Below the pieces are notes generated by a model, which saw nothing but the letters and a program-made list of their open reading frames with translations, ran no database searches and had not been told where the DNA came from. A stretch of DNA of 64,000 nucleotides. Origin: a virus. The DNA is taken from IMG/VR virus record IMGVR_UViG_640427134_000001, positions 29,660 through 93,659 of that record. One strand, given 5' to 3'. The position numbers and the translations under genes were made by a program. Shown here one piece after another: positions 1 to 64,000 of the stretch. The number at the start of each line of letters is the position of its first letter. Within the stretch, counting starts at the first letter, position 1.

Positions 1-1050
1 TTTGTTAGCCGCTTTGAATGATTGGGTTTCGGTAGCACTCACCAATCCCTTATCAGCTTGAGCCAGGGCAGTAATTTTGTCCGCAAGCTCTTTTAAAGAG
101 TCTGAATCTGCATCTGCACCGTTAATTAAATCGGTGATAGCCTGGGTTAATTCAGCCTTAGTTGCGTACTTGTTACGGATATCGGTATCTTGTGCTTTAC
201 GGGTGGCCGCTTCTGAATCAATCGCTTTTTGTAGCTCTTGATCAGCTAAGGCAAACTCGTTACGGATAGCCGTATCTTCTGCTAAGCGTTCAGCTGCTTC
301 ATCTTCAATGGCTTTTTGAGCCTGCTGGTTAGATTCAGCAAGTTCACCGCGAATGGCTGTATCTTCTGCTTTTCGCGCTTCTGACTCTTCTTTAGCTTCT
401 TGCTTTAGAGTTTGGGTAGCTTGGGCCAGCTCACCACGAATGGCCGTATCTGCTGCTTCAAATGTGCTTTTAAGCGACTTATCGGCCGCTGCAAACTCAC
501 TGCGAATTGCTGCGTCTGCTGCGTCAACTGCGCTTTTCAAGTCTTGGTCGGCTTTGGCAAACTCACCACGGATAGCTGTATCTTCGGCTTTACGAGAAGT
601 CTCCTCTGCACCAATAGCTGTTTGTAGTTGGTTTCGAGTTGTTTGGATTGTTCCAGACAGCTCTGTTTTAGCCTGGTTAAGCTCGCTACGCGATGCCTTG
701 TCGCTATTGATGACGCTAATTTGTTGAGCAAAGTTTTCATCTGCTTCTAACAAACTTGCGATCTTATCGGCAAGCTCTTTTAAGGTATCATCATCTTCAT
801 CTGCACCGTTGATAAGATCAGCGATAGCTTTTTGTAGCTCTACCTTGCTGGCAAGCTTAGCAGCCTCTTCTTTGGTGGCGTAAATCTCGCCAGCCTCAAC
901 AGTTGCTTTTTTAACCTCATTAACAGCACTTACAATGCTCTTTTTATCGCCAGTTGTAAGATTGTCAATGCTACCAATATCTTTACCGATACGGGTCGCA
1001 AGCTCTCTTACGTCTGCGTCTTTACTAAGAATAACGCCCTTGATACTCAT
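1..1050 (-). CDS. Long coiled-coil phage fibre-like protein, partial (runs off the left edge; absent from the ORF track)
   Basis: Manual translation from ATG 1050 (MSIKGVILSKDADVRELATRIGKDIG...) gives 350 codons with no stop. It has six A(E/A)DTAIRGE(F/L)A-type repeats and two YATKxE...AIxDLINGADxDxDxLKELADKI blocks, typical of fibre repeats. Confidence 0.8.
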   Translation of the reverse strand, partial: MSIKGVILSKDADVRELATRIGKDIGSIDNLTTGDKKSIVSAVNEVKKATVEAGEIYATKEEAAKLASKVELQKAIADLINGADEDDDTLKELADKIASLLEADENFAQQISVINSDKASRSELNQAKTELSGTIQTTRNQLQTAIGAEETSRKAEDTAIRGEFAKADQDLKSAVDAADAAIRSEFAAADKSLKSTFEAADTAIRGELAQATQTLKQEAKEESEARKAEDTAIRGELAESNQQAQKAIEDEAAERLAEDTAIRNEFALADQELQKAIDSEAATRKAQDTDIRNKYATKAELTQAITDLINGADADSDSLKELADKITALAQADKGLVSATETQSFKAANK

Positions 1051-1196
1051 AGTTGTTCTTCCTCTTTACTTTCGCCTGATTGCTCATAATCAGCAATGTA
1101 GCTGCTACCTAATTTAATATCGTCAACCTTTAAGGATTGCTGGCAGGCTTCCTCAAGCTCTTCGATTTTCCCCTCTTCCACCAGAACATACGCCAT
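1047..1196 (-). CDS. Small acidic phage protein (49 aa)
   Basis: MAYVLVEEGKIEELEEACQQSLKVDDIKLGSSYIADYEQSGESKEEEQL; its stop overlaps the next ATG (ATGA coupling). Confidence 0.6.
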   Translation of the reverse strand: MAYVLVEEGKIEELEEACQQSLKVDDIKLGSSYIADYEQSGESKEEEQL

Positions 1197-1206
1197 AAAT
1201 TAACTC

Positions 1207-1599
1207 CTATTGCTCGTTTTGGCCTTGTTGATAATCAGGAATATAACCATCGTCACCGACACTCATATCACTGTCTTTGATAGTCTTGTCTAAGCAATCA
1301 GTTAAGCCACTCAAGTCAGCACGCTTATAGCTGCTACCCACTCGCATAACCCAAACTTCACTCAATCCACTGTTTAAAGCGTCCTCAATAGCTAGGAAAC
1401 TAGGGTTTGCCACATCACGGCCCAGAATGGCTGAAAAATTGCCTTCATTGACCTTAAATGGGGTACCCATAACGCCACGTTTGAACCGACCAACGATGAT
1501 ACCGTTCGTGACGTTTTGAAGTTTCGTGGATTCTGTCTTATCAATAACATCACCACGCTGTACGCCAACAGCGGTTTTTAAAATCTTAGTTGTGATCAT
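1207..1599 (-). CDS. Protein made of a tail-sheath N-terminal-like domain (130 aa)
   Basis: GIIVGRFKRG...F.V...N..AILG resembles the N-terminus of P1-type sheath proteins as recalled; paralog of the N-terminus of 3166-4419. Confidence 0.55.
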   Translation of the reverse strand: MITTKILKTAVGVQRGDVIDKTESTKLQNVTNGIIVGRFKRGVMGTPFKVNEGNFSAILGRDVANPSFLAIEDALNSGLSEVWVMRVGSSYKRADLSGLTDCLDKTIKDSDMSVGDDGYIPDYQQGQNEQ

Positions 1600-1608
1600 A
1601 AATCCGCC

Positions 1609-2202
1609 TTAGTTTTTCACTTCTCTTTGAAGTAGGAATAAAAAGCGATTATCCCTACCCATGCCTATGCGATACAAAGTTGTATCACCCTCTAATACCT
1701 GCAACTTATGCTCTGTTCTATACCTTTCGCGCTGATATCGACAACAAAGCGTTGAGTCTTTGACGTAAGCAAAGATCACATCAGACGTACTATCAGTTGC
1801 ATATCTATTGTCATCTAAGGCCACCATAGGGCTCTGACTGCCTTTTATTGAGGCTGTAACAGTTCCAGAAAGCGAACCATTGTGGCCCACCCATAGCTTC
1901 GACTCCAAGCCAGCCTGGTAAGCTATTACCAGGTTCATATTGCGATCAAAAGCCACTGAAACCGATGTTATGCCCTTGTCAGTTAGAACCCTATCAGGGC
2001 TTGACAGGTCGGTACGCTGCAAAAAGATAGCTGCACCGTCCGTCCATACCTGCCAGACAAAACTTGTTATACCTTGAGTGGTATTGCCTATATCAGCCCC
2101 ACCCAAACAAAACGCGCGTGTATCAAGGTGTTTTCTATCCCTTGGCTCCTTTAGATCTTCAAGCCATTTTCTAACACGCCTAATTTTGTTATTCGGTAAC
2201 AT
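1609..2202 (-). CDS. Putative virion tail/adsorption module protein
   Basis: 197-aa beta-rich ORF translationally coupled within the virion gene cluster. Confidence 0.5.
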   Translation of the reverse strand: MLPNNKIRRVRKWLEDLKEPRDRKHLDTRAFCLGGADIGNTTQGITSFVWQVWTDGAAIFLQRTDLSSPDRVLTDKGITSVSVAFDRNMNLVIAYQAGLESKLWVGHNGSLSGTVTASIKGSQSPMVALDDNRYATDSTSDVIFAYVKDSTLCCRYQRERYRTEHKLQVLEGDTTLYRIGMGRDNRFLFLLQREVKN

Positions 2203-3166
2203 TCAACTCGCCCTCATAGCGCGCCCAGGTAAAGCGAATTGGCACTGTCAAGGTATCGTTTTTAGATTTAGGGATCGGCTCGTCATCATCTTGTGATCCG
2301 TACTGAATTTGATAGTTACCCATGGTGGTAGGCGCTAATATGCTTCTAACTGGAAGGCGTGCATCATCTAGGCCAAAAAAGATACTCATATCACGCGTGT
2401 ATGTACCTTCTACATAATCACTAAGGGTTACGCTAGAGGCCTCACCCATATCAGTGCTAGGCATGCTAGATACCTCACCAATGTCGCCTGCGTATGAAAA
2501 GAAGTCGGCATAAGACTCTGATCCGCTTTCAATATCTTCTGCAAACACCATGCCTACTTTAGATTCATAGCCAGCTCCATCATCACCGATACCTGCTAAA
2601 CGGCACTTAGCGTTATAAAGCTTTTCGCCTCCGATATCGTCGGTAATCTTGATAGAAAACTCTTTATCTGCCAGATCAAAGATTTGCCAGATGCGGTAGG
2701 TGATCTCTAGCACTTCATCTTCTTTAAGCGTGATTGTGATTGGCTCACCTTCTGCGCTTTTGATTAATGCCCTGGTGCAAAGGTAATAATCTTCTTCACT
2801 GACAAACTCACTAGCCAGCCCAACTTCTGAAACAGACTCGCCGCTGGCGCCTTCAAAGCGATAGGTGGTAGAACGCCATACTTTAAATTCATCATCACCA
2901 AATAAATACGGCTCTGAACCACTACTTTCTGCCTCGATCGAAGTGTGCACATCAACAAAGCTGATAAGCTGTGTTTGGCTGGCCTCCGGTGCGTCATCAC
3001 CACTACCAACCAAGCAATAAGCAAAAATATCATCGCCATGATCACCGCCAAAGAAATCTAGGCCGGTATCAAGAAACATATTCTTTTGGTAGCCAGTATC
3101 TTGAACGGTTGTGCCGTCCTTTTTTTTGACAATGCAACGCAACTCGCCTGCAAAACCTGTTTTCAT
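2189..3166 (-). CDS. Putative virion tail structural protein (acidic, 325 aa)
   Basis: Motifs VGSG..AP...QT.L, EVGL and L.ITY.I are seen in phage tail and fibre-base proteins; context among virion genes. Confidence 0.5.
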   Translation of the reverse strand: MKTGFAGELRCIVKKKDGTTVQDTGYQKNMFLDTGLDFFGGDHGDDIFAYCLVGSGDDAPEASQTQLISFVDVHTSIEAESSGSEPYLFGDDEFKVWRSTTYRFEGASGESVSEVGLASEFVSEEDYYLCTRALIKSAEGEPITITLKEDEVLEITYRIWQIFDLADKEFSIKITDDIGGEKLYNAKCRLAGIGDDGAGYESKVGMVFAEDIESGSESYADFFSYAGDIGEVSSMPSTDMGEASSVTLSDYVEGTYTRDMSIFFGLDDARLPVRSILAPTTMGNYQIQYGSQDDDEPIPKSKNDTLTVPIRFTWARYEGELNVTE

Positions 3167-4419
3167 TACTTAATCCTCTGTGTTGTAAAGATATTTAGCG
3201 GCTCAATAATTGGGGTATAGCCGTCCTGGGAAATATTTATATCTATCTTCTCAAAATAAACCTTGACTGCATCTAGGACTTCAACTTCAACCGAATAACC
3301 CCTATCTAGCTCAAAACTTCCTGCAAGGTAGTTAATAGATTCAATATCTAACTGCTCTAAATCAGTCGTATAACCGTCGTTTAATGTTGCGTATTGGCCT
3401 TTGTCCGCCAAGCGAACATCCAATGCCTCAATGGCTGGCAAGTAACCGCTATTAACCTTGATATCAACAACGTTTAACGCTTGTTTTAACACTAGCGATA
3501 AAGGCTCAAATTGCGCTTGGTAGGCTTCGGGCTCAATAGCTGTTTCAACCAAGACATTCAGCATGATTAAGTCTAACAAGGTATAGTTTTGCGTATAAAT
3601 GCCTGTTCCTACATCCACGCTGCTAACCTGTAACACTTGCGATAATTGAGCATCAAGTATTTCAGCTTGAGGCATGTACTTTGAGTCAATATCTTTTTCT
3701 TTGATTTTCGAGATACGCTCAATGTTTAGCTGCTTAGCCGCTGTGCTATAACCATCCTCATAATCAAACGCTTTAAAGCCATAGCGTAACGATGCCGGTA
3801 GCACTTCAACGCCAGGTTTATAGCTGTCTATAATTGGTACGGGCTGTTTAACCACTGACCCTAAATGGCTGTGTAGCAGCTTAATTTCAGGCTTGTAACC
3901 ATCTTTAAAGGCAAACGCCTTGCCAAATGTTGTCCTTTGGGCGTCAAGATGCTTTATGCCAGGTAAGTACGCATCAACAAGGCCATTTGCTTTTTTGATT
4001 AGCGATCGTAATTGAATATCCAGCAATTCAACTAACGGCTGGTAAATATCATCTTTAACTACTGGGATCGGGTATAAATTACTTTCAAATGCTATCTGCT
4101 CAAACGTTTTACCGTCTATAATTTCCGAACCATCACTAAGCTTTGTTATCGGCTTACCAATACGCAAGATCCACAATTCAGCGGCTCCAGCGATAAAAGC
4201 ATCTTCAACGATTGTGTAGCTTGGATTGGACTTATCTTCGCCTAATAAGGCTTTGTAGTTTATTGAGTTAACTTTGAATGGCTTATCGGTACGGCCTCGC
4301 TTAAAACGGCCCACAATAACGCCATTGGGATTGATTGACGGTACATTCGGGCCAGTGTTGCCAGACACTTCATCTTGGCTGATGCCTACTGCACGTCCTA
4401 AAGTCTTGCTGTTTAACAT
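3166..4419 (-). CDS. Sheath-N-like domain fused to about 12 D(G/A)YxPxxExLD repeats
   Basis: N-terminal ~90 aa is paralogous to 1207-1599; the repeats are visible in the translation. Confidence 0.6.
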   Translation of the reverse strand: MLNSKTLGRAVGISQDEVSGNTGPNVPSINPNGVIVGRFKRGRTDKPFKVNSINYKALLGEDKSNPSYTIVEDAFIAGAAELWILRIGKPITKLSDGSEIIDGKTFEQIAFESNLYPIPVVKDDIYQPLVELLDIQLRSLIKKANGLVDAYLPGIKHLDAQRTTFGKAFAFKDGYKPEIKLLHSHLGSVVKQPVPIIDSYKPGVEVLPASLRYGFKAFDYEDGYSTAAKQLNIERISKIKEKDIDSKYMPQAEILDAQLSQVLQVSSVDVGTGIYTQNYTLLDLIMLNVLVETAIEPEAYQAQFEPLSLVLKQALNVVDIKVNSGYLPAIEALDVRLADKGQYATLNDGYTTDLEQLDIESINYLAGSFELDRGYSVEVEVLDAVKVYFEKIDINISQDGYTPIIEPLNIFTTQRIK

Positions 4420-4475
4420 TTAGCCGCCCTTAGCCAAAAGACGGCTGCGACGCAAAGCACCACAGCCTATGGGGT

Positions 4476-4919
4476 TTAACGAATTACTAAAACTTTTCCA
4501 CGTGTTGCGTTGATCTGTTCGATATTGCGTAACACTCGTTCTTTAGTCACTCTTGGCTTGAGTTCAATTACCGCTTCTTTACGAGCGTAAAACAAAGTGC
4601 GGCTATGTGGCTCATAAAGGTTGTATGCACCATCGTTATAAACCGTGATTTGCTCAAACTCTTCCGCTTCTGTTTCTGCTTCTACTTGCACTTCCTCTTC
4701 CGCTTCTACTGGCTCAAGGTCGCCCTGTTGAGCATCAAGAAATCGCCATACTAAAGCGTCTTTACTATCGCTTGAGCGATAAGCAACGCCCAGGCCTTTA
4801 AGCTCTGCTTGCAGCTCTTTAACTGTATAAGTTTCATCAACTTCTGCATATTCAGGGTTGATAACAAGATCTGCTAAATTGCCTGGTACTTGTTTTGGTT
4901 CTGTCATAATCAGCCTCAT
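4476..4919 (-). CDS. Virion-associated protein with HeH/LEM-like helical motif (probable start ATG 4907)
   Basis: TVKELQAELKGLGVAYRSSDSKDALV motif; lies directly downstream of the capsid gene. Confidence 0.5.
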   Translation of the reverse strand: MRLIMTEPKQVPGNLADLVINPEYAEVDETYTVKELQAELKGLGVAYRSSDSKDALVWRFLDAQQGDLEPVEAEEEVQVEAETEAEEFEQITVYNDGAYNLYEPHSRTLFYARKEAVIELKPRVTKERVLRNIEQINATRGKVLVIR

Positions 4920-5008
4920 GTTTTTGTCAAAAGAAAGGCCTTGCTGCCACAGACAACAAGGCCATTTTTAGCCATACAACGTGGCGGTCACATGGCTAAG
5001 TTATCGAA

Positions 5009-6817
5009 TTAAAGTGATGGTAAATTGCGTAATTCAATTAACATGCACTGATTGCGATAACGTGGGATTGGGTTAGCTTCTGCTGCCATACGGTTATAAA
5101 CCGCTACGTCTTTTTCAAACGCATTAGCTGATGATGCTAGAACCATAGTTGGAACTGCCACAGTACCTACGAATGGTGCTTTGGCTGGTGTAGATGAACG
5201 TGGCACCATTAACGCATAGCCGCCTTGTGTTAATTCATCTTCGTTAAACACGCCCATAGAGGCTGGCACGTAATAAACGTTTGCACCGGTGTTTAACTGA
5301 CCAATACGGTAGATTGAGTATTGATCGCCGTACTGCTCGCCGGTTGGGGTGTAGTCATCACGGCTCATAGCTTCAAAGAACGCTGCACCACGGTCTGACA
5401 CGTATAAGTCATACTGACCAATAGCTGTGTTAGTGATGGTTGATAGTGAAGTACGCGCTTTACCTAATACCACACGGATATTTGAGTAAAGATCCGTTAG
5501 ATTGATATGAGTCAAGCCAGCGATATCAGCGTCGAATACTTTAACGTGCTGCTCTTGGTTAGCTAGACACTGGTTAACCGCACCACGTAATAAGCGGCCG
5601 TTTTGCTCAAAGTTGTATTTGTTGATAAAGATCATTTGAGCCGCTGCGTACCAGTTGATACCTAGCTCATTTTGTAGCTGGGTGATCGCGTCGATAGTAG
5701 CGGTAGAACGGGCACGGCTTGGGTAAGCGTAAACGCCATAGTAGCTAAACTGCATATCGTGGCTTGGGGCACGTAAAATGTAGTCGCCTTTTTCGTCTTT
5801 ACGCTCATAGTCAAAGATTAACTCAACTTCTACTTCGTCTGCTTTAGGGGTAGCACCGTCGGTAGTGTCAAAAGTAACTTCAACTGTATGGTTGTCAAGG
5901 TCTGCAACTGCTGACTTAACGATAAAGGTATCAGCGCCTAAAGTAACCGGCTCAAGCGGCTGTAATGTGCTCTTACCGCCAAATGTTGGGTGGCTGCGAT
6001 GGTTATCGTTAGCAACTTCAACGCCGCGAACTTTAATACTTACACGCCCGCCTAAGAACGGAGCTTTGATAGAGTCTTTATCTACAACAAACTTGGTAGT
6101 TTTGTTGTCGCGAATTTCTTTGGTGTACGCAACATGAGACTCAAGGGTAAATTTACCGTCGCCTGCATCTTCCATAACCAATAGATGACGGTTGTCAAAA
6201 TATGGTAAGCCTGCTTTTTCACCGTCGATTAATTCACCACGGCGCATAACGCCCATATCCATGCCAGCGGTACCTTCACCGGCAACGATTGGAACTTCGT
6301 TTGAGCCAGTTGGGTTTGGTAGCATTGAGATTAATGGTAGGCTGTTTGCGATACCCATAGTAATAACAACTTGTACGGCAGCTGGTACTACTGATAAGGC
6401 TTCATGGTGGCTAAATGATAGGCTATCGAACGCTGGGTCATTATCATCGCCGCGATGTGCGTTTTCAGTAAATGCGGTAGCAGCTGATAAAGCTGATTGC
6501 ACAACTTCTACTGGTGGCATATCGCCGCCGTTACGACGTTGATACTCGGCAATACCATCACGTAAGCCGTCGAATACTGCTTGCTTGCCAGCATTGGTAG
6601 CTGCAATGTTTTGAGCCTCTAACAGTTTTTGCAATGACTCAGGAATTGCCTGTAATCCCATTTCACGATCATGCGAGTTAGCAGCGATCATTGAGTCAAA
6701 TTGTGCAACGTCAGATTGTTTGGCATCAAACTTAGCAAATTCACGCATAAACTGGCGTGTTTTTGTAAGCTCATTAGAAACAACGGATAAATGTTGTTTG
6801 GCTTGGTCTTTATTCAT
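5009..6817 (-). CDS. Major capsid protein, P1 gp23-like
   Basis: 602 aa. Segments GIAEYQRRNGGDMPPVEVVQSALS, GAAFFEAM and PAKAPFVGTVAVP match recalled P1 gp23 segments. Strong late promoter upstream. Confidence 0.8.
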   Translation of the reverse strand: MNKDQAKQHLSVVSNELTKTRQFMREFAKFDAKQSDVAQFDSMIAANSHDREMGLQAIPESLQKLLEAQNIAATNAGKQAVFDGLRDGIAEYQRRNGGDMPPVEVVQSALSAATAFTENAHRGDDNDPAFDSLSFSHHEALSVVPAAVQVVITMGIANSLPLISMLPNPTGSNEVPIVAGEGTAGMDMGVMRRGELIDGEKAGLPYFDNRHLLVMEDAGDGKFTLESHVAYTKEIRDNKTTKFVVDKDSIKAPFLGGRVSIKVRGVEVANDNHRSHPTFGGKSTLQPLEPVTLGADTFIVKSAVADLDNHTVEVTFDTTDGATPKADEVEVELIFDYERKDEKGDYILRAPSHDMQFSYYGVYAYPSRARSTATIDAITQLQNELGINWYAAAQMIFINKYNFEQNGRLLRGAVNQCLANQEQHVKVFDADIAGLTHINLTDLYSNIRVVLGKARTSLSTITNTAIGQYDLYVSDRGAAFFEAMSRDDYTPTGEQYGDQYSIYRIGQLNTGANVYYVPASMGVFNEDELTQGGYALMVPRSSTPAKAPFVGTVAVPTMVLASSANAFEKDVAVYNRMAAEANPIPRYRNQCMLIELRNLPSL

Positions 6818-6867
6818 AAGAATATTCCTATCGTCATTGAAAAAAATTGAACATATCCGATAGGGTT

Positions 6868-6907
6868 ATATTAAGACTCGCCTAGACACCCTTTTTAGGG
6901 GTGTTCC
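6868..6907 (-). promoter_or_regulatory. Putative late promoter (GGAACAC-N27-TAATAT) for the capsid operon
   Basis: GTGTTCC at 6901-6907 and ATATTA at 6868-6873 on +; the same spacing recurs at three other late operons. Confidence 0.7.
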
Positions 6908-6913
6908 AATAGC

Positions 6914-6937
6914 AAAAAACCGCCGTTTTAGGCGGTT
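6914..6937 (-). terminator. Intrinsic terminator
   Basis: AACCGCC-N6-GGCGGTT stem followed by a U-run on the minus strand. Confidence 0.7.
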
Positions 6938-7014
6938 AATGAGTGTTGCTGGCAGAGGTTTACATCAAGAAGGTTAGAAAAAACACCAGTACAAGGTTAA
7001 ATGTGTCTAAAACC

Positions 7015-7581
7015 TTACTTGTACGGTACTTCCACATCCTCAATTTCGCTTTCATCGAACGCATCTAAATATTCCAGGTCAAATCTTTGGTTTAGAAGGT
7101 ACCTATGGCCATGACTCACCAACAATGAATTACCAACCACGCCCACGCACTCATGGTATTCCTTATGGTTGTTTAATAAGAAGCAAAACAGGTCGCCTTT
7201 TTTGGGGTTCCAGTCTGGTCTCATTCTTATGCGATCATCGCCTTCCAAATCAATATCGTAAGGCTCAATCAATACCATTGAGCTAAACTGCTCTGGGGTG
7301 ATAAACATGCCGCTATCGTGCATAGGCCCGCCTAAGCTATCTAGTAGCACCACCATAGCGTGCCCTAATGGCTCATAGTCTATTGAATGTTCATCACTGT
7401 CACTTACTGTACCAAGGCCAGCCCATGACAAGTCTGAACGCTCATAATCATCATCATTAACTGTTAGCACTTTACGTCTAAATACAAACGTCGGGATCGT
7501 TGATTGATTGCGCAGCGTGATAATACGCGTACTTAGCGCCTGGCCGTCTGTGACTAGCTTATTTTCAATTTTAAGCGTCAT
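7015..7581 (-). CDS. Putative head-tail/baseplate protein (possibly P1 gp24-like)
   Basis: Adjacent to the gp25-like gene; only weak motif similarity. Confidence 0.45.
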   Translation of the reverse strand: MTLKIENKLVTDGQALSTRIITLRNQSTIPTFVFRRKVLTVNDDDYERSDLSWAGLGTVSDSDEHSIDYEPLGHAMVVLLDSLGGPMHDSGMFITPEQFSSMVLIEPYDIDLEGDDRIRMRPDWNPKKGDLFCFLLNNHKEYHECVGVVGNSLLVSHGHRYLLNQRFDLEYLDAFDESEIEDVEVPYK

Positions 7582-8780
7582 CGCTCACCCCATTTCTTTT
7601 CAAAATCTTGAATATCTGCTTGGTATAGCTGCTTGTACCTGTCTGGTATGCCTTTTTGCTGTAACTGGCTTTGTGCATACTTATAGCTGCTTAATTCAGC
7701 CTTTGTTGGCTCATGCGGGCGTGCTTTAGCTTGCCGTTTTTGTTCAGTGCGTACTTTTTGCTCGGCCTGTTTAACCGCTTGCTTAATAACCTTCGACCAA
7801 TGTAAACGGCCATTCCAGTTGTTGAGTGCTTGAGTCTGTTTGGCTGCTTCTCGTTTGACTTGCTGGCTTGTGCGTCTATGCGATTTAACCTGGTTTTCAG
7901 CCATGGCAATATCAGCCTTGGCATAGTCTCTTACCTGGCTTAGCATCATGCCGCTTGTTAAGTGCTTCATTACTCGCAAGGCGTGTTTGCAAGCCACCCC
8001 TGTTAAATTAGGGTTACGTGTTGATGGATAGCGGTTCTCGTCTATTCCATAGTTGTACTTACCAACGGTGGCAATATAGCGATACCAAAATTGATGACGG
8101 CCACAGTCACAGTCAAATCTTATCTTGCCGTGCAATATGCTATTTCTTACCTCTGCCAAACTAGACGGCTTAGTTCTTAGCAGCAATCCAGGGTAATCTA
8201 GCAGCTGTACTGTTACCTTGTGGTTAGCAACCTTACTTTCTGGCCCTGAATTGGTTAAGAAAAACAAGGTATTGCCTTGTCTCTTATAAACCATGGCCAT
8301 GTAAATTTGCTTGTTGGCTCGCTGGATATCAACGGGCCTTGAGTTGTTGATCACGTCTTGAGGGGTTATACCTCCAGCAAACTTTTTAGCCGCCTTCTTA
8401 ACGTTTGCCAGGTATGCGTCTAATACACTTGCGTCCAATACCTGCATTAAGCTTTCGTTACGCTTGGTATTGCCTAGCGTAAATTCCAATAGCTCGCTTG
8501 CTGATATGCCGGCTAAGCTTTTAGCACTGGCCACCAGGGATTGTAATTGCTGGCTAGTTAGCCTTTCACCGCCCTTGATATCCCTGATCGTATCTTTTAG
8601 ATACCTGTTATGCTGGCTGGCAAATTTGCCCTGCTCGCTGGCCTGCCTGGCTGTATCAATACGCCAACGCCTAAGCTCTTCAAGGCTCATATTGTTTACA
8701 AGCCTATCCTGCCGGCTTACTGGGTTATCCTGATTTTTTGGGCTGTTATTGTTAAACCAGTCCGTATCTAAGTTATCCAT
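7578..8780 (-). CDS. P1 gp25-like tail protein with Cys/His (SWIM-like) motif
   Basis: G(K/R)IRFDCDCGRHQFWYRYIAT...RNPNLTGVACKH closely matches the recalled P1 gp25 motif. Confidence 0.78.
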   Translation of the reverse strand: MDNLDTDWFNNNSPKNQDNPVSRQDRLVNNMSLEELRRWRIDTARQASEQGKFASQHNRYLKDTIRDIKGGERLTSQQLQSLVASAKSLAGISASELLEFTLGNTKRNESLMQVLDASVLDAYLANVKKAAKKFAGGITPQDVINNSRPVDIQRANKQIYMAMVYKRQGNTLFFLTNSGPESKVANHKVTVQLLDYPGLLLRTKPSSLAEVRNSILHGKIRFDCDCGRHQFWYRYIATVGKYNYGIDENRYPSTRNPNLTGVACKHALRVMKHLTSGMMLSQVRDYAKADIAMAENQVKSHRRTSQQVKREAAKQTQALNNWNGRLHWSKVIKQAVKQAEQKVRTEQKRQAKARPHEPTKAELSSYKYAQSQLQQKGIPDRYKQLYQADIQDFEKKWGER

Positions 8781-9071
8781 TTACGCCCCTTTTAAATACT
8801 TGCGTTTGATTGCTATTAAATCCCTAGCGACTGGCAAAAAGATAATGTCTTTTGGCAATGGCTGGCCAATCCTATTCGTGCCAGCGCATACCATAACAAC
8901 GTCTGCATAACTGCGATCCCTGTACGCTCTAAACGCAATTAACGTGGGGTCGTGAATTTCATCACTACCCACTTTCCAGGTTATTAGCCTATCGGTGCGG
9001 CCACGTCGATAAAGCAAATCAACGTGGTCACGTATCGCATTGTGATAAATGTTTAATATGTTCTCAATCAT
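8781..9071 (-). CDS. P1 gp26-like / LysM-like baseplate protein
   Basis: DEIHDPTLIAFRAY...VVMVCAG...LP pattern; next to gp25-like gene as in P1. Confidence 0.68.
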   Translation of the reverse strand: MIENILNIYHNAIRDHVDLLYRRGRTDRLITWKVGSDEIHDPTLIAFRAYRDRSYADVVMVCAGTNRIGQPLPKDIIFLPVARDLIAIKRKYLKGA

Positions 9072-9073
9072 GG

Positions 9074-10405
9074 TTAAGCTGTCCGTAACCAGTAAGCCAC
9101 AACGATTGAAGGCTGCACGTTATTGTGCGGCTTATCTTTCCACCCTGTTTCCGATGTGGGTAAAGGAATCATCTTGCCTTGGGCGCCACTCGCGTAACCT
9201 GTACCACCTCCGCCGTGCCTACGTGCCCCGTGATAACCTGCCTCCCTGACTTTAAGCGCGGTTGAGGGCATCTCTTCGGCTACCAGCTTATGCTCATAAG
9301 CACCAAATGATGATTTAAGCGTCTTGGTCCATGCCGGATCAGCTGCTTTGGTTGATATACCAACAAGCGTTTTACCTTCTGCGAACCTGGCCCACGTGCC
9401 ATAACCTAAAGCAGCCTTAACCTCTGCACTGCTTTTATAGTTATTGGTTGTGGTATAGATAGAACCGATTGGCAGTTCGGTAACTTTGCTTTGAGCCGCC
9501 ACAAGCTGTTGCTGCAATTGCTCAATCTGCTTTTTCATGCCAGCCAGGTCAGACTCTCTTAGGTATTGGCTATGAGGGTGTGCTGCACTGGTATGGCCTG
9601 ATAAGTCTGTTTTTTTAGCATACTGGGTATGAGGGTCGGCTGCCTTGGTATGGTTGCTAAGATCGGTTGATACCTTCGTTATATCTTTACTGTGTTGTGT
9701 CAGCTGTCCACCATGCTGGGTTAGCGTGCCAGCGTGTGTATCAACTAGCTTTTTAAGTGCGTCGTGTAGCTTAACGTGTGCGTCATGTACTGTTTTAAGC
9801 GTGTATTGCGGGTGAGGGTTAGCAGCTGCAATGTGCTTGCTTAAATCACCCGATGCCGTATTGATATTTTGGCCTAGCTTATCCACCTTCTTATCAAGCT
9901 GTGAAAACTTATCGTTATTAATATATTGAGGGTGTGGATTGGCTGCGCCTACATGATCTTCCATCATCTTAACGACAATAGCGGCGTCAGGATCGGTTGA
10001 AACCGTTATGTTCTCAACGTCGATTTCGCCTAGCGATAAGCCAAAACTACCAACAAAGGTAACGTTTGCATATACGGTAAATAAAGGGGTGTTGCTGGCT
10101 GCTACTGCAAACAGCGTATTATCGCTTGTAAGCAATCCGATCTCGTGAATAACTCTTGATTGAATGCTGTTTAAGCTAACACTAAATCGCAAAGACTTAC
10201 TATCCTTCTCAATACCACTTGTCACGATATCAGAACGCATAGCCTCTGTTCTAATACGTGTTTCCTTACCAGTTGGGACGTACTTCGACGTGCCAGCGAC
10301 AAGCGTTTTTAAAGACAAGCTTATACCTTGCTTTTGAGCGTCTAGCACTGCTAAACGCCCTGCGTCGGTTATTTTAAATATAATTGGGTTGGGTTTATTC
10401 GCCAT
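9074..10405 (-). CDS. Tail fibre / short fibre protein
   Basis: N-terminal ITDAGRLA...EIGL....LFAV baseplate-attachment domain, four HxxAAxPHxQY repeats, and a C-terminal PIGSIY...GTW...HNNVQP collar-like domain. Confidence 0.8.
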   Translation of the reverse strand: MANKPNPIIFKITDAGRLAVLDAQKQGISLSLKTLVAGTSKYVPTGKETRIRTEAMRSDIVTSGIEKDSKSLRFSVSLNSIQSRVIHEIGLLTSDNTLFAVAASNTPLFTVYANVTFVGSFGLSLGEIDVENITVSTDPDAAIVVKMMEDHVGAANPHPQYINNDKFSQLDKKVDKLGQNINTASGDLSKHIAAANPHPQYTLKTVHDAHVKLHDALKKLVDTHAGTLTQHGGQLTQHSKDITKVSTDLSNHTKAADPHTQYAKKTDLSGHTSAAHPHSQYLRESDLAGMKKQIEQLQQQLVAAQSKVTELPIGSIYTTTNNYKSSAEVKAALGYGTWARFAEGKTLVGISTKAADPAWTKTLKSSFGAYEHKLVAEEMPSTALKVREAGYHGARRHGGGGTGYASGAQGKMIPLPTSETGWKDKPHNNVQPSIVVAYWLRTA

Positions 10406-10440
10406 GACTTACGCAATCCTTAAAATTTCGGTATTGCATA

Positions 10441-10479
10441 AGTTTAACCACTTAGGCTGGCAAGTATGCCATGTGTTCC
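10441..10479 (-). promoter_or_regulatory. Putative late promoter (GGAACAC-N26-TAAACT) for the fibre-gp26-gp25 operon
   Basis: GTGTTCC 10473-10479 and AGTTTA 10441-10446 on +. Confidence 0.72.
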
Positions 10480-10489
10480 ACCTGCCAGC

Positions 10490-12055
10490 CTACTCACCAA
10501 GCAATTCATCGGCCGCTTGCTTTAATAGGTCTAATTCATCGCTTTCAGTGCTACCGATATTTAGGTCCTCGTAACTTTCAACCGGCGCATAGCTTATGTT
10601 CTCCATAAAGCCAAACGCTATGGTATCTGCAATATCCGGTGACTTAATGCCCTTTTTGAGCATGTCTTTTTTGGACATCATGCACCAACGCGCCTTTTCA
10701 TCAAAGTAATACGGTAAGCGCGTCATCTGCTCTTCTAAGTTAGTCATTACCTGGTACATTTTTTTAACCTTATCGCTTACACTGAAATAGCCTTTTTCTA
10801 CTGCCTTAGCCATTGATACATAAGCGTGGCTGCGTTTGTTCATGTAGTAGCGTTTGAGCGTGTTGTTAAAGCAAGGCGAACCCCAATGCACTTCATCAAA
10901 ATACACCCCATCAGCTTTTAACGACTGCGTTAACCCCATACCAGCGCCTAGGGGATCAATCACCAAGGTCGCGCCTGGATAATCGCTCATTACATCATTG
11001 ATTTTGGCTTTAAGCGTATTGATATTAGCTCTATTACTAAACAGCGGTATATCAAGTAAATGTACGTGCCTCTCAATACGGCCCTTGATCATCTTATCAA
11101 CGACTTGCATTACCGATATCACGCTACTATCGCGGCCAACGTCGCCGCCCACGTCCACGGCTACGATGATACCCCACTTGTCACCCTCTTCAATCACGCA
11201 AGGCTGCTGCTTCATATTCTCGTAGTCAGTGCGCGTTAATAGGTACTCACCTTTAAGCTCTGGGAACTTACCGCGAATACGAATTAGATACCCTGGGCTG
11301 TTTCGACTGCCATACTGATACAAAGCCTCGATCAGCTTGTCCTTACTAACGATCGGTGACATTTCACCGTTAAATTCAAGCGCGGTCCACTTACCGCCGT
11401 TATGGTGGCTTAGCTTATGGTGTGTGTCGTAGAAGAAACCGGTGTTTTTAGCCGGCTGGCTAGTTAATACGGCCCTGTTGTTTTCATGGGTTAATGCGCC
11501 AATGGCAACTTCCATTACCGCGTCATCAATACCACAAGCTTCATCAGCCCATACCATGTAGTGATCGCCGTGTTGACCGGCAATGTTAGTTGGTTGGTGT
11601 TTAGGTGCTGTCTTAGCAAAAACGAACCAGGTATCTTTAAAACCCTTGATGTAAATCTTTTCTGCCAGCACGACAACATAATCAGCAAGCCAGCCTAGCG
11701 CCTTGTTATTGCGTAGGCGCTGCAAACAGATATTAATCTCTTTCCAAACAACCGTTCTAAGCTGGCCAATTTGAGGGGCGGTAAACAGCATTACCGACTC
11801 GGGGTAAAATAAAAGGTGCCATAAGGCGATAATGCCGGCCGAGCGCGATTTGCCAGTGCCATGACCAGATGCAACGCTTGTACGGCTGCCAGGGACAACA
11901 ATAGATTTAAACAATAGCTCTTGCTGCCAGGTTACTGCTTGTCCGGCCTGTATTGTCATATCTAAAGCTTCAACGGCAAAGCGCGTAATGTCATAGCGAT
12001 ACCTTTGGCATACCTCACGCCATTCAGGTAACAGCATTAAATCATCTAACATCAA
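10490..12055 (-). CDS. terL: Terminase large subunit, P1 PacB-like
   Basis: SVASGHGTGKS Walker A, VWADEACG Walker B, VDVGGDVGRDSS nuclease motif and C-terminal SPDIADT; N-terminus WREVCQRYRYD matches PacB as recalled. Confidence 0.92.
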   Translation of the reverse strand: MMLDDLMLLPEWREVCQRYRYDITRFAVEALDMTIQAGQAVTWQQELLFKSIVVPGSRTSVASGHGTGKSRSAGIIALWHLLFYPESVMLFTAPQIGQLRTVVWKEINICLQRLRNNKALGWLADYVVVLAEKIYIKGFKDTWFVFAKTAPKHQPTNIAGQHGDHYMVWADEACGIDDAVMEVAIGALTHENNRAVLTSQPAKNTGFFYDTHHKLSHHNGGKWTALEFNGEMSPIVSKDKLIEALYQYGSRNSPGYLIRIRGKFPELKGEYLLTRTDYENMKQQPCVIEEGDKWGIIVAVDVGGDVGRDSSVISVMQVVDKMIKGRIERHVHLLDIPLFSNRANINTLKAKINDVMSDYPGATLVIDPLGAGMGLTQSLKADGVYFDEVHWGSPCFNNTLKRYYMNKRSHAYVSMAKAVEKGYFSVSDKVKKMYQVMTNLEEQMTRLPYYFDEKARWCMMSKKDMLKKGIKSPDIADTIAFGFMENISYAPVESYEDLNIGSTESDELDLLKQAADELLGE

Positions 12056-12063
12056 CTACCCCA

Positions 12064-12588
12064 TTAAATACTAAAAGGCATTAAACCATAGTCGCTATCC
12101 TTGTCGTTTGAGCTATCATCAAGCGTTATTGGTGCGGTTGACATAAGATAGCCACCGTGTATCTTTCTAGCCGCCCAAATAGCCAATAAAACGGCCATGT
12201 GGCCATTGGTAATGCCCATTGAGTCAAAGTCTAATACTTTTCCTCGTTCGTCCATTTTGCGCATCTGAATAACGTCTTTTGGCTCATACCGTCTTAACGC
12301 ATCCTCAATCAAAATTAAGCCTGATCGCTGGGCCTCGTTATACACAGCCATAACCTCTGCCATTTGCTCGGACTCGTTAAAACTCATATCCCAGTAATCA
12401 AAGATCATTGGCGTATCAGTGACTACCACAGCATTATCTTTTGGTACCGGCTGCTCTTTCCACGTGGCTTGTTTTTTAAGCATAACCCTGCCTGATGCTG
12501 GCAAGACAACGCCTAATACGCGTATAGCCTCGCCAGCATAAGCGGCCGCCCTTGCGTCAATAACAACCGGCTTAACCTGGTCATTCAT
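12064..12588 (-). CDS. Hypothetical phage morphogenesis protein
   Basis: 174-aa ORF coupled between the PmgC-like gene and terL. Confidence 0.55.
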   Translation of the reverse strand: MNDQVKPVVIDARAAAYAGEAIRVLGVVLPASGRVMLKKQATWKEQPVPKDNAVVVTDTPMIFDYWDMSFNESEQMAEVMAVYNEAQRSGLILIEDALRRYEPKDVIQMRKMDERGKVLDFDSMGITNGHMAVLLAIWAARKIHGGYLMSTAPITLDDSSNDKDSDYGLMPFSI

Positions 12589-13591
12589 CGCCGGCAGCCC
12601 CTTTCTTGGCCACGTTAGTTTCAGTGATTACACCCGTATCAGGGTCAATAGCAACTCTGACTTCATGGTCTGAATCTTCATCATCAACATTGGCTTCGAT
12701 AACCAGGCTATTAAGCTTCTCATAGCTATCACGGTTCCCCTCAACTGGCTTATCCCCTGGAATCGGAACTCTTGGCGGGTTAATAGCTGGGCCTTCTGGG
12801 TTTTCAGGATCAAGCGGTATCGTTGGCTTCTCTGGATCATATTCAGGGTTTGGCCGTGTCGGTAAGCTCTCTTGTGGCTCTCCAGTATCGGTCACTTCAT
12901 CCCAATCACCACCCAATCCCACAAACTCAGGAATAGCACCAACGATCGTACAATCAACCGTTACGATGAATAGGTTTTTAAGGTCAATAGATGCGTTATC
13001 AGGGTAAAGGCTGTTTTCTAATACCCTAAAATTCCAATCATCTTTAATCGCCTTACCCTCAAGAACCCCAACGTCATAAGACACTGGGAATGTTCTTTTC
13101 TCTTCGTGTTTCCAAAAGCTGGCAAACTGCCTGGCAATATCCGACGCGCTATGGGGATCGGGGCTAAAAAAGGCAATTTGACAACGATAAGCCACGGGGA
13201 CCGATCGCATTTGCACCACTCGCTTTAATGGATCTTGAGGTAGCACCACGTTTACCCAATACGGTAGGCCGCCTACCTGGTCATATTCAGGCGGCGTTTC
13301 AATCGGACTAATGGCCGTCATGAGGACCGGTAAGTAAACGGACGAGCCGGACTCTTTTTTGTAACCTGCGTTTTTTGCGTTATCGTTTTCCTGGATAGCT
13401 TTTAACATGCTCTCCACATCATCGACCATTGAGGTTTTGGCCACAACAATAGCCGCTTCTAGCCTGCGTCGTTTCCAGTCATAAACGCCTTGAGTGGTTG
13501 GCATGCACCACTGCCTAAAGTCTCTTAGATTCATGGCCCATGCCAGCTGCAAGCACTCAAGCGGTGATAGTAGTCGTTTTGTCTTGCTCAT
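12581..13591 (-). CDS. P1 PmgC-like neck/tail-terminator protein with Pro-rich C-terminus
   Basis: LPVLMTAISP and PVAYRCQIAFFSPD...A..FASF resemble recalled PmgC segments. Confidence 0.5.
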   Translation of the reverse strand: MSKTKRLLSPLECLQLAWAMNLRDFRQWCMPTTQGVYDWKRRRLEAAIVVAKTSMVDDVESMLKAIQENDNAKNAGYKKESGSSVYLPVLMTAISPIETPPEYDQVGGLPYWVNVVLPQDPLKRVVQMRSVPVAYRCQIAFFSPDPHSASDIARQFASFWKHEEKRTFPVSYDVGVLEGKAIKDDWNFRVLENSLYPDNASIDLKNLFIVTVDCTIVGAIPEFVGLGGDWDEVTDTGEPQESLPTRPNPEYDPEKPTIPLDPENPEGPAINPPRVPIPGDKPVEGNRDSYEKLNSLVIEANVDDEDSDHEVRVAIDPDTGVITETNVAKKGAAGDE

Positions 13592-13605
13592 TGCTCAACC
13601 CTTAA

Positions 13606-14538
13606 TTAAAGACCACGGAATCTATCAACAATACTGATGCGCTCTTCTTGTCTATCTGACTTGCCAGCCACTTTATCTAGCTCGCTTATGCGTAAATCTG
13701 CGTCTGATGTACTGCCAATATGAAAGCTATCCCATTGGGCCTTAATTTCATCAAACGGCTTAGAAGGGCAAATTAGGCTGTCAAAAAGCTCTAATTCTCG
13801 CTGCTTCTTGCGCTCTAATACTTTTTGACGACGCATTTCTGCATTTATCAAAGCGTCCTGGGCTGCTAGTGCTTCACGCTGATAATGGCTTACCAGTGAC
13901 TCTGAATGTAGGGCTGTTTGCATTGAGTCGTATTGAGCAATGATGATGCGCTCTAAAGCCTCTTTTAAGACAATCTGATCTTGTGGTAGCTCTACCAGGC
14001 TATCAAAGCACGCCTCACCTTCGGTATAAGCGCCATTCAAGATACTATCAAACATGCCGTCGCCTTTATTTGTGGCATAGTTTGGCGTTCTCACATAGTC
14101 AAAGCCATGAAAGCCGGTGACCTCATAATAACCGTCTGGCTTACGTCTGCGGTTAATAGCACTACTAAACCCGCCAGCTTTATTCGCGTATAAGCGCGCG
14201 GCAAATTGGCCGTCGTCGGTATCTAAGAACTCATGCTGCGTAACAACGTTTCCATCATCGTCGGCTTCAAGTCGAATTGTGCGTAAGGCTGGCTGGATTT
14301 TAATAATACGGCCCGTCTTTTCATCCACCCATTGGTCTGGTGGGTACATGCCAAAACGAGCACGTATCTCATGGCCATTAAAGCCAAACAAATCACCACT
14401 GCTAACAAGCTCTTGAACCTCTGGTGAATTAATCTTGTTAACCATTGAGCGAATATCTAAATCTGATCTATCCTGGCCATTGTATTTGCGACCACGGTCC
14501 GCCAGGTTGTATGTAATAACTTTAGTTTTCTTAGCCAT
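13606..14538 (-). CDS. Prohead protease, P1 Pro-like
   Basis: G(D/E)LFG(F/Y)xGH, PALRT, AGGFS and FHGFDYVRTPNY match recalled P1 Pro motifs. Confidence 0.8.
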   Translation of the reverse strand: MAKKTKVITYNLADRGRKYNGQDRSDLDIRSMVNKINSPEVQELVSSGDLFGFNGHEIRARFGMYPPDQWVDEKTGRIIKIQPALRTIRLEADDDGNVVTQHEFLDTDDGQFAARLYANKAGGFSSAINRRRKPDGYYEVTGFHGFDYVRTPNYATNKGDGMFDSILNGAYTEGEACFDSLVELPQDQIVLKEALERIIIAQYDSMQTALHSESLVSHYQREALAAQDALINAEMRRQKVLERKKQRELELFDSLICPSKPFDEIKAQWDSFHIGSTSDADLRISELDKVAGKSDRQEERISIVDRFRGL

Positions 14539-14585
14539 GAAAAAAAACCCCTTAAAAAAGGCATAGAATATTTAATATATGCCTT

Positions 14586-14624
14586 AGTTTAAGGGGTTAA
14601 GCTGTTTTGCCTTTGGGGTGTTCC
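14586..14624 (-). promoter_or_regulatory. Putative late promoter (GGAACAC-N26-TAAACT) for the protease-terL operon
   Basis: GTGTTCC 14618-14624 and AGTTTA 14586-14591 on +. Confidence 0.72.
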
Positions 14625-14999
14625 TTTAGGCGAAAAAAAAGGCCGCCAGGGAACGGGGCAGCCAAAAAAAATACAAGGATCAATAGAAATAACACGTCAT
14701 CGTAAAAACGGGGTAGAACCGCCCCGAAATTGTCGGAGACTCAACGCTCCAAGAGAATACGACAATGAAAACACGAGGCTATACCCCTGAAATGAAAGAG
14801 CGAGCCGTCCGTATGCTAATTGAAGCTAAAGCCGATTACCCATCCACCTGCTCAGCCATCAAAGCTATAGCACCAAAGATAGGTTGCACACCTGAGACCC
14901 TACGATCATGGCATAAAAAGCACGTAGATAAAACTGATGTATGCTGAAAAAAACGGACAAAAATATTTGGTAAACTAGAATCCTAAACAGGAGTTTACC

Positions 15000-15296
15000 A
15001 TGAGTAAGAAAAGAGTAGAATACAGCGACACTTTCAAAGCTGAAGCCATCGCCAAAGTCAAAGAAAATAACGGCAACATCAGTCAAACGGCTAAAGAACT
15101 TGGCATACCCATGAACACACTAGCAAACTGGCATAGGAAGGCTGAAAGAGGCGTACTTGCAGGCACCCAAAATTACAATTCTGAACTCATAGCCGCCTTG
15201 GATGAAATCAAAGACCTAAAAAAACAACTAAGAATCGCTCAAGAGGAACGAGAAATTCTAAAAAAGGCAACGGCGTACTTTGCCAAGAATCAATAG
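15000..15296 (+). CDS. IS3 transposase OrfA (HTH)
   Basis: YSDTFKAEAI...ILKKATAYFAK signature. Confidence 0.92.
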   Translation: MSKKRVEYSDTFKAEAIAKVKENNGNISQTAKELGIPMNTLANWHRKAERGVLAGTQNYNSELIAALDEIKDLKKQLRIAQEEREILKKATAYFAKNQ

Positions 15297-15310
15297 CCAA
15301 GTACGCCTTT

Positions 15311-16165
15311 ATGCAAGAGAATCGATTGAAATACTGCATACAACGTATGGCGACCGTATTTGAAGTCAGCCTATCAGGCTACTATGACTGGCTAAAGCGA
15401 GGCATGAGCAAGCGAAAACAGCACCACAATCGCTGTGAGTTACTGGTCAAATCCGCTCATATGGATACACAGCAAAGCTATGGGCATGAACGCTTGCATC
15501 AGCATTTAACCAGCCAAGGACACGACATCAGCCTGTACATGGTTCGGCAAATCAAGCAAGAACATGGTATTTACTGCAAACGCCACAAGCGATCTAAGGT
15601 GACTACTGACTCAAATCATAATAAGCCTGTGTATCCAAACTTGTTAGAACAGCAGTTTGACGTGGCAGCACCCAATATCGCTTGGGTTAGCGATATTACC
15701 TATATTTGGACCAATGAAGGCTGGGTGTACTTGGCAGCGTTCAAAGACTTGTACAGCAAAGAGATTGTGGGATATGCTCTAAATAAGCGTATGACCGCTG
15801 ATTTGGTTTGTGAGGCTTTAAACAATGCCATTAAGTACAAACGCCCTGCTCGGGGCTTAATCGTGCATTCTGACAGGGGTAGTCAGTATTGTAGCCATCA
15901 ATACCGCCAAATCATCGACAAGTATGGTTTTGCTGGCTCTATGAGCCGAAAAGGCAATTGCTACGATAACGCCCCGATTGAAAGCTTCTGGGGTCAGTTA
16001 AAAAACGAGCTGATTTATCACAAAGTCTATGAGACTCGTGATGAAGCCATTAAGGATGTGGTTAGATATATTGAGATTTTTTACAACCGTCAACGAATAC
16101 AAAAAGGGTTAGGATTTAAGTCACCTACTCAAGTATTCCAAGACTTTTACCGTCAGGCTGCCTGA
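15311..16165 (+). CDS. IS3 transposase OrfB (DDE), likely joined to OrfA by a -1 frameshift
   Basis: WVSDITY, HSDRGSQY and DNAPIESF motifs. Confidence 0.93.
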   Translation: MQENRLKYCIQRMATVFEVSLSGYYDWLKRGMSKRKQHHNRCELLVKSAHMDTQQSYGHERLHQHLTSQGHDISLYMVRQIKQEHGIYCKRHKRSKVTTDSNHNKPVYPNLLEQQFDVAAPNIAWVSDITYIWTNEGWVYLAAFKDLYSKEIVGYALNKRMTADLVCEALNNAIKYKRPARGLIVHSDRGSQYCSHQYRQIIDKYGFAGSMSRKGNCYDNAPIESFWGQLKNELIYHKVYETRDEAIKDVVRYIEIFYNRQRIQKGLGFKSPTQVFQDFYRQAA

Positions 16166-16607
16166 TGAAATCTACCAAATGTTTTTCTCCGTTGTTGACA
16201 GCAGAGGTCAAACCATTCCTGCAAATATTCAAGCTCAAAGCCAAGCCGAGCGTATCAAAGAGCTTGAACGTGAGAACAGAGAACTAAAACAAGCCAATGA
16301 CATTATAAAGAAAGCTACAGGTCTTGAAGCCCAGACGCAGCTCGACCGCAAACCCCCAAAATAGTCTGTTATAAGTGGCTTTATTATAACGGTCTATTTT
16401 AGGTGGTCTATTAATGTTTTATAAGGCGTTTTCAGGTGGTTCTGCTAGGGTATACTGAAAATAAACTTGTCCTGTGCCTGATTCCAGTAAAACACTCTCC
16501 GAAAATATCGAGACGATTCACGGTTGGTTACAGATAGTTTGGGTATTATTTTTATCTCTATGCTTGATAGGCTTTATGAGCTTACCACAAATAATTTTTT
16601 CATTCGG

Positions 16608-17408
16608 TCAGTCCTCGCTTTCATCCGACCAATTTTGACTCAACTCACTCACCAAACGACTCTCATCGCATTTAAAATCAATATAGTGATAGGTATTGGC
16701 AGGCAATAGCCAATCCTGCCCTGTCAGTGGACATTTTTGTTCCATATCTTCTGCCTTTGTCCAATCACGGTAATTCATTAAAAAATAATAGGTGGGTACA
16801 CCTGTGCTTTGTTCAATGATACGGCACAATTCTCGACCTATTTTGCTATGCTCAGAATTGGGATTTTGCATTTGCTCTAAGGCAAAGGCTTCACTTACTG
16901 GTTGAGAACCAAGCCACAAACGATATAACGCTTCAGCCTGTCGATACCATGACCACACATTATCATAACAAGGGTGATCAGGTTGGGTATATGGGATTTT
17001 ATATAGAGGAATGCCTTGTAAGGTTACTCCATCTAGTAAAGGCGAACTCCAGCCCCAACGCAACATGTAAAATTCAGATTGCGTTGGTACGGCATAACGG
17101 GGAAGAGGATAGTCATGGTCTTCTCCGATATACAAGGTTTGAATGGGTTTACCTGCTAACTGTTCGATTTTATTGTGCATTTCTTGGGCATAGCTGTTCA
17201 TATTTTTACGGTCAAGGGCATCCATTTCAGGACACACTACAGTCACGCGAGTAATATCATTTTGGCTAACAGCTAAATGATGGTTACGGGGTAATATTTG
17301 TCCGTTGCCTTCTAAATCTCCTAAATAACAAAATACATCATGGTCGTGGCTGTCATCATCTTCAGCGATACCTGTATATTGGGGTATGATAATATCAAAG
17401 GCGTGCAT
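16608..17408 (-). CDS. DUF2310 Zn-ribbon-containing protein
   Basis: GNGQIL, SPL..G...IPLY.IP, GRELC..IE..TG.PTYYFL and CP..G..W...FKC..SRLVS pattern. Confidence 0.8.
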   Translation of the reverse strand: MHAFDIIIPQYTGIAEDDDSHDHDVFCYLGDLEGNGQILPRNHHLAVSQNDITRVTVVCPEMDALDRKNMNSYAQEMHNKIEQLAGKPIQTLYIGEDHDYPLPRYAVPTQSEFYMLRWGWSSPLLDGVTLQGIPLYKIPYTQPDHPCYDNVWSWYRQAEALYRLWLGSQPVSEAFALEQMQNPNSEHSKIGRELCRIIEQSTGVPTYYFLMNYRDWTKAEDMEQKCPLTGQDWLLPANTYHYIDFKCDESRLVSELSQNWSDESED

Positions 17409-17616
17409 TTTTATATCTCATGCTTAATTTATATTAAATATAGTTGGGGATGTTGCTGTTGAAATTGGTTAAAGTGCTGTCTTGTAGTGGCAATTTAACC
17501 TATACCGTCAATGCCGTACACTCAAAATCGGGATATTTTGGTCAGACAATTAGCAGATTTTTTAAGTATAATTAAAGTTAAACAGCGGCTCAAATTTACT
17601 TAAGAGTATTAAAAAC

Positions 17617-18384
17617 ATGGAACTAAAATCAATAAAAGACCAACTTTATTACTCCACTGTGATGATCGAAACAGCTCAAGGAGCAGGAACGGCTTTCTTA
17701 CTATCCAAAACAATAGTTGGGCTTACTAGAGTCTATTTAGTAACTAACAAACATGTGGTTAAAGATAAAACAGACTGTGTGGTTAGATTCCATAGATCAG
17801 AATCCTTGGATCCGAAAACCAAAGTAGGTGACTTTGTTTATCACTTCACGAATGAAGACTGGGTTAATGGCTGGAAGTTTCATGATGATAATGAAGTTGA
17901 TTTAGCAGTATTTAATTTAACAGAAACAATAGCTGCTCTTTATCAGCAAGAGCACTATATATTCTATCGTTGTCTAACAACGGATATGATTACTAGTAGG
18001 GAAAAAGAAAAAGATATTGTTGTAATGGAAAGGATATTTTTCGTAGGTTATCCTAATGCTATTAGGGATGAAGTTAATAATTTACCTATAGCGAGAAGTG
18101 GCTATTTAGCTACACCTTTATATTCGAATTTCGATGGAAAAGAAGCGTTTTTGTTCGATGCTAGTGTCTTTGAAGGGTCGAGTGGTAGTCCGGTATGTAT
18201 TGTGAATGAAAATTTTGAAACTTATTCCGATGCAAGGGGAAATGCTAAAATCGAAGGGCGCTGTATCTTAGCTGGAGTAAACTCTAGTACATATACTAGA
18301 GTAAGCGATAAACAATACTTAAATATTGGATACGCATGGAAAGCTTATAAAATTTTAGAAATTCTTGAACAGAACGAAATATAG
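17617..18384 (+). CDS. Cytoplasmic trypsin-like serine protease
   Basis: Catalytic triad contexts LVTNKHVV, VDLAVF and GSSGSPV; no signal peptide seen. Confidence 0.85.
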   Translation: MELKSIKDQLYYSTVMIETAQGAGTAFLLSKTIVGLTRVYLVTNKHVVKDKTDCVVRFHRSESLDPKTKVGDFVYHFTNEDWVNGWKFHDDNEVDLAVFNLTETIAALYQQEHYIFYRCLTTDMITSREKEKDIVVMERIFFVGYPNAIRDEVNNLPIARSGYLATPLYSNFDGKEAFLFDASVFEGSSGSPVCIVNENFETYSDARGNAKIEGRCILAGVNSSTYTRVSDKQYLNIGYAWKAYKILEILEQNEI

Positions 18385-18444
18385 TTTAATCTACACTATG
18401 AATTAAGGAGACCATCCGAGACCATCCCGAATTCTGGTCACTAT

Positions 18445-18735
18445 CTAGTTTTCTAGCAATCTTCTAAGCTCAAATTTTGCTTTCTCAAAATTGCTAAAAA
18501 TGATATTCAGTACACTTATTTTTTCGTCAGTTCCTTCAAACTCACTATACCAGTATTCAAAGTCGAACTGACCATCAGATTCATAAGTAATCTTTATAGC
18601 TTTTTTCTTGTCTTTGTGAATAAAGCTGACGTTATCTTCGGTATCTAGCAAAGTGCCATCATTACCATTCTTATTAAGCCATAACTGCCAATTTTGTGCG
18701 GTAGTGACACTACGCCATAATTCTAGCGATTTCAT
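18445..18735 (-). CDS. Hypothetical protein
   Basis: 96-aa AT-rich ORF. Confidence 0.55.
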   Translation of the reverse strand: MKSLELWRSVTTAQNWQLWLNKNGNDGTLLDTEDNVSFIHKDKKKAIKITYESDGQFDFEYWYSEFEGTDEKISVLNIIFSNFEKAKFELRRLLEN

Positions 18736-18938
18736 AATTTCTCTATTGGTAGTTTTATTGATTAAGTTGACGGATTTTAAGCTTAAAACGCTAAAATTTT
18801 GTACACCTTGAAGTACACAGTGAATATTTTAGCAAGTTAGTACGTTGATAACATTAGCCTGTAGCCTATTTTTCAAGTCCTCACTAGGGAGCCGAACCAG
18901 TAAAGATGCCTAACTGGTTCGCCATAGGTGTAGCTGTT

Positions 18939-19535
18939 TTACGATTTTACAGTAGGATAAGGATTATTCACTAGGGGGCTAACATCCGTTTGCATTTGCC
19001 ATACGAAGTAAACAAAAATCACTATAACAGCTAGAAAACAAAGTAGACTAAGATTTTTAGCTATTTTAGTGAACCATAACTCTTCAGAATATATAGCATT
19101 TGCTTTGTATTTCTTTTCACCTCCCAATAGTAAGTAGTATCTTTGAACCTGTAGCTTATAGCCCAAATCCTTAGTATTGATTACGTCTGTATATAGGTAA
19201 ATAGCACCAAATACGATACCCAGTGCGTTTACGGATATGGCGATTTTTAATAAAATTAGCTGATCTAATGATAGTGACGACCTATCAGGCATTTGAGTGA
19301 TAATAACTGAAAAAACACCAGCTGCTATCACAATAAGCCATTTCATCCACTCATTATCTTGCTGTTTTGCTAAATTATTTTGCTTAACAATTTCTCTTTC
19401 GAGTTCGTCAAGGTAATGCTTTAACAGTTGATATTTATATAAAAATTCCTCGCTAAGATCATTGTCAAGTTTACTTTCTAACTCATCTTGCAGAAGCTTA
19501 AATTCTTGCTTGCTCGTTAATTTTTTCGGACTCAT
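18939..19535 (-). CDS. Membrane protein of unknown function
   Basis: Several hydrophobic segments; coupled to the upstream ORF. Confidence 0.6.
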   Translation of the reverse strand: MSPKKLTSKQEFKLLQDELESKLDNDLSEEFLYKYQLLKHYLDELEREIVKQNNLAKQQDNEWMKWLIVIAAGVFSVIITQMPDRSSLSLDQLILLKIAISVNALGIVFGAIYLYTDVINTKDLGYKLQVQRYYLLLGGEKKYKANAIYSEELWFTKIAKNLSLLCFLAVIVIFVYFVWQMQTDVSPLVNNPYPTVKS

Positions 19536-19762
19536 GATTCTTTCTCATCAACTTCTGAACTTACATAGCTAATAGTCTCTGAAGGTGTCTCTTTTTTCCT
19601 TGGTCCACTAACCAAGATGAGCCCCCAGATTCTTTGTAGTCTGCTATTTTCTAACATGGTATAAGCAGTTACACAAAGTTTAGGAAAGTCTCGTAGTAAG
19701 TCGTGCTGCATCCGATAACGTCTACCGTCGTACATTGTTCGCAGCATTAATATCACAGTCAT
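19532..19762 (-). CDS. Hypothetical protein
   Basis: 76-aa ORF directly downstream of the tape-measure-like gene. Confidence 0.5.
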   Translation of the reverse strand: MTVILMLRTMYDGRRYRMQHDLLRDFPKLCVTAYTMLENSRLQRIWGLILVSGPRKKETPSETISYVSSEVDEKES

Positions 19763-19774
19763 AGTGAGTTAAAA

Positions 19775-22726
19775 CTAACCCCAATACCTACCTTCACCCA
19801 ACCCTCCCGTAATCGCATGTGCAAGCCCTCTATCTGAAACATTTTGACCTATATTATCATTATTAGACTGAACTATGATAGGCTTGTCCAGACCACCACC
19901 TGCCAGCGGCAATTTAAACGAAGGCATTTCAGGGATGTTAAGCACATTTTTTAGTATTGACGCGCCCAAATCGAGGCCTATTGACTGGCTGGCTGGTAGG
20001 TAGGCTGGCGTGTTACCTACAACAAAGTTATTGGCCAAGCCGCCAACATTAACACCTAACACACTGTTAGTTGTTTTGGTTTTTTGTTGAACCGACTGAA
20101 CCGCTGTATTATTGTAGATACCCTCTGCAATTTTCGCACGCTCTCTCTTTTCAGCCTCAACTGCACCTGGTCGCTCGTAGTGCTCTGACACAATAGCCCC
20201 GGACTGGCCTGCTGTTTTGGCTTGTTTTAGCTTATTACCAGCCGCCTTCTCTTTACCCTTCGTTAGCTCATACTGAATAAAAGCTAACTGCTCTTCGAAC
20301 GACGCTTGCTGTACTGACTTACCCATAGTGCTACGGAAGTCTGCAAGCCTGCTATCTCGCCATTGAGCTAAGCCATGTGCCCTATATACACCGTTTTTAT
20401 CTTTATCCCCTTGAGCTCTAGGGTCGAACCTACTTTCTTTTTGGATGTTAGCGACAATACCAGCGGCTTGCTGCTTAGTCCAACCTTGAGACATGAAGTA
20501 TTGCATAGCCTGATCACGTCTAGTCTTTTCACTTTGTGAAGTTAGTCTGCTCGAACTAACATCAACTGCACCGCCGCCGCTTAACTGGCCTCTAAGCTCT
20601 TTGTAAGGATCAACTACTGTTACCCCAAATTGACGGCCATTAAGGTTTTTGACGTACTCGCTAAGCTCTGTTTTTCTTACACCGCTTTTACCATCCTTGC
20701 CTTTAGCTGATGTAGATTCAGAAACGTATTTAACGCCGTTTTCTTCAATGATCTGCACAATATGACCGATGTCTTTGTATCTGCCTTCTTTTTTTGCATG
20801 CTCCCCACGTGACTCACCGATAACCATGCCAGCCTGCAACTTATTGATATCTAGTTGAGCCCAGCTGTTTGCTGTGGCTACCAGGTGCCCTTTCTTTTCC
20901 TCTGACTGAATAATACCGGCTGCACCATTGCCTGCATTAATACGAGCACGTTTAGCCGCCTCTGGCCCTAGCTGATCTTCAATCTGTCTTACGGTATCTT
21001 TGTTTAATTGATCAACCCAGCCTGAACAATCAATAACACCGCCGCTAAAGTTTTTAGCACCCATTTTATAGGTTACGCCGTCTTTGGCTGATGTTAACCC
21101 TGAACCAAAATCAACCTTCCAGCCGCCCGAACCATTACCACCGCCAAAAAAGCTACCAAACCCATCGCCCATTCTTGATAGCCACGACTTCATGCCGCTG
21201 GCCGCCTCGCTTAGCTTAGAAAAGACCGGTGCCAACCCACTTTCCCACTTAGTTTGCATTTTTTGAGGTAAGTTATAAGCCTTAACGCTATCGGTCCATG
21301 ACTTGATATGAGGCGAAGCTGTACTGCCTAAAACCTCGCCGCCCTCGTTACCTAGCCAGCCACCCACGGCCGCCCCAATGGCGGTACCTACCACCGGAAT
21401 TGGTATCAATGCCGTACCAAGTGCTCCACCAGCAACGGCACCGACACTACCGCCTGCCAGGCCACCTACATTTTCTGACTTCTCTTTGTGGTCACGCTCT
21501 TTCCACTGGCCAATCAAGTTGCCCAAGCCAACCGCCGTCGCTAACGGCCCTAAAACTTTAGCACTACCAACTACTTTGGCTGCCTTCTTGACACCCTCAC
21601 TGCCAATCTTGCCAGCGCCTAAAACAGCCGCGCCAGCTCCACCAGCCAAGATAGACCTAATACCCTTGCTTTTATCTTTACCTCCTTTACGGCCCTTATC
21701 CTTGCCTTTGCCTTTACCCCTGCCACCACCTAAAACACCTAAGCCACGACCCAACTTACCTAGCAGTGAACCTTCACTGTCTGGCATTCTCTTTAGGATC
21801 TCACCTAGCGTTTCCTCGTTCTGCTTATTGTGTCTTGCCTGATCCTTTGGCAATGGCTCTTTACGCTTTAAGCTTTTGTATTTAGAGAATGAAAACCTGC
21901 CAGCCCTTAAAGCTGCCTTGCCAGCCGCGCCGCCCATCTTGCCAGCTTTCGTGGCCATATTAAAAATAGGCGATGCAATGTCTTTTACCTCGTTCGCCGA
22001 GGCAATCAACGGATCAATGTTTTGAGCACCGCCATAACTGCCATAGCCTGTACGGCCACTCTTGGCTATTTTAGATAATGAGTCAAATAGCGTTTTTTCT
22101 TTGGCTGTAAAACGGCCTAGCTCGTCACGATCGCTTTCTTTTTGCTTCTTCTCACGCCCATTTTTGCCAGTAGGATTGTTTGCCTTACGTGTTGCACCAG
22201 GTACGCTGCCAGCGGCGTTATTTGCCGCTTCTGGGCTCTGACCTCTACCAGCACTTGATCTATTGGCACCGCTTGAGCCGCTATCGCTTTGATTGTTAGC
22301 TCTATTGGCCAGCGTTGAACCTGATTTGACTTTAGCGCTTGAGGTGACATTACTAAGCGTGTCGCTGCTCTTTTTACCAGCGGCCCTTGCCTCTTTTTGG
22401 GCTGGCTGGCTTGCACTACTTAATTTCTGCCTGTGTTGTTGCTTTGACTGCGCCTGGCCTTGCATGCTTGGCTGGCTGGCATCATTACGCCCTAGGCTTG
22501 TGGGATCGTAAGTAGGCACCACGCCCTTAATACGCATAGACTTTTTGTTAGCTATGCGCTCATTAGATTTAGCTATGCGGTTTAATACCGTTTGGTTGAT
22601 CTGATTTTGTGATTTTAGTATCTGTATGATTTCTTGGGTATCTTCACCAATGGATTTAATGCCGCTTTCTAGCCGCTTGGTACCAACGATGAAGCCTTGA
22701 TCATCATAGTTAAGATAAGTTGCCAT
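19775..22726 (-). CDS. Tape-measure / Sit-like virion protein with two peptidoglycan hydrolase domains
   Basis: Gly/Ala-rich hydrophobic stretch, NlpC/P60-like YKMG...DCSG...HI domain, and phage tail lysozyme domain (AAGIVANIQKES...GLAQW...EQLAFIQYEL...YERP). Confidence 0.75.
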   Translation of the reverse strand: MATYLNYDDQGFIVGTKRLESGIKSIGEDTQEIIQILKSQNQINQTVLNRIAKSNERIANKKSMRIKGVVPTYDPTSLGRNDASQPSMQGQAQSKQQHRQKLSSASQPAQKEARAAGKKSSDTLSNVTSSAKVKSGSTLANRANNQSDSGSSGANRSSAGRGQSPEAANNAAGSVPGATRKANNPTGKNGREKKQKESDRDELGRFTAKEKTLFDSLSKIAKSGRTGYGSYGGAQNIDPLIASANEVKDIASPIFNMATKAGKMGGAAGKAALRAGRFSFSKYKSLKRKEPLPKDQARHNKQNEETLGEILKRMPDSEGSLLGKLGRGLGVLGGGRGKGKGKDKGRKGGKDKSKGIRSILAGGAGAAVLGAGKIGSEGVKKAAKVVGSAKVLGPLATAVGLGNLIGQWKERDHKEKSENVGGLAGGSVGAVAGGALGTALIPIPVVGTAIGAAVGGWLGNEGGEVLGSTASPHIKSWTDSVKAYNLPQKMQTKWESGLAPVFSKLSEAASGMKSWLSRMGDGFGSFFGGGNGSGGWKVDFGSGLTSAKDGVTYKMGAKNFSGGVIDCSGWVDQLNKDTVRQIEDQLGPEAAKRARINAGNGAAGIIQSEEKKGHLVATANSWAQLDINKLQAGMVIGESRGEHAKKEGRYKDIGHIVQIIEENGVKYVSESTSAKGKDGKSGVRKTELSEYVKNLNGRQFGVTVVDPYKELRGQLSGGGAVDVSSSRLTSQSEKTRRDQAMQYFMSQGWTKQQAAGIVANIQKESRFDPRAQGDKDKNGVYRAHGLAQWRDSRLADFRSTMGKSVQQASFEEQLAFIQYELTKGKEKAAGNKLKQAKTAGQSGAIVSEHYERPGAVEAEKRERAKIAEGIYNNTAVQSVQQKTKTTNSVLGVNVGGLANNFVVGNTPAYLPASQSIGLDLGASILKNVLNIPEMPSFKLPLAGGGLDKPIIVQSNNDNIGQNVSDRGLAHAITGGLGEGRYWG

Positions 22727-22761
22727 GATAAAGCCTTATAAATACTGTACGTGTGGCTTGA

Positions 22762-22801
22762 ATTATGGCATTGCTGGCGGGTTGTGGGCTTTGAGTGTTC
22801 C
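22762..22801 (-). promoter_or_regulatory. Putative late promoter (GGAACAC-N27-CATAAT)
   Basis: GTGTTCC 22795-22801 and ATTATG 22762-22767 on +. Confidence 0.68.
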
Positions 22802-22808
22802 TAGAGGC

Positions 22809-23507
22809 TTAAATTTGCCCAAATAACATTACGCTATGTATTAATGAAGGACCTACGAGCACCATAAATAATCCGGCTAAAATCATTGTTAAACTTGCTA
22901 TAACGCCTTCATCCTCATTGCGCTGACTTGCACGGGCTGTACCAAAACCGTGTGATGCATTACCAAATGCGATTCCATTTGCAAAATGGGAGCGAATACG
23001 GAAAAAAGTCAAAATCATATCCCCTAAAATCATTCCCACCATCCCTGTAATCAAAGTAAATAATGAAACTAAAGAGGAAGATCCGTGAATTTTTTCAGAT
23101 AAGTCTAACGCAAATGGTGTCGATATTGAACGGGCCATCAAGCTATAGGTCAAGGTCTCATCAAAATTGAATAAGCCGGCAAATATATATATGCTTAAGA
23201 CTCCCACCACCATTCCAACAATTATAGAAGCGCCCAAAGCCAAAGCATTTTGACGTATTAAACGACGATACTCGTAAATAGGTATAGCAAAAGCAACCGT
23301 TGCGGGGACAAGTAACTGTACAATCCAAGCTGTATCCTCCCAATATGTATCATAAGAGATATTAAAAAAAATCATTAATGAAAGCGTTATTACTGGAACC
23401 GTGATAGCAGGATTTAGCCAAGATTTTCGATGGCGTAAATAAATTACTTTGGCTATATAATAAGCAGCTAATGTCCAAATTAGACAAAGGATTGACCAAG
23501 TATTCAT
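22809..23507 (-). CDS. lrgB: LrgB/CidB family membrane protein
   Basis: ATVAFAIPIY, RSISTPFAL, G.ASHGFGTARA and EG.IASL.M motifs. Confidence 0.9.
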   Translation of the reverse strand: MNTWSILCLIWTLAAYYIAKVIYLRHRKSWLNPAITVPVITLSLMIFFNISYDTYWEDTAWIVQLLVPATVAFAIPIYEYRRLIRQNALALGASIIVGMVVGVLSIYIFAGLFNFDETLTYSLMARSISTPFALDLSEKIHGSSSLVSLFTLITGMVGMILGDMILTFFRIRSHFANGIAFGNASHGFGTARASQRNEDEGVIASLTMILAGLFMVLVGPSLIHSVMLFGQI

Positions 23508-23516
23508 CGCAAATCC

Positions 23517-24008
23517 TCACACATTATCATCATTTTTTAGGTTTAAATGGGCTTTATGAATCTGATGACGATACAGTCTCCGCTGCAAACGACGCACCAT
23601 GATAAAAGTTAATGCTGAGCTTAACATCACCATCGCGGTACTCAAGATAATGGTCAGCATTAATTGCCATCCTTTACTGACAAACAACTCCTTATATTGA
23701 AGTATTGACATCATAAGCGGGATGAACATTAATACTAATTCGCCCAAAACAAATTTTGCTCCCACTCTGACCCAGCTAACCTTAATAGCACCGCTCATTA
23801 ATAATATCAGCATTAAAAACATTCCCAATAGGCCTGAGGATAAAGGTAGATGCAATAATTCAACTAATATCTCGGCACAATACCAAACCGCTGCGATAAT
23901 AACGCATTGTATAAGCACATAAAGCCAGGATTGACCATAGAACCTTTGAAGTGCCAGTTTTGTTTTAGCTAAAAAACAGGGGGATAGACGAAGATTAAGA
24001 TTACGCAT
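23517..24008 (-). CDS. cidA: CidA/LrgA family holin-like protein
   Basis: LP..LLGM.L.L.LL and ELVLMFIP motifs; upstream of lrgB. Confidence 0.88.
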   Translation of the reverse strand: MRNLNLRLSPCFLAKTKLALQRFYGQSWLYVLIQCVIIAAVWYCAEILVELLHLPLSSGLLGMFLMLILLMSGAIKVSWVRVGAKFVLGELVLMFIPLMMSILQYKELFVSKGWQLMLTIILSTAMVMLSSALTFIMVRRLQRRLYRHQIHKAHLNLKNDDNV

Positions 24009-24143
24009 AATAGTTGCTGTTTGTTAACTCGACACCCCTTATTATAAAAATACTATAGCCATAAATTATGAATTATATTTTTATTTTTATTCTTAATTTA
24101 TATAATAAACTTCGTTCTTTCTCCTAAATGTGGTCTATTATTT

Positions 24144-25025
24144 ATGATAACTTTGAAGCAATTACGCTGCTTTGTGACAGTTGTAAAAACAGGTGGGTTT
24201 CTTCAGGCTAGTATCCAACTCAATCTAACCCAACCCACCGTTACCAAATCTATCACTAGTCTTGAAGAATATTTAGGTGTAGCTCTATTTGATAAGCCGT
24301 TAACTCATAGAAAACGGCTAGTTAATTTAACGGAAATTGGCGAGCACCTTTATATTCAAGCAGTTGATATATTACAAAAGGCAGATAATCTTGAACAAAC
24401 AGTATTAGATTACCAACAATTAAAAGGCGGTAAGTTGCGTTTGGGGATCTCACCGTTAGGCAGTGAAATATTAAGCGAAGCTATTTTTAACTTCTACCAA
24501 ATGCATCCTAGTATAGATATTTCACTTATCGAAGATGGAGCTGAATCACTTAAGGATGCCCTCTTACAAGGGCAGCTGGATGTGGCAACATTGATGAAGC
24601 CGATTGACGATGATTTTGACTATTTTTCGATATGTAGCTATCCAGTGATGGTCGTAGCAAATAAAAAACGTATGGGGAAACAAAAAACCAAGGTAACACT
24701 TAAATCACTATCAAATGCACCTTTAATCTTATTTACCTCTAATTCATCATTTACCCCGATGATTATACAAAACTGTCAAGCATTAGGTTTTGAACCTAAT
24801 ATTATTTGCCAAACTAATCAGTGGCACTTACTTATTGACATGGTAAAACAGGATATGGGCGTAACTCTTTTACCTCAATATTATACTCAAAAACTGGATT
24901 TAACAGAGTTAGTCTGCTTGCCCCTCACCCAGCCTCAGTTAAAATGGGAGCTTGTGATGGCTTGGCGTCGTCATCGCTTGCTTACACCGAGTATGCGAGC
25001 ATGGCTAGATGAACTTATTCGGTAG
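24144..25025 (+). CDS. LysR-family regulator (CidR-like), divergent from cidAB
   Basis: LysR HTH (LRCFVTVV...F..AS..L..TQP.VTK.I..LE) and substrate-binding domain. Confidence 0.9.
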   Translation: MITLKQLRCFVTVVKTGGFLQASIQLNLTQPTVTKSITSLEEYLGVALFDKPLTHRKRLVNLTEIGEHLYIQAVDILQKADNLEQTVLDYQQLKGGKLRLGISPLGSEILSEAIFNFYQMHPSIDISLIEDGAESLKDALLQGQLDVATLMKPIDDDFDYFSICSYPVMVVANKKRMGKQKTKVTLKSLSNAPLILFTSNSSFTPMIIQNCQALGFEPNIICQTNQWHLLIDMVKQDMGVTLLPQYYTQKLDLTELVCLPLTQPQLKWELVMAWRRHRLLTPSMRAWLDELIR

Positions 25026-25034
25026 GAAATTAGG

Positions 25035-28000
25035 TCACAAGTCAATTGATTGCGCTAGCATGTCATAAATAATACTTGAGAACTTATTATGTGCATCTTT
25101 GTCAGATAATATATGCATCATCATCTTCTCATGTGCTTCTCTGCTATCAATCATAGCGTCATCGATTGCTATCGGGAAGTCGCCTAACATGGCCTGGTCC
25201 TTTGTGTTGTTACGTACTTGACTCATAACAATCTCACTTTCTGCCATTTTGTCTCGAATGGTTTGTGCGTAATTTACCAAGTCATCTTCAGTGAACCCTT
25301 CCCCTGCAAAGATATCATTCAGCTGACGGATAATTTCAGAGAGATAGTCATCTTTCTTGTCCTTCGGTGTGGCTGTACCAAGTCCGCTGGCAGGTTCTAA
25401 TTGATTGTCCTCCGAGTGCTCTTGCAGCTTTAAATCTTGCTGTTTGAGCTTAGACACACGGTAATGTGTCATTTCAATATTACTAAGGTCGATCTCATCA
25501 TCAAGATTAAAATCCTCACGTAACAGTGGCAGCAAATGACGGGCATATAGACTTAGTTTCTCTAAATCTCGGTCATCATAGTCTACGATCTGGGACATAA
25601 ACTCATAGAAGCGAGCAAAGCTGCCTAAGTCCTTCTTAAACAATACCAATTCATCTTTAGCCTTCTTGGCCTCTTTGAAGTCATTATCTGCATTACCAAT
25701 GAGTACTGCATCATTGGTCGCCTTAGTACGCTCTAATATAGCTTTGGTACGCTTTACATCCTCACTAGCTCGCTGATACTGATGTCGCCAACGCTCAACG
25801 GCTGGCTTACAGATATTACTAATAGCAGCATTGCTTTTATTCTTGCTATAAAAAGCGTCTGCTAGGTTATCGACTTCGTGCCATTTAATAATATCACTGG
25901 CTCTTATCTTCTCAAACAGATCAAAGACCTTGTCAGGGTCTGTCACATCAGCAAGCTCTGCTGTCTCATAATACGGCTGGAAGGCGGCTAAGATATCTTC
26001 AGGGTCATTAAAGAAATCGAGCACAAAAGTCCCCGTCTCTTTTTTACCAGGATAGATACGGTTAAGTCGGGATAATGTCTGTACACAGTCAACACCTGCC
26101 AGCTTCTTATCAACGTACATAGCGCATAGTTTAGGTTGGTCAAAGCCAGTCTGAAACTTGTTGGCCACCAACATCACTTGATAGTCATCACTATCAAAGG
26201 CTTTACGCATATCACGGCCTTTCAAGTCTGGGTTCATATTAGATTCAGTGAAGCTTTCACCCAGTAGTCCACTGCTGTCAGGATCAGACTCGTTAAACTC
26301 GACCTCACCTGAGAAAGCCACCATAGCGTTGATGTCCTTATACCCATGTTCTAATACGTATTTATCAAACGCCAGCTTATAACGAACCGCTTCTTTACGA
26401 GAGCCTGTAACTACCATCGCTTTGGCTTGCCCACCTAGCAAGCCTTTAATATTCTCATTAAAGTGCTCAATAATGATTTTAACCTTTTGCGAGATATTAT
26501 AATCATGCAGGCGTACCCATTGATTGAGTTTAATTTTGGCACGCTTAGCATCGACTTCTTGGTCTTTAGCCAGTTTTTGATTGAGCTGATACACCACTTT
26601 ATAGCTGGTGTAGTTTTTGAGTACATCTAAGATAAAGCCTTCTTCAATGGCTTGGCGCATAGAATACACATGATACGCTTCAGGCTTGTTGTCTTTTGAG
26701 GCTGGCAGGTTTGGGTTAGGTAAGCGTCCAAATAGCTCTAAGGTCTTAGACTTAGGGGTAGCGGTAAATGCATAGTAGCTTAGGTTGTCACTACCACGAC
26801 GAGCGGTAATGGTCGCATCTAGCATATCTTCAGCAGACAATCCTCTATCAACATGCTCTTCAAAGTTATCTCTGAGCTCATCACTGGCTGTTGGACTGGC
26901 AATAAGGACTTCTTTTAGCTTACGTGCGGTAGTCCCCGACTGAGAGGAGTGAGCCTCATCCGCGATAATGGCATAGCGTCGCTCTTTTAATACGCTAGAG
27001 TCTTCAATAGCTTTAAGCACATAAGGGAAGGTTTGAATAGTAACAATGATAATAGGCTGAGAGCTCATCAAAGCTTCAGCAAGCTTCTCAGATTTTGACC
27101 CCTCACCTTCTTTGCGGTTAATACGACCGACGACCCCATCAGCATGTTCAAACTGATAAATAGTATCTTGTAGCTGGTCATCTAGCACCGTTCTATCAGT
27201 CACAACGATAACCGAGTCAAACAGCTTAGTGCCTGCATCGTTGTATAGCGTTGATAGTTGGTGCGCTGTCCAAGCAATCGAGTTGGATTTACCTGAGCCG
27301 GCACTGTGCTGAATTAGGTAGCGGTTTTCAACCTTCTTGTTTAAGTTCGGATTGTCTTGTTTGGCGTGTCTGACTTTATCTTGCTTAACCGCATCTTCAA
27401 CCAGATTAGTCACTACGTCCCACTGGTGATAGCGCGGAAATATCATGGTCTCTTTTTTGGTTCTGCGGCCAAGCGCATCTTCTTTGTCTTCTATCTGTAG
27501 GTGCATAAAGCGACCTAAGATATTAAGCAGGTTATCGGTACTTAATACCTCATTCCAAAGATAGTCGGTGGCGTAGCGGTTATGATCTTGCGGTATGTCG
27601 TTACCTGCACCACCATCACGAGTACCTTTGTTAAAAGGTAGAAAGAACGTATCGTCACCTGCCAGCTTGGTGGTCATAAACACATCATACTGACTGACAG
27701 CAAAATGAACCAAAGCACCACGCTTAAAGCTTAGTAGTGGTTCAGGCTTTTTGCTGGCAGGATCAACAGGTAGTCTGTCACGCTTATATTGTAGCTTGGC
27801 GTTTTCAACAGCTTGCTTAAACTCAGATTTAAGCTCCATTGTGACCACAGGCAAACCATTCACAAACAACACCAGATCAATGCGGTGACGCTTAGCTGAC
27901 TTAGTATTACCAGTCGCTTCATCAACCTCTTTGTGACTTAGGTGAGCGCTGTAGACCACTTCAGGTACAACACGGCAGATATTGCCTTCATAACGTGCTA

Positions 28001-28373
28001 GCACTTCAGGGTTTAAGCTGTGTTCTGGCTTAAACTGGCATAAACTAAATCGAGTATTACGAACCTTTAAACCATGACGAAGAACACCCAAAGTGCCGTA
28101 AGTACGTGAGGCTCTATCTGTCGCTTGCTCACTGGCTTTACCTAACTGCTTCACCAGCTGCTTAATAAACTGAACCTCTGGGTCTTGCGGAAACAGACGA
28201 CAAAACTTATCCCATTCATCAGGCTGGGTACGCTGTACATAATCAAGCGCATCACGCTCATACAAGGCGGTGTCACGATGGTAACCAGTGGCAGTACCTT
28301 GCACCCAGCCATTAGCTACCATTTCTTTGATGATGTCGTTTTGAAAAGTTAATTCACGAGTTATGTCCGTCAT
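25035..28373 (-). CDS. hsdR: Type I restriction endonuclease subunit R
   Basis: IDLVLFVNGLP...ELK nuclease motif, HSAGSGKS, DEAHS and FQTGFDQP motifs. Confidence 0.95.
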   Translation of the reverse strand: MTDITRELTFQNDIIKEMVANGWVQGTATGYHRDTALYERDALDYVQRTQPDEWDKFCRLFPQDPEVQFIKQLVKQLGKASEQATDRASRTYGTLGVLRHGLKVRNTRFSLCQFKPEHSLNPEVLARYEGNICRVVPEVVYSAHLSHKEVDEATGNTKSAKRHRIDLVLFVNGLPVVTMELKSEFKQAVENAKLQYKRDRLPVDPASKKPEPLLSFKRGALVHFAVSQYDVFMTTKLAGDDTFFLPFNKGTRDGGAGNDIPQDHNRYATDYLWNEVLSTDNLLNILGRFMHLQIEDKEDALGRRTKKETMIFPRYHQWDVVTNLVEDAVKQDKVRHAKQDNPNLNKKVENRYLIQHSAGSGKSNSIAWTAHQLSTLYNDAGTKLFDSVIVVTDRTVLDDQLQDTIYQFEHADGVVGRINRKEGEGSKSEKLAEALMSSQPIIIVTIQTFPYVLKAIEDSSVLKERRYAIIADEAHSSQSGTTARKLKEVLIASPTASDELRDNFEEHVDRGLSAEDMLDATITARRGSDNLSYYAFTATPKSKTLELFGRLPNPNLPASKDNKPEAYHVYSMRQAIEEGFILDVLKNYTSYKVVYQLNQKLAKDQEVDAKRAKIKLNQWVRLHDYNISQKVKIIIEHFNENIKGLLGGQAKAMVVTGSRKEAVRYKLAFDKYVLEHGYKDINAMVAFSGEVEFNESDPDSSGLLGESFTESNMNPDLKGRDMRKAFDSDDYQVMLVANKFQTGFDQPKLCAMYVDKKLAGVDCVQTLSRLNRIYPGKKETGTFVLDFFNDPEDILAAFQPYYETAELADVTDPDKVFDLFEKIRASDIIKWHEVDNLADAFYSKNKSNAAISNICKPAVERWRHQYQRASEDVKRTKAILERTKATNDAVLIGNADNDFKEAKKAKDELVLFKKDLGSFARFYEFMSQIVDYDDRDLEKLSLYARHLLPLLREDFNLDDEIDLSNIEMTHYRVSKLKQQDLKLQEHSEDNQLEPASGLGTATPKDKKDDYLSEIIRQLNDIFAGEGFTEDDLVNYAQTIRDKMAESEIVMSQVRNNTKDQAMLGDFPIAIDDAMIDSREAHEKMMMHILSDKDAHNKFSSIIYDMLAQSIDL

Positions 28374-28415
28374 GTTTAGTCCATAGATTTCTGTTTATTA
28401 ACACCCTAATTTATT

Positions 28416-29357
28416 TTAATCAAGAATGCTGGCTAAAAAATTTAAATCTTCCATACGTTCTGTTTCTGATATAGTTAGATGCCTTGAGATGAAAGGAAAA
28501 ATATTTATCATGAATTTTTTCATGTCCTTGAAAGCTTCATCTGAATACTTTGACTTACCGTGCAACTCATTAAAAATTACTAGCATCCATCTGAGATAGT
28601 GTTCTGGTATTGCAACATCAGGGATATCCTCCCACCTATCAATAAGTTTTGGGTGAGTATTTCTCATTCTACTAACTAAAGCCTTGTCGCAGTCACCTTT
28701 GCAAACCCAATTAATAAATTCAATTTTCTTGTCACTGTAATCTTTGTTTAGTGATATCCATGAAAGGATAATTCCGTGCTTTTCTTCTCCAAGTAACTCT
28801 TTATCACAAATCTGACATCTTAAACTAGGCTTTCCATTGAAAATTAATGCTGGCTTATGGTTTTCAGTCTGCCAAACCTTATAAGACCTTGGGAAAAACC
28901 GTTTAACAAGATTTAGTCCTTCCGGTGACTTAATTAGCTCTCCTTCAATGAGAGCACTGTCATATATATAGTAATTCTTCCTATGATTATTTTTAATACC
29001 CTCAAGATTTGTAGTTAGACCTGAGCTTGGAAGTGTCGAATAAAAGCCCATAAAAGCATCGCAATTATTTGTTACAAGCCTATCAATAATATTTGACTCT
29101 ACACTTGGACTAACTGAATTACCTGAATGAGCATTATGTTTACAACTTACTAACCATCTAACTTTTGTACTTCCAATCATACCTTGATGATGTTCTTCAA
29201 CAATGAGGTCTACTCCTGCATCAGCTCCCCTATCAGGATTTGATAAAACTGTAAATCCTTTCATGCTTAAGAATTCTCTTGCAAACAATTCAAATGTATC
29301 TTGCTGTCCATTTGCTTCGTGAGCCTTTGGTATTTCTTTGAAGTTTAAAGCACTCAT
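28416..29357 (-). CDS. Mrr-like PD-(D/E)xK nuclease with C-terminal CxxC domain, inserted in the hsd locus
   Basis: FELFAREFL...G.DAGVDL...VSCKH; CQIC...CKGDC. Confidence 0.7.
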   Translation of the reverse strand: MSALNFKEIPKAHEANGQQDTFELFAREFLSMKGFTVLSNPDRGADAGVDLIVEEHHQGMIGSTKVRWLVSCKHNAHSGNSVSPSVESNIIDRLVTNNCDAFMGFYSTLPSSGLTTNLEGIKNNHRKNYYIYDSALIEGELIKSPEGLNLVKRFFPRSYKVWQTENHKPALIFNGKPSLRCQICDKELLGEEKHGIILSWISLNKDYSDKKIEFINWVCKGDCDKALVSRMRNTHPKLIDRWEDIPDVAIPEHYLRWMLVIFNELHGKSKYSDEAFKDMKKFMINIFPFISRHLTISETERMEDLNFLASILD

Positions 29358-29380
29358 AGCCGTTTCTCTTATTTTAAGCT

Positions 29381-30676
29381 CTACTCAGGCTTTACCCAAT
29401 CCCGAACATCAATCTTACCCGTTACCGCAGCAGAAATAAGTGCTGTTCGACGTTCTTGCATTAGTTGGATTGCTTTTTTTGCATATCCAATTAACTCTCC
29501 ATACTTATATTTACTAGAATGAATAAAGCTTTCAATTTCCTTTCTTTCCTTAATAGTCGGTGGAAAAGCTATTTTTAAATTACTTAAAGCTTCCGCTGTA
29601 AGCTTCGGTTGTGCAGAACCGGTTACTAAGGGTGTCACATCAATAATATCTATAACCTCAGCCCAGAAATCAGCTAAGCCATCCTTAGCTTCTAAAATAT
29701 GAGCATGGTTATTAACCCAGTACTTACCATGAGCAGAAAAAGCTAGCGGCGTGCTCCTACTAAGTAAGTTAGCTCCATCCTCTCCTACTAAAACTGTAGG
29801 CTCATCAAAAATATAATCATCTATGTAATCAATAACACCAGACGCGCCATAGTATCTATAAATCCCTTCTCTATCACCTCTATCCTGACTATTAATTGGG
29901 ATTCGCCTTGAGTTTAAACTTTTGAGTTGAAATTTAATGTCTTTAACTTCCCAATGCGCAGGAACCTCACCTAACCATTCAACCCCCGAATCTTTCATCG
30001 GCACATCAGGATTTAAACCTTTGGTCACTGCATGACTAATAGTCGCTTGACGCTTTTCGGTTAATAATTCGATAAGACGTTGCTGTTTTTTGATAAGGGT
30101 ATCTATTTTGGCGGTTTCGTAGTCTAGAAAATCAGCTATTTCAGCCTGTTCTTCTCTACTCGGCACACATATTTCTATTTCAAGTAAGTCAGAGGCATTT
30201 AAAGCAGAGCGTACGCCTTGACCACCTATTTGATTATAAATACCTCTAAGATATAAATCGAAATAAAAATAATAAAAGAACTTAGATAACATACCCTTAT
30301 TAGGCTTTAACCTTATATAAGCAGGACTCATAATACCTTTTTTAAAGACTAAACCTACTCGACTAGTTTTATAATTTTCTAAATCAATAAGTTTAAATAC
30401 CAAGTCATCTTTTTCAAAAATTTGATAACCAGTGAAAGCTGAAGGTTGAAGGCCATCGTCACTATCAATACTACGTTCAATTACACCACGCATGGTTAAA
30501 GCAAGTCTATCCATACATTGTAGATTACGATTAACCTCTTTTAAGCTTTTAAATCTCCATTTGCCACGTAACAAACCCCAGTGTCGAGGAATCTCACCCA
30601 ACCACTCAACCCCAGAGCCTTTATACTCAGGATAGGCTTTATAACGACCCGATTGCATCACTGTTCTATCCACCAT
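29381..30676 (-). CDS. hsdS: Type I R-M specificity subunit
   Basis: Two SGVEWLGE(I/V)PxHW conserved repeats each preceding a TRD, with coiled-coil spacers. Confidence 0.95.
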   Translation of the reverse strand: MVDRTVMQSGRYKAYPEYKGSGVEWLGEIPRHWGLLRGKWRFKSLKEVNRNLQCMDRLALTMRGVIERSIDSDDGLQPSAFTGYQIFEKDDLVFKLIDLENYKTSRVGLVFKKGIMSPAYIRLKPNKGMLSKFFYYFYFDLYLRGIYNQIGGQGVRSALNASDLLEIEICVPSREEQAEIADFLDYETAKIDTLIKKQQRLIELLTEKRQATISHAVTKGLNPDVPMKDSGVEWLGEVPAHWEVKDIKFQLKSLNSRRIPINSQDRGDREGIYRYYGASGVIDYIDDYIFDEPTVLVGEDGANLLSRSTPLAFSAHGKYWVNNHAHILEAKDGLADFWAEVIDIIDVTPLVTGSAQPKLTAEALSNLKIAFPPTIKERKEIESFIHSSKYKYGELIGYAKKAIQLMQERRTALISAAVTGKIDVRDWVKPE

Positions 30677-33096
30677 TACGAATGCACCTCGCTAAGCAAC
30701 TGCATAATATCCTGACTCACCTTATCAAGATCCGCATCAATCTCGCTCAGGGGTCTAGGTGGCTCATACACATAGAAGTGACGGTTAAACGGTATCTCAT
30801 AACCCACAACACCAATCTCTTCATCTATGGCATCACGCTTGCCAGCATCAATCCACGCATCCGCCACATGCGGCTGTACTTCACGCTTAAAGTAGCTTTC
30901 AATCAGCTCGCAGGTGCTCACAGACGGATCTAATGGAATGTTCTCATAATCACGTAAGTCGCTATCAGTCTCAAACTCAACGATTTTTGCTTTGCCTTTA
31001 CTGTCTGCAACCTCAAACGCACCGTATAACGGATTGGCCTCTTTTGCTGACTTCTTAACCACACGCTCAGCGTCAGGGTTTTTCCACGTAATAGTATTTA
31101 GGATTTGCTTTTTGTCTTTGGCAGTTAGATCCAGCCCAGTATCTTTAATTGCTTGCTTAAATACTTCATCAAACTGGTTATAATCATCAAACTGCTCGGT
31201 ACCAATCTCATCTTGTAATACTTTAGCGGCGTTCATGATTGCCAACTGCTCACGCCACAGTTTGCTATCTAGAACTTCTTTAATTTGCTTCTCTTTTAGC
31301 TCACTAAAGTCAGCTTTAATCATGGCACGAGCTTCAACCTGAATATCACTGGTTTGATCACCAAAGTCACCGTAAGTTTCTTCAGTCCACTGCTCACCAA
31401 ACTTCTCATATAAGGCTGGCATGACCGAGTCATAAGTACGCTCTGCATAGCGTAGTGACTCAATCGCTTCATCACTCATTTGTGCTGATAAGCGTAATGG
31501 ACGCTCAATAGTCACACGGCGATAGCCAAACTCATGAGTATCAAAGATTTTACTAGCGAAGGTTTTCGCGGTTTCAGCTTTTGGCGTGGCTGATTGACGG
31601 CCACGGTTTGACTTAACATCGGCTGGCTTGTCTAGCGCGCGGGCATCCACTACCTCAAAATCACCAAAGGTGCGAGTGATGATTTTGATATCCTCTTCAC
31701 TCATCTCATTACGCTTAGAGCCAAGTGACTTACGCATCTTGCTATATAGATTGGTACCATCGATTAGCTGTACCTTGCCTTTACGCTCAGGCGCTTTATG
31801 ATTAGTCAATATCCATACGTAGGTAGCGATACCTGTGTTGTAGAACATATCGGTCGGTAGCGCAATGATAGCTTCTAGCAAGTCCGACTCTAAGATATAG
31901 CGACGGATTTCACTCTCACCACTACCTGCACCACCTGTAAATAGTGGTGAACCATTTAAGATAATACCAATACGGCTGCCTGTTACAGAAGTGTCTTGTT
32001 GCTCCGATGATCGATTGGACAACTCAAGGCTATCTCTTTTTGGGCTAGCCACAGGGCGCATCTTACTGATTAGATGCAGTAGGAATAATAGCGAGCCGTC
32101 TGAGACACGGGGCGTACCTGGACCAAAGCGACCGTCAAAGCCTTTTTGCTCATGCTCGTCTTTAATCTCGCCAGCAATCTTCTTCCAGTCCACACCAAAA
32201 GGAGGGTTTGACAGCATATAGTCAAACTTATCAGCAGGTAGCTGGTCATCAGACAAGGTATTACCTAGCTTAATACGGCTAACCTCCTGACCTTTGATAA
32301 GCATATCCGCTTTACAGATAGCATAAGACTCAGGGTTTAACTCTTGTCCAAAGGCACGCATAACCGCATTGGGGTTTAGTTCTAGCACATACTCCATGCC
32401 TGATGATAAAAAGCCACCTGTACCGGCCGTGGGGTCATAAATGGTACGAATGATACCGTCTTTAATCAGTGCATCATCGTCTTCCATGAATACCAATGAC
32501 GTTGTTAAACGTACGATATCACGTGGTGTAAAGTGTTCCCCTGCTGTCTCGTTTGAGCTTTCTGCAAAGCGGCGGATTAACTCTTCAAACACCAGACCCA
32601 TCTCATAGTTGGAAACGGCCTCAGGACTCAAATCTACGTTTTGGAATTTTTGTACTACTTTATAAAGCAAGTTAGCGTCATTTAACTGGCCGACAAACTC
32701 TTCAAATTTAAAGTGGGCAAATATTTCACGAGCATCTTTAGAGAATGACTGAATATAGTGGCTCAGGTTGGCTTCGATATCGCTTTGGCCCATCTTAGCC
32801 AGCGTCATTGGTGAGGTGTTATAAAACGCTAGACCATTAGTCTTACGTAATAAAAACTTGGCTTCTGCTTCTTCATTAAGGCCCATGGCGCTAATTTTTT
32901 GAGCTTCTTCCACCACGGCATCTTTGGACTCTTCAAGAACACACTCTAGGCGGCGTAGTAGCGTAAATGGCAGAATGATACGGCCGTACTGGGATTGTTT
33001 GAAGTCACCGCGTAATAAGTCAGCCACTGACCAAATAAAAGCTGCTAGATTGTTAGAAGTTTGGTATTGTCTGGTGTCAGAATTAAATGTGCTCAT
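30676..33096 (-). CDS. hsdM: Type I R-M methyltransferase (m6A/m4C class); probable start ATG 33096
   Basis: [18 protein letters not shown] and NPPFG motifs. Confidence 0.95.
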
Positions 33097-33298
33097 AAGT
33101 ATCTTATTGTTTGTAATGGAAGTTAATAGAAATCCAGGCTCTAGCTTAAAAAGAAAAATCAATTGATTAAATCAAACTAGTTTAGGTCTATATTTTTACT
33201 TTGTCCATCTGCAACATGCTTTTACTTAACATACCAGGCAAGATATTTAACCTCGTTTACGTTAACAATAAGTCTCAAAAGCACAGCCAGTTAAAATA

Positions 33299-34186
33299 TC
33301 ACTCCTCCAAATCATCAAGCTCAACATCTTCAGCATCACCATTACCAAAAAAATCAGGATCATGCTCAAGCTGGGTAAGCGACTGCATCCGCTCTTGCAA
33401 TTCCCTATGCAGCTTTTCACGAGCTGCACGCTCTTCTTCATCAATACCTGCCAGCGCTTCAAGCGCCCCTAAACGGCGCTCTTGTTCTGATTGCTTAAAG
33501 TCCTCGGCACTGATACCGCACATGGGCATTTCTTGTTCAGCAATCACCTTTTGTGCCTGAGTTAAATTACCCAATACAAAACTTAGACTTTTTATTACTC
33601 CTAACTTTTTAGCAATAGGGTCCTCTTCTTCATCATAGAACCTATAATCATCATCGTCACCAGTGCTAACATGGTCCACCTCAATAGGTGTTGGATTTAG
33701 TACGTTTTCTGCGACGTCAAGTGATAGCATGGTGATCGCATCTTCTAATGCGCCCAGGTTATGCAGCCTGTTTCTGTGTTTGATAATGACGCTGGCACGC
33801 TGTTCAGTTGAGAGAACGATTTTCTGTTTTGTTTTCTGCGTTTCGTTAATTATCGTTCTGTAAACCTGATTTTCAGGCTCATTTTTGACTTTATTGTTTT
33901 TATCGTTCTCTTGTTTTTTTAGCGTTCCGTTTCGTTCACTACTTTTCTCGTTCGTTCTGTGTTTTTGGCTATCTTTTTTAGTCTCTGGTGTAGAGTCTAA
34001 GACAGGTAATTTCGTCCAATCATACTTTTTCGCCCTATTGTACACAGCAGATTTAGATGACGGCGCCTTATCCCCGTAAACTTCTTGCAAATGCTCAACG
34101 ACCTCTTGATAAGAAATATTTGGCTCACTTTCCCATAGTGCTTGAGCGGCCTCCCAAACCTCGTCAGGGACTTTAACTCTTGCCAT
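33299..34186 (-). CDS. Putative terminase small subunit (PacA-like)
   Basis: N-terminal HTH W..A..LWE...SY...S.SAVYNRAKKYDW typical of TerS; acidic C-terminal tail. Confidence 0.65.
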   Translation of the reverse strand: MARVKVPDEVWEAAQALWESEPNISYQEVVEHLQEVYGDKAPSSKSAVYNRAKKYDWTKLPVLDSTPETKKDSQKHRTNEKSSERNGTLKKQENDKNNKVKNEPENQVYRTIINETQKTKQKIVLSTEQRASVIIKHRNRLHNLGALEDAITMLSLDVAENVLNPTPIEVDHVSTGDDDDYRFYDEEEDPIAKKLGVIKSLSFVLGNLTQAQKVIAEQEMPMCGISAEDFKQSEQERRLGALEALAGIDEEERAAREKLHRELQERMQSLTQLEHDPDFFGNGDAEDVELDDLEE

Positions 34187-34875
34187 CAGTTAACCCCTTT
34201 AACCATTTCTTCATCACTATATACAGGTTCCGGCAAAGGTAGACTGTACTGATAGTCGCAATCAAGATCAGATAGCATGATGTGCTTATCCTCTTTGTCT
34301 AGTCGCTGCTTAATCTGCATCATTTGCGTCTCAACAGCCATAATTTGCCTCGCTTGCTTAGATTCAATCTTACGTATTGTCGACATAAGACTTTTAGCGC
34401 TTTGAGCGATTTGAGAATCTTTTTGAACCTCTTGCTCTTTTAGCAGTCTGCATAACTGTTTCGCATCAGCCAATAGTGCTTCTTGATCATTAACGCAAAT
34501 CGATTTCATATGCTCAGTGATTGTTTCGGCAAACTGTTCTGTTAAATGCTCTACCATTGCACGCGATTGAGTCACCACATGGTTAACAGTGCTTGCCAGC
34601 ATATCCAGCTCTGGCTCAACCGATAGGCCGCAAATATAATCAAGCGACTGGTTATAAAGATTTTGAAATATCAGCAAGTCTATAAGCGTTAAGTCCTTAT
34701 TGCCATTCTCAATTTCACTGATACGGTTTCTATTGTTATCCACGTTCCACACAATACGCATGACCTCAGCTTGCGTCATGCCGGCATTTTTTCTTGCAGC
34801 CGCCAAATTGCGACCCACTGTTACTCTGATTTGTTTTAACTGTTTATCCGTAAACCCAAGCCGTTTTTTTGCCAC
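34186..34875 (-). CDS. XRE-type HTH protein, candidate late-gene activator
   Basis: GRNLAAARKNAGMTQAEV...ISEIENG HTH. Sits at the end of the early-right operon, just before terS. Confidence 0.7.
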   Translation of the reverse strand: MAKKRLGFTDKQLKQIRVTVGRNLAAARKNAGMTQAEVMRIVWNVDNNRNRISEIENGNKDLTLIDLLIFQNLYNQSLDYICGLSVEPELDMLASTVNHVVTQSRAMVEHLTEQFAETITEHMKSICVNDQEALLADAKQLCRLLKEQEVQKDSQIAQSAKSLMSTIRKIESKQARQIMAVETQMMQIKQRLDKEDKHIMLSDLDCDYQYSLPLPEPVYSDEEMVKGVN

Positions 34876-34888
34876 ACGCGCGCCCTCA

Positions 34889-34916
34889 TTGCAGTTTTTT
34901 CTGTCATTGATATAAT
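34889..34916 (+). promoter_or_regulatory. Sigma70 promoter, antisense to the early-right operon
   Basis: TTGCAG (34889-94)-N16-TATAAT (34911-16) with extended TG at 34908-09. Confidence 0.6.
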
Positions 34917-34922
34917 CATGCT

Positions 34923-34990
34923 GCCTAATGGAATAAGGGCTGGAATTGTCATCCTTTGGCGCTCATGTAACCGCATGAGCGCTTTTTTTT
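34923..34990 (+). ncRNA. Candidate ~68-nt antisense sRNA
   Basis: Lies between the promoter above and a 9-bp stem GCGCTCATG/CATGAGCGC plus T8 terminator (34959-34990). Confidence 0.5.
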
Positions 34991-34996
34991 GCCTGT

Positions 34997-35443
34997 TTAT
35001 TTGTCAGCTGTTAACTGGCTTACGCCATCAAAGTCACCTAATTTAATGTACTGCTGAATAACTGATATAACGTTATCAATCCCTTTAGCGACAACCGCGC
35101 AATACCCCTCTTTGGCCAACATCTCGATTCGTTCTTTTTGGGCCGGCGTGGCATAGCTGTTACCATCTTTTTTAATCTCAATGCGCAGGCCGTGATAAGC
35201 GCCTCTGGCAATATCAATAATCAAGTCTGGGTAGCCCGCTTTCACACCCATACGCTTAAATTTAGCCGCCTCTGGTGAATAGCGCTTACCGCTAGACCCT
35301 ATCTTGGCCGCTCTCTTACCGCCGTTTGGCGAATGATGAATATAATCAAACAATGGCCGGCCTTTGAACTTCTGGCGCTTTGACCAATTCATTACTACTG
35401 TTTGTACCTCATCTTCTGTTAGGCCCTTCAATCTACCCTTCAT
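34997..35443 (-). CDS. VRR-NUC domain nuclease
   Basis: HSPNGG.R...GV.AG.PDL...IEIK...T..Q..R pattern. Confidence 0.88.
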   Translation of the reverse strand: MKGRLKGLTEDEVQTVVMNWSKRQKFKGRPLFDYIHHSPNGGKRAAKIGSSGKRYSPEAAKFKRMGVKAGYPDLIIDIARGAYHGLRIEIKKDGNSYATPAQKERIEMLAKEGYCAVVAKGIDNVISVIQQYIKLGDFDGVSQLTADK

Positions 35444-35456
35444 GCCCTTTTAACTC

Positions 35457-35669
35457 CTACTTGCCCCATAACAAACTGATAAACGCCACTGTAAAAAAAA
35501 TAACTGGAACGGCTATCAAATACCCTAAAACACACTTGTGGTACCACTGGACCTGAAACCTATACACCCGCCTGCCATCACCAAAAACAACACGAGCAAT
35601 TAAATACGTGCTAAATAGGGAAAGAAAAAGATAGCACCACAACATCATCAAAAATAATTCGCTTAACAT
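35457..35669 (-). CDS. Small membrane protein
   Basis: Two hydrophobic segments; in operon. Confidence 0.55.
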   Translation of the reverse strand: MLSELFLMMLWCYLFLSLFSTYLIARVVFGDGRRVYRFQVQWYHKCVLGYLIAVPVIFFTVAFISLLWGK

Positions 35670-35681
35670 AAAAAGCCCTTA

Positions 35682-35945
35682 CTAAAATCTAAAAATATTC
35701 TCGCCTTGTCTTAGTTGATAACCCCCAGCACCATCTGCACCCCAAGCAATATCGCCTAACTCATGATTAATCGCATTGCCGTTTAAATCCCATCGAACGA
35801 TTTGATCAAAAAAAGGATTACCCTCAACTGCTCTTACCCGGGCGCTATACTGATTCCAATGATTGCCGGCCGGGTCATATGCTTTGCTTAAGCGTGTGAG
35901 CGTATAACCCTTACTTGTTTTAAGCTTACCTGCTCTTACACCCAC
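35682..35945 (-). CDS. Hypothetical phage protein
   Basis: Coupled ORF in the nin-like region. Confidence 0.55.
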   Translation of the reverse strand: MGVRAGKLKTSKGYTLTRLSKAYDPAGNHWNQYSARVRAVEGNPFFDQIVRWDLNGNAINHELGDIAWGADGAGGYQLRQGENIFRF

Positions 35946-36394
35946 CGATAGCCACCTGGTGCCTTAATCTTTGTTTTAAGCGCCCGTATGACCACATGAC
36001 ATTCACGATAATCAAGCTCAACCTCTGGTGCGTGCTCCATGAGCTCATCGCAAAAGTCTCTAAATGCTTGACCAATAGCGGCAACTAGCCCAGCTTGGTC
36101 ATGCTCCCCTTCAATTTCAGCCTTAGCGTGTGCACGTTGACCATCTTTGCTAACTGGATTCATGGTGAAAGTGTAAGTCCGGTCGTGACTGAAAATATCA
36201 TGTGGCCGGGTTAAGAAATCTTCGGTACGTACCACTCGCTTGATTAGGTCCTGCACCTCGTCACCGTCCAAAAACATTTTCATGTACCCTTGATACTGGC
36301 GCGGCTTAGACTTCGCTTGTTGTATTTTGTTGGCTTTTTTTGCTTTTAACGCCTTAGCACGGCGCTGATCTTTATTGGACTTATTCTTAGCCAT
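35936..36394 (-). CDS. Hypothetical phage protein with basic N-terminus
   Basis: 152-aa ORF in the nin-like region. Confidence 0.6.
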   Translation of the reverse strand: MAKNKSNKDQRRAKALKAKKANKIQQAKSKPRQYQGYMKMFLDGDEVQDLIKRVVRTEDFLTRPHDIFSHDRTYTFTMNPVSKDGQRAHAKAEIEGEHDQAGLVAAIGQAFRDFCDELMEHAPEVELDYRECHVVIRALKTKIKAPGGYRWV

Positions 36395-36408
36395 GGATTC
36401 CCTTTGTT

Positions 36409-37119
36409 TTAAACTTCAACTGTTTCTTGCCTGGGCCTGCCTACACCGAATCTAGCCTTCATTTTTTCCCAGTCTTGAGCTATTGGACTATCATCATTTA
36501 GGCGGGCAGGTTTAGGTGCTTCAATACGATGGGTTTTGGGTATCTCAAAATTAGCCCCGTTCTTGTGTTCGATAATCACTTGCTCATAGACCGTTGCAAA
36601 GTATTTAATAAATCCGTTGCCAGCACTCGCTAAATTGCCCCACCCGATGCGATTTGCAGTTTCTAGTACAGTTGGGTGTCTCCAGTCTCTTTCGACGTCT
36701 CCGCGCATTCCTGCACATCTACAGGCTGTTTCAAATGCGGTTTGTATATCTAAGTACTCGCTTTGCTTGCCAGCCCTCGCTAAGTCTAAAAAATCAGCTG
36801 GTGCTGTTGGTGGCCATGAAAGACTTAACGATTTACGCTTAGCTTGGTTAAACTCGTCTTGTGTCATGCCTAGGTCGGTTAATGCGATATACCAGACGGT
36901 CAGTGTGTCAACACCCCAGTCCTCATCTTTGATTTTTGATCTAAATAACTTTTTCCACCCTGCAAACAAACTGGCTATCTGCTGCTTAGAAAGGCACGTT
37001 TGCGAATTCGTCTGGGTACTGCTGTGCAAGGTCTCTGGCAAGGTTTTCTGCGTAGATGTCTGCGCTTGATTTCTTTGGCTGTTCGTTAGCTGGGTTGTTA
37101 GCTGGTTGATTGATTGCAT
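36409..37119 (-). CDS. Lambda P-like replication protein (helicase loader)
   Basis: W...L...G....F...K...WPP.....F.....W.HP pattern; overlaps the O-like gene. Confidence 0.75.
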   Translation of the reverse strand: MQSINQLTTQLTNSQRNQAQTSTQKTLPETLHSSTQTNSQTCLSKQQIASLFAGWKKLFRSKIKDEDWGVDTLTVWYIALTDLGMTQDEFNQAKRKSLSLSWPPTAPADFLDLARAGKQSEYLDIQTAFETACRCAGMRGDVERDWRHPTVLETANRIGWGNLASAGNGFIKYFATVYEQVIIEHKNGANFEIPKTHRIEAPKPARLNDDSPIAQDWEKMKARFGVGRPRQETVEV

Positions 37120-37870
37120 GATTAAGTCCTGTGTTCTGATTTCCTGTGTTTTGCTTAGCTGCGGTCTGCTTGTTATTTCGATTCCAGTTGCGACAAGTTG
37201 CTTGCCAGTTTTTCATCGATGATCTACCAACCTTCCAGCCGTTCGATTCGTAGTAATCAAAAAACCTTTCAGCAATTGCTTGTGAATCACTACGACCTAG
37301 TTCAGAAAAATAACTTTTAATCTGATTAACACTAGGCTTAACAAACTGATTTGTTTTTTTGGATTTGTCAGGCTCGGCTGGCTTTTCTTTTTTATTATTT
37401 TTTTCTTTATACTTTTCTTTAATTACTTTTCTTTCTTTTTCTTTATTACTTCCCAAATTTTGGGAGCCAACTTGGTCAGATTTTGGGAATCTAATGGTCA
37501 AATTTTGGGATGCTAAATTTTGGGATGCTAAATTTTGACCTAGTTTTTTGGGGTCGAAATTGGCGATATTTTCATAATTTAGACTGTAAATTGTTGTCTT
37601 TCTTTGCTGTCTTTTGGCAGTTAAAAAGCCAAAATCAACCAGCTCATTTACTACTTTTGAAACCGTATTTTTGCTGATATTGCAGGTTTCTTGTAAAAAG
37701 CTATTCGATAGAGATTTATCGGTATTTCCATAACCGTCTATCATTCTCACCATGCGTAGAAGAACCCCAAATGCAGCGGGCGATAAGAATGGCTGTGCGT
37801 CAAAAATCTTGTTATCAATCTGCGTATAGCCTGTTTCTCTCATTGGTGATTGCCTATAAACCGTATTCAT
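36986..37870 (-). CDS. Lambda O-like replication initiator
   Basis: N-terminal wHTH (GYTQIDN...NTVSKVVNELVDFG), central iterons, C-terminal F.DYYESNGW...W.AT.RNW domain. Confidence 0.85.
   Translation of the reverse strand: MNTVYRQSPMRETGYTQIDNKIFDAQPFLSPAAFGVLLRMVRMIDGYGNTDKSLSNSFLQETCNISKNTVSKVVNELVDFGFLTAKRQQRKTTIYSLNYENIANFDPKKLGQNLASQNLASQNLTIRFPKSDQVGSQNLGSNKEKERKVIKEKYKEKNNKKEKPAEPDKSKKTNQFVKPSVNQIKSYFSELGRSDSQAIAERFFDYYESNGWKVGRSSMKNWQATCRNWNRNNKQTAAKQNTGNQNTGLNHAINQPANNPANEQPKKSSADIYAENLARDLAQQYPDEFANVPF
37380..37540. repeat. Replication origin: iterons plus AT-rich tract inside the O-like gene
   Basis: A(A/G)ATTTTGGGA at 37455, 37478, 37500 and 37515, degenerate copy at 37530, palindrome TCCCAAATTTTGGGA 37451-37465, adjacent T-rich tract 37380-37450. 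Confidence 0.75.
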
Positions 37871-37907
37871 GATTAAATATCCTTGTTAGTTACTTTTTGA
37901 TGGTTAA

Positions 37908-38372
37908 TTAACACGCCTCTGATAATTCGCAGTTATCAGGGGTTTTTAGTTTGTAGGTCGTTACAGATGTTCCGACCACCTTTGACCAATCTCTTTTTGA
38001 CTCAATCACATATCCCTTCCGCCTAAGATAAGTAATAGTTCTGGATAGTTTGTTTTTTTCAGGCAGCTTTAACCCTTCGTTCGAGATAACCCCAGCTTCA
38101 TGCTTAAATCGATTAAGCACATCTTCTTTGCTGTACTTGCGACAACTTGGCGGGCGTTCATCGATCACTATCTGATACGAGTATCTGATAGTTGAACCTT
38201 TTATCTGTTTAAACTCCCTCTGCTCTAGTCGTCTGCGCACGTATTCTTTATTTCTAATACGCTCAAAACTTGCCAGCGATATCTGCACGCCTTCCACCAG
38301 TTCTGTGCCAAGCTCATCTTCGATAATCTGATCAACTGTCTTTTGCAAAGGGTGAGTAATTTCTATAGCCAT
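37908..38372 (-). CDS. Protein with C-terminal winged-HTH
   Basis: LSRTITYLRRKGYVIES motif. Confidence 0.6.
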   Translation of the reverse strand: MAIEITHPLQKTVDQIIEDELGTELVEGVQISLASFERIRNKEYVRRRLEQREFKQIKGSTIRYSYQIVIDERPPSCRKYSKEDVLNRFKHEAGVISNEGLKLPEKNKLSRTITYLRRKGYVIESKRDWSKVVGTSVTTYKLKTPDNCELSEAC

Positions 38373-38717
38373 TTACTTCTTGCCTCCTCCACTAAAAATA
38401 ATGTCGATAAAATCAGGGCTATTGACGCTCGTGCGTAGCATTGTTGCCATTGCCTGGGCCATGTCTCGGTCACAAAAAACAGCTTCTATATCAACAAGCT
38501 TGATGCCTAAAAAAGCACACATAATGGCAAACAGCTCCAAATCACCCTGTTTATCATCACTTCCAACAAGGCGGCTAATCTTAGCTGTACTTACGCCTGT
38601 AGCCGCAGCTGTAGCACATTGCGTCTTGTCTGTAAGACGCTGTAATAAAAAAGCGTAGTTGTTGCGTGCTATTCCACGCATGGGGTCTGATAATAAATGT
38701 ATCGGGGTGTGGCACAT
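38373..38717 (-). CDS. cII: CII-like transcription activator
   Basis: LLQRL...TAAATGVS..KISR resembles lambda CII; lies directly after cro. Confidence 0.7.
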   Translation of the reverse strand: MCHTPIHLLSDPMRGIARNNYAFLLQRLTDKTQCATAAATGVSTAKISRLVGSDDKQGDLELFAIMCAFLGIKLVDIEAVFCDRDMAQAMATMLRTSVNSPDFIDIIFSGGGKK

Positions 38718-38719
38718 GG

Positions 38720-38923
38720 TTAAGCCTCCTCTATGGTTAAAGTTGATAAATCAGCTTTAAGCTTGTTGTTAGTTCGAATTTGGATAATTGCTTGTTGCTC
38801 AGGTGGGATTCCATTGGCGTTCCAAAGACTGATTGATCCTTTAGATTTGCCAACTCGTTTGCCCACCTCCTCCAAGGTTTTGACTTTATAAAACCTTTTT
38901 AGGTCATCTACTGTCATGTTCAC
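38720..38923 (-). CDS. cro: Cro-like repressor
   Basis: 67-aa HTH, divergent from cI; ISLW...GIP...Q..IQ.....L.AD pattern. Confidence 0.8.
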   Translation of the reverse strand: MNMTVDDLKRFYKVKTLEEVGKRVGKSKGSISLWNANGIPPEQQAIIQIRTNNKLKADLSTLTIEEA

Positions 38924-39010
38924 TTCCTTAAACCATTAGTTTAATACATTAAACCATAAGTTTAAGCGCTTATCAACTGACAGTGGTAAATTATGTTTAA
39001 TAAATTAAAC
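38918..39010. promoter_or_regulatory. OR operator region and PR
   Basis: Palindrome GTTTAA-N4-TTAAAC at 38939-54 and 38995-39010, degenerate copies at 38918-33 and 38960-75. PR on minus: TTGATA-N17-TTTAAT. Confidence 0.75.
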
Positions 39011-39021
39011 AAGGTTGAGTT

Positions 39022-39681
39022 ATGAAGCTAGATACATTTAGAGACAGGTTGATATACGCCAAAGATGAAAAGGGACTGAAGCAAGTTGATCTTGTTAAAG
39101 CGACGGGAGTTAGTAAGGGCACAGTCTCAAACTGGATAAGCGGCAAAACTACCCCAGACGATACTGTAGCCCTGGGGGATTTGGCAAAAGCGCTTGGAGT
39201 GTCAGTAGATTGGTTAGTTACAGGACGGGAGTCTAATAACCATTCTTTTAGCAATGTAAGGCCTGTAGATAAACATGAAATCAGAATGGCTCCTGTGCTT
39301 AACTATGTCCAAGCCGGTGAGTTTTGTGAGTATTTTGACGACGCGATTGCTGATAGGTTTGAGCCTGTAAGCACAAAACACCCCAAAAATTCTTATTGGG
39401 TTGAGCTCAACGGGCTTAGCATGATTCCGGACTTTTATCCCGAGGAATTAGTTCTTATTAATCCCGATATGCAACCCTCACCTGGTGATTATGTCGTTGC
39501 TAAAAAGGCAGGTGAAAATGCCGTAACGTTTAAAAAGTGGCGGCCACGTGGGTTTGATGATGACGGCGTTGAGTATTGTGAGCTGGTACCTCTAAACCCC
39601 GACTTCCCTATCATTGATAGTAGGCATACTCCGTTCACAATTTGTGGCGTGGCTGTTGAACATAAGAAGAAATTAAAATGA
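39022..39681 (+). CDS. cI: CI-like repressor (HTH + S24 autopeptidase)
   Basis: HTH, VQAG cleavage site, GLSM catalytic Ser and TFKK catalytic Lys. Confidence 0.93.
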   Translation: MKLDTFRDRLIYAKDEKGLKQVDLVKATGVSKGTVSNWISGKTTPDDTVALGDLAKALGVSVDWLVTGRESNNHSFSNVRPVDKHEIRMAPVLNYVQAGEFCEYFDDAIADRFEPVSTKHPKNSYWVELNGLSMIPDFYPEELVLINPDMQPSPGDYVVAKKAGENAVTFKKWRPRGFDDDGVEYCELVPLNPDFPIIDSRHTPFTICGVAVEHKKKLK

Positions 39682-39905
39682 TTAGACTATTTGCATCATC
39701 TATCGCATTAATATCTTTGGCTGGATGCAGCGACGACCCCAATAGCAAACCAGAATACGGCGATGAATCGGGATTGCCAAAAAACTGCCGGGCATACATT
39801 CAAGAAAGTGTCGATGATTGGCGGAATGGCGTTCATAGCACTGAAGATACGATGGATGCTATTGAGCGTAACTGTGGGGTGTATGGGGATTTGTGGGGTG
39901 ACTAG
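39678..39905 (+). CDS. Small lipoprotein
   Basis: Signal peptide with LAGC lipobox; overlaps the cI stop. Confidence 0.75.
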   Translation: MIRLFASSIALISLAGCSDDPNSKPEYGDESGLPKNCRAYIQESVDDWRNGVHSTEDTMDAIERNCGVYGDLWGD

Positions 39906-39916
39906 GATATTATCTT

Positions 39917-40759
39917 ATGGATAAAATGATATTAAAGGAAGTAATGCCCAATGATGTAGAGCGTATTACTCGTACAGTGAAGAATGATCCTATGAGCAAT
40001 GTTCTTATGGGGAGTTTATTGCTAAATAATAAGTCTCAATCTGTATACTTTAAATTCTATCCTATACAATTGGGCAATAGAGGGCTATTAAACGAGGTTA
40101 TAGGTTATCTATACGGAACGGTATCTAATGTTTCTCAGCCTGAATTTGCAGGAGTAGCGTTTGTATCAACCGATATGCTTAACCCTTTTTATAACTCACT
40201 AACTGAAGATTTAAAAAAAAGCGTTCAACAAGAGAAGCATCTACCTGCGTTTTTCACTAAAAATGTTCCTGGATATCACTATAAATACAATGTGCTAACC
40301 GACAAACAGCGCAAAGAAATATTAAAATGGTCAGACTTTAATAAGGCAATTGTGTTTGATGAGATTATCGCAAATACTGATCGTTATCCTAGGAATCTTA
40401 TTCAAACAGGAAGCAATCAATTTTGTTTGATTGATAATGGATTCCTAGCTACTGAAAACAATAGCCATCCGAACTGGAAATCTTCTCAGTTATATCGTGA
40501 AAGGAACTATGAGAACCAGCTTGCTCTAATCAACCAAGCTGAAATACAAGCAGATGCTCGTAAAGGAAATAGGATGATTGCTGCTGCAGACGAGTACTTT
40601 CTTTCCTACAATCACCTCCTGCCTGAGATAGAGTATTGGATAGACCTATTAATCGAGGATGCTGATAAACAAGATTGGCGAGAGTTTTTAGATTTTTTAG
40701 AGTATAGAACAAATAGTATTAATAGCTTATTAAGTAACCGTTATGGATTACTGGGGTAA
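39917..40759 (+). CDS. HipA-like (PI3/4K-fold) Ser/Thr kinase
   Basis: YFK, NEVIGY, NTDRYPRNL and LIDNG kinase motifs. Confidence 0.82.
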   Translation: MDKMILKEVMPNDVERITRTVKNDPMSNVLMGSLLLNNKSQSVYFKFYPIQLGNRGLLNEVIGYLYGTVSNVSQPEFAGVAFVSTDMLNPFYNSLTEDLKKSVQQEKHLPAFFTKNVPGYHYKYNVLTDKQRKEILKWSDFNKAIVFDEIIANTDRYPRNLIQTGSNQFCLIDNGFLATENNSHPNWKSSQLYRERNYENQLALINQAEIQADARKGNRMIAAADEYFLSYNHLLPEIEYWIDLLIEDADKQDWREFLDFLEYRTNSINSLLSNRYGLLG

Positions 40760-40762
40760 AAA

Positions 40763-41665
40763 ATGAATTGGAGAGAGGCTTTATCGACAGAGGGCAAGCC
40801 ACGCCCGCATAGAGTGTCTGGAAAGTTCCAGGTTATTAGATTTATGCCTAATTTAGTTGCGCAAGAGATATTTAATATAGGCATTGTATTTATAGACAAT
40901 CAAAACAAACGACATATCCGCATGCTCAATAACGCCAAGGCTTTTGAGTGCCTATATGGAAAAGCGGGAGCAGCTCAAGTTCAAAATATGCTCACTTATG
41001 CCAATGATGTAACTGAAAGCCTAGGCGAATCCGCCTCATTAGCTTCACCACATCTGAGCTACTCTGAGCCACTTTTTACCCAAGGGCTAACTGCTGACCA
41101 GATTTTATCAAGTTTATATGATGAGTACATAAATCTAATTTGTAATGACGAAGCTACTACTGCGAAACGTGGAGCGATTAATACTGACAATTTACGAAAA
41201 AAAGTATTTTCTAGGTTACGTAAGATTAATCCTCGCGGTTATAATGATATCTTGCATGAAGATCCAATAATAGTAGAGCGTAAAAACGAAAAAATTGAAT
41301 TAAACCTGCCTATCTGGAAGTATGATAAATTGTTTGAAGATAGTTTTTTTGCAACTATTATTTCTGCTGACTTTATTCCAGAAGCTTACTTGGGGTATAA
41401 CCTAGATACATTAGGAGCAATGAACCTACAAGCAGCTTGCGAAATCCAAGGATCCAAAAGTAAAGCAGGCTTCTTTATCTATTGCCCAAATCCGGACACT
41501 AGCGATATTAATGAGGCGGATTATCTTAGAATTAAAACTCATATAAATAAAACGCTTAAGAATGTACAGTATGTCGCTAGTCGAACTAATACTATCTTGG
41601 ATTATAAAGTTTCTGAGAACCTTGAAACTTTAAACGCTGCAGTTCTAGACTTTACCTCTGCTTAA
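40763..41665 (+). CDS. DUF3037-like protein
   Basis: VIRFMPNL...E.FNIGIV N-terminal signature; adjacent to the HipA-like kinase. Confidence 0.72.
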   Translation: MNWREALSTEGKPRPHRVSGKFQVIRFMPNLVAQEIFNIGIVFIDNQNKRHIRMLNNAKAFECLYGKAGAAQVQNMLTYANDVTESLGESASLASPHLSYSEPLFTQGLTADQILSSLYDEYINLICNDEATTAKRGAINTDNLRKKVFSRLRKINPRGYNDILHEDPIIVERKNEKIELNLPIWKYDKLFEDSFFATIISADFIPEAYLGYNLDTLGAMNLQAACEIQGSKSKAGFFIYCPNPDTSDINEADYLRIKTHINKTLKNVQYVASRTNTILDYKVSENLETLNAAVLDFTSA

Positions 41666-41684
41666 TACATTCAACTCACCGACC

Positions 41685-41707
41685 AAACCGCCCAAGTGGC
41701 GGTTTTT
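41685..41707 (+). terminator. Intrinsic terminator / cassette-boundary hairpin
   Basis: AAACCGCC-CAAGT-GGCGGTTTTT. Confidence 0.75.
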
Positions 41708-41794
41708 CATCCTCTTAAAGTTAATGACTTGCCAGCAGTACATTTGCTAAAATTAAAAAACCCATCGAATCATGAATCAAAAAAGAGGACACAT

Positions 41795-42319
41795 ATGCCT
41801 AAGAGGGCTGAGCAAAGTCTAGAGAAAACTATATTTAACAGTCGCTGGCTGTTAGCTCCATTTTATTTAGGGCTTATAATAGGAATTATTCTTCTTTTCA
41901 TAAAATTTTTTCAAAAAATCTGGTATATCACTACGCATGTATTCACTGCTAGCGAAGCCGATGTAATTGTTGGCACGTTAGTTTTAATAGATATAGCACT
42001 AGTGGCCAGCTTATTACTTATTATTGTATTTAGTGGGTACGAAATATTTGTTTCAAAAATTGATACAGGAGACCATGAAGATCGTCCGGGCTGGATGGGT
42101 ACCATTGATTTCTCTGGCTTAAAACTAAAGGTCATTAGTGCCATTGTTGCTATTTCTGCAATTGACCTTCTCAAATCATTTATGAATATACCTGACCAGA
42201 TAAGTGATGGGGACGCTAATAGACTAATGTGGAAGGTCGTTATACATATGACATTCGTTTTATCTGGACTATTGTTTGCTTTAATGGATAAGATTGCTGG
42301 TGATACTAAAAAGCACTAA
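41795..42319 (+). CDS. yqhA: UPF0114 / TIGR00645 membrane protein
   Basis: SRWLLAPFYLGL, SGYE.FVS, LK.KV..AIVAISAI.LL and W...IH motifs; probable ATG at 41795. Confidence 0.88.
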   Translation: MPKRAEQSLEKTIFNSRWLLAPFYLGLIIGIILLFIKFFQKIWYITTHVFTASEADVIVGTLVLIDIALVASLLLIIVFSGYEIFVSKIDTGDHEDRPGWMGTIDFSGLKLKVISAIVAISAIDLLKSFMNIPDQISDGDANRLMWKVVIHMTFVLSGLLFALMDKIAGDTKKH

Positions 42320-42353
42320 ATAAAACATTTGGATGAAGATCTATAAGTTAACT

Positions 42354-42378
42354 AAACCGCCATAGTGGCGGTTTTTTT
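42354..42378 (+). terminator. Intrinsic terminator / cassette-boundary hairpin
   Basis: AAACCGCC-ATAGT-GGCGGTTTTTTT. Confidence 0.78.
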
Positions 42379-42508
42379 GTGCTCAATACCAAACTAATAG
42401 TTCTTTCAGTAATGATAATTAGTCATAAAAACACGCTCTGTTATTTAATACACTGGCAACAGCTGATTGGCCCTATAATCTCATTATCATACATTTAGGA
42501 GTTGCAAA

Positions 42509-43960
42509 GTGTTTTCTAGTTATAGAGAAGATAAATATTTTCTAAGCAGGGCTTTACCTGTCTTAGTGGGACTGATTACAGTTTATAGTCTGTTAATACT
42601 TTTATCAGTACAAATCAACGCTGTAGCACTAGCCATTTTGTTGATGGTTATTTTTTGCCTCATCAACATCCCTGTTGCAGTTGCAATCGTTTTAGCTGCA
42701 TTACTTGGCGGTTTACACGCAGGTATGGATTTTCCGGCAATTTTAGAAAGTTTAAACGATAATATATTGGGTGGCGCTCAGGTTGGCATGACCTATATTA
42801 TGGTTGGGGCTTTCGCAGTTGCTTTAGCTAGAAGTGGTATTCTTGATTGGTTGGCACAGAAAATGACCCACCGCCTAAACAGGGATAGCGTACAAGTACG
42901 AAACCAAGTTAAGTGGACTTTATTTTTTATCTTTATCGTCGCCTCCCTGTTATCGCAAAATTTAATACCTGTCCATATCGCTTTTATACCCGTATTAATC
43001 CCTCCCCTACTAAATATGATGAATAAGCTAAAAATAGATAGACGAGCAGTCGCCTGTATTTTGGCCTGTGGTATCAGCTCATCATACTTACTATTGCCAT
43101 TCGGTTTTGGCGCTATATATCTCAATGAAATACTATTAGAGAATATAAATACTGTAGGAGGTGGTTTAGGACTAGAAGCAACTGCTGGCATGGCACCTAA
43201 GGCTATGTTTTTCCCAGTTATGGGTATACTAGCTGGTATGCTCGTTGCTGTATTTATTAGTTATCGTAAGCCACGCGAGTATGCTTTAAATTTAGATACC
43301 ATGAACACAGAAGAATACAAAGTTGTTAGTGCTATTAACTGGCAACCATTATTGATGACTTTATTAGCTGTAGTAGCGGTATTACTTTTTCAGGTGTTTT
43401 TTGATTCTCTGTTTATAGGTGCAATGATTGGCTTTATGATTCTTGGTTTTTCAGGTATTTATAGTTGGAAAGGGCAAGATGATGTATTCACTCAAGGCAT
43501 TCGATTAATGGCTGAAATTGCTGTCATTATTACTATTGCCTCTGGATTTGCAGGTGTTTTGACTGCCACAGGGGATATCGACCCCCTTGTCGCCTCTGCA
43601 ACAGAGTTCTTTGGTAATAATCAGTTGCTCGGTGCTGCAATAATGCTGTTAGTTGGACTGTTTATCACAATCGGGTTTGGTGACTCTTTTGCTTCAGTGC
43701 CTATACTAGCACCTATATACATCCCTTTAGCTGTTGCGCTGGGCTTTTCACCACTTGCCACTATAGCTTTATTAGGAGCATCAGCCGCACTAGGTGATGC
43801 CGGATCGCCCGCTTCAACAATTACTCTTGGTGCTACTGCTGGTCTTAATGCAGATGGACAGCACGACCATGTTAAAGACAGTGTCATTCCAACTTTTTTA
43901 CATGCAAATATAGGTATGTTGCTTTTCACTTGGATTGCAGCTGTTTGGATTTTAAATTAA
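42509..43960 (+). CDS. Na+/H+ antiporter-family (YuiF-like) transporter
   Basis: About 12 TM segments; SQNLIPVHIAFIP, GDAGSPAS and GQHDH..D.V.PTF.H motifs. Confidence 0.85.
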   Translation: MFSSYREDKYFLSRALPVLVGLITVYSLLILLSVQINAVALAILLMVIFCLINIPVAVAIVLAALLGGLHAGMDFPAILESLNDNILGGAQVGMTYIMVGAFAVALARSGILDWLAQKMTHRLNRDSVQVRNQVKWTLFFIFIVASLLSQNLIPVHIAFIPVLIPPLLNMMNKLKIDRRAVACILACGISSSYLLLPFGFGAIYLNEILLENINTVGGGLGLEATAGMAPKAMFFPVMGILAGMLVAVFISYRKPREYALNLDTMNTEEYKVVSAINWQPLLMTLLAVVAVLLFQVFFDSLFIGAMIGFMILGFSGIYSWKGQDDVFTQGIRLMAEIAVIITIASGFAGVLTATGDIDPLVASATEFFGNNQLLGAAIMLLVGLFITIGFGDSFASVPILAPIYIPLAVALGFSPLATIALLGASAALGDAGSPASTITLGATAGLNADGQHDHVKDSVIPTFLHANIGMLLFTWIAAVWILN

Positions 43961-43995
43961 TGAAATAGTGCTTATCATCCATTTTTATAGAAATC

Positions 43996-44021
43996 AACCG
44001 CCCTACCAGGGCGGTTTTTTT
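43996..44021 (+). terminator. Intrinsic terminator / cassette-boundary hairpin
   Basis: AACCGCCC-TACCA-GGGCGGTTTTTTT. Confidence 0.78.
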
Positions 44022-44115
44022 GTTTCTGCCATTCAAGAATAAAGAGTAAATGAGCAGAAAAATGATGTGAACTAAGCCACCTTGAGGGCGGTTTTTTATT
44101 GCCTTTAATAAGTAA

Positions 44116-44166
44116 GTTTAATTTATTGAACTTTTTTCTTGACACAAAGGTTTAATTTGTTAAACT
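44116..44166 (+). promoter_or_regulatory. OL operators and PL
   Basis: GTTTAA-N4-TTAAAC at 44150-65 and a one-mismatch copy at 44116-31; TTGACA (44139-44)-N16-TAAACT (44161-66). Confidence 0.78.
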
Positions 44167-44293
44167 AATAAACATCAATAAAGACAAGCAATCAGACGAT
44201 GATGCTTTGACTATTTAAAAACATGATTAAAGGCTAACAAATTACAGCCGATTCAAGTAGTCGGCTGTTGTGTGTTAACCAAAGGAGATAGGC

Positions 44294-44479
44294 ATGAAAT
44301 GTGAATGTGGAGCAATAGCAGGTCAAGAATGCAAATGGATCACTAGCTCAAATGGTGATGATTGCACTTGCAATAACTGCAATTGGAACGGACTGGTTGT
44401 ACAGGGTTGCGATATCTGCCCTGGCTGCAAAGCTCAAGGAACAATGAAATGGACAAATGAAGAAGAGCTCGACGATTAA
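44294..44479 (+). CDS. Cys-rich small protein (9 Cys in 61 aa), first gene after PL
   Basis: AAGGAG Shine-Dalgarno upstream; CxC and CxxC clusters. Confidence 0.65.
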   Translation: MKCECGAIAGQECKWITSSNGDDCTCNNCNWNGLVVQGCDICPGCKAQGTMKWTNEEELDD

Positions 44480-44547
44480 CAGGCACAAAAAAGCCCCTCC
44501 GACTACCACATCAAAAGGGGCTACTTAATCAAATAAGCGAGGACATT

Positions 44548-44883
44548 ATGACAGCAACTTTAGAGAAACTCAAGTTAGACACGGGTTATGACTACGAAAT
44601 TAACGAAGGTTATCGCAAGAAGACTGGTTTTTTCTTCTTCGAACAAGGCTATGACTTGATTCAAGTTGGCTTCAAATCAGATGAACACGGCAATATCCAA
44701 AAACTGGAAGTTATCGAAGCGTTAAAAGAAGGTGAAGAGCCGATGGACTTTATTATCACTGATGGAATTTATCAAGTTATGCGTGACCAAATCGAGCCAA
44801 TGATATGGGGTGAAGATCCTTATGAAGAGCGCGACAGTATGAGCTCACTTGGTTTCACAAATCCTGATTTTTTATACGGTTAA
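44548..44883 (+). CDS. Acidic hypothetical phage protein
   Basis: 111 aa with GAGGA Shine-Dalgarno. Confidence 0.65.
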   Translation: MTATLEKLKLDTGYDYEINEGYRKKTGFFFFEQGYDLIQVGFKSDEHGNIQKLEVIEALKEGEEPMDFIITDGIYQVMRDQIEPMIWGEDPYEERDSMSSLGFTNPDFLYG

Positions 44884-44893
44884 GGGGATGGTG

Positions 44894-45055
44894 ATGGAAA
44901 AGTTATATCGAGTCAGTTACATCGACCAAGGGACGTACATTACTGAGTACGTCTATGGGGAAACAATCATGCAAGCACGCGGTCACATCATTCATAGCTT
45001 AAAGCGCTGGGTAGATTTTCAAGAAGTCGTTGAAGTTAGCGAGGTGGGCGCATGA
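44894..45055 (+). CDS. Hypothetical phage protein
   Basis: AAGGGG Shine-Dalgarno; coupled to the next ORF. Confidence 0.55.
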   Translation: MEKLYRVSYIDQGTYITEYVYGETIMQARGHIIHSLKRWVDFQEVVEVSEVGA

Positions 45056-45213
45056 TGAAGGCATTAGCTACAGCTCTATTAGCAGCCATTGTAGGTGGCT
45101 GCTCAACCCATGTAGCGCTACTTGCGCTGGACAAAGAACAAAGCAATCAGCAGCAGTACATCGATAACTACGACTACGAAATGAGTCAAATGGAGGCAAA
45201 AGATTATGAGTAA
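45052..45213 (+). CDS. Small putative lipoprotein (53 aa; absent from the ORF track)
   Basis: MMKALATALLAAIVGGC... lipobox-like; ATGA overlap upstream and overlap with the YqaJ start. Confidence 0.55.
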   Translation: MMKALATALLAAIVGGCSTHVALLALDKEQSNQQQYIDNYDYEMSQMEAKDYE

Positions 45214-46222
45214 TTTAGCAATCTTAGAAAGCTTTAAAAAGTACGCATCAAACCTTGCGCTTAGCACCAAAAACATGAGCCGTGAAGATTGGTTAACGGC
45301 TCGCCAAACCGGTATCGGTGGTTCTGATGTCAGCGCAATTATGGGTGTTAACCCCTACGCTACTGCCTACGATGTTTATGTTAGCAAAACGCAGCCAGTT
45401 GAAGATACCGCCGGCGAACCTGCTTACTGGGGCACCACCTTAGAACCAGTAGTTGCTACTGAGTTTGCCAAGCGTAACGACCTTAAGATCCAAAACGTTA
45501 ACTTTATGATGCGTCATCCGGTCCATAAATTTGCAGTGGCCAACATTGACCGCGCTGTTATCAATCCAGAGATTAGCGGCAACGTTAGATTTAAAGATGG
45601 CAAGCTTACTACCGATACTATCTTAGAGATTAAGACAGCATCTGAGTACGTCGCTAAAGACTGGGGGGATGAAGAGTCTGATCAAGTACCTGATCAGTAT
45701 ATGTGTCAAGCACAGTGGTATATGGGCGTGACTGATACCCAAGTTTGCTACATGGCCGTGTTAATCGGTGGTAACAAGTACCGTCAGTATCGCATCGAGC
45801 GCAATCAAGAGTTAATCGATGTGTTGTTTGAAGTGGCCGAAGATTTTTGGGTTAACAATGTTTTGGTTGGGGTGGCACCTGAAGCGACTACTCTACAGAA
45901 CGCCAAAGACAAATATCCAAAGCATACGCCAGATGCGGTACTTGATGTATCAATAGAGGACGAAGCGGTCGAAGTCTTTAACGAATTCGTTGAGCTTAAA
46001 GAAGCTGAAAAGCTACTTAAAAAGCAGATTGAAGCCGCTCAAACCAAGCTTATTTGCACGATTGGTGACAATGAAGCGCTGGCGATTGATGGTGATATTG
46101 CAGTGACATATAAGGCTCAGGTCAGTAATCGATTTGATAGCAATAGCTTTAAAAAAGATATGCCTGAACTTGCTAAGCAATACACCAAACAATCCATAAG
46201 CCGAATCATGAGGGTTAAGTGA
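45206..46222 (+). CDS. YqaJ-like recombination exonuclease
   Basis: WL..R..GIGGSD, G..LEP.VA, ANIDR, LEIKT and Y..Q.Q.YM motifs. Confidence 0.92.
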   Translation: MSNLAILESFKKYASNLALSTKNMSREDWLTARQTGIGGSDVSAIMGVNPYATAYDVYVSKTQPVEDTAGEPAYWGTTLEPVVATEFAKRNDLKIQNVNFMMRHPVHKFAVANIDRAVINPEISGNVRFKDGKLTTDTILEIKTASEYVAKDWGDEESDQVPDQYMCQAQWYMGVTDTQVCYMAVLIGGNKYRQYRIERNQELIDVLFEVAEDFWVNNVLVGVAPEATTLQNAKDKYPKHTPDAVLDVSIEDEAVEVFNEFVELKEAEKLLKKQIEAAQTKLICTIGDNEALAIDGDIAVTYKAQVSNRFDSNSFKKDMPELAKQYTKQSISRIMRVK

Positions 46223-46587
46223 TGAAGATTGAAGCTATCCCAAAAGAAGATTTAATCATTATAGCCAACTGTATGCTTGCACGAATAAAAGAGCTTGAAG
46301 CTGAAAACAAAAGAATTTCACAGCAATGGGCCGATAGATACCATCCATTGTCATTCGTTGGGACGTTGGCAGGCCAAGTGTTTTTAGAAAATAAAGACGC
46401 AGCCCGTCAGGCCTTAAATAAGTTTTATGAAATATATGACAATCAAGATATTTGGTGTTTAGACGTTGATGCAATTGACATGGCTAAGGGCGCAAGAATG
46501 GTTCTGGGCGATGCAATTACAGAAACCGAATATCAAGAATTAACAAAACTAGAAAGCCAATTAAATAAGGAACAAAACAATGAATAA
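46219..46587 (+). CDS. Hypothetical phage protein
   Basis: Coupled between YqaJ and RecT. Confidence 0.6.
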   Translation: MMKIEAIPKEDLIIIANCMLARIKELEAENKRISQQWADRYHPLSFVGTLAGQVFLENKDAARQALNKFYEIYDNQDIWCLDVDAIDMAKGARMVLGDAITETEYQELTKLESQLNKEQNNE

Positions 46588-47548
46588 CTTACCTCAACAA
46601 ACACAACCATCTGGTTTTATCAATCCTCAAAACTATCAAGAAGCCTGGCAGTTTAGCGAAATGTTAGCAGCATCTGAGATGGTGCCCAAGAACTTCAAAG
46701 GTAAACCGGCTGATATTTTAATCGCCATGCAAATGGGTAGCGAGATTGGCTTAAAACCCCTGCAATCACTGCAAAATATCGCTGTAGTTAATGGCCGTCC
46801 TACCATCTGGGGTGACGCGGTTGTAGCTATCTGCCAAAGCTCAGGGATGCTTGAAGATATTACTGAAGAAGTCACCGATGAATATGCAACGGTCACTGTT
46901 AAGCGAATTGGCCAAGAGCCACACAGCGTAACTTTTAGTATGCAAGACGCTAAAAAAGCAGGGTTGGCTGGTAAACAAGGTCCTTGGACTCAGTACCCCA
47001 AGCGCATGATGAAAAACCGCGCACGTGCTTACGCTCTACGTGACAAGTTCGCTGACGTGCTAAGTGGCTTTGGGATCACTGAAGAAGAGAAAGACCGTGT
47101 GATTGACGTTACTCCAGCCAAGCCGGGTAAGACCAAAAACGCCGGTGCCTCTGCCCTACTTGAGCGTGTCAAAGCAAAGGCGGCAACAGTTGAAGCACCG
47201 GCTATTGAGTATTTTGATACCACCCAATTAATTAACTTCATTGCCCAAGCTGAAAACTTAGAGCAAATTAATGGTATCGGCAAAGAAATTAAAGCCATGT
47301 CTGAAAATGCAGATATCAACATCAAAAATTATGACTTGGCAGCTCTACGTAAAACTTGGAAAGATAAAAAGCTGGAGCTTGAGTACGCCAATCTTATGAA
47401 TAACATCAAATCGTGCCAGTCATTAGATGATATTGAGCGTATGCGCGGTGTGATTGAAGACAAGTCTGGTGACTTTGCACAGCCTGATTTACAGCTACTT
47501 AGCGACACGCTAGATATGGTTGCTGAAGAAATTGGTGCTGAGGGTTAA
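46580..47548 (+). CDS. recT: RecT/Bet-family single-strand annealing protein
   Basis: VPK.F.GKP.D..IA.Q.G.E.GL.P.Q.LQ.I.V.NGRP and W..YP.RM...RA motifs. Confidence 0.88.
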   Translation: MNNLPQQTQPSGFINPQNYQEAWQFSEMLAASEMVPKNFKGKPADILIAMQMGSEIGLKPLQSLQNIAVVNGRPTIWGDAVVAICQSSGMLEDITEEVTDEYATVTVKRIGQEPHSVTFSMQDAKKAGLAGKQGPWTQYPKRMMKNRARAYALRDKFADVLSGFGITEEEKDRVIDVTPAKPGKTKNAGASALLERVKAKAATVEAPAIEYFDTTQLINFIAQAENLEQINGIGKEIKAMSENADINIKNYDLAALRKTWKDKKLELEYANLMNNIKSCQSLDDIERMRGVIEDKSGDFAQPDLQLLSDTLDMVAEEIGAEG

Positions 47549-47596
47549 AAGACTAACGATAGCATTGGCTTTGCTGATGCTATCTATCATCTAGGG

Positions 47597-48430
47597 TTGG
47601 AGAAAATAATGCTAATACAAACAAATTTATCAGCTGTTAAAGCCAATCAAGGTACACCGGTGGATGTGGTCGAAGAATGGTTAAAAGAGAATGGGAGAGT
47701 CGAATCGCTCCCTGATAATTTAGTGAAAGGTGATTCTTATTTTAATAATGTAAACACCAAGGAGATTCAAAAGAGACAAATTAAAAACAAACAACGTGCA
47801 CGTGATTTGCATGAGGCAATCGTTAGTGTGGCTGGCAATCTACCAAAGAGCAAGGCTCGTGAGATTGATTTTTCAGACGAGCATTACACTAACTTGGTTA
47901 GCCAGGTTAAAAGTAGATTTTTTAATGGGGAATTAGTTAAAGCAACTGATTATAAAGGCGTTTATGCAATATCAACAATGAGTTGCATCCTATCGTGGAT
48001 AGCCGCAGATTTAAGATCAAAAGGCTTTGAGATCGTTACTCTAAAAACTGAAGCCAAACGAAACCTTGGTTGGATTACTGAAAGCGCGTTAAATGAAAGG
48101 CTTTTGACTAAAAAGAATGCTGAAGCTGTTCGCAAACGTCTAGAGCCAATCAATGACTTATCTAGCCAGCAGATCTATCACCAAACGATTGCAGAGATTG
48201 CACAAAGAATATTAGCAGGCCAATTTGTAAGAGTTGAAGAATACACTGCTAGGCATTCAAGAGTTGTTACCCTAAGAATGGTTGCACTGGCTCTCAAAAA
48301 ATCAAACATAGTAAATGATGTGGTATCTGTTAACTATGAGCGCGGAAGAAAAGCTGGTTGGGTGCTCGAATCTGAGGTGCATAAAAAGCTCACCAAGGTA
48401 AATGACTGCCCTCAAACTGAGGAGGCATAA
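47597..48430 (+). CDS. Hypothetical phage protein
   Basis: 277-aa ORF in the early-left operon. Confidence 0.6.
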   Translation: MEKIMLIQTNLSAVKANQGTPVDVVEEWLKENGRVESLPDNLVKGDSYFNNVNTKEIQKRQIKNKQRARDLHEAIVSVAGNLPKSKAREIDFSDEHYTNLVSQVKSRFFNGELVKATDYKGVYAISTMSCILSWIAADLRSKGFEIVTLKTEAKRNLGWITESALNERLLTKKNAEAVRKRLEPINDLSSQQIYHQTIAEIAQRILAGQFVRVEEYTARHSRVVTLRMVALALKKSNIVNDVVSVNYERGRKAGWVLESEVHKKLTKVNDCPQTEEA

Positions 48431-48757
48431 ATGGACTTATTAACCAACCGTCGATTTGCTAATGCATCTGAATTTGAATTGATAGCACTCGCATTAGATG
48501 AAGGTTATGACTCACTAGCATATGCCCTTGCCTGCCGCTTAGAGCGAAACTTAAATCCTGAAGAGTCCGGACAACTCAGAAAGCTGCAAGATGAAAATCA
48601 TGATCTATATTATGAGATAGATGAGTTAGAGTTTAGGGTTTGTGCGCTCGAACAAGAACTTGCGAGTATGGCGGACAATGAAGAGCGTCTAAAGGGGCTA
48701 GTCAGTCGAGCCAGCCGAGCTGTTAACAGCAGCTTGGCTTTGTTTAAGGAGGATTGA
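48431..48757 (+). CDS. Coiled-coil hypothetical phage protein
   Basis: GGAGG Shine-Dalgarno; heptad pattern. Confidence 0.6.
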   Translation: MDLLTNRRFANASEFELIALALDEGYDSLAYALACRLERNLNPEESGQLRKLQDENHDLYYEIDELEFRVCALEQELASMADNEERLKGLVSRASRAVNSSLALFKED

Positions 48758-48768
48758 TATGACTAACG

Positions 48769-48975
48769 ATGGAGTTAAAAGAATTAAGAAAGATGCGCAA
48801 GCAGTGTTTGGTTCGAATGGGTAGCATGATGACATATAAACATAGATCAAAAAACATCACTTGCACGGTCTTAGATACAAGCGATAGTTACGTGATTTAT
48901 CAATATGTGCATGATGGCTTGATAGTGACAAACAAAACAAAGATTGATGACTTTTTAGATGAATGGGAGGTATAA
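48769..48975 (+). CDS. Hypothetical phage protein
   Basis: 68-aa ORF in operon. Confidence 0.5.
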   Translation: MELKELRKMRKQCLVRMGSMMTYKHRSKNITCTVLDTSDSYVIYQYVHDGLIVTNKTKIDDFLDEWEV

Positions 48976-48977
48976 GG

Positions 48978-49193
48978 ATGAGCGTAGCTGGAAGGCGAAC
49001 CGAGGCATTAGTTAACACGCCTAAACAAGTTAACTGTATTTTTGCCATACACTTTGACGATGAAAATGACGTTCGTTATCAGGAAATTGCAAAACTTATT
49101 CTTAATAAAGAGTCTTGGAATAACGGCAACTTGGTGACTGCACTACATTGTGACAGCCTTGATAATATGATTAACGTAATTGAAGGCAAATAA
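48978..49193 (+). CDS. Hypothetical phage protein
   Basis: AAGG Shine-Dalgarno before ATG 48978. Confidence 0.5.
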   Translation: MSVAGRRTEALVNTPKQVNCIFAIHFDDENDVRYQEIAKLILNKESWNNGNLVTALHCDSLDNMINVIEGK

Positions 49194-49194
49194 T

Positions 49195-49830
49195 ATGACA
49201 AACAAGGCAATCGATTTATTTTGGCATAACGACAGTAAGGCTCACAGCCCTTTTACTGAATATGAAATCAGGAAAAACGTGGAAACCGGTAAGTACCTAA
49301 TTAAATACTGGAACTATAACGAGGTTACTCCAACTACTGAAAAAGCAGTTGAGCCACCGCAAACTGCAACTGGATTTATCAGCCTTGAAGGTGCTAAAAA
49401 TTGGGCACAAAATCATTTTGAGGAGAAACTACAAAATTGGTTCAAAGCCTCAACTGAGCGTGAGTTATTAACTAATAGCATACAAAGTCTTGTTGATGCA
49501 TGCCACTCACGAGCGGCAGCAAATGGCTGGTGGACTGATCTCTCAACTGGTAAACCTCTAACTCGCAACAAAGGTGAGATGATGATGCTAATAGTCAGTG
49601 AGATTGCTGAAGCAATGGAAGGTCACCGCAAGGGCCTGAAAGATGATCACTTGCCAGCCTACGGTATGGAAGATGTCGAATTTGCTGACGCTCTTATTCG
49701 TATATTTGATTATGCCGGTGGGCACAACTTGAAATTAGCCAACGCGTTTGTTGATAAGCTTGATTATAACGATAACCGCGTTGATCACAAAATTGAAAAC
49801 CGTAAAAAAGACGGTGGCAAAAAATATTAA
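49195..49830 (+). CDS. MazG-like NTP pyrophosphohydrolase fused to an unknown N-terminal domain
   Basis: H.....GWW, L..SEIAEAMEG.RK, E.ADALIRIFD and K..YN..R motifs in the C-terminal half. Confidence 0.78.
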   Translation: MTNKAIDLFWHNDSKAHSPFTEYEIRKNVETGKYLIKYWNYNEVTPTTEKAVEPPQTATGFISLEGAKNWAQNHFEEKLQNWFKASTERELLTNSIQSLVDACHSRAAANGWWTDLSTGKPLTRNKGEMMMLIVSEIAEAMEGHRKGLKDDHLPAYGMEDVEFADALIRIFDYAGGHNLKLANAFVDKLDYNDNRVDHKIENRKKDGGKKY

Positions 49831-49839
49831 GGAGTTGAA

Positions 49840-50103
49840 ATGATTGCACGTAAACCATGGGCTAAATACACGGCTCAAGAGATTGAACAAATGCGCATAG
49901 CAGTGATGTACGCACCGCCAGAGGCACCATTCACTCCAGAGTATGCAGCGGCCTACCTGGGCAAGTCTTCAAGCACGTTACAATACCTACGATCGCATAA
50001 GCCAAAAGCAATTCGATATAGTAAGATTGGGGGGCATATTAGATATCTCAAAAAGTATTTAGACGAATATATTGCTAATGGCGAACACCATCAGACAGCT
50101 TAA
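49840..50103 (+). CDS. Excisionase-like wHTH protein
   Basis: TPEYAAAYLG.S.STL.......IRY.KIGG.IRY.K..LDEYI pattern; last gene before att. Confidence 0.75.
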   Translation: MIARKPWAKYTAQEIEQMRIAVMYAPPEAPFTPEYAAAYLGKSSSTLQYLRSHKPKAIRYSKIGGHIRYLKKYLDEYIANGEHHQTA

Positions 50104-50120
50104 ATGTATGAAGCCATATG

Positions 50121-50150
50121 AAAAAAGTCAGCGTACTGCTGGCTTTTTTT
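50121..50150 (+). terminator. Intrinsic terminator
   Basis: AAAAAAGTCAGC-GTACT-GCTGGCTTTTTTT. Confidence 0.75.
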
Positions 50151-50412
50151 GTATGCCTAACTAATGCATTATTCAACCGAACCTTCATAATCGCACACCT
50201 GTGCCACCGCAAATCTAAGTTATAAAATCATTGTTGCTCATCGTTGTTTGCTGTTTTATATACTTTTTATGTACTCGAAATTTGTTGTTACATATTGCTT
50301 ATTGTTGTCTTACCCATACAATATTTTATTTAAACCTATGTAAATAAAGGGATTAAAGCCAAAATATATAGCTCGTCATTGATAATTGTTTTTGATTGTT
50401 GATGTGATTAAC

Positions 50413-50461
50413 AGGACTCATAATCCTTTGGTCGTAGGTTCAAGTCCTACTGGGCCCACCA
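50413..50461 (+). repeat. att core: 3' half of tRNA-Ile(CAU) (anticodon arm to CCA), not a complete tRNA
   Basis: AGGA-CTCATAA-TCCT anticodon arm, GTAGG-TTCAAGT-CCTAC T-arm and GGGCCCACCA end; no D-arm or 5' acceptor strand upstream. Confidence 0.9.
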
Positions 50462-50472
50462 TATTTTGATTC

Positions 50473-50506
50473 AAGGCTTACCGTCATATTCGGTAAGCCT
50501 TTTTTT
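50473..50506 (+). terminator. Terminator of the original tRNA locus
   Basis: 11-bp stem AAGGCTTACCG/CGGTAAGCCTT plus T-run. Confidence 0.85.
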
Positions 50507-50540
50507 ATATACGTTTGAGAAAGTTTCTGAAATCATAGAA

Positions 50541-51692
50541 CTACAATGGTACGTATAGAATGATAGGAGGACGACCGACAAAATCCGCTTTATGCACTGC
50601 AGAGTAAGCGCCGCTTTGATAAGTAACTTCATTACCCTCTTTGTCCGTGACAGTATAAGTATATCCATTTTCAGCAAGCTGATCAGCGTAGTCTTGAACA
50701 TTAGTAGCTGTACCATAAAAGCGTGCTTTGCGTATGGGTACTTGTTTAATACCTTGGTTGTTGTTTAAATCCTGTAATGCCACACTACTGGTTAGACCAC
50801 CACGACTATGGCTGCTAGTATCTATTTGTAATCCTTTATCCATCGCCTCACGATAAATATCTTGATTTAGCTTTTCTGAGTTGGTTAACGGTAGCTTACC
50901 TCCTAGAATATCATTTAATTTATCATATCCAGCATACATTAACTCTGAAGTCGCTGAAGATAAAATCCACCATCCATCATACTTACCTGTTGGTGGATTC
51001 ATGACGACTAAAGTACCTATTTTATTAGTTTCATTGGTGTTCTGTTTAGCGGCATTGACTAAAGAGGCTTCTTTATCATTAAAAATACCCGGGTTTGAGA
51101 CCGTAACGACCTCATCATTTTTCTTAATAAGATTTAACTCTTCTTCAGTCAAATCATTTAAAGACCAAATCTGTCTTGACTGACATTGACCTCCTGTAGA
51201 TGCTGAACACGTTTGAAACCACATTTCTTTTGGCGTTGTTGCTGATCGTCTTGCCCTATCTGCCTGCGTTACACCAAACATACCCTTAAGCATATCAGTG
51301 TCGCCTAAACCCCATATTGCTCCTAGTCCTGCATCTATCCAACGCACTTTTTCGTTAAGTTTTGCAGCTTCTGCCTCTAGTCGGATGGACTCACTAGTAT
51401 CATGTCCACCATTTTGTTGACGAATATTAGTTGCCTGCTCTCTTTTTTTATCGACATCTGCATACAATTTTCGTTTTAGTTCCACACGCTCTTGATCAAA
51501 AGCCCTCGTAATCTCAACCTGAGCCCCAAGCTCCTCATTAACGTTGCTCACATCAAAGGTGTTTTCAAGTGGCTCATTTAAACTGTCTTTGGTAGTGGTA
51601 GTCACTTGTGACTTACCTGCCATGCCAGTGACCGCGGCTTTAGTGATACTGCTTTGACTGTCGCTGTCTGTGCCGTAGCCTGCACCCTGCAT
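50541..51692 (-). pseudogene. Fragment of a filamentous haemagglutinin / TpsA-CdiA-like protein
   Basis: GYG.DSDSQSSITK...LENTFD...V..EL..Q..IT..F stalk motif and SHSRG alpha/beta-hydrolase-like motif; no N-terminus, cut by an IS remnant. Confidence 0.65.
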
Positions 51693-51699
51693 ATTGGCT

Positions 51700-52102
51700 T
51701 GTGGGTTGGTGTCTTTGGCTTTACCAATATTCGCTACCTTGACCAGTTAGCCGAGTGGCATGGTTATCCTAAGCAGATCCGTGTGGATAACGGCAGTGAG
51801 TTTACATCTAGCACATTCACTGACTGGGCATCGGCTCATGGTATCTATATTGACTATATTGAGCCTGGCTGTCCTTATCAGAATGCTTATATTGAACGGT
51901 TTAATCGCAGTTATCGCAATGAGGTTTTAGATTGTTATTTATTCAATGATTTAAATGAAGTCAGTCAACTGACTGAGGAATGAATCACGGTTTATAACAC
52001 CGAAAGACCCCATGATTCACTTAATGATATGACACCTGCCCAGTACAGACAGGTGGCTTAATTATTCTACGATGATGTTGTGTTAAGAATGGGGTATTTA
52101 CA
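51700..52102 (+). mobile_element. IS3-family (IS407-like) right-end fragment with internal stop; left boundary approximate
   Basis: YPKQIRVDNGSEF...PG.PYQNAYIERFN; premature TGA at 51981-83; ends GGGGTATTTACA. Confidence 0.82.
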
Positions 52103-52223
52103 ATAACAGCTTTATAACAGGTATAAAAAAACGCGCAGCCCATTAATATCAATGAATTACGCGTTTTTATGTTTATTGCACTTTTATCTAGGTGACATGA
52201 TAAAACTCAGGGTTTGTACACAT

Positions 52224-53333
52224 CTACTCTTGAAGTATAAGGCCCAAAAGCTGTCTACGTATCTCTTTGGTTGATGCTGCAAGATCTACAGTAGCAAACT
52301 GAATTTTATGGTCTTGAATAACCATATACTCATTAATATCTTCGCCCACTGAAGGGTGTATAAATAAACCACAGGCATTCCTATCCAAAAAATCTCCACT
52401 GTCTTCTTGAGATCTTAGGTAAGCATACATCTGATAAATATAGCTACTTCTTAAAGTCTCGTGTCGATACCAACCTCTTGTCAACACAGCATTAAACTTA
52501 GTATCAATAATAGTACGTTGCCCTAAATCAAGATTATCAATAATGATATCGGTCTTCATGCTAGGCAAGATTTTATCGATACCTTGACTACTATCCGTCA
52601 CTGGCCAATTTATTCTCTTACCAGCCGTTACCTTATAGCCATGATTTGATAGAGTTATTTCATAAAACCCAGCAACACCCTTTTCAAATAATTTTCGCAA
52701 CCAAGGCAAGTCTTCTCTTTCAGGTCTAGACAAATACTTTGAACCCGTCACCTCAGTAGGTAGCGCTAGATTAAAGGCCAAGTGTGCCACTGTTAGCATT
52801 GGCTTGTCTTCCGCGTCATGCCGACTCAGCCTATCTACAGATAGCTCTGCTCTACTAGGTAATACCTGACTAACACCCATACGTCTCAAACGTATATCTA
52901 ACGACCGGCACCTATGTGCTAGCTCTTTACGCTGCACTATTTTAGCAATCCGCTCTAGAGCACCTCTAACATACCTATTACGGGCAGTATCAATCGTTAG
53001 TTCATCAAACCTACAGGCAACCTTACCTCGATCTAAGAGACGATTTCGCTCAGTATTAAGTAAATCAATCCTTCCACGAACCCTACTTACAACTGCTTCT
53101 CTACTTTGATAACCATAACTCAAGTTACGCTGAATACGATGCTCTACACGCTGACAGAGCATCTCAGCAATTAGGTCTGGAATATCATCGGGATTTTCTT
53201 CAACAGCGACCCTATCTTTATTCAGCTCTCTGTAGATATCTGATGCATACAGCATAAGAAGCCAAAGGTTACGAATAGGTATCTCACCTATGTACCCAAT
53301 ATCATCTGCAGGCATTTTATAGTAGGCCTTCAA
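52224..53333 (-). CDS. mcrC: McrC nuclease subunit
   Basis: IPIRNLWLLMLYA N-terminus, IIDTKF and YQMYAY motifs. Confidence 0.9.
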   Translation of the reverse strand: MKAYYKMPADDIGYIGEIPIRNLWLLMLYASDIYRELNKDRVAVEENPDDIPDLIAEMLCQRVEHRIQRNLSYGYQSREAVVSRVRGRIDLLNTERNRLLDRGKVACRFDELTIDTARNRYVRGALERIAKIVQRKELAHRCRSLDIRLRRMGVSQVLPSRAELSVDRLSRHDAEDKPMLTVAHLAFNLALPTEVTGSKYLSRPEREDLPWLRKLFEKGVAGFYEITLSNHGYKVTAGKRINWPVTDSSQGIDKILPSMKTDIIIDNLDLGQRTIIDTKFNAVLTRGWYRHETLRSSYIYQMYAYLRSQEDSGDFLDRNACGLFIHPSVGEDINEYMVIQDHKIQFATVDLAASTKEIRRQLLGLILQE

Positions 53334-53544
53334 TTAAACGCTTTTGAATTTGTTTCGACTTTTCTATATTGTCAAACCAATACTCATCCAATAACGGACC
53401 AATTTCGGTATCGACAACATCACAAAACCACTCTTTTGCATTGTCATTTGTAATACTTGCACCAACAGGAGGTGTAACATAACTATGACCTATTCTAAAT
53501 TGAGGGCCCAAGTTGGGATCTGCTGCAATTTCATTATTGAGAGC

Positions 53545-56099
53545 TGATGTATGCTGAAAAAAACGGACAAAAATATTTGGTAAACTAGAATCCTAAACAG
53601 GAGTTTACCATGAGTAAGAAAAGAGTAGAATACAGCGACACTTTCAAAGCTGAAGCCATCGCCAAAGTCAAAGAAAATAACGGCAACATCAGTCAAACGG
53701 CTAAAGAACTTGGCATACCCATGAACACACTAGCAAACTGGCATAGGAAGGCTGAAAGAGGCGTACTTGCAGGCACCCAAAATTACAATTCTGAACTCAT
53801 AGCCGCCTTGGATGAAATCAAAGACCTAAAAAAACAACTAAGAATCGCTCAAGAGGAACGAGAAATTCTAAAAAAGGCAACGGCGTACTTTGCCAAGAAT
53901 CAATAGCCAAGTACGCCTTTATGCAAGAGAATCGATTGAAATACTGCATACAACGTATGGCGACCGTATTTGAAGTCAGCCTATCAGGCTACTATGACTG
54001 GCTAAAGCGAGGCATGAGCAAGCGAAAACAGCACCACAATCGCTGTGAGTTACTGGTCAAATCCGCTCATATGGATACACAGCAAAGCTATGGGCATGAA
54101 CGCTTGACCTCTGCTGTCAACAACGGAGAAAAACATTTGGTAGATTTCATCAGGCAGCCTGACGGTAAAAGTCTTGGAATACTTGAGTAGGTGACTTAAA
54201 TCCTAACCCTTTTTGTATTCGTTGACGGTTGTAAAAAATCTCAATATATCTAACCACATCCTTAATGGCTTCATCACGAGTCTCATAGACTTTGTGATAA
54301 ATCAGCTCGTTTTTTAACTGACCCCAGAAGCTTTCAATCGGGGCGTTATCGTAGCAATTGCCTTTTCGGCTCATAGAGCCAGCAAAACCATACTTGTCGA
54401 TGATTTGGCGGTATTGATGGCTACAATACTGACTACCCCTGTCAGAATGCACGATTAAGCCCCGAGCAGGGCGTTTGTACTTAATGGCATTGTTTAAAGC
54501 CTCACAAACCAAATCAGCGGTCATACGCTTATTTAGAGCATATCCCACAATCTCTTTGCTGTACAAGTCTTTGAACGCTGCCAAGTACACCCAGCCTTCA
54601 TTGGTCCAAATATAGGTAATATCGCTAACCCAAGCGATATTGGGTGCTGCCACGTCAAACTGCTGTTCTAACAAGTTTGGATACACAGGCTTATTATGAT
54701 TTGAGTCAGTAGTCACCTTAGATCGCTTGTGGCGTTTGCAGTAAATACCATGTTCTTGCTTGATTTGCCGAACCATGTACAGGCTGATGTCGTGTCCTTG
54801 GCTGGTTAAATGCTGATGCAAGCGTTCATGCCCATAGCTTTGCTGTGTATCCATATGAGCGGATTTGACCAGTAACTCACAGCGATTGTGGTGCTGTTTT
54901 CGCTTGCTCATGCCTCGCTTTAGCCAGTCATAGTAGCCTGATAGGCTGACTTCAAATACGGTCGCCATACGTTGTATGCAGTATTTCAATCGATTCTCTT
55001 GCATAAAGGCGTACTTGGCTATTGATTCTTGGCAAAGTACGCCGTTGCCTTTTTTAGAATTTCTCGTTCCTCTTGAGCGATTCTTAGTTGTTTTTTTAGG
55101 TCTTTGATTTCATCCAAGGCGGCTATGAGTTCAGAATTGTAATTTTGGGTGCCTGCAAGTACGCCTCTTTCAGCCTTCCTATGCCAGTTTGCTAGTGTGT
55201 TCATGGGTATGCCAAGTTCTTTAGCCGTTTGACTGATGTTGCCGTTATTTTCTTTGACTTTGGCGATGGCTTCAGCTTTGAAAGTGTCGCTGTATTCTAC
55301 TCTTTTCTTACTCATGGTAAACTCCTGTTTAGGATTCTAGTTTACCAAATATTTTTGTCCGTTTTTTTCAGCATACATCAGCTTGCATCAGCATTTAACC
55401 AGCCAAGGACACGACATCAGCCTGTACATGGTTCGGCAAATCAAGCAAGAACATGGTATTTACTGCAAACGCCACAAGCGATCTAAGGTGACTACTGACT
55501 CAAATCATAATAAGCCTGTGTATCCAAACTTGTTAGAACAGCAGTTTGACGTGGCAGCACCCAATATCGCTTGGGTTAGCGATATTACCTATATTTGGAC
55601 CAATGAAGGCTGGGTGTACTTGGCAGCGTTCAAAGACTTGTACAGCAAAGAGATTGTGGGATATGCTCTAAATAAGCGTATGACCGCTGATTTGGTTTGT
55701 GAGGCTTTAAACAATGCCATTAAGTACAAACGCCCTGCTCGGGGCTTAATCGTGCATTCTGACAGGGGTAGTCAGTATTGTAGCCATCAATACCGCCAAA
55801 TCATCGACAAGTATGGTTTTGCTGGCTCTATGAGCCGAAAAGGCAATTGCTACGATAACGCCCCGATTGAAAGCTTCTGGGGTCAGTTAAAAAACGAGCT
55901 GATTTATCACAAAGTCTATGAGACTCGTGATGAAGCCATTAAGGATGTGGTTAGATATATTGAGATTTTTTACAACCGTCAACGAATACAAAAAGGGTTA
56001 GGATTTAAGTCACCTACTCAAGTATTCCAAGACTTTTACCGTCAGGCTGCCTGATGAAATCTACCAAATGTTTTTCTCCGTTGTTGACAGCAGAGGTCA
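53545..56099 (+). mobile_element. IS3-family copy 2, inserted in mcrB and itself interrupted
   Basis: TSD AGC (53542-44 / 56100-02); 2555 bp = 1276 + 1276 + 3. Confidence 0.95.
54105..55380 (-). mobile_element. IS3-family copy 3, intact, inverted inside copy 2 (orfA 55019-55315, orfB 54150-55004)
   Basis: TSD GCT (54102-04 / 55381-83); 1276 bp; same OrfA/OrfB translations as copy 1. Confidence 0.95.
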
Positions 56100-58355
56100 A
56101 GCAGTTATCCTTCTTTCTATCTCAGTTAGTAGATTAGAACCAATGCCATTTTGAGTATGTACCCAATCATACCAAGGCTTTCCTAGCTTAGGTTCTAAGT
56201 CTATGAATGCAAATCGTCGTCTCAATGCCAAATCAACTAAAGCAAGTGAGCGGTCTGCAATATTCATCGTCCCTATAACAAATAGATTACTTGGAATATA
56301 AACCCGCTCCCCTTTCTCCATCTTGTACGATAGCTCTAATGCCTCTTCTGGCGTTCGCTTATCAGTCTCAAGCAACGTGAGCATCTCACCAAATATTTGA
56401 GCAGGGTTGCCTCGGTTAATTTCTTCAATAACCAACACATACTTAGAGTTAGGATTGGCAATTGCAGTCTTAATCATCTCCATAAATGGACCATCTACAA
56501 GCTCAAGCTTGCCAGCGCCTGATGGTCTCCACCCTCTTATAAAGTCCTCATAAGATAAGTTGGGATGAAACTGAACCGCTCTTATCTTACTATCATCTTT
56601 TTGACCGATAAGTGCGAAAGCCAATCTTTTTGCTCGCCATGTTTTACCCGTACCAGGCGGGCCTTGTAATATCAAGTTCTTCTTAGTGCGCAGTCTTTTT
56701 AAAATCCTCTCAACTTCTACTTTTTCAAGAAAACAGCCATCACTAATTATATGATCGACAGAGTAGGAGTCAGGCATAGTGGTATTTGTTGTACTACCCT
56801 CCTCCTCATCTAATAGCTCATCGGCCTCTTGAGGCTTATATTGATAAGCGGCATACGATAACTCTGGGAAAGAATGAACAGGATAGCTGTCTTCTTGAAA
56901 GCGACTCTCTATTTTATCTATTACTTCTAAGTAGTCTTTTGAGGTACATCGCTTATTTGGTCCATTAGTATTTATAGGAATATTAAGTTTATGAGTAATA
57001 TACCTCTTAGATTGACCATCCAGTGTTAAGAACGTCCAAGGTCGAATCCAATAAAGTCCCATTGTAAGATTCCAACCAACGCCATGCACTTGCATAGCCT
57101 TATCATAGGCAATCGAAAAATCATTAACAATATCTTCACTGTCGCCTTCATCGTTTTGGTCAGCCAATGAGATTGCTTTTGCAAACACTTCCCATAAGTT
57201 ATCAATATCGTCTGGCTGACGCTTATAGCTATATCCAAAAAACCAAGTTGACTGATTATTTACCACTGGAATGCCATCAAACGAGGTCGGTATAGGCTCT
57301 GAAACTCCTATTAATTCAGACAATTCTTTAGCTATCTTTTGTCTATTTTCATTCGTCAGACCTCGATTAAATAAAGCAAATACTGTAAATGGACAAATAT
57401 CTTTTAGAGGACCTCCTTTAATACCCTCCTCATATTCATCATTCAACACAGACATTACGGCTATTTTTTCTGATATCTTATGAATATCTGCTATCAACTC
57501 TTCACGGCGATTGTGATATTTCAAAAGCTGAGTTGCAAATTCCTCATAAAAACTGGTCCAGTTAAATCGAGATTGCTCCTTAACACTGTCTCCAAACCTT
57601 TCACGCCAAAAAGGATCATTACGAAACTTATCTATATCCTGATTAATCCCATTAAAAGTGAAATCAATGAGATTAACCCTAGCCCATGTCTCTGGAGCTA
57701 CTCTCCAAACCGTATTACGTGATGTGAAAAAATACCACTCTCTTGGCTCAAAACCCTCATCCCACTCTACCTTTAGCGTTTTACCATCACCTAAGTTTTC
57801 AACCACAGTACCAATAGCTTTAATCGCCATCACTGAAACGGTATGTCCTCTATTATCAAAAGGTAGGTTATTCTTACGAGTATAAGCAGACTTAATAGCT
57901 ATTTTTTCGCCTGACTGAATGGACTTAACTAAGTCAGCCTGTTTATCATTATTTACTTCCCATATGCCTTCTTGAATAAATCGCTTAGTCTGATCTTTTG
58001 TACCTCCAAAAGATGCCCCTACAAACCAGTAATTTTTATTTTCATTAATATCTATGTCATTCATTATTTTAATTATCCTAATATCAGATATATCTTATCC
58101 AAATAGTTTTTACTAAAAACCTTTAATTTAATGTTTTCCGTACTTGCTTTTGCAAGTATTTCAAACCTATCGTTTAGTATTAAATTTTAAGCTGAAATTA
58201 AATGTTTTTTAAATGTATTGCCATTTACATTATAGTTTAATATATTACAAATGGATAATATTACGAAACTTTATAAAAACATTTATGCAACTGGTATTTC
58301 TAATTCACTGCTTTACAACTATTTAAGGAATTAAAGTTTATTAGAGGACTAAACT

Positions 58356-58967
58356 ATGAAGAAATTTGTGTACTTAGCTATAGGCCTTATCGTCATTATT
58401 ACAATATATTTATACGCTTCACCGTACTTGGCTTTGAATAATATTAAAAATGCAGCTCAAGCAGGTGATGCAGACACCCTATCAGAATATATTGATTTTC
58501 CAAGTGTCAAACAAGGTTTAAAAGATCAGATTAACGCCCAGATTATGAAAGAAGTAACGCAGAAAGATGCTGATGGGTTTGAAGCTTTAGGTGCTATGCT
58601 CGCTACTGCCATGATTGATAAAGCTGTTGATGGCATTGTTACACCCGATGGTGTAGCAATGATGGTCCAAGGGCAAAAACCAGATTTAAATGGTGATGCT
58701 GTAGAACAAACTGATGAGCAGCAGACAGGCGAGAAGAAACTTGATTATAAAACCAACTATATAACCTATAAAAGCTTCAAAGTATCTTTGTCTAACCCTG
58801 ATTATGAAGATAATTTAGATATTATTATGCGTCGAGATGGTCTTAGCTGGAAGGTCCATAGAATAAACTTACCTTTGGATTTTTCAGATAACAATAATTC
58901 TACACAAGCAGATACTGAAGAATTTATTCAAGATTCTTTTAATTCTGATGAGTATGTTTATCAGTAA
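58356..58967 (+). CDS. DUF2939 domain membrane-anchored protein
   Basis: N-terminal TM then SPY.AL..I..A...GD...LS.YIDFPSV...LK.Q. Confidence 0.85.
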   Translation: MKKFVYLAIGLIVIITIYLYASPYLALNNIKNAAQAGDADTLSEYIDFPSVKQGLKDQINAQIMKEVTQKDADGFEALGAMLATAMIDKAVDGIVTPDGVAMMVQGQKPDLNGDAVEQTDEQQTGEKKLDYKTNYITYKSFKVSLSNPDYEDNLDIIMRRDGLSWKVHRINLPLDFSDNNNSTQADTEEFIQDSFNSDEYVYQ

Positions 58968-59099
58968 ATACAATAAAGCTGTGTGCTTAACTGGGATAAT
59001 TAAATAAATAAGTATAGTTATTAAAGAAATCTTTTAATAATAAAGATTATCTCTGAAACAATGAGTCTAGCAGTATATGCCTTGTGTGTAGTCAGTCCA

Positions 59100-59203
59100 C
59101 AAAGTCTTATGAGTTTGAGAGATGAGACTATGATAGTCTTAGTGAGTCAGACAAAGCTGCCTGACTCAAGTAATCCACTCTCCGATATAGTCGGGGCGGT
59201 TCA
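59100..59203 (+). mobile_element. Degenerate right end of an IS51/IS629-like IS3 element
   Basis: Decayed orfB tail (EFER*DYDSLSESDKAA*) and IR CTCCGATATAGTCGGGGCGGTTCA. Confidence 0.7.
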
Positions 59204-59240
59204 CGTTATACACTAAATCCGCTTTGCTCGTATGACATCA

Positions 59241-59278
59241 AAGCAGCCCGCTACTTTGCGTAGCGGGCTGTTTCGTTT
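59241..59278. terminator. Strong hairpin terminator between convergent genes
   Basis: GCAGCCCGCTAC-TTTGC-GTAGCGGGCTG. Confidence 0.75.
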
Positions 59279-59330
59279 GAAATAAAGCATCTTTGAAATA
59301 ACACACCTTAGGTTTTCACACTGTGGCTCA

Positions 59331-62300
59331 CTACAGGATTGTGATACCTGTATCAATACTTATGGTTGTGTCATTGAGGCTGTAACTGGTATAACCACCA
59401 CTTGTCGCCCCCTGTTCCCAATTGCCAGTCAATTGGACGCTATCGCTATTATCGCCATCAATCTCCAAATGATTGTTTTCATCAGTTATCTGAATCACCG
59501 CGTTGGCAGTCAATTCAGTGATGGTGAAATCAGCACCAGACAAGTCAAGCACTTCGATATTACTGACTTTGTTTAGCGAACTGTTAGTGACTGTGCCTAT
59601 CAAGCTATTGAAATCAAATGTGCTACTGGCCGCAGGCAATAACAAAGCATCAACACCATCGCCGCCATTCATAAAGCGGTTAGCGCTATCAAACACAAGC
59701 GTATCATTGTCCGTGTCACCATATAGGCCGTCTTCACCAGCACCGCCATCGAGGTAATCATCGCCACTGCCACCACGCAAGGTGTCATCACCTGCGCCAC
59801 CGTTTAAGATGTCATTGCCTTCTGCACCTTTAAGATCGTCATCATCCTCACCGCCATTAATGGTGTCGTTGCCAGCTTTGCCATAAATCACATCATCACC
59901 AGCACCAGCGTTGATCACATCATTACCATTGCCACCGGTAATGGTGTCGTTCTGAGCACCCGTATTGATTTCAACAGAATTACTCAGGTTCAAGTTCGCT
60001 GTTCCAACAACTTCGGCAGATGCGTCATCGTTTGAGGTCTCTACCGATTGAGTGGTATACGTCACTTCGCCGCTATAATCATGAGACAGAATCTGAATGT
60101 CATTGACTTTATCGGCTGGAATACCCGTTAGCCTGTAGTTGGTGCCATCAAAACTTATGGCGACACCATCCGCATCTGCTGACGCATTATTCAATCCCAT
60201 CACCGTACCATCATCACCAATTCTAAACAACATGGTGTCCTGAAATGGCTTGCCAGCTGCTGGTGCAATGGTCAATGTCAGCGTTTCACTTCCGTCATCG
60301 TCGGTCATTTTAATGTTAGTGTTGAGCTCTACCCACTCATAGGCCTGACCCGCTGAATTTTGCGCGGTCATCTCAACAGGATCTGCCACTGCGGTAAAGG
60401 TTAAATCAACGGTGGTTGCAGCACCTTGCAGGCCTGAATCACTCAATACCGATATATCAACTGAGCTCACACCACTAAAGTGCTCTGGTGTGCGAATCTG
60501 AATCTCAGGGGTTGGGTCATTTGACGTACTCGGCACGCTCCATGTCCCGATGCCGGTTTTGGTTGCTGCTTTTTCAGTACCATTAGAGAAATAAACCACA
60601 TTAAAGTCATCATTAACGTTTTCAAGAATGAAGGTTTTCGCGACATCATCTTCATCAGCTTGTACAATATTGTATTGAATACTCACCGCACTATCTTCAT
60701 TCACCGCTATTTGCGAAGCTGTTTCGTCGACAGCAAGCGTGAGTATGTCAGGCGCCTTACTCACTGTAATTTCAAAGTCTTTGCGAGAGACTTTAGTGCC
60801 TGTGTCATAACCATCAATATCTGTTGACTCTTTATGTACAACATAGGCCTCAATGTTGAGTGTTCCGTCTTCGTTAGCCGCTGGCATGAAATTGAAGTCT
60901 GCTCCTGTCGGGTTATTGGTATCCACCTCAAGCACATAATAGGTACCGGCAGCTAGTCCTGCAGGATCCGTTACCTCGGTTAGTACCGTGCCAGAGGTAT
61001 CGGTTAGCTCACCGAGTATTGTGTTGCCATCCGACACTTTAAGATAAATGCGTCCCTCTGTAACCACCACATTGCCAGCATCAGCAGTGTTGCTCAAATC
61101 AAGCGTTAGCGGCAGCGTTTCGTCTTCATCTAGGGCGATTTGTTCAGTCGTTACAGCGCCCTCTGTATTGAAGTCCATAAAGTCTGTCACAGGTCTCACA
61201 ACCAAGGTGCTCGTTGTTGGATCTGCCGTTTCAGTTTCAGAGTCGCCATTGTTATCTGTAGCGGTTAATGAAATATCTAAAGTGACCGTCTCGCCAGCAT
61301 TATTGGTGCTGTAATCGTTGGTTGGGCTGATGGTAATGCTGCTTAGTAAATTGGTAATATCACTATCACTGGCAGCCTCACCACTGATTAACCACAAGTT
61401 CCCCTGCTTGCTCAGACTGCCTAGATTGGTGTCCGTTAGTTCAAGCACCACATCATCAGGTAAATTCGCAATGGTAAATGACAATGGTAGCCGTGTCCCA
61501 TTATTAGCGTAAGCTGCTTCATTCATCGTACCGGTAACGAAATTGCCGAGATTTTGATCTGCTGTGTCCTCTGTTAGCACGATTGGATCAACAGTAATGT
61601 TTGCCACCAAATCTGGGTTTTCATTGCCTACTGTATCACCATCTGCTGGTGTGATACTTAGCTTAAATGACGCGTTAGCCGACTTTTCAGTATCTGGTGC
61701 ATCTTGGTTAAAGGCGGTCACAGTGATGGTCTGATCGGTTACAGCATCCACATCGTAACCTTGCTTGATGCTGAACCTAACATCAACACTCGGCGCGATA
61801 TCAGTGATTGGCTCATCAGCAAAATCAACATACCAAGTATTGCCCGCTTTAATGGCTGCAACAAACCCACTACCTGCATCAACCTCTACTTGCAGGCCAT
61901 TTGGCACATTACCCACTTCTATGCGAGTGAATTTCTCTGAACCATCTTGATCGGGTGAGCTCAAAGCCACCGTTTTAGTAAAGCTGTCACTGATAGGGTT
62001 GCCATTGGTTGTATCTAAATTAATAGATTCCGCTGTTTCAAGGGCCACTCTATCTGAGTCAGGGATTTCCGGTGCATCGGTTTTGGCCGTAACATTAACC
62101 TTATAAATCGCATCTTTAACCGTTTCTTCTTGATACACTACCGCTGCATTTGGATCAGTGATGCTTTGCGTGTTATATACTGTATCAGTCACATTGTATT
62201 TGATAGCAAAACTATAAACGTCATCTCCTGATTTGTGGTTTACATAACCGGCTTCAGAGTTGTCTGGTAGCGCTTGGATTGAAACGACAGGCAGATTCCC

Positions 62301-64000
62301 ATCCGCATCGCGTTCAATGGTATAAAAACCGTCAGAATTTGCAAGCGTGTCTGTTATGGGTGTACCATCAACTATGAGCTGCACACCCAGCGCCTCTAAA
62401 TCAGTGACGTTAATATCCACACTCTTCAATGCTTCAACGCCATTACGCGCATCAACCGGTGAATCCGTTTTGTTAAACACGCCTTGCAAGTCTAACACTA
62501 CCGATTCGTTTTCAGTTTGTGTGACAACAGGGTTACCAACATTATTATCTGCCGCATCGGATGTCACAAAAATGCTCACAGAGCGAAGATTTTGAGTGGT
62601 CTCACTGCCCCCTTCTTGCTCAGTACTAATGCCTTGAACGGTAAAGTTAATCTCTCCTGCAAAGTCTTCATTTAATTGAATACGAGCATCGCCAGTTTCA
62701 ACAGCCTCTTTAGTAACCACCCATTGACGAGCGATACCAGCACCGCCCAAGTAGGTGACATCTGCACCTATCATTGAGAATCTGTCATCAAGTCCGGTAA
62801 TCACATAAGTGACCACTTCCGAGCCATCTGTGTCATAAGAGCCAATATCCTCTGGTGTCTGGAAGATAGATTTAAACTCTATTTGATTGTTATTGGCATC
62901 GATATTACTTTCCTCTTCAATGAGGGTATAGCTGTCCGCTGCTGCATCTTCAAAGCCATCCAAGCCAGCTGTTTCTACTGTATTCAGCTCATCATTTAGG
63001 ATTTTGTCTGGCACTGTAGCAATTTTTATTGGCAAAATTAAAGGCGCGCTATTAATAGAGGCCACATCTGTCCCATCGACAGACTCACCACTCACCAGCA
63101 ATTCATAATTATTACTGCTATTGCTTGGTGGAATAAACATCGGAACCTGACTGTTGTCATAGTCATTCAATGTGATGGACCACGCGCCATCTGTTGAATC
63201 TGCATCATTGAGCGTAAACGAATCAATTGCGCCTGTATAATTCTGAGCCACCAGTATGTAAGTATGACTCACTGCGTCATAAACATACAAAGCGCTGCCA
63301 TCTGGTAAGTTTTCGATGGTGATGTTAAAGGTTTCAGAGTCATCTTTATCTTCTGATTGCGCTTTTATTTTAAGAGGAATGCCGTTTTCAGGCATGTCTA
63401 TAAAACCGCTTGGAATATAAGTTGGATCGACATCCTCAGGCGGATTGCCCTTACTACGGCCCGCGTCTTCAAAGCCACGCGCTGGCTGAACACTTAACAA
63501 GACATCATCTGCAACAGCAGTCACCGTCATACTCAGAATAGACTCACCTGACACTGTTTCTTGCGTAGCTGTGTCGTCATCTTCATCATAATCAATCGTC
63601 ACAGCATTGACCACAATCTGCACCTCACCGGCATAGTTTGGTGGCGCAATAAATTTTAACGTATCAAGCGCCACTGCTGGAACATCGATACCGTCTTTAC
63701 CAGCTGTCACCTCAACAGTATTGCCGTTTAGCTCATACCGAAACTGTGCGCCCGCTGCCTTAGCAAAGCTGCCAGGATTCTGGCTGTCTTCAATCTGCAC
63801 CGTTAGGCGGGCAAAGGTTTCTTCAGAATCCGTATAAACACTCCCCGTTCCATTTGTCAGCGATGATTGATCCTCATTTGACCACGCTGCTTTTAGATCA
63901 ATGCCATCATTCAGATTAAACCAATCAGGCGCTGTGCTAGAGTCATCATCATGATCTCCATCCTCGTAAATGGTGCTTGTGTAAGTGTAATCAGGATTCA
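59331..64000 (-). CDS. Large acidic RTX / T1SS-secreted adhesin, 3' part (start beyond the right edge)
   Basis: Ig-like repeats with V(T/K)xVAD junctions and DxDGSE motifs; GGxGxDxLxG Ca-binding nonapeptides near the C-terminus. The frame stays open upstream of 63800 as far as I translated it. Confidence 0.9.
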   Translation of the reverse strand, partial: NPDYTYTSTIYEDGDHDDDSSTAPDWFNLNDGIDLKAAWSNEDQSSLTNGTGSVYTDSEETFARLTVQIEDSQNPGSFAKAAGAQFRYELNGNTVEVTAGKDGIDVPAVALDTLKFIAPPNYAGEVQIVVNAVTIDYDEDDDTATQETVSGESILSMTVTAVADDVLLSVQPARGFEDAGRSKGNPPEDVDPTYIPSGFIDMPENGIPLKIKAQSEDKDDSETFNITIENLPDGSALYVYDAVSHTYILVAQNYTGAIDSFTLNDADSTDGAWSITLNDYDNSQVPMFIPPSNSSNNYELLVSGESVDGTDVASINSAPLILPIKIATVPDKILNDELNTVETAGLDGFEDAAADSYTLIEEESNIDANNNQIEFKSIFQTPEDIGSYDTDGSEVVTYVITGLDDRFSMIGADVTYLGGAGIARQWVVTKEAVETGDARIQLNEDFAGEINFTVQGISTEQEGGSETTQNLRSVSIFVTSDAADNNVGNPVVTQTENESVVLDLQGVFNKTDSPVDARNGVEALKSVDINVTDLEALGVQLIVDGTPITDTLANSDGFYTIERDADGNLPVVSIQALPDNSEAGYVNHKSGDDVYSFAIKYNVTDTVYNTQSITDPNAAVVYQEETVKDAIYKVNVTAKTDAPEIPDSDRVALETAESINLDTTNGNPISDSFTKTVALSSPDQDGSEKFTRIEVGNVPNGLQVEVDAGSGFVAAIKAGNTWYVDFADEPITDIAPSVDVRFSIKQGYDVDAVTDQTITVTAFNQDAPDTEKSANASFKLSITPADGDTVGNENPDLVANITVDPIVLTEDTADQNLGNFVTGTMNEAAYANNGTRLPLSFTIANLPDDVVLELTDTNLGSLSKQGNLWLISGEAASDSDITNLLSSITISPTNDYSTNNAGETVTLDISLTATDNNGDSETETADPTTSTLVVRPVTDFMDFNTEGAVTTEQIALDEDETLPLTLDLSNTADAGNVVVTEGRIYLKVSDGNTILGELTDTSGTVLTEVTDPAGLAAGTYYVLEVDTNNPTGADFNFMPAANEDGTLNIEAYVVHKESTDIDGYDTGTKVSRKDFEITVSKAPDILTLAVDETASQIAVNEDSAVSIQYNIVQADEDDVAKTFILENVNDDFNVVYFSNGTEKAATKTGIGTWSVPSTSNDPTPEIQIRTPEHFSGVSSVDISVLSDSGLQGAATTVDLTFTAVADPVEMTAQNSAGQAYEWVELNTNIKMTDDDGSETLTLTIAPAAGKPFQDTMLFRIGDDGTVMGLNNASADADGVAISFDGTNYRLTGIPADKVNDIQILSHDYSGEVTYTTQSVETSNDDASAEVVGTANLNLSNSVEINTGAQNDTITGGNGNDVINAGAGDDVIYGKAGNDTINGGEDDDDLKGAEGNDILNGGAGDDTLRGGSGDDYLDGGAGEDGLYGDTDNDTLVFDSANRFMNGGDGVDALLLPAASSTFDFNSLIGTVTNSSLNKVSNIEVLDLSGADFTITELTANAVIQITDENNHLEIDGDNSDSVQLTGNWEQGATSGGYTSYSLNDTTISIDTGITIL

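Follow-up and report, generated by a model that had tools for sequence, protein, structure and literature searches.

Acinetobacter phage vB_AbaM_ABMM1 (OQ471969; hereafter ABMM1), isolated in 2023, is a temperate myovirus with reported integration (PMC10345192). In proteomic and TerL trees, ABMM1 and the Xanthomonas phage GYRb1 (Rb1; PQ569993) were placed beside D6 and Punavirus, GYRb1 clustering with ABMM1 and then with D6 and Punavirus (2026 paper, PMC13478112). GYRb1 has CI/CII-like regulators; no integrase is predicted and the phage is predicted to be virulent (PMC13478112). A few Enterobacterial P1-like elements are integrated into the chromosome (PMC10879196).

The DNA analysed here (64,000 nt, "the window") belongs to an IMG/VR provirus record of 111,412 bp (CheckV completeness 100%) whose host is Psychrobacter, either P. 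sanguinis or a close relative. Judged from its sequence, the record very probably carries a single integrated Psychrobacter prophage of approximately 80.3 Kb, apparently complete and of the temperate myovirus type. A preliminary description had delimited the element as 5009-50461. The right end coincides exactly with the end of attR; the left end does not stand, since positions 1-4919 are full of phage tail genes and the prophage extends some 29.9 Kb past the window's left edge. The same description proposed that P1-related morphogenesis and packaging genes are combined with lambda-style immunity, replication and recombination genes and a tRNA att site in one element, and the data bear this out. 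Its further statement, that the combination is not known from any characterised phage, is contradicted by the isolated phage ABMM1, which shares 31 proteins with the prophage and likewise has an S24 cI, a Cro, a CII-like gene and an arm-type integrase. In all likelihood, we are dealing with a genus-level newcomer in a lineage already represented by ABMM1, not with an unprecedented hybrid.

Window ORFs were compared with P1 (AF234172) by tblastn, and use was made of PHROG profiles and, for the capsid, of hhalign. Nine P1 proteins were matched by tblastn; common PHROGs gave matches to gp23, gp26, gp22, gp6 and Tub. The virion, packaging and associated genes in the window are:

1-1050, minus strand: tail-fibre-like gene of 1211 aa, N-terminal 350 aa in the window and the rest off its left edge (phrog_4757/7765/2137; weak matches to P1 S repeats)
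1207-4419, minus strand: tail-fibre module (phrog_14345/5283, phrog_1036 N-terminus (weak), phrog_4950, phrog_4176)
5009-6817, minus strand: major capsid protein, P1 gp23 family (phrog_1014, 1e-94, residues 8-562/567)
7015-7581, minus strand: 188-aa protein of the virion module, encoded where P1 has gene 7 (phrog_4597/25079, whereas P1 gp7 is in phrog_1906)
7578-8780, minus strand: P1 gp25-like tail protein (tblastn 35% over 151 aa, 4e-25; phrog_1722; ABMM1 Gp05 37%)
8781-9071, minus strand: P1 gp26-like baseplate protein (phrog_1269, 5e-22; P1 gp26 in the same family, 1e-41)
9074-10405, minus strand: tail-collar/fibre protein (phrog_4545/3737/20878; ABMM1 Gp03 29%)
10490-12055, minus strand: large terminase, PacB type (headful) (P1 PacB, tblastn 31% over 512 aa, 1e-71)
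12064-13591, minus strand: pair of proteins of 174 and 336 aa, conserved in the lineage and encoded upstream of TerL; homologues of ABMM1 Gp01 and Gp85
13606-14538, minus strand: P1 Pro-like head-processing protein (tblastn 37% over 163 aa, 1e-20; ABMM1 Gp84 39%)
19775-22726, minus strand: tape-measure protein with tail-lysozyme domain (phrog_6922/9570; Phage_lysozyme2; partial ABMM1 Gp72 match)
33299-34186, minus strand: 295-aa protein (phrog_7533 only), last gene before the cargo block
34997-35443, minus strand: VRR-NUC nuclease, P1 PmgM-like (tblastn 34% over 143 aa)

The capsid protein gave no direct BLAST match to P1. P1 gp23 falls in the same PHROG (8.5e-255), and when a profile of 13 capsid sequences was aligned with gp23 by hhalign, the probability was 96.9% (E 2e-10, 450 columns); capsid homologues occur across Moraxellaceae. 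TerL is closest to its ABMM1 counterpart (54% identity), followed by Rb1 (35%) and Punavirus/D6 (29-34%). ABMM1 Gp01 and Gp85 flank the ends of the ABMM1 genome. The tape-measure protein is the functional analogue of P1 Sit. At the two ends of the tail-fibre module (1207-1599 and 3166-4419) lie proteins with a sheath-N-like head of approximately 90 aa, both N-termini matching ABMM1 Gp13, and between them are tail-fibre-family proteins of 197 and 325 aa.

Thus, the gp23-like capsid, the Pro-like protease, the PacB-like terminase and the gp25- and gp26-like proteins of the preliminary description were all recovered; its PmgC-like protein was not, as a search of the entire record for the PmgC family (phrog_1851) gave nothing at E<=1. 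No match to the PacA family was found in the record either. Homologues of P1 gp23, the Prt portal, Pro, PacB, the gp22 sheath, gp21, gp25, gp26, gp6, BplA, Tub (weak), DarA, DdrB and PmgM are present and the local orders 26-25 and 23...22-21 are retained, but identities are only 21-45% and the gene order is rearranged. These findings show that the virion and packaging genes belong to a deep P1 (Punavirus)/D6/ABMM1/GYRb1 lineage.

Within this lineage, ABMM1, likewise a temperate myovirus of a Moraxellaceae host, is the nearest relative of a prophage known here from sequence alone. The common proteins are 25-66% identical (TerL 53-54%, portal 46%, DdrB-like protein 66%, baseplate 45%, capsid 30% to Gp08) and the structural blocks are collinear; in both, the genes for Cro and a CII-like protein are oriented divergently to the S24 cI gene, and a nuclease gene followed by one for an HTH protein precedes the late genes. 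There is no similarity at the nucleotide level, which places the two in different genera at least. No homology is detectable between the two integrases, or between the genes for replication and recombination (DUF1376 and AAA_24 proteins in ABMM1; O-like protein with iterons and YqaJ/RecT here), so the common architecture consists in part of analogous modules, not orthologues; the differing replication and recombination modules show mosaic exchange. Host genus (Acinetobacter for ABMM1) and cargo also differ, ABMM1 carrying a 10-Kb giant gene in place of the type I restriction-modification, LrgAB and NhaC genes described below. GYRb1 (TerL 35%, capsid 25% identical) is more distant and infects a different host order.

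The genes for immunity, replication and recombination are lambda-like, as previously proposed:

36409-37119, minus strand: lambda P-like candidate helicase loader, probably starting at 37029
36986-37870, minus strand: O-like replication initiator (Phage_rep_O; phrog_678) with internal putative origin
38373-38717, minus strand: CII-like regulator (phrog_725, 1.4e-15; 25% to ABMM1 Gp58)
38720-38923, minus strand: Cro-like repressor (phrog_409; weak P22_Cro match, 24.4 bits, below the Pfam cut-off of 30.2 bits)
38924-39021, no strand: divergent promoter/operator region, four 16-bp palindromes GTTTAAT-NN-ATTAAAC or permuted form
39022-39681, plus strand: cI repressor (Peptidase_S24, HTH_3 and Phage_CI_repr; phrog_4)
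45206-46222, plus strand: YqaJ-type exonuclease (PF09588, 1e-37)
46580-47548, plus strand: probable RecT-family annealase (Pfam RecT 5e-4, below cut-off)
49840-50103, plus strand: Xis-like protein (HTH_17), final phage gene ahead of attR

The S24 cI, cro, cII, Xis-like, O and YqaJ genes named in the preliminary description are thus confirmed, cro in spite of its low score; P and RecT are more tentative assignments. The P-like protein matches no Pfam or PHROG family, and its language-model neighbours (Phage_lambda_P/G39P and helicase-loader clusters) provide a lead only. The RecT candidate has RecT clusters as nearest language-model neighbours and no PDB sequence match. Lysogeny would depend on binding of the S24 cI to the palindromic operators opposite cro-cII, and SOS induction on RecA-mediated cI autocleavage. 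Replication may start within the O-like gene, where four copies of the iteron AAATTTTGGGA (37455-37529) adjoin an AT-rich tract (37382-37452), and recombination would involve YqaJ and the probable RecT. The arrangement resembles that of lambda and P22 in the divergent S24 cI and cro, the repeated palindromic operators, cII, the O gene with its own (here putative) iteron origin, the P-like loader candidate, the exonuclease/annealase pair and the xis and int genes flanking attP. It differs in the lack of a recognisable N or Q antiterminator, in having a P4-type integrase at the prophage end opposite xis, and in the P1-type myovirus genes as opposed to a lambda-type siphovirus virion.

Late control also appears to differ from that of lambda and P22, relying on an activator and a promoter box. 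The box, GGAACAC(CCC), lies upstream of nine late operons spread throughout the element, 57-90 nt from the start codons; a GGAAC box upstream of late operons is common to ABMM1, whereas the P1 late box is ACAAGTGACT. The candidate activator is encoded next to the nuclease gene:

34186-34875, minus strand: HTH protein, candidate late-gene activator (HTH_3; phrog_7396; 31% to ABMM1 Gp68)

Its position and conservation (Gp68 likewise follows the nuclease gene) suggest that this protein, and not P1 Lpa or lambda Q, probably activates the late operons; no Lpa homologue was found in the record.

The lifestyle differs from that of P1, a plasmid: the prophage integrates at a tRNA gene. The domain search identified a single PF00589 protein in the record, encoded by its first gene. 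Integration is by this P4-type, arm-binding tyrosine integrase at the 3′ end of a tRNA-Met gene. The tRNA att site reported earlier was found at the right end:

50413-50461, plus strand: attR, 49-nt copy of the tRNA-Met 3′ part (anticodon stem to CCA)
50474-50507: host terminator, 3′ of attR

The window contains this tRNA-Met fragment and no complete tRNA gene, and the 49-nt direct repeat has this one copy in the record, which ends at the integrase start codon. We infer the attL of the exact copy from other contigs: in four with an identical integrase protein, an intact tRNA-Met gene lies 169 nt upstream of the integrase, behind housekeeping genes, and MAG UBA3962 has the same tRNA-Met/integrase arrangement. 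Conspecific P. sanguinis CCUG 59771 has an empty attB, with the upstream flank of attL and the terminator of attR. Contigs of four metagenomes cover the phage side, ending within approximately 85 nt of attR. Excision would require the integrase and the Xis-like protein, whose genes would flank attP in the circular form.

Foreign genes occupy several positions in the element:

14628-19802, no strand: low-GC accessory insert with IS3-family element (14934-16211), DUF2310 gene (16608-17408), 255-aa phrog_7688 gene and small ORFs
22809-25025: cargo LrgB and LrgA (minus strand) and divergent LysR regulator (plus strand), from Pfam domains
25035-33162, minus strand: cargo type I restriction-modification system, hsdM (30676-33162), hsdS (29381-30676), Mrr-like gene (28416-29357) and hsdR (25035-28373)
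39678-43960, plus strand: cargo after cI, same strand; 75-aa ORF, 280-aa ORF, DUF3037, UPF0114 membrane protein and NhaC-type Na+/H+ antiporter

The accessory insert is strain-specific, being missing from the CCUG 59771 relative. Its IS3 copy is 100% identical to 54104-55381 (contig 83763-85040), within a nested IS region (53542-56106), and its DUF2310 gene is approximately 98% identical to Acinetobacter/Psychrobacter plasmids.

As the IS element and cargo islands separate the late and early blocks, these could be two adjacent elements, a defective P1-like remnant and a lambdoid prophage with its own att site. The early proteins are indeed closest to unrelated phages, YqaJ to a Pseudoalteromonas phage protein (60% identity) and not to ABMM1, the O-like protein to a Psychrobacter siphovirus protein (29%). 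However, both blocks lie between the only attL/attR pair, with a single integrase, indicating one att-bounded element. Furthermore, a second capsid or terminase set is absent, the early-right operon continues on the same strand into the HTH gene and late genes, the same late-promoter box recurs across the element, and the packaged 75.7-Kb ABMM1 genome has both module types; we regard two elements as very improbable. Equally hard to credit is secondary chromosomal integration of a P1-type phage-plasmid still dependent on plasmid functions. Integrated P1-like regions are on record and the virion genes are P1-related, but the reported ones are close P1 relatives that keep the P1 replication and partition genes. 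Here, C1/immI, RepA/oriR, ParAB/parS, Cre/lox and Lpa are not detectable: tblastn against P1 gave no matches for C1, RepA, ParA/B or Cre, and the domain search no ParB_N or Rep3_N. The dedicated arm-type integrase, Xis-like gene, clean tRNA attL/attR and conspecific empty attB also argue for an integrating phage.

A separate question, touching the activity of the single prophage, not its identity, and compatible with a single element, is whether the prophage is cryptic, induction or particle formation having been lost through the IS, cargo or undetected point defects. In favour of this, the IS3-family element and about 5 Kb of foreign DNA lie between two late operons, approximately 16 Kb of cargo breaks the early-to-late transition, and an attP junction looked for in IMG/VR was not found. 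Still, we consider loss of function unlikely. Every essential gene that could be recognised in this CheckV-complete record has an open frame of full length, and the insert is intergenic and does not disrupt the neighbouring late-promoter boxes (14618 and 22795). Moreover, several strains and metagenomes contain near-identical copies, the one in CCUG 59771 at a different chromosomal site, which argues for recent mobility.

The virion and packaging genes of the element, which the preliminary description had taken to be P1-like from sequence motifs, were compared with phage P1 (AF234172) by tblastn, every ORF serving as a query against P1. Nine P1 proteins found a match, and five more were connected through shared PHROGs or by hhalign. 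The relationship is real and, overall, distant (21-45% identity).

P1 proteins matched by tblastn (window positions)
7578-8780, gp25, 35% identity over 151 aa
10490-12055, PacB, 31% identity over 512 aa (1e-71)
13606-14538, Pro, 37% identity over 163 aa
34997-35443, PmgM, 34% identity
left of window, DdrB, 45% identity
left of window, DarA, 32% identity
left of window, Prt (portal), 24% identity over 463 aa
left of window, BplA, 26% identity
left of window, gp21, 59% identity over 49 aa

The capsid gene (5009-6817) gave no BLAST match to P1. Its product nevertheless falls into phrog_1014 over nearly its full length (1e-94), a family to which P1 gp23 also belongs (8.5e-255), and a capsid profile built from 13 sequences aligned with gp23 in hhalign over 450 columns (probability 96.9%, 21% identity). 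The product of 8781-9071 shares phrog_1269 with P1 gp26. Left of the window, genes match the families of the sheath (phrog_1036), of gp6 (phrog_1390) and, in a weak match, of Tub (phrog_1842). The PHROG families of PmgC, PacA and Lpa (the last phrog_1704) had no match at E<=1 in the record, the 111,412-bp IMG/VR provirus entry of which the window forms bases 29660-93659; the PmgC-like protein of the preliminary description is therefore unsupported. Likewise, tblastn gave no match for P1 C1, RepA, ParA/B or Cre (E<=1e-3 for C1 and Cre), and no ParB_N or Rep3_N domain was detected in the record. At the nucleotide level, 47 kb of the window were searched by megablast against 50,697 phage records; a 52-nt tRNA-like stretch shared with Lak phages was the sole match. 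Judged from these comparisons, the morphogenesis genes do belong, if distantly, to the P1 lineage, with the P1 lifestyle functions absent. Two tail-module proteins (1207-1599 and 3166-4419) share an N-terminal domain of about 90 aa, similar to ABMM1 Gp13 and to the beginning of the P1-type sheath family; the full-length sheath gene is a separate one, left of the window.

ARAGORN finds no complete tRNA gene in the window or in the record, and Rfam gives a borderline tRNA match at 50349-50458. The segment 50413-50461 corresponds to the 3′ part of a tRNA-Met, running from its anticodon stem through CCA, and has a hairpin terminator behind it; this 49-nt sequence occurs only once in the record. 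The sole tyrosine recombinase of the record is the product of its first gene, a 425-aa arm-type protein with Arm-DNA-bind_3 and Phage_integrase domains. Four independent contigs encode an identical integrase, and each of the four has an intact tRNA-Met(CAT) gene 169 nt upstream of it; the two with longer flank carry malic enzyme, BLUF and poly(A) polymerase-family genes upstream of the tRNA. The same arrangement at attL, the integrase-side junction, is present in the MAG Psychrobacter sp. UBA3962. In P. sanguinis CCUG 59771 the tRNA-Met site is unoccupied: the 60-nt upstream flank is that of attL, the tRNA is intact, and the terminator is the one found at attR in the window. The hallmarks of a tRNA-integrating prophage are thus all present: attL has the intact tRNA, attR a direct repeat of its 3′ part, and attB is seen empty in another strain. 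On the phage side, contigs of four unrelated metagenomes extend as far as the repeat and end at most about 85 nt past it, which is consistent with the attR boundary, these contigs (placed on 48500-51500) being Logan unitigs only, which break at the tRNA repeat. The attP junction, sought as right arm, core and left arm, had no match among IMG/VR contigs.

Together, the integrase-side tRNA-Met, attR and the empty attB define a prophage of about 80.3 kb, extending from the tRNA-Met to window position 50461, with about 29.9 kb of the total lying left of the window. The end of the element had therefore been placed exactly in the preliminary description, whereas its start at 5009 was wrong: window positions 1-4919 are filled with tail-fibre-module proteins, so that 5009 marks no boundary. 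The first bases of the record are the ATG of the integrase gene, and its other end falls on a gene boundary in a redoxin gene; being cut exactly at gene edges, it is a computational cut-out. The host is a Psychrobacter, the capsid being 99% identical to that of UBA3962, 96% to that of CCUG 59771 and 55% to that of P. aquimaris. Right of about 50,500 the genes look host-derived, and include IS3 and IS66 copies, a 2343-aa RTX protein, a 3396-aa Calx-beta/cadherin adhesin and the redoxin. The first of them, at 50541-51692, had been considered as a second integrase, on which scenarios of tandem elements were based. This candidate was dropped, as the only Pfam match is a weak one to DUF7379, the neighboring gene is McrC and the position is within host flank.

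A relative of the prophage, 89-96% identical, resides in CCUG 59771 (contigs C27 and C130) away from the empty tRNA-Met site. At its left junction non-tRNA sequence precedes the core, and at its right junction only 23 nt of the core are retained (GGATTCATAATCCTTTGGTCGTA). This suggests insertion at a secondary site or a tandem array, with crossover within the anticodon stem-loop. A search of two further Psychrobacter genomes for the left flank of this relative gave no match. Between the tRNA-Met and the integrase gene, outside the record, the left arm of the phage carries its own terminator hairpin directly after the rebuilt tRNA; this hairpin is similar to the native terminator behind a P. 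aquimaris tRNA-Met gene, as if attP were a captured host tRNA 3′ end plus terminator.

The genes of the early region lie on either side of the cI-cro gap.

Early region
39022-39681, cI, with HTH_3, Phage_CI_repr and Peptidase_S24 domains
right operon, distal end, VRR-NUC (PmgM-like) nuclease, HTH protein (34186-34875) and 295-aa protein
cI-side operon, YqaJ (1e-37)
cI-side operon, probable RecT (Pfam 5e-4, under threshold; RecT clusters by language-model features)
cI-side operon, directly before attR, HTH_17 Xis-like gene

The cI gene is divergent from a Cro-like gene (a weak P22_Cro match, under the Pfam cut-off) and a CII-like gene, and a 16-bp palindrome (GTTTAAT-NN-ATTAAAC or its permuted form) is found four times in the 98-nt gap between cI and cro. 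Divergent S24 cI and cro, multiple operators and cII are all present, as expected of a lambdoid switch. The architecture put forward in the preliminary description, P1-like morphogenesis genes combined with a lambdoid early region and a tRNA attachment site, stands. The O-like initiator gene (Phage_rep_O) contains four AAATTTTGGGA iterons with an adjoining AT-rich tract. The ORF that follows it has no profile match; its language-model neighbors are lambda-P/helicase-loader clusters, which we treat as a lead only. Neither this P-like protein nor the RecT-like protein had a significant match among PDB sequences. No early-operon protein matched an antiterminator family of the N or Q type, several small ORFs being without any family. 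After circularization, xis and int would sit on the same strand, one on each side of attP.

The same combination of genes had been thought to be without a characterized precedent. This does not hold, since it is found in Acinetobacter phage vB_AbaM_ABMM1, a temperate myovirus isolated as such and forming lysogens; virions and lysogeny were shown for ABMM1 (PMC10345192). Its genome encodes an S24 cI, Cro and a CII-like protein, together with an arm-type integrase, RusA and an HTH protein. Whole-proteome tblastn identified 31 homologues, 25-66% identical and arranged in collinear blocks, and the two phages have in common the S24 cI/Cro/CII-like switch and a tyrosine integrase. They differ in showing no nucleotide similarity, in their cargo, and in integrase, replication initiator and recombination genes that have no detectable relation; the closest phage relatives of YqaJ and O are from a Pseudoalteromonas phage and a Psychrobacter siphovirus, respectively. 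Among the 50,697 phage records, the best TerL matches are ABMM1 (54%) and Xanthomonas phage Rb1 (35%), followed by Punavirus members and D6 (29-34%), all others being far weaker; the capsid matches ABMM1 and Rb1 only. The authors of ABMM1 left the P1 link unremarked (PMC10345192). We place the prophage from this identity ranking and from a 2026 paper, in whose proteomic and TerL trees ABMM1 and GYRb1, the latter with CI/CII-like genes, are neighbors of D6 and Punavirus (PMC13478112); the ABMM1-like phages are an unclassified Caudoviricetes clade. Membership of P1's own group would entail plasmid maintenance (RepA/oriR, ParAB/parS), C1 immunity, Cre/lox, Lpa and nucleotide similarity at genus level, none of which the prophage has, although its virion and packaging proteins are homologous, distantly. 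The integrated P1-like regions described by Pfeifer and Rocha retain P1 replication and partition genes and their integration route is left without explanation (PMC10879196); they are a different phenomenon. The prophage is a new member, probably at the level of a genus, of the integrating, ABMM1-like phages related to P1. This lineage has kept the P1-type virion module and the cI/cro/cII layout while other early cassettes, for replication and recombination, were swapped between relatives.

The late genes have a sequence signature of their own. GGAACAC is not enriched across the window (6 observed versus 4.6 expected), and only its positions are informative: nine of the 12 copies in the record are intergenic, on the coding strand, and 57-90 nt upstream of late-operon starts, usually as GGAACACCCC. 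Four of these GGAACAC(CCC) boxes are in the window (6901-6907, 10473-10479, 14618-14624 and 22795-22801) and five more to its left. In ABMM1, TGGAAC(T/C) is found at the same relative position ahead of 10 of 11 late operons inspected. The P1 late box recognized with Lpa (the -22 box, ACAAGTGACT) is unrelated. Since Lpa is absent and the HTH protein has an ABMM1 homologue at the corresponding position, we infer that this protein may be the late activator. We did not find a GGAAC-box late regulon described in the literature consulted.

Capsid homologues fall into 85 clusters, all labelled hypothetical and some of them on Mb-scale contigs, from the genera Psychrobacter, Moraxella, Faucicola and Acinetobacter. 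A bolder interpretation, which we consider possible though rather unlikely, is that the prophage, ABMM1 and dozens of these uncharacterized homologues form a deep, integrase-bearing and cI/Cro-controlled sister group of the plasmid-borne Punavirus, with its own GGAAC/HTH late system replacing Lpa and freely exchangeable replication and recombination modules. If true, it would define a late-promoter regulon and supply a natural outgroup against which to judge if plasmid residence in P1 arose from an integrative ancestor. As it is, what had been claimed as an unprecedented hybrid becomes a member of an existing, little-studied lineage, in which P1-type virion modules are independent of the plasmid lifestyle and, in Moraxellaceae, are paired with ordinary integrase/cI control. 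This bears on phage-plasmid evolution, where until now only recent P1-to-chromosome conversions, with no dedicated integrase, were at hand (PMC10879196). It should be of use in annotating prophages of Psychrobacter, Moraxella and Acinetobacter, and is relevant to the safety assessment of ABMM1-like phages for phage therapy.

The prophage also carries accessory genes, of which the type I restriction-modification system and the transporters are lysogenic-conversion cargo.

Cargo and accessory genes
14628-19802, accessory island: IS3-family element, DUF2310 gene, small ORFs
22809-25025, LrgAB and LysR regulator
25035-33162, type I restriction-modification system and Mrr-like gene
cI side, DUF3037 protein, UPF0114 membrane protein and NhaC antiporter

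A 280-aa ORF behind cI (39917-40759), next to the DUF3037 gene, matched no Pfam family at E<=0.01. The island is missing from the CCUG 59771 relative. Its DUF2310 Zn-ribbon gene (16608-17408) has counterparts of about 97-99% identity on plasmids of Acinetobacter and Psychrobacter, a similarity that indicates recent exchange between plasmids and the prophage. The 1278-bp IS3-family element of the island (14934-16211; ORFs of 98 and 284 aa) is 100% identical to a copy in the host flank, where the region 53542-56106 holds nested or inverted partial copies. Further along the flank, from 59331 to 64000 and beyond (record 88990-110227), are the genes for the RTX-repeat protein and the adhesin, the latter with a 1104-bp unit repeated in tandem about 4.4 times at 98% identity.

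Follow-up and report, generated by a model that had tools for sequence, protein, structure and literature searches.

Hairpins joining late promoters to ribosome-binding sites in a P1-like Psychrobacter prophage: a possible transcript-specific lock on late genes

All four late promoters in the window (a stretch of 64,000 nucleotides from the 111-kb record of a temperate, P1-like Psychrobacter prophage) overlap one arm of a hairpin whose other arm lies at the ribosome-binding site (RBS) of the gene that follows. These helices exceed chance expectation, are restricted to promoter-proximal genes and covary in relatives, while the geometry of the promoter stays fixed. What might they do? We put at roughly 0.6 the probability that they form a transcript-specific lock of the type known from genes e, soc, 49 and I-TevI of phage T4, one that would also serve as an intrinsic terminator where a U-run follows the stem. 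Each late unit would start at an activator-type promoter lodged within one arm, the 5′ one, of an RNA hairpin, the 3′ arm of which would contain the Shine–Dalgarno sequence (SD) and/or AUG of the unit's first gene. RNA arriving from upstream, whether from the early operon, from morons expressed in the lysogen (for example the R-M/lrgAB island) or from the late unit before it, would carry both arms, locking the ribosome site. Transcription would probably also terminate, a few bases short of the start codon, wherever the stem is followed by a U-run (site 3, four other sites of the record and most site-3 homologs). RNA from the embedded promoter, by contrast, would have its 5′ end some 7 nt past the -10, within the 5′ arm or beyond it; unable to form the helix, it would be translated.

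Promoters and arm pairs

The promoters lack a -35; they are composed of a GGAAC (ACCCCTAAA) box, situated around -45, and a -10 of the sigma70 type. Only these two elements are common to them; the stems are gene-specific, the arm sequences differ at every promoter within the one phage and the loops range from 4 to 24 nt. The arrangement GGAAC-N28/29-(-10) occurs nine times in the whole record, four times in the window and five times outside it. Across 50 non-redundant leaders the hexamer nAnnnT peaks sharply at offsets 33 and 34 from GGAAC (25/50 and 26/50), compared with about 4/50 at other offsets. A pyrimidine–A step, read from the leader sequences, stands 7 nt after the -10 at seven of the nine record promoters. 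Both the -10s and the start sites were assigned by motif. The elements in the window are as follows.

Site 1 (capsid-like gene)
6918–6937, minus strand: separate intrinsic terminator just 5′ of the promoter, kept in leader L011 through compensatory changes
6901–6907, minus strand: GGAACAC box
6865–6873, minus strand: -10 region, with overlapping TAATAT (6873–6868) and TATAAC (6870–6865)
6858–6864, minus strand: 5′ arm CCTATCG (P+43 to P+49); the predicted start, P+46, is inside it
6827–6833, minus strand: 3′ arm CGATAGG, covering the SD (AGGA)

Site 2 (tail fibre)
10473–10479, minus strand: GGAACAC box, 11 nt past the terL stop codon (10490)
10441–10446, minus strand: -10-like hexamer TAAACT
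10433–10442, minus strand: 5′ arm CTTATGCAAT, its first two bases being the last two of the -10
10408–10417, minus strand: 3′ arm ATTGCGTAAG, abutting the SD (TAAGGA, 10422–10417) and ending 2 nt before the ATG

Site 3 (protease)
14618–14624, minus strand: GGAACAC box
14586–14591, minus strand: -10-like hexamer TAAACT, inside the 5′ arm
14578–14598, minus strand: 5′ arm (AACCCCTTAAA-CT-AAGGCATA)
14546–14565, minus strand: 3′ arm (TATGCCTT-TT-TTTAAGGGGTT), containing the SD (AAGGGG)
14539–14547, minus strand: U-run (T8, followed by C) separating the stem from the ATG at 14538

Site 4 (tape-measure-like)
22795–22801, minus strand: GGAACAC box, 8 nt past the lrgB stop codon, conserved in homologs
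22762–22767, minus strand: -10-like hexamer CATAAT (P+34 to P+39)
22755–22770, minus strand: 5′ arm TGCCAT.AT..AAGCC, containing the -10; the AAGCC of the preliminary description is 22755–22759
22721–22735, minus strand: 3′ arm GGCTT.AT.ATGGCA, covering the SD (AAGGC) and the start codon (22726–22724)

The preliminary description had placed four stems here, with one arm at the -10 or predicted start and the other on the RBS. All four arm pairs are present in that position, on the minus (coding) strand like the late genes concerned and in excess over shuffled sequence; as was also claimed, these genes run in the direction of PR, that is, of the cro-side early operon. At each window site the -10-like hexamer lies 28–29 nt after GGAAC and the 5′ arm begins inside the hexamer or at most 4 nt past it; at sites 3 and 4 the hexamer falls within the arm. 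The statement that every late promoter is so equipped holds for the window (4/4) but not quite for the record, where an RBS-hiding hairpin is found at 8/9 of the GGAAC promoters; at the ninth (G000 5900) a comparison of opening energies detects no occlusion.

The stem at site 1 (6864–6858 with 6833–6827) has 7 bp and a 24-nt loop, and the ATG is at 6817. At site 2 (10442–10433 with 10417–10408) there are 10 bp, including one G–U, and the ATG is at 10405. The stem at site 3 (14598–14578 with 14565–14546) comprises an outer segment of 11 bp and an inner one of 8 bp, with a free energy of -23.6 kcal/mol. Site 4 had been considered the weakest, at 5 bp. Its helix (22770–22755 with 22735–22721) is in fact 13 bp long, at -11.7 kcal/mol, and spans the whole of the -10 as well as the start codon.

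The earlier gene labels fare unevenly. The site 3 gene (13606–14538) is a homolog of P1 Pro with 37% identity, which supports 'protease', and PHROGs/Pfam support the labels of the tail-fibre gene (9074–10405) and of the tail-lysozyme/tape-measure-like gene at site 4 (19775–22726, 983 aa). For the capsid-like gene at site 1 (5009–6817, 602 aa) a 25% match to the 'major capsid protein' of Xanthomonas phage Rb1 makes the label no more than plausible.

How far does the upstream arm close the RBS? We computed the free energy needed to open positions -15 to +5 of the RBS in a long leader, with the upstream arm present, and in a short leader that begins at the predicted start. The long and short values are 10.3 and 6.3 kcal/mol at site 1, 13.5 and 4.5 at site 2, 17.9 and 8.7 at site 3, and 12.1 and 4.5 at site 4, a difference in the direction that the preliminary description expected. 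When the upstream 52 nt are shuffled, the long-leader values are reached in 2, 1, 0 and 0 of 200 trials at sites 1–4, respectively. The mean opening energy is 13.5 kcal/mol for the nine promoter genes and 6.3 kcal/mol for 33 other minus-strand starts of the late region (Mann–Whitney p = 1e-4), and the z-scores against shuffles are +3.3 and -0.2.

Termination and the start of transcription

Within the window, site 3 alone has a stem followed by a U-run immediately before the ATG; outside it, the combination recurs at four of the five other record promoters and in most site-3 homologs. If the stem is required to be GC-rich and the U-run to follow directly, as in an intrinsic terminator, site 3, record positions 26183, 23802 and 13924, and most site-3 homologs qualify. 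The stem and T8 run at site 3 thus look like an intrinsic terminator, in line with the approximately 19-bp imperfect stem first described. Since U-run hairpins recur at other promoters, termination would be as much a part of the device as RBS occlusion.

Could the hairpins be nothing but terminators or 3′-end stabilisers of the preceding units, into which compaction has pushed promoter and RBS, leaving occlusion as a functionless by-product? The strong stems with U-runs just described would suit such an origin. So would the PeSLs of T4-like phages, short conserved units of stem-loop terminator and promoter between genes, at the boundaries of indels (PMC2839356, PMC4122927). At site 3 a 5.1-kb insertion in the window ends 3 nt upstream of the GGAAC box, so that one insertion boundary coincides with a promoter. 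PeSLs, however, are almost identical repeats, presumed to promote recombination, and their promoters are early sigma70 ones, whereas the stems here are gene-specific and have the RBS in the 3′ arm. Moreover, sites 1, 2 and 4 have no U-run (0–1 T in the 3–4 letters listed after the helix), and site 1 has its own terminator 11 nt upstream of the GGAAC box yet possesses an RBS-covering stem too. The 3′ arms consistently include the SD and/or AUG, and in three relatives (L029, L027, L087) the arm shifts so as to stay with the start codon. We regard the by-product account as unlikely, though it is the strongest of the rivals.

On the reading of a lock, read-through RNA would have ready access to sites 4 and 2, since the stop codons of lrgB and terL lie 8 and 11 nt from the respective boxes; neither gap contains a terminator. 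The upstream neighbour of site 2 is the unit of the site 3 promoter, reached via terL with no terminator between. The read-through RNA at site 2 would thus come from another late promoter, and the lock would also uncouple late operons from one another rather than merely guard against early or lysogenic transcripts. If the phage needs all its late genes at once, it is hard to see what blocking RNA from another late promoter would gain.

Where does the late transcript begin relative to the hairpin? The partner of the RBS begins before the predicted start in 48/50 leaders, and in 22/50 every partner lies upstream of it; in several (e.g. site 3 of the window, L054, L056 and L189) the -10 itself is inside the arm. 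Because the 5′ partner is upstream of the predicted start in those 48 leaders, both arms should be found only on read-through RNA. By this motif geometry RNA from the late promoter would lack most of the 5′ arm, as had been proposed. A hairpin wholly downstream of the predicted start, as in the lambda Q/tR′ arrangement, occurs in 2/50 leaders, given the start sites that we infer. At sites 1 and 2 a start 4–6 nt further upstream (P+40 to P+42) would keep the helix intact.

If transcription started upstream of the 5′ arm, the late RNA would hold the whole hairpin, which might then be an attenuator or translational operator opened by an antiterminator or a Com-like activator, or else a 5′ stabiliser. 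Phage Mu com/mom provides a precedent for a protein that opens an RBS hairpin. The -10-like hexamer, however, keeps a fixed distance from GGAAC whereas the arms shift position across it, the pairing usually starts before the predicted start and the -10 is often inside the arm. Nor was a Q-like or Com-like gene recognised among the open reading frames of the early-right operon that we scanned (33299–38923). We give this possibility about half the weight of the by-product account. A candidate for the late activator is the HTH protein at 34186–34875.

Pairing in relatives

Has the pairing been maintained where the sequences have diverged? About 400 Moraxellaceae genomes supplied 46 non-redundant leaders, which belong to four gene families. 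The mean duplex energy is -13.15 kcal/mol when a promoter half is paired with its own RBS half and -8.11 kcal/mol for cross pairs (Wilcoxon p ~ 1e-6); 24/46 leaders have their own pairing in the best tenth, where 4.6 are expected. Many compensatory changes are seen, even where the proteins of the relatives are only about 30% identical, in agreement with the covariation that the preliminary description had named as a check. At site 3 examples of altered stems are AACCCCTT/AAGGGGTT, AGCCCC/GGGGCT, TGCCCC/GGGGCA, ATAGCCTTAAT/ATTAAGGCTAT and CCCCAG/CTGGGG; at site 1, CTGTATCG/CGATACAG and CCATATCGGT/ACCGACATGG; at site 2, TAGCCATAGT/ACTATGGCTA. IMG/VR yields further examples of changed stems. The pairing is not equally well kept everywhere: among the homologs of sites 1 and 2, about half do no better in this ranking than cross pairs.

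Might the inverted repeats act as DNA rather than RNA, as operators for a dimeric regulator or as aids to promoter opening? They overlap promoters, and folding energy shows no preference for the sense over the antisense strand (27/51, p = 0.46), the stems being almost all Watson–Crick. But a single regulator needs a common site, whereas the arms differ at every promoter and the loops vary in length; one arm is always with the SD or AUG, and the T-run follows the stem on the coding strand only. It is these U-runs and the RBS content of the 3′ arms that argue for selection on the sense-strand RNA, and we judge action at the DNA level very improbable. Least probable of all is that C-rich promoter flanks merely happen to be complementary to G-rich SDs: a short SD easily matches 4–5 nt, and the AAGCC/GGCTT stem of site 4 would not by itself reach significance, but for the set as a whole chance is rejected by the shuffles, the control genes and the own-versus-cross test, which preserves composition and motifs.

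How widely does the transcript-specific lock apply? With somewhat less than even confidence, we suggest that throughout the Moraxellaceae P1-like temperate lineage essentially every late unit may carry a fused module of promoter, intrinsic terminator and RBS sharing about 50 nt. Late proteins would then be made only from own-promoter RNA, and this genome-wide transcriptional and translational insulation would replace lambda-style antitermination; the space between late operons could then take up morons and insertions without expression becoming leaky. The lineage covers phages of Psychrobacter and its relatives. One of them, Acinetobacter phage vB_AbaM_ABMM1, has been isolated, which makes the mechanism open to direct testing.

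Relation to known systems

In T4 an RNA helix sequesters SD and AUG, and the DNA for its 5′ strand also contains the late promoter; the long early and middle transcripts are untranslated, while the late ones, which lack the 5′ strand, are translated. For e, soc, 49 and I-TevI the 5′ ends have been mapped and the effect on translation is 100-fold (PMC3014915, PMC2988022). The analogy drawn at the outset is accurate. Here too the SD and/or AUG would be sequestered on transcripts from upstream, with opening energies of 10–18 kcal/mol that lie beyond shuffles and controls, and the promoter's own transcript would lack the 5′ strand, as judged from motif geometry and predicted starts. The T4-type set further includes I-TevII/III, segB and Aeh1 mobE.

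There are differences too. T4 uses the device at a handful of genes in a lytic phage, against 8/9 late promoters of a temperate P1-like phage here. The T4 late promoters (TATAAATA) are read by gp55/gp33, whereas these are GGAAC-N28/29-nAnnnT; the working would be T4-like, outside the T4 system. The present hairpins are conserved across a family of Moraxellaceae prophages and often merge with a U-run terminator, which then also forms the spacer between SD and AUG. The T4 cases were mapped experimentally; the Psychrobacter case is read from sequence. What is known, then, is a trick from a few T4 genes, and what would be new is its genome-wide use in a temperate phage; the mechanism of gene e would be a general design rather than a T4 curiosity.

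As in lambda, with its PR′–tR′, there is a terminator between the promoter region and late genes that are co-oriented with PR. But lambda has one late promoter, where there are many here, and its late transcript includes the terminator, which Q overrides; in the present phage the promoter sits within the terminator, and the RNA that it starts should be free of it. If starts sit where the motif predicts, late genes would be insulated in a manner unlike the textbook models of lambda (antitermination) and of P2 and Mu (activator only), with a stop signal, a start signal and a translational lock combined in every late unit. This would explain how such prophages tolerate, immediately in front of late genes, a type I R-M/lrgAB island and an IS-borne insertion of 5 kb. 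At about 90 nt, a terminator, inducible promoter and conditional RBS would also make a compact natural part for synthetic biology.

Phage P1 has related morphogenesis genes (the Pro homolog) and likewise several late promoters that depend on an activator and have a -10 but lack a -35. Its annotation, however, gives a 9-bp Lpa box at -22, whereas the conserved box here is at about -45, which sets these promoters apart from the Lpa type. We know of no description of a systematic hairpin at P1 late promoters; P1 LPdar/lydA has the same promoter–hairpin geometry.

The four hairpins and the RNA that can form them

The preliminary description placed a hairpin at each of four late promoters (sites 1–4), with a 5′ arm at or near the −10 and a 3′ arm at the ribosome-binding site (RBS) of the next gene, and proposed that it silences read-through RNA as in phage T4. 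All four arm pairs are present where it put them. Each site carries GGAACAC, followed after 26–27 nt by a −10-like hexamer. The helices listed here were taken from minimum-free-energy folds. The cost of unpairing the RBS (−15 to +5) is given for a long RNA, starting at GGAAC or 100 nt before it, and for a short RNA, starting at the predicted start 7 nt past the −10. The last entry is the number of mononucleotide shuffles of the upstream 52 nt that matched the observed opening energy.

Hairpins of the four late promoters (minus strand)
Site 1, capsid-like gene: −10 TAATAT; helix 7 bp; long 10.3, short 6.3 kcal/mol; 2 of 200 shuffles
Site 2, tail-fibre gene: −10 TAAACT; helix 10 bp plus extensions as far as the AUG; long 13.5, short 4.5 kcal/mol; 1 of 200
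Site 3, Pro-like protease gene: −10 TAAACT; helix 11 + 8 bp, −23.6 kcal/mol, T8 then ATG; long 17.9, short 8.7 kcal/mol; 0 of 200
Site 4, 983-aa gene: −10 CATAAT; TGCCAT (overlapping the −10) with ATGGCA (start codon), AAGCC with GGCTT (SD); long 12.1, short 4.5 kcal/mol; 0 of 200

The AAGCC/GGCTT pairing at site 4 had been described as a weak 5-bp stem; the pairing stands, but the fold gives an interrupted helix of 13 bp. Folding with long and short 5′ ends, a check proposed at the outset, made RBS opening cheaper in the short leader at all four sites. Over all 51 leaders (the stretches from promoter to gene start, relatives included), cutting the RNA at the predicted start lowers the average cost of opening from 11.6 to 3.3 kcal/mol.

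Which RNA, then, can form the helix? By predicted starts, RNA from the late promoter lacks 5′-arm sequence, as had been suggested: the RBS partner begins upstream of the start in 48 of 50 leaders. All RBS partners lie upstream of it in 22 leaders, and the hairpin falls wholly inside the predicted late RNA in only 2. The arm varies in position from containing the −10 to beginning just past it. The −10 keeps a constant distance from GGAAC and the arm does not, so that the helix would not be a feature of RNA from its own promoter. We conclude that, with starts as predicted, the helix can exist only on RNA arriving from upstream. At sites 1 and 2 this requires that the true start precede the predicted one by about 3 nt at most. 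The region is contained in 20 public runs, all as assembled contigs; where these stop close to the hairpins, the assembly may have broken at the inverted repeats. Four RNA runs compared with the region yielded no 5′ ends, which counts neither way for the model.

Two further pairings were seen. In several −10 regions (TGCCAT, TCATAAT, ATGACAAAAT) the CAT complements the sequence around the gene's ATG, so that −10 and start codon pair directly (window 22770–22765 with 22726–22721; record positions 23802 and 13924). A stem between box and −10 begins, at some promoters, with the ACAC of GGAACAC itself: ACACCC/GGGTGT at site 1 (6885–6904), and in two relatives AACACC/GGTGTT with a U-run (L027) and ACACGGC/GCCGTGT with T8 (L085). 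The latter two amount to a terminator inside the promoter spacer.

The promoter class in the record and in relatives

The full record (G000) is 111 kb long, with the window at 29660–93659, and holds nine intergenic GGAAC-N28/29-nAnnnT sites before long ORFs. Five lie outside the window, to its left.

Promoters outside the window (record positions, minus strand)
26183, before an ORF of 457 aa
23802, before an ORF of 179 aa
19323, before an ORF of 206 aa
13924, before an ORF of 907 aa
5900, before an ORF of 784 aa

Four of these five have a clean stem and U-run directly before the ATG (GCCTATAT/ATATAGGC; AACCCCAA/TTGGGGTT; CCCTA.TC/GATTAGGG; AACCCTATTA/TAATAGGGTT), and in each the 5′ arm begins 0–2 nt past the −10. 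The proposal that every late promoter has such a hairpin thus holds for eight of the nine in the record, the exception being position 5900, where the RBS is not occluded. The late region has 42 gene starts on the minus strand; mean RBS opening costs 13.5 kcal/mol for the nine promoter-proximal genes versus 6.3 for the other 33 (Mann–Whitney p = 1e-4); the z-scores against shuffles are +3.3 and −0.2, respectively. By raw count, GGAACAC is not enriched in the window (6 observed versus 4.6 expected): the signal is one of position and context, not number.

Close relatives are present in Psychrobacter genomes, Psychrobacter sanguinis among them. Each of the four proteins served as query against about 400 Moraxellaceae genomes, and homologs were recovered down to about 25–30% identity. 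The GGAAC box and −10 recur at fixed distance upstream of all four gene families. With no register chosen, essentially every one of the 50 non-redundant leaders has nAnnnT at offset 33 or 34, versus about 4 of 50 at other offsets. This concentration is strong sequence evidence that the elements are real promoters of one class. An ECF-sigma reading, with GGAAC as −35 and a −10 some 16–17 nt on, was rejected; there is no conserved element there, and nAnnnT peaks only at 33/34.

Pairing is retained through sequence change in all four families.

Stems in the four gene families
Site 1: CTGTATCG/CGATACAG; AATCCTAT/ATAGGATT; CCATATCGGT/ACCGACATGG and CATACCA/TGGTATG, these two shifted onto the start codon
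Site 2: TAGCCATAGT/ACTATGGCTA; CTAATAAT/ATTATTGG; ATTATTC/GAATAAT
Site 3, before ATG, almost always with a U-run next to the stem on its 3′ side: AACCCCTTAAA/TTTAAGGGGTT; AGCCCC/GGGGCT; TGCCCC/GGGGCA; ATCCCC/GGGGAT; ATAGCCCCAA/TTGGGGCTAT; ATAGCCTTAAT/ATTAAGGCTAT; TCCCCAG/CTGGGGA; AGCCCTAAT/ATTAGGGCT
Site 4: CCATAATTTA/TAGATTATGG; ACCCTAT/ATAGGGT

In a permutation-type test that keeps composition and motif content, each promoter half was paired with its own RBS half and with all others. Own duplexes averaged −13.15 kcal/mol versus −8.11 for cross combinations (46 non-redundant leaders), and fell in the best tenth in 24 of 46 cases versus 4.6 expected (Wilcoxon p ~1e-6, in both directions). The effect is strongest at site 3 (9/12) and partial at site 1 (7/14), site 2 (4/13) and site 4 (4/7). 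The covariation anticipated in homologs is therefore borne out: arms change in sequence, pairing is kept, and own pairs are on average better than cross pairs.

An exact 14-mer scan of IMG/VR gave mostly chance matches; the 20 of 80 with a −10 and an ORF were used. These further promoters behave alike, and in one (L189) the arm has slid to take in the whole −10. The same GGAAC/−10/hairpin/U-run modules stand before the Pro-like and capsid-like genes of Acinetobacter phage vB_AbaM_ABMM1 (OQ471969.1; L127 510–590, L128 480–605). This phage is isolated and cultivable, a ready experimental system.

Gene layout and the reading of the module

The minus strand carries all the genes concerned; read along it, the layout agrees with the earlier statement that the late genes are co-oriented with the early rightward operon.

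Gene layout (window positions)
39022–39681, plus: cI-like repressor gene, facing the cro-like early operon
38923 downwards, minus: cro-like early operon, ending with the gene for an HTH protein (34186–34875) and a 295-aa gene
22809–33162: island between early operon and first late promoter, with type I R-M (hsdM/S/R and an Mrr-like gene), a LysR gene and lrgAB
Late genes, minus: a 983-aa protein with a phage tail-lysozyme domain; a 310-aa homolog of P1 Pro (37% identity), followed in transcription order by terL, the tail-fibre gene and a 602-aa capsid-like protein

The site 4 box lies 8 nt past the lrgB stop codon and the site 2 box 11 nt past that of terL, each gap without a terminator. Read-through in the prophage is therefore plausible, and moron transcription should run from lrgB into the site 4 hairpin.

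The stretch 14628–19771 (about 5.1 kb) exactly fills the gap between the site 3 GGAAC box and the 983-aa gene's stop codon. Within it lie an IS3-family element (15000–16165), a DUF2310 gene, a trypsin-like peptidase gene and small ORFs. Because contigs of relatives join 14627 directly to 19772, the stretch is an insertion, its edge 3 nt from the promoter box. The IS3-family element probably occurs twice, inverted (15000–16165, plus; 54150–55315, minus), each copy with ORFs of 98 and 284 aa; an rve domain was seen for the copy at 15311–16165, and the second is assigned by equal ORF sizes. Such copies could flip the roughly 38 kb between them.

How is the module to be read? Our analysis favours, as the best reading, a transcript-specific lock of the kind established by experiment at T4 genes e, soc, 49 and I-TevI, which broadens the original proposal. 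The lock would often be fused to an intrinsic terminator, the U-run doubling as SD–AUG spacer, so that RNA from upstream would be terminated as well as silenced. The chief alternative holds that the hairpins merely terminate the preceding units and overlap the RBS incidentally. It cannot account for sites 1, 2 and 4, where no U-run is present, and least of all for site 1, which has a separate terminator of its own. For a leader attenuator, transcription would have to begin upstream of the arms; the geometry, with its fixed −10 offset and the positions of the RBS partners, argues against this. A DNA-level operator would accord with the like folding energies of sense and antisense strands (27/51, p = 0.46), a comparison aimed at strand-specific selection at the RNA level, but does not fit arms that are gene-specific, loops that vary and T-runs that are one-sided.

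Relation to known systems

The mechanism is already known in T4: the DNA that specifies the 5′ strand of a helix hiding the RBS also contains the late promoter, and translation from the long transcripts is lower by about 100-fold (PMC3014915; PMC2988022). T4-like phages also have cassettes that combine terminator and promoter (PeSLs; PMC4122927). New here are the setting, a temperate, P1-like phage with a predicted activator-dependent promoter class whose box lies at about −45, whereas that of P1 late promoters lies at −22; the penetrance, eight of nine promoters and conservation across a prophage family; and the joining of three elements, promoter, predicted terminator and RBS, in one unit. 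Rfam gave no family match at E ≤ 1 (window 4000–23500), GenBank phages gave no megablast match to the late region, and a literature search for GGAACAC returned an unrelated primer only.

In P1 itself the late leaders have unremarkable overall folding z-scores, and those of LPpro and LPlyz gave nothing clear. At LPdar, CCTCCT, from 3 nt past the −10 (TACCAT), pairs with AGGAGG, the SD of lydA, a holin gene (L130 16172–16238, minus; about 31171–31237 of phage P1, AF234172.1), the same promoter-in-hairpin geometry as in the Psychrobacter prophage.

Follow-up and report, generated by a model that had tools for sequence, protein, structure and literature searches.

The late-gene region of the provirus

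The window analysed here, a stretch of 64,000 nucleotides, is part of a 111-kb Psychrobacter provirus which, judged from its sequence, is a distant relative of P1; its large terminase is of the PacB type (31-33% identity). The large terminases of the provirus and of Acinetobacter phage ABMM1 are only 54% identical, and the DNA flanking the motif sites described below is not alignable between the two. Members of the lineage are common among Acinetobacter (A. baumannii included), Psychrobacter and numerous beta- and gammaproteobacteria; the phage collection searched contained just two cultured ones. Its genomes are mosaic and carry insertions between modules.

Four copies of GGAACAC, reported in a preliminary description of this DNA as late-promoter motifs, were found at the expected minus-strand positions, all in short intergenic gaps. 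These sites (S1 to S4) and the features next to them are as follows:

6818..6867, minus strand: S1 leader; its 5' arm CCCTATCG immediately follows the hexamer, its pairing partner being CGATAGG
6868..6873, minus strand: S1 hexamer TAATAT, 29 nt after GGAAC; predicted start near 6861
6894..6907, minus strand: putative late-promoter box S1 (GGAACACCCCTAAA), with GGAACAC at 6901-07, upstream of the major capsid operon
6918-6937: terminator of the operon upstream of S1
10441..10446, minus strand: S2 hexamer TAAACT, 28 nt after GGAAC; predicted start near 10434
10473..10479, minus strand: putative late-promoter box S2 (GGAACAC), in the intergenic gap that separates tail fibre from large terminase
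14586..14591, minus strand: S3 hexamer TAAACT, 28 nt after GGAAC; predicted start near 14579
14612..14624, minus strand: putative late-promoter box S3 (GGAACACCCCAAA), with GGAACAC at 14618-24, upstream of the prohead-protease-like operon
14643-14656: terminator upstream of S3
22762..22767, minus strand: S4 hexamer CATAAT, 29 nt after GGAAC; predicted start near 22755
22795..22801, minus strand: putative late-promoter box S4 (GGAACAC), upstream of the gene for a 983-aa tail-lysozyme / tape-measure-like protein

The gene labels given earlier were mostly, not wholly, borne out. Those of capsid and fibre were supported, the protease label agrees with 35% identity between a 310-aa protein and the annotated prohead protease of Xanthomonas phage Rb1, and the tape-measure-like label with a tail-lysozyme domain and tape-measure-like matches in the 983-aa protein. 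In the S3 operon the prohead-protease-like gene is accompanied by two unnamed genes and by the large terminase.

The bare count of GGAACAC in the window is not above chance (6 copies against 4.6 expected, all on the minus strand, the two besides S1 to S4 being intragenic, at 32533 and 60860), unlike its placement, as four of the six copies lie in sense orientation in short intergenic gaps, 68-84 nt upstream of the ATGs at 6817, 10405, 14538 and 22726. Across the full 111-kb record, nine of 12 copies fall within the 5.3% of the DNA that is intergenic, making GGAACAC the top 7-mer for intergenic enrichment (binomial p 4e-10; 16146 7-mers). All nine are on the late-gene strand, 57-90 nt upstream of a gene start, and the intergenic box was found at late operons only. 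The multi-promoter late layout proposed previously thus extends to nine late operons of the provirus, each preceded by box and hexamer. The extended box, GGAACAC(CCCTAAA), is asymmetric; GG is its best-conserved part in Moraxellaceae phages, and logos of conserved sites gave no clear second half-site.

Predicted promoter architecture and its conservation

The hexamers follow GGAACAC at 27, 26, 26 and 27 nt at S1 to S4, as claimed before, corresponding to a spacing of N28/29 from the GGAAC core. Over the 111-kb record, an nAnnnT hexamer lies 29 nt after GGAAC at eight of ten intergenic GGAAC copies and 28 nt after it at the remaining two; the distance is 29 nt at 14 of 22 sites in ABMM1 and 28-29 nt at all 20 Psychrobacter-clade sites. 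The consensus hexamer is nAnAAT, with A at position 2 (-11) and T at position 6 (-7) invariant in the nine provirus sites, while the 8 nt preceding it carry almost no information among the 20 Psychrobacter-clade sites. The GGAAC core would occupy about -46 to -42 (box centred near -44), with the extended box reaching -33. The reported lack of a canonical -35 was confirmed, the best match at 16-18 nt spacing reaching only 1-4 of 6 positions, and a scan for consensus sigma-70 promoters returned none at any of the four window sites. The starts that we infer, near 6861, 10434, 14579 and 22755, agree with the earlier arithmetic from the hexamer positions; public RNA runs, available in contig form only, yielded contigs that bridge the promoters and are uninformative on start positions.

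The proposal came through each of its in silico tests, among them one that the preliminary description had itself set, conservation in homologous prophages, the motif recurring in ABMM1, Psychrobacter relatives and distant relatives. Eight of the nine provirus promoters have positional counterparts in ABMM1, of the form TGGAACy-N29-nAnAAT. The counterpart of S2 (TGGAACT) occupies the same gap at ABMM1 position 2680, that of S3 lies at 73769, and that of S4 at 62785, upstream of a gene annotated 'tail tip lysozyme'; orthologues of the S1 box precede the capsid gene in Psychrobacter relatives, ABMM1 and distant relatives. The box-plus-hexamer layout is also present in diverged Psychrobacter relatives. 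A GGAAAA variant stands in relatives whose capsids are only 24-28% identical, and has the form cGGAAAA-N29/30-nAnAAT in relatives from Xanthomonas, Nitrosomonas, Burkholderiales and others; in Rb1 the same box stands upstream of protease, capsid and tail genes. GGAAA-N28-31-nAnnnT was found in 33 of 34 distinct capsid upstream regions of distant relatives, compared with 11.5% of random windows.

Unbiased 5-mer tests on strand-oriented upstream regions, with T runs set aside, returned GGAAC as the top word in Psychrobacter relatives (13/26 regions) and Acinetobacter relatives (31/64), and GGAAA in distant relatives (59/170). The hexamer signature, with its fixed A and T, is retained even in GC-rich hosts, and the box differs between subclades whose hosts have similar GC content. 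Each genome carries nine to sixteen such promoters.

Leader hairpins and candidate activator

Downstream of the hexamers the leaders can form hairpins. Since the 5' arm begins 0-3 nt past the hexamer, transcripts from the late promoter would lack it. In the S1 leader, the pairing CGATAGG arm contains the Shine-Dalgarno sequence, and the pairing is kept despite altered arm sequences in relatives L058, L060 and L008. The leader folds, of -9.2, -9.6, -7.6 and -4.1 kcal/mol, weaken to -3.9, -1.6, -4.4 and 0, respectively, when the RNA begins at the predicted start, the first pair of values being that of S1 transcribed from upstream or from its predicted late start. Several leaders resemble intrinsic terminators, for example an 11-bp stem with T6 before the sheath gene and a hairpin with T6 at S3; at S1, S2 and S4 the loops are long or the T run is missing. 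Read-through transcripts would fold, with the ribosome site masked or transcription terminated. A start located upstream of the hexamer would instead place the hairpins within the late RNA, and the layout would then have to be interpreted differently.

Domain searches of the record detected neither sigma-70 region 2 or region 4 (PF04542, PF08281), nor the Q-family domains PF06530 and PF03589, nor Mor-family PF08765 or Ogr/Delta PF04606. Lpa gave only E values above 3 in tblastn against the window, and phmmer found no match to it in G000, ABMM1, Rb1 or the Nitrosomonas marina prophage. Two genes at the end of the early-right region are relevant to the search for an activator:

33299..34186, minus strand: likely small terminase, 295 aa, following the HTH gene; judged by position
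34186..34875, minus strand: candidate late activator, 229 aa, with an N-terminal XRE-type HTH and a long helical hairpin

The 229-aa protein matches HTH_3 and phrog_7396, and alignment of Lpa with its family by hhalign gave a probability of 0.15%. Its AlphaFold model (pLDDT 77) resembles C.BclI, C.AhdI, ImmR and the N-terminal domain of lambda cI, fold matches that are generic for the XRE class. Its gene closes the early-right series and is followed directly by that of the likely small terminase; ABMM1, Rb1 and the N. marina prophage have homologues in this same place. With the BLAST threshold applied, ABMM1 shares just three early-right proteins with the provirus, namely the HTH protein (gp68), the terS-like protein (gp69) and a 114-aa protein (gp58), besides which a cI-like repressor also has a match; among the three, a DNA-binding domain is present only in the HTH protein. 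The 295-aa protein is 25% identical to ABMM1 gp69 and received no family assignment; in the N. marina prophage, the gene immediately preceding the large terminase is its 290-aa equivalent. ABMM1, Rb1 and N. marina all show the gene order nuclease, HTH, terS-like, with the large terminase coming next.

The recognition helix reads xNR(I/M)SEIE in GGAAC phages and (P/S)SKL(S/A)KVE in GGAAAA phages, a correspondence that shared ancestry could explain, because it amounts to essentially one evolutionary split. The likeliest late activator is the XRE-type HTH protein encoded at 34186-34875, in the place that lpa has in P1; its chance of being the right one is close to even. Dimeric binding to dyads is usual for XRE-type HTH proteins that have a coiled-coil tail, and the asymmetry of the box counts against this candidate.

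A proposed late switch and comparison with known systems

The GGAACAC box is very probably part of an undescribed phage late-gene switch; its motif, spacing, position and conservation can be read directly from the genomes, and its need for a phage activator is what we infer from them. We consider it likely that the four sites are late promoters of a regulon of at least nine members, combining a sigma-70 -10 element and no usable -35 with a box bound by a phage factor in a class-II-like arrangement. Host RNA polymerase alone would use such promoters poorly; a phage factor from the early-right operon would bind the box and, from a site overlapping the -35 region, either recruit the sigma-70 holoenzyme or stabilise it, so that head, tail, packaging and injection operons would be switched on together. 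More tentatively, and with somewhat less than even confidence, we suggest that a large, hardly studied lineage of P1-related temperate myoviruses, including Psychrobacter and Acinetobacter prophages (including A. baumannii phage ABMM1), Rb1, and Nitrosomonas, Burkholderiales and methanotroph prophages, shares one undescribed late system. In it, an XRE-type HTH protein would replace Lpa, a single asymmetric GGAA(C/A) box at -44 would be read probably within the polymerase complex rather than by a dyad-binding dimer, and the promoters would be nested in hairpins that silence or terminate read-through.

Other explanations account for parts of this pattern. GGAAC resembles the -35 of ECF sigma promoters, which would suit a phage-directed specificity factor lacking recognisable sigma-70 domains, with GGAAC as a -35-like element and transcription starting at or near the conserved A-rich hexamer; in that case the hexamer and the CCCTAT box would together make up a conserved stretch of initial transcribed sequence, with the hairpin forming and stabilising the 5' end of the mRNA. 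We regard this as decidedly unlikely, as no conserved element follows GGAAC at 16-18 nt, the record has no sigma-70 region 2 or region 4 domain, the hexamer's invariant A and T mark a sigma-70 -10, in GC-rich hosts as well, and a hairpin masking the Shine-Dalgarno sequence of the main capsid mRNA would hinder translation. It is just as unlikely that the host itself reads the box, by an UP-like contact of the alpha subunit or a conserved host regulator, making a phage activator unnecessary, with timing set by other means, for instance repressor loss or genome copy number. Strict spacing to the -10 would fit a contact within RNA polymerase, and in distant relatives cGGAAAAAC (about -47 to -39) resembles the proximal UP subsite AAAAAARNR, as does GGAAAAA at -46 to -40 in GC-rich relatives. 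The Moraxellaceae box (GGAACACCCC or TGGAACy), however, has no A tract and is best conserved at GG, and the box is restricted to late operons and varies by phage clade in step with a phage protein, and also between subclades in hosts of similar GC content.

The terminator-like leaders before the sheath gene and at S3, together with an HTH gene in the position of lambda Q, would be expected if a box-loaded phage factor acted by Q-like antitermination on constitutive or weak promoters, each with a proximal hairpin and T-run terminator. This is very improbable: Q-family domains are absent, a start 7 nt past the hexamer would exclude the 5' arm, the S1, S2 and S4 hairpins have long loops or lack a T run, genomes carry nine to sixteen promoters rather than one, and the box promoters are unlikely to be constitutive because they have no -35. 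A role outside transcription, as a signal for recombination or module junctions, or as a chance repeat travelling with intergenic DNA, could draw on the mosaic genomes with their inter-module insertions and on related-strain contigs that part from the window precisely at 14627, where the S3 box has its upstream edge. The strict phase between box and -10-like hexamer, the fixed orientation and gene-start distance, and the survival of the box at 24-30% capsid identity in unalignable surroundings make such a role extremely unlikely.

Activation by a phage factor at the box offers a testable late-gene regulon, with defined box, spacing, predicted starts and candidate activator, and late operons of these prophages could be annotated from the box sequence alone. 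The series GGAACAC, TGGAACy, cGGAAAA and GAACC is a natural one for following co-change of activator and site. The box shows that P1 relatives do not uniformly rely on the Lpa system, and binding of the activator to an asymmetric site within the polymerase complex, if confirmed, would put an XRE-type HTH protein to an unusual purpose.

The distinction drawn earlier from the single antiterminated late promoter of lambda holds, given nine promoters and no Q-type domain. Class II promoters (lambda cI at PRM, Mu Mor and C, restriction-modification C proteins) are similar in having a site near -42 to -44 that overlaps a poor -35 or abuts it, and a fixed -10 phase. Like the candidate activator, lambda cI and the C proteins have an XRE-type HTH fold, and Mu C also switches on several late promoters; those proteins, however, are dimers on dyads, whereas here there is one asymmetric box of 5-14 bp, and the provirus has no Mor-family domain.

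In T4 middle promoters (MotA, AsiA), too, a short asymmetric box recognised by a phage adaptor stands in for the -35, and its distance to a sigma-70 -10 is strict. The MotA box is centred on the region near -30, some 12 nt away from the -10, whereas the provirus box is near -44 and the phage is temperate. T4 late promoters use gp55 and a TATAAATA box, and in the late genes e, soc and 49 the late promoter lies inside a hairpin. The predicted late starts of the provirus similarly fall within the 5' arm of a hairpin masking the ribosome site; from such a start, only late-promoter transcripts would therefore be translatable. The arrangement differs in recurring here at nearly every late promoter and in that some hairpins are also terminator-like.

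The likeness to P1 Lpa-dependent promoters suggested at the outset stands for the multi-promoter logic and the PacB-like terminase, which makes the comparison apt as an analogy of logic only; it fails for the position of the box and for Lpa itself. In P1, Lpa activates the late promoters together with host SspA. P1 has 11 late promoters (PMC10695390). The 9-bp P1 box ends 4 nt from the -10 (the '-22 region' of the LPpac annotation), whereas the provirus box is 28-29 nt upstream of it, near -44, and the candidate activator is an XRE-type HTH protein where homologues of Lpa and PacA were not detected. Both systems nonetheless have dispersed late promoters, each with a -10, no -35 and a short conserved box, and both place the activator gene, here a candidate, between a nuclease gene and the packaging genes, the P1 order pdcB-lpa-pacA-pacB being mirrored by nuclease, HTH, terS-like and large terminase in this lineage.

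A box and hexamer at fixed distance before late genes

The window contains six copies of GGAACAC, every one on the minus strand; with 4.6 copies expected, the count alone is unremarkable. Two copies are intragenic, and the other four lie in sense orientation within short gaps, separated by 68-84 nt from the start codons of the genes that they precede.

Intergenic GGAACAC copies of the window, with downstream hexamer and start codon
6901-6907, minus strand: S1, before the capsid gene; TAATAT; start codon 6817
10473-10479, minus strand: S2, before the fibre gene; TAAACT; start codon 10405
14618-14624, minus strand: S3, before the protease-like gene; TAAACT; start codon 14538
22795-22801, minus strand: S4, before the tail-lysozyme/tape-measure-like gene; CATAAT; start codon 22726

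The window sequence bears out the preliminary description in placing these hexamers 26 or 27 nt after the four sites, and likewise in finding no canonical -35: at 16-18 nt spacing the best match is 1-4 of 6 positions, and a consensus sigma-70 scan of 6700-23000 returned nothing at S1-S4, with promoter-like sites not in excess overall. The same scan placed terminators just upstream of S1 and S3. Contigs from four RNA runs on 4400-14900 span the promoters, carry no information on starts or expression, and may reflect DNA carry-over.

Across the single 111,412-bp record (IMG/VR class, provirus), of which the window is bases 29660-93659, 9 of 12 copies are intergenic, all nine on the minus strand and 57-90 nt before a minus-strand gene. 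On a crude gene map, in which intergenic sequence makes up 5.3% of the record, GGAACAC tops all 7-mers of the whole record for intergenic enrichment (binomial p 4e-10, 16146 words), its extended consensus being GGAACACCCCTAAA. Left of the window are five more GGAACAC-N27-hexamer promoters: they precede a 784-aa gene, a 907-aa internal-head-protein-like gene, and operons for tail tube, baseplate and sheath.

Additional promoters (coordinates of the full record)
5896, minus strand: GGAACAC-N27-hexamer
13920, minus strand: GGAACAC-N27-hexamer
19319, minus strand: GGAACAC-N27-hexamer
23798, minus strand: GGAACAC-N27-hexamer
26179, minus strand: GGAACAC-N27-hexamer

The late regulon has at least nine members, instead of four. 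The distance from GGAAC to the nAnnnT hexamer is 29 nt in 8 of 10 intergenic copies and 28 nt in the remaining 2, and hexamer positions 2 (A) and 6 (T) are invariant in all nine promoters.

Kinship of the phage and conservation of the box

Capsid and HTH homologues name the host as Psychrobacter; a prophage of Psychrobacter sanguinis CCUG 59771 has a capsid with 96% identity. The large terminase is PacB-like, with 31-33% identity to those of P1, P7, D6 and SJ46, 54% to that of Acinetobacter phage vB_AbaM_ABMM1 and 35% to that of Xanthomonas phage Rb1; judged by this PacB-like protein, the phage is a distant relative of P1. Counterparts in ABMM1 and Rb1 identify the product of 602 aa as the capsid protein, and megablast of window 5000-23600 against cultured phages gave no match.

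ABMM1 carries about 14 intergenic TGGAACy-N29-nAnAAT sites, and 8 of the 9 Psychrobacter promoters precede genes whose ABMM1 homologue bears one (capsid, fibre, protease-like, tail lysozyme, sheath, tube, gp28-like and gp77-like); the DNA flanking these counterparts is unalignable. In Psychrobacter relatives at 52-61% capsid identity, GGAACACCCC-N-hexamer is kept and the spacers differ. Relatives at 24-28% capsid identity (Nitrosomonas, Collimonas, Burkholderia, Comamonas, Pigmentiphaga, Methylobacter, a Pseudomonas MAG and others), and also Rb1, have cGGAAAA(A/C)-N29/30-nAnAAT before the capsid and other late genes, and the GGAAA-type pattern is present in 33 of 34 distinct capsid upstream regions of distant relatives, against 11.5% of random windows. 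An unbiased 5-mer test on strand-oriented upstream regions, T runs aside, ranked GGAAC top in Psychrobacter (13/26 regions) and Acinetobacter (31/64), and GGAAA top in distant relatives (59/170). Conservation in homologous prophages, on which the preliminary description had staked its claim beforehand, was thus found in ABMM1, in Psychrobacter relatives and in distant relatives. The literature searched on GGAAC late promoters in phages, and the ABMM1 papers, yielded no description of the box.

A third variant, (C/A)GAACC, occurs with unchanged spacing in one subclade, whose HTH recognition helix is TQKARISEIESG; at 6213-6406 of one of its loci (L140), divergent (C/A)GAACC-N28-TATAAT promoters are each followed by a hairpin. 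Back-to-back divergent GGAAAA promoters also lie between portal-like and protease-like genes in a Nitrosomonas marina prophage (L139, G001:C55 about 40149-40175).

An IS3-type element breaks up the late region, as do an LrgAB/LysR pair and a restriction-modification block. In window 22809-33162, between the likely small-terminase gene (terS) and the late operons, the inserted DNA carries genes resembling LrgB and LrgA, one gene of LysR type, and what looks like a type I restriction-modification block. On L141, an unrelated contig from a metagenome, HTH and 295-aa genes are likewise followed by a type I restriction-modification system, so insertion at the terS/late-operon junction seems to be recurrent. 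The second word enriched between genes, GGTAAACT, was rejected as a phage regulatory site, as it represents the ends of the three-copy IS3-type element (orfA 98 aa, orfB 284 aa), the start of which carries GGTAAACT...AGTTTACC.

Copies of the IS3-type element in the window
14765-16400: copy just upstream of S3
about 53500-54190: second copy
54150-55340: third copy

Position 14627, at the edge of the S3 box, is precisely where contigs from RNA runs and metagenomes of related strains begin to diverge from the window.

Leader hairpins and the nature of the promoters

At nearly all sites, the Shine-Dalgarno segment just before the start codon pairs with an arm, often CCCTAT, that starts 0-3 nt downstream of the hexamer. 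A T run often follows that segment, and several leaders, including that of S3, resemble intrinsic terminators. Arm sequences vary among promoters and among orthologous sites, with pairing retained.

Leader hairpins, with fold energies for read-through RNA and for RNA beginning at the predicted late start (kcal/mol)
6818-6867, minus strand: S1; -9.2 and -3.9
10406-10440, minus strand: S2; -9.6 and -1.6
14539-14585, minus strand: S3; -7.6 and -4.4
22727-22761, minus strand: S4; -4.1 and 0

A start 7 nt past the hexamer, predicted near 6861, 10434, 14579 and 22755 for S1 to S4, would yield late RNA lacking most of the 5' arm, such that read-through RNA would be masked or terminated and promoter-initiated RNA would not. 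The same hairpin-masking logic operates in genes e, soc and 49 of T4. From this layout we infer support for the hexamer as the true -10, and an argument against initiation at the hexamer itself.

The sites probably constitute a sigma-70 promoter regulon. Sites of the S1-S4 type would have a usable -10 and no -35, and a phage factor sitting on the asymmetric box, centred near -44, would activate them in a class-II-like geometry; direct contact with polymerase is favoured by the strict 28-29 nt phasing. A specificity factor devoid of recognisable sigma domains, with transcription starting at the hexamer, is improbable, given that the hexamer bears a sigma-70 signature and that ECF spacing shows no conservation; the latter ground also led us to reject GGAAC as the -35 of an ECF-type promoter whose -10 would follow at 16-18 nt. 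We consider it equally improbable that the box is an UP-like element read by the host, which is plausible for GGAAAAA but implausible for GGAACACCCC, where conservation is highest in the GG.

Pfam models for sigma-70 region 2 and region 4_2, Mor, Ogr/Delta and two Q families found no match in the record. Q-like antitermination is very unlikely, in view of the missing Q domain, the multiplicity of promoters and the overlap of the 5' arm with the predicted start; the first two points also uphold the contrast initially drawn with the single antiterminated late promoter of lambda. Least credible of all is a non-transcriptional role for the box.

Candidate activator and comparison with known systems

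For the sigma-70 regulon, the likeliest activator, at odds slightly below even, is the 229-aa XRE-type HTH protein (window 34186-34875, minus strand). BLAST at the threshold used matched four early-region proteins to ABMM1: this one (31% identity to gp68), the next protein (295 aa, the gp69 counterpart), one of 114 aa and a cI-like repressor; ABMM1 was the sole tblastn match of the HTH protein among cultured phages, and a Cro-like match alone emerged from the Pfam scan of the other early-right proteins. In its model (pLDDT 77), the HTH protein has an XRE-type HTH and, after it, a long helical hairpin, and the nearest folds (C.BclI, C.AhdI, ImmR and the lambda cI N-terminal domain) represent a generic class match; fold searches of PDB and AFDB Swiss-Prot, together with ESM Atlas, gave only such XRE-class matches and no functional lead.

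The HTH gene keeps one position: a nuclease gene precedes it, the likely small-terminase gene follows, and the large terminase comes next where the module is intact.

Nuclease/HTH/terS-like gene order in relatives
ABMM1: gp67-69
Rb1: gp1-2, then terS, terL
N. marina: 184 aa, HTH 216 aa, 290 aa, TerL

Phages with GGAAC boxes have xNR(I/M)SEIE as the predicted recognition helix, and those with GGAAAA boxes have (P/S)SKL(S/A)KVE, a pairing that fits the HTH protein as box reader; it amounts to one evolutionary contrast, which ancestry by itself could explain. The assignment is weakest on one point: the box is asymmetric, whereas dyads are the usual targets of XRE proteins with coiled-coil tails.

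Upstream of the rusA/HTH/terS-like operon of ABMM1 lies GGAAC-N29-AATAAT (59517-59560; L003:9517-9560), which suggests that the ABMM1 candidate may activate its own gene; no GGAAC-type site precedes the HTH gene of the window. A strong hairpin with T8 (34955-34990), facing the plus strand between the VRR-NUC and HTH genes, would terminate RNA running antisense to the HTH leader.

The likeness to P1 Lpa-dependent promoters initially proposed stands as real kinship, through the PacB-like terminase, and fails on both defining features of the Lpa regulon: box position differs from the P1 layout (taken from GenBank annotation), and an Lpa homologue was not detectable by tblastn, hhalign or phmmer. 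No PacA homologue was detectable in the record. The nuclease/HTH/terS-like/large-terminase order matches that of P1, pdcB-lpa-pacA-pacB. The box is family-wide, sharply defined and directly testable; its geometry is similar to that of class II activation, and the closest system in logic and ancestry is the P1 Lpa regulon.
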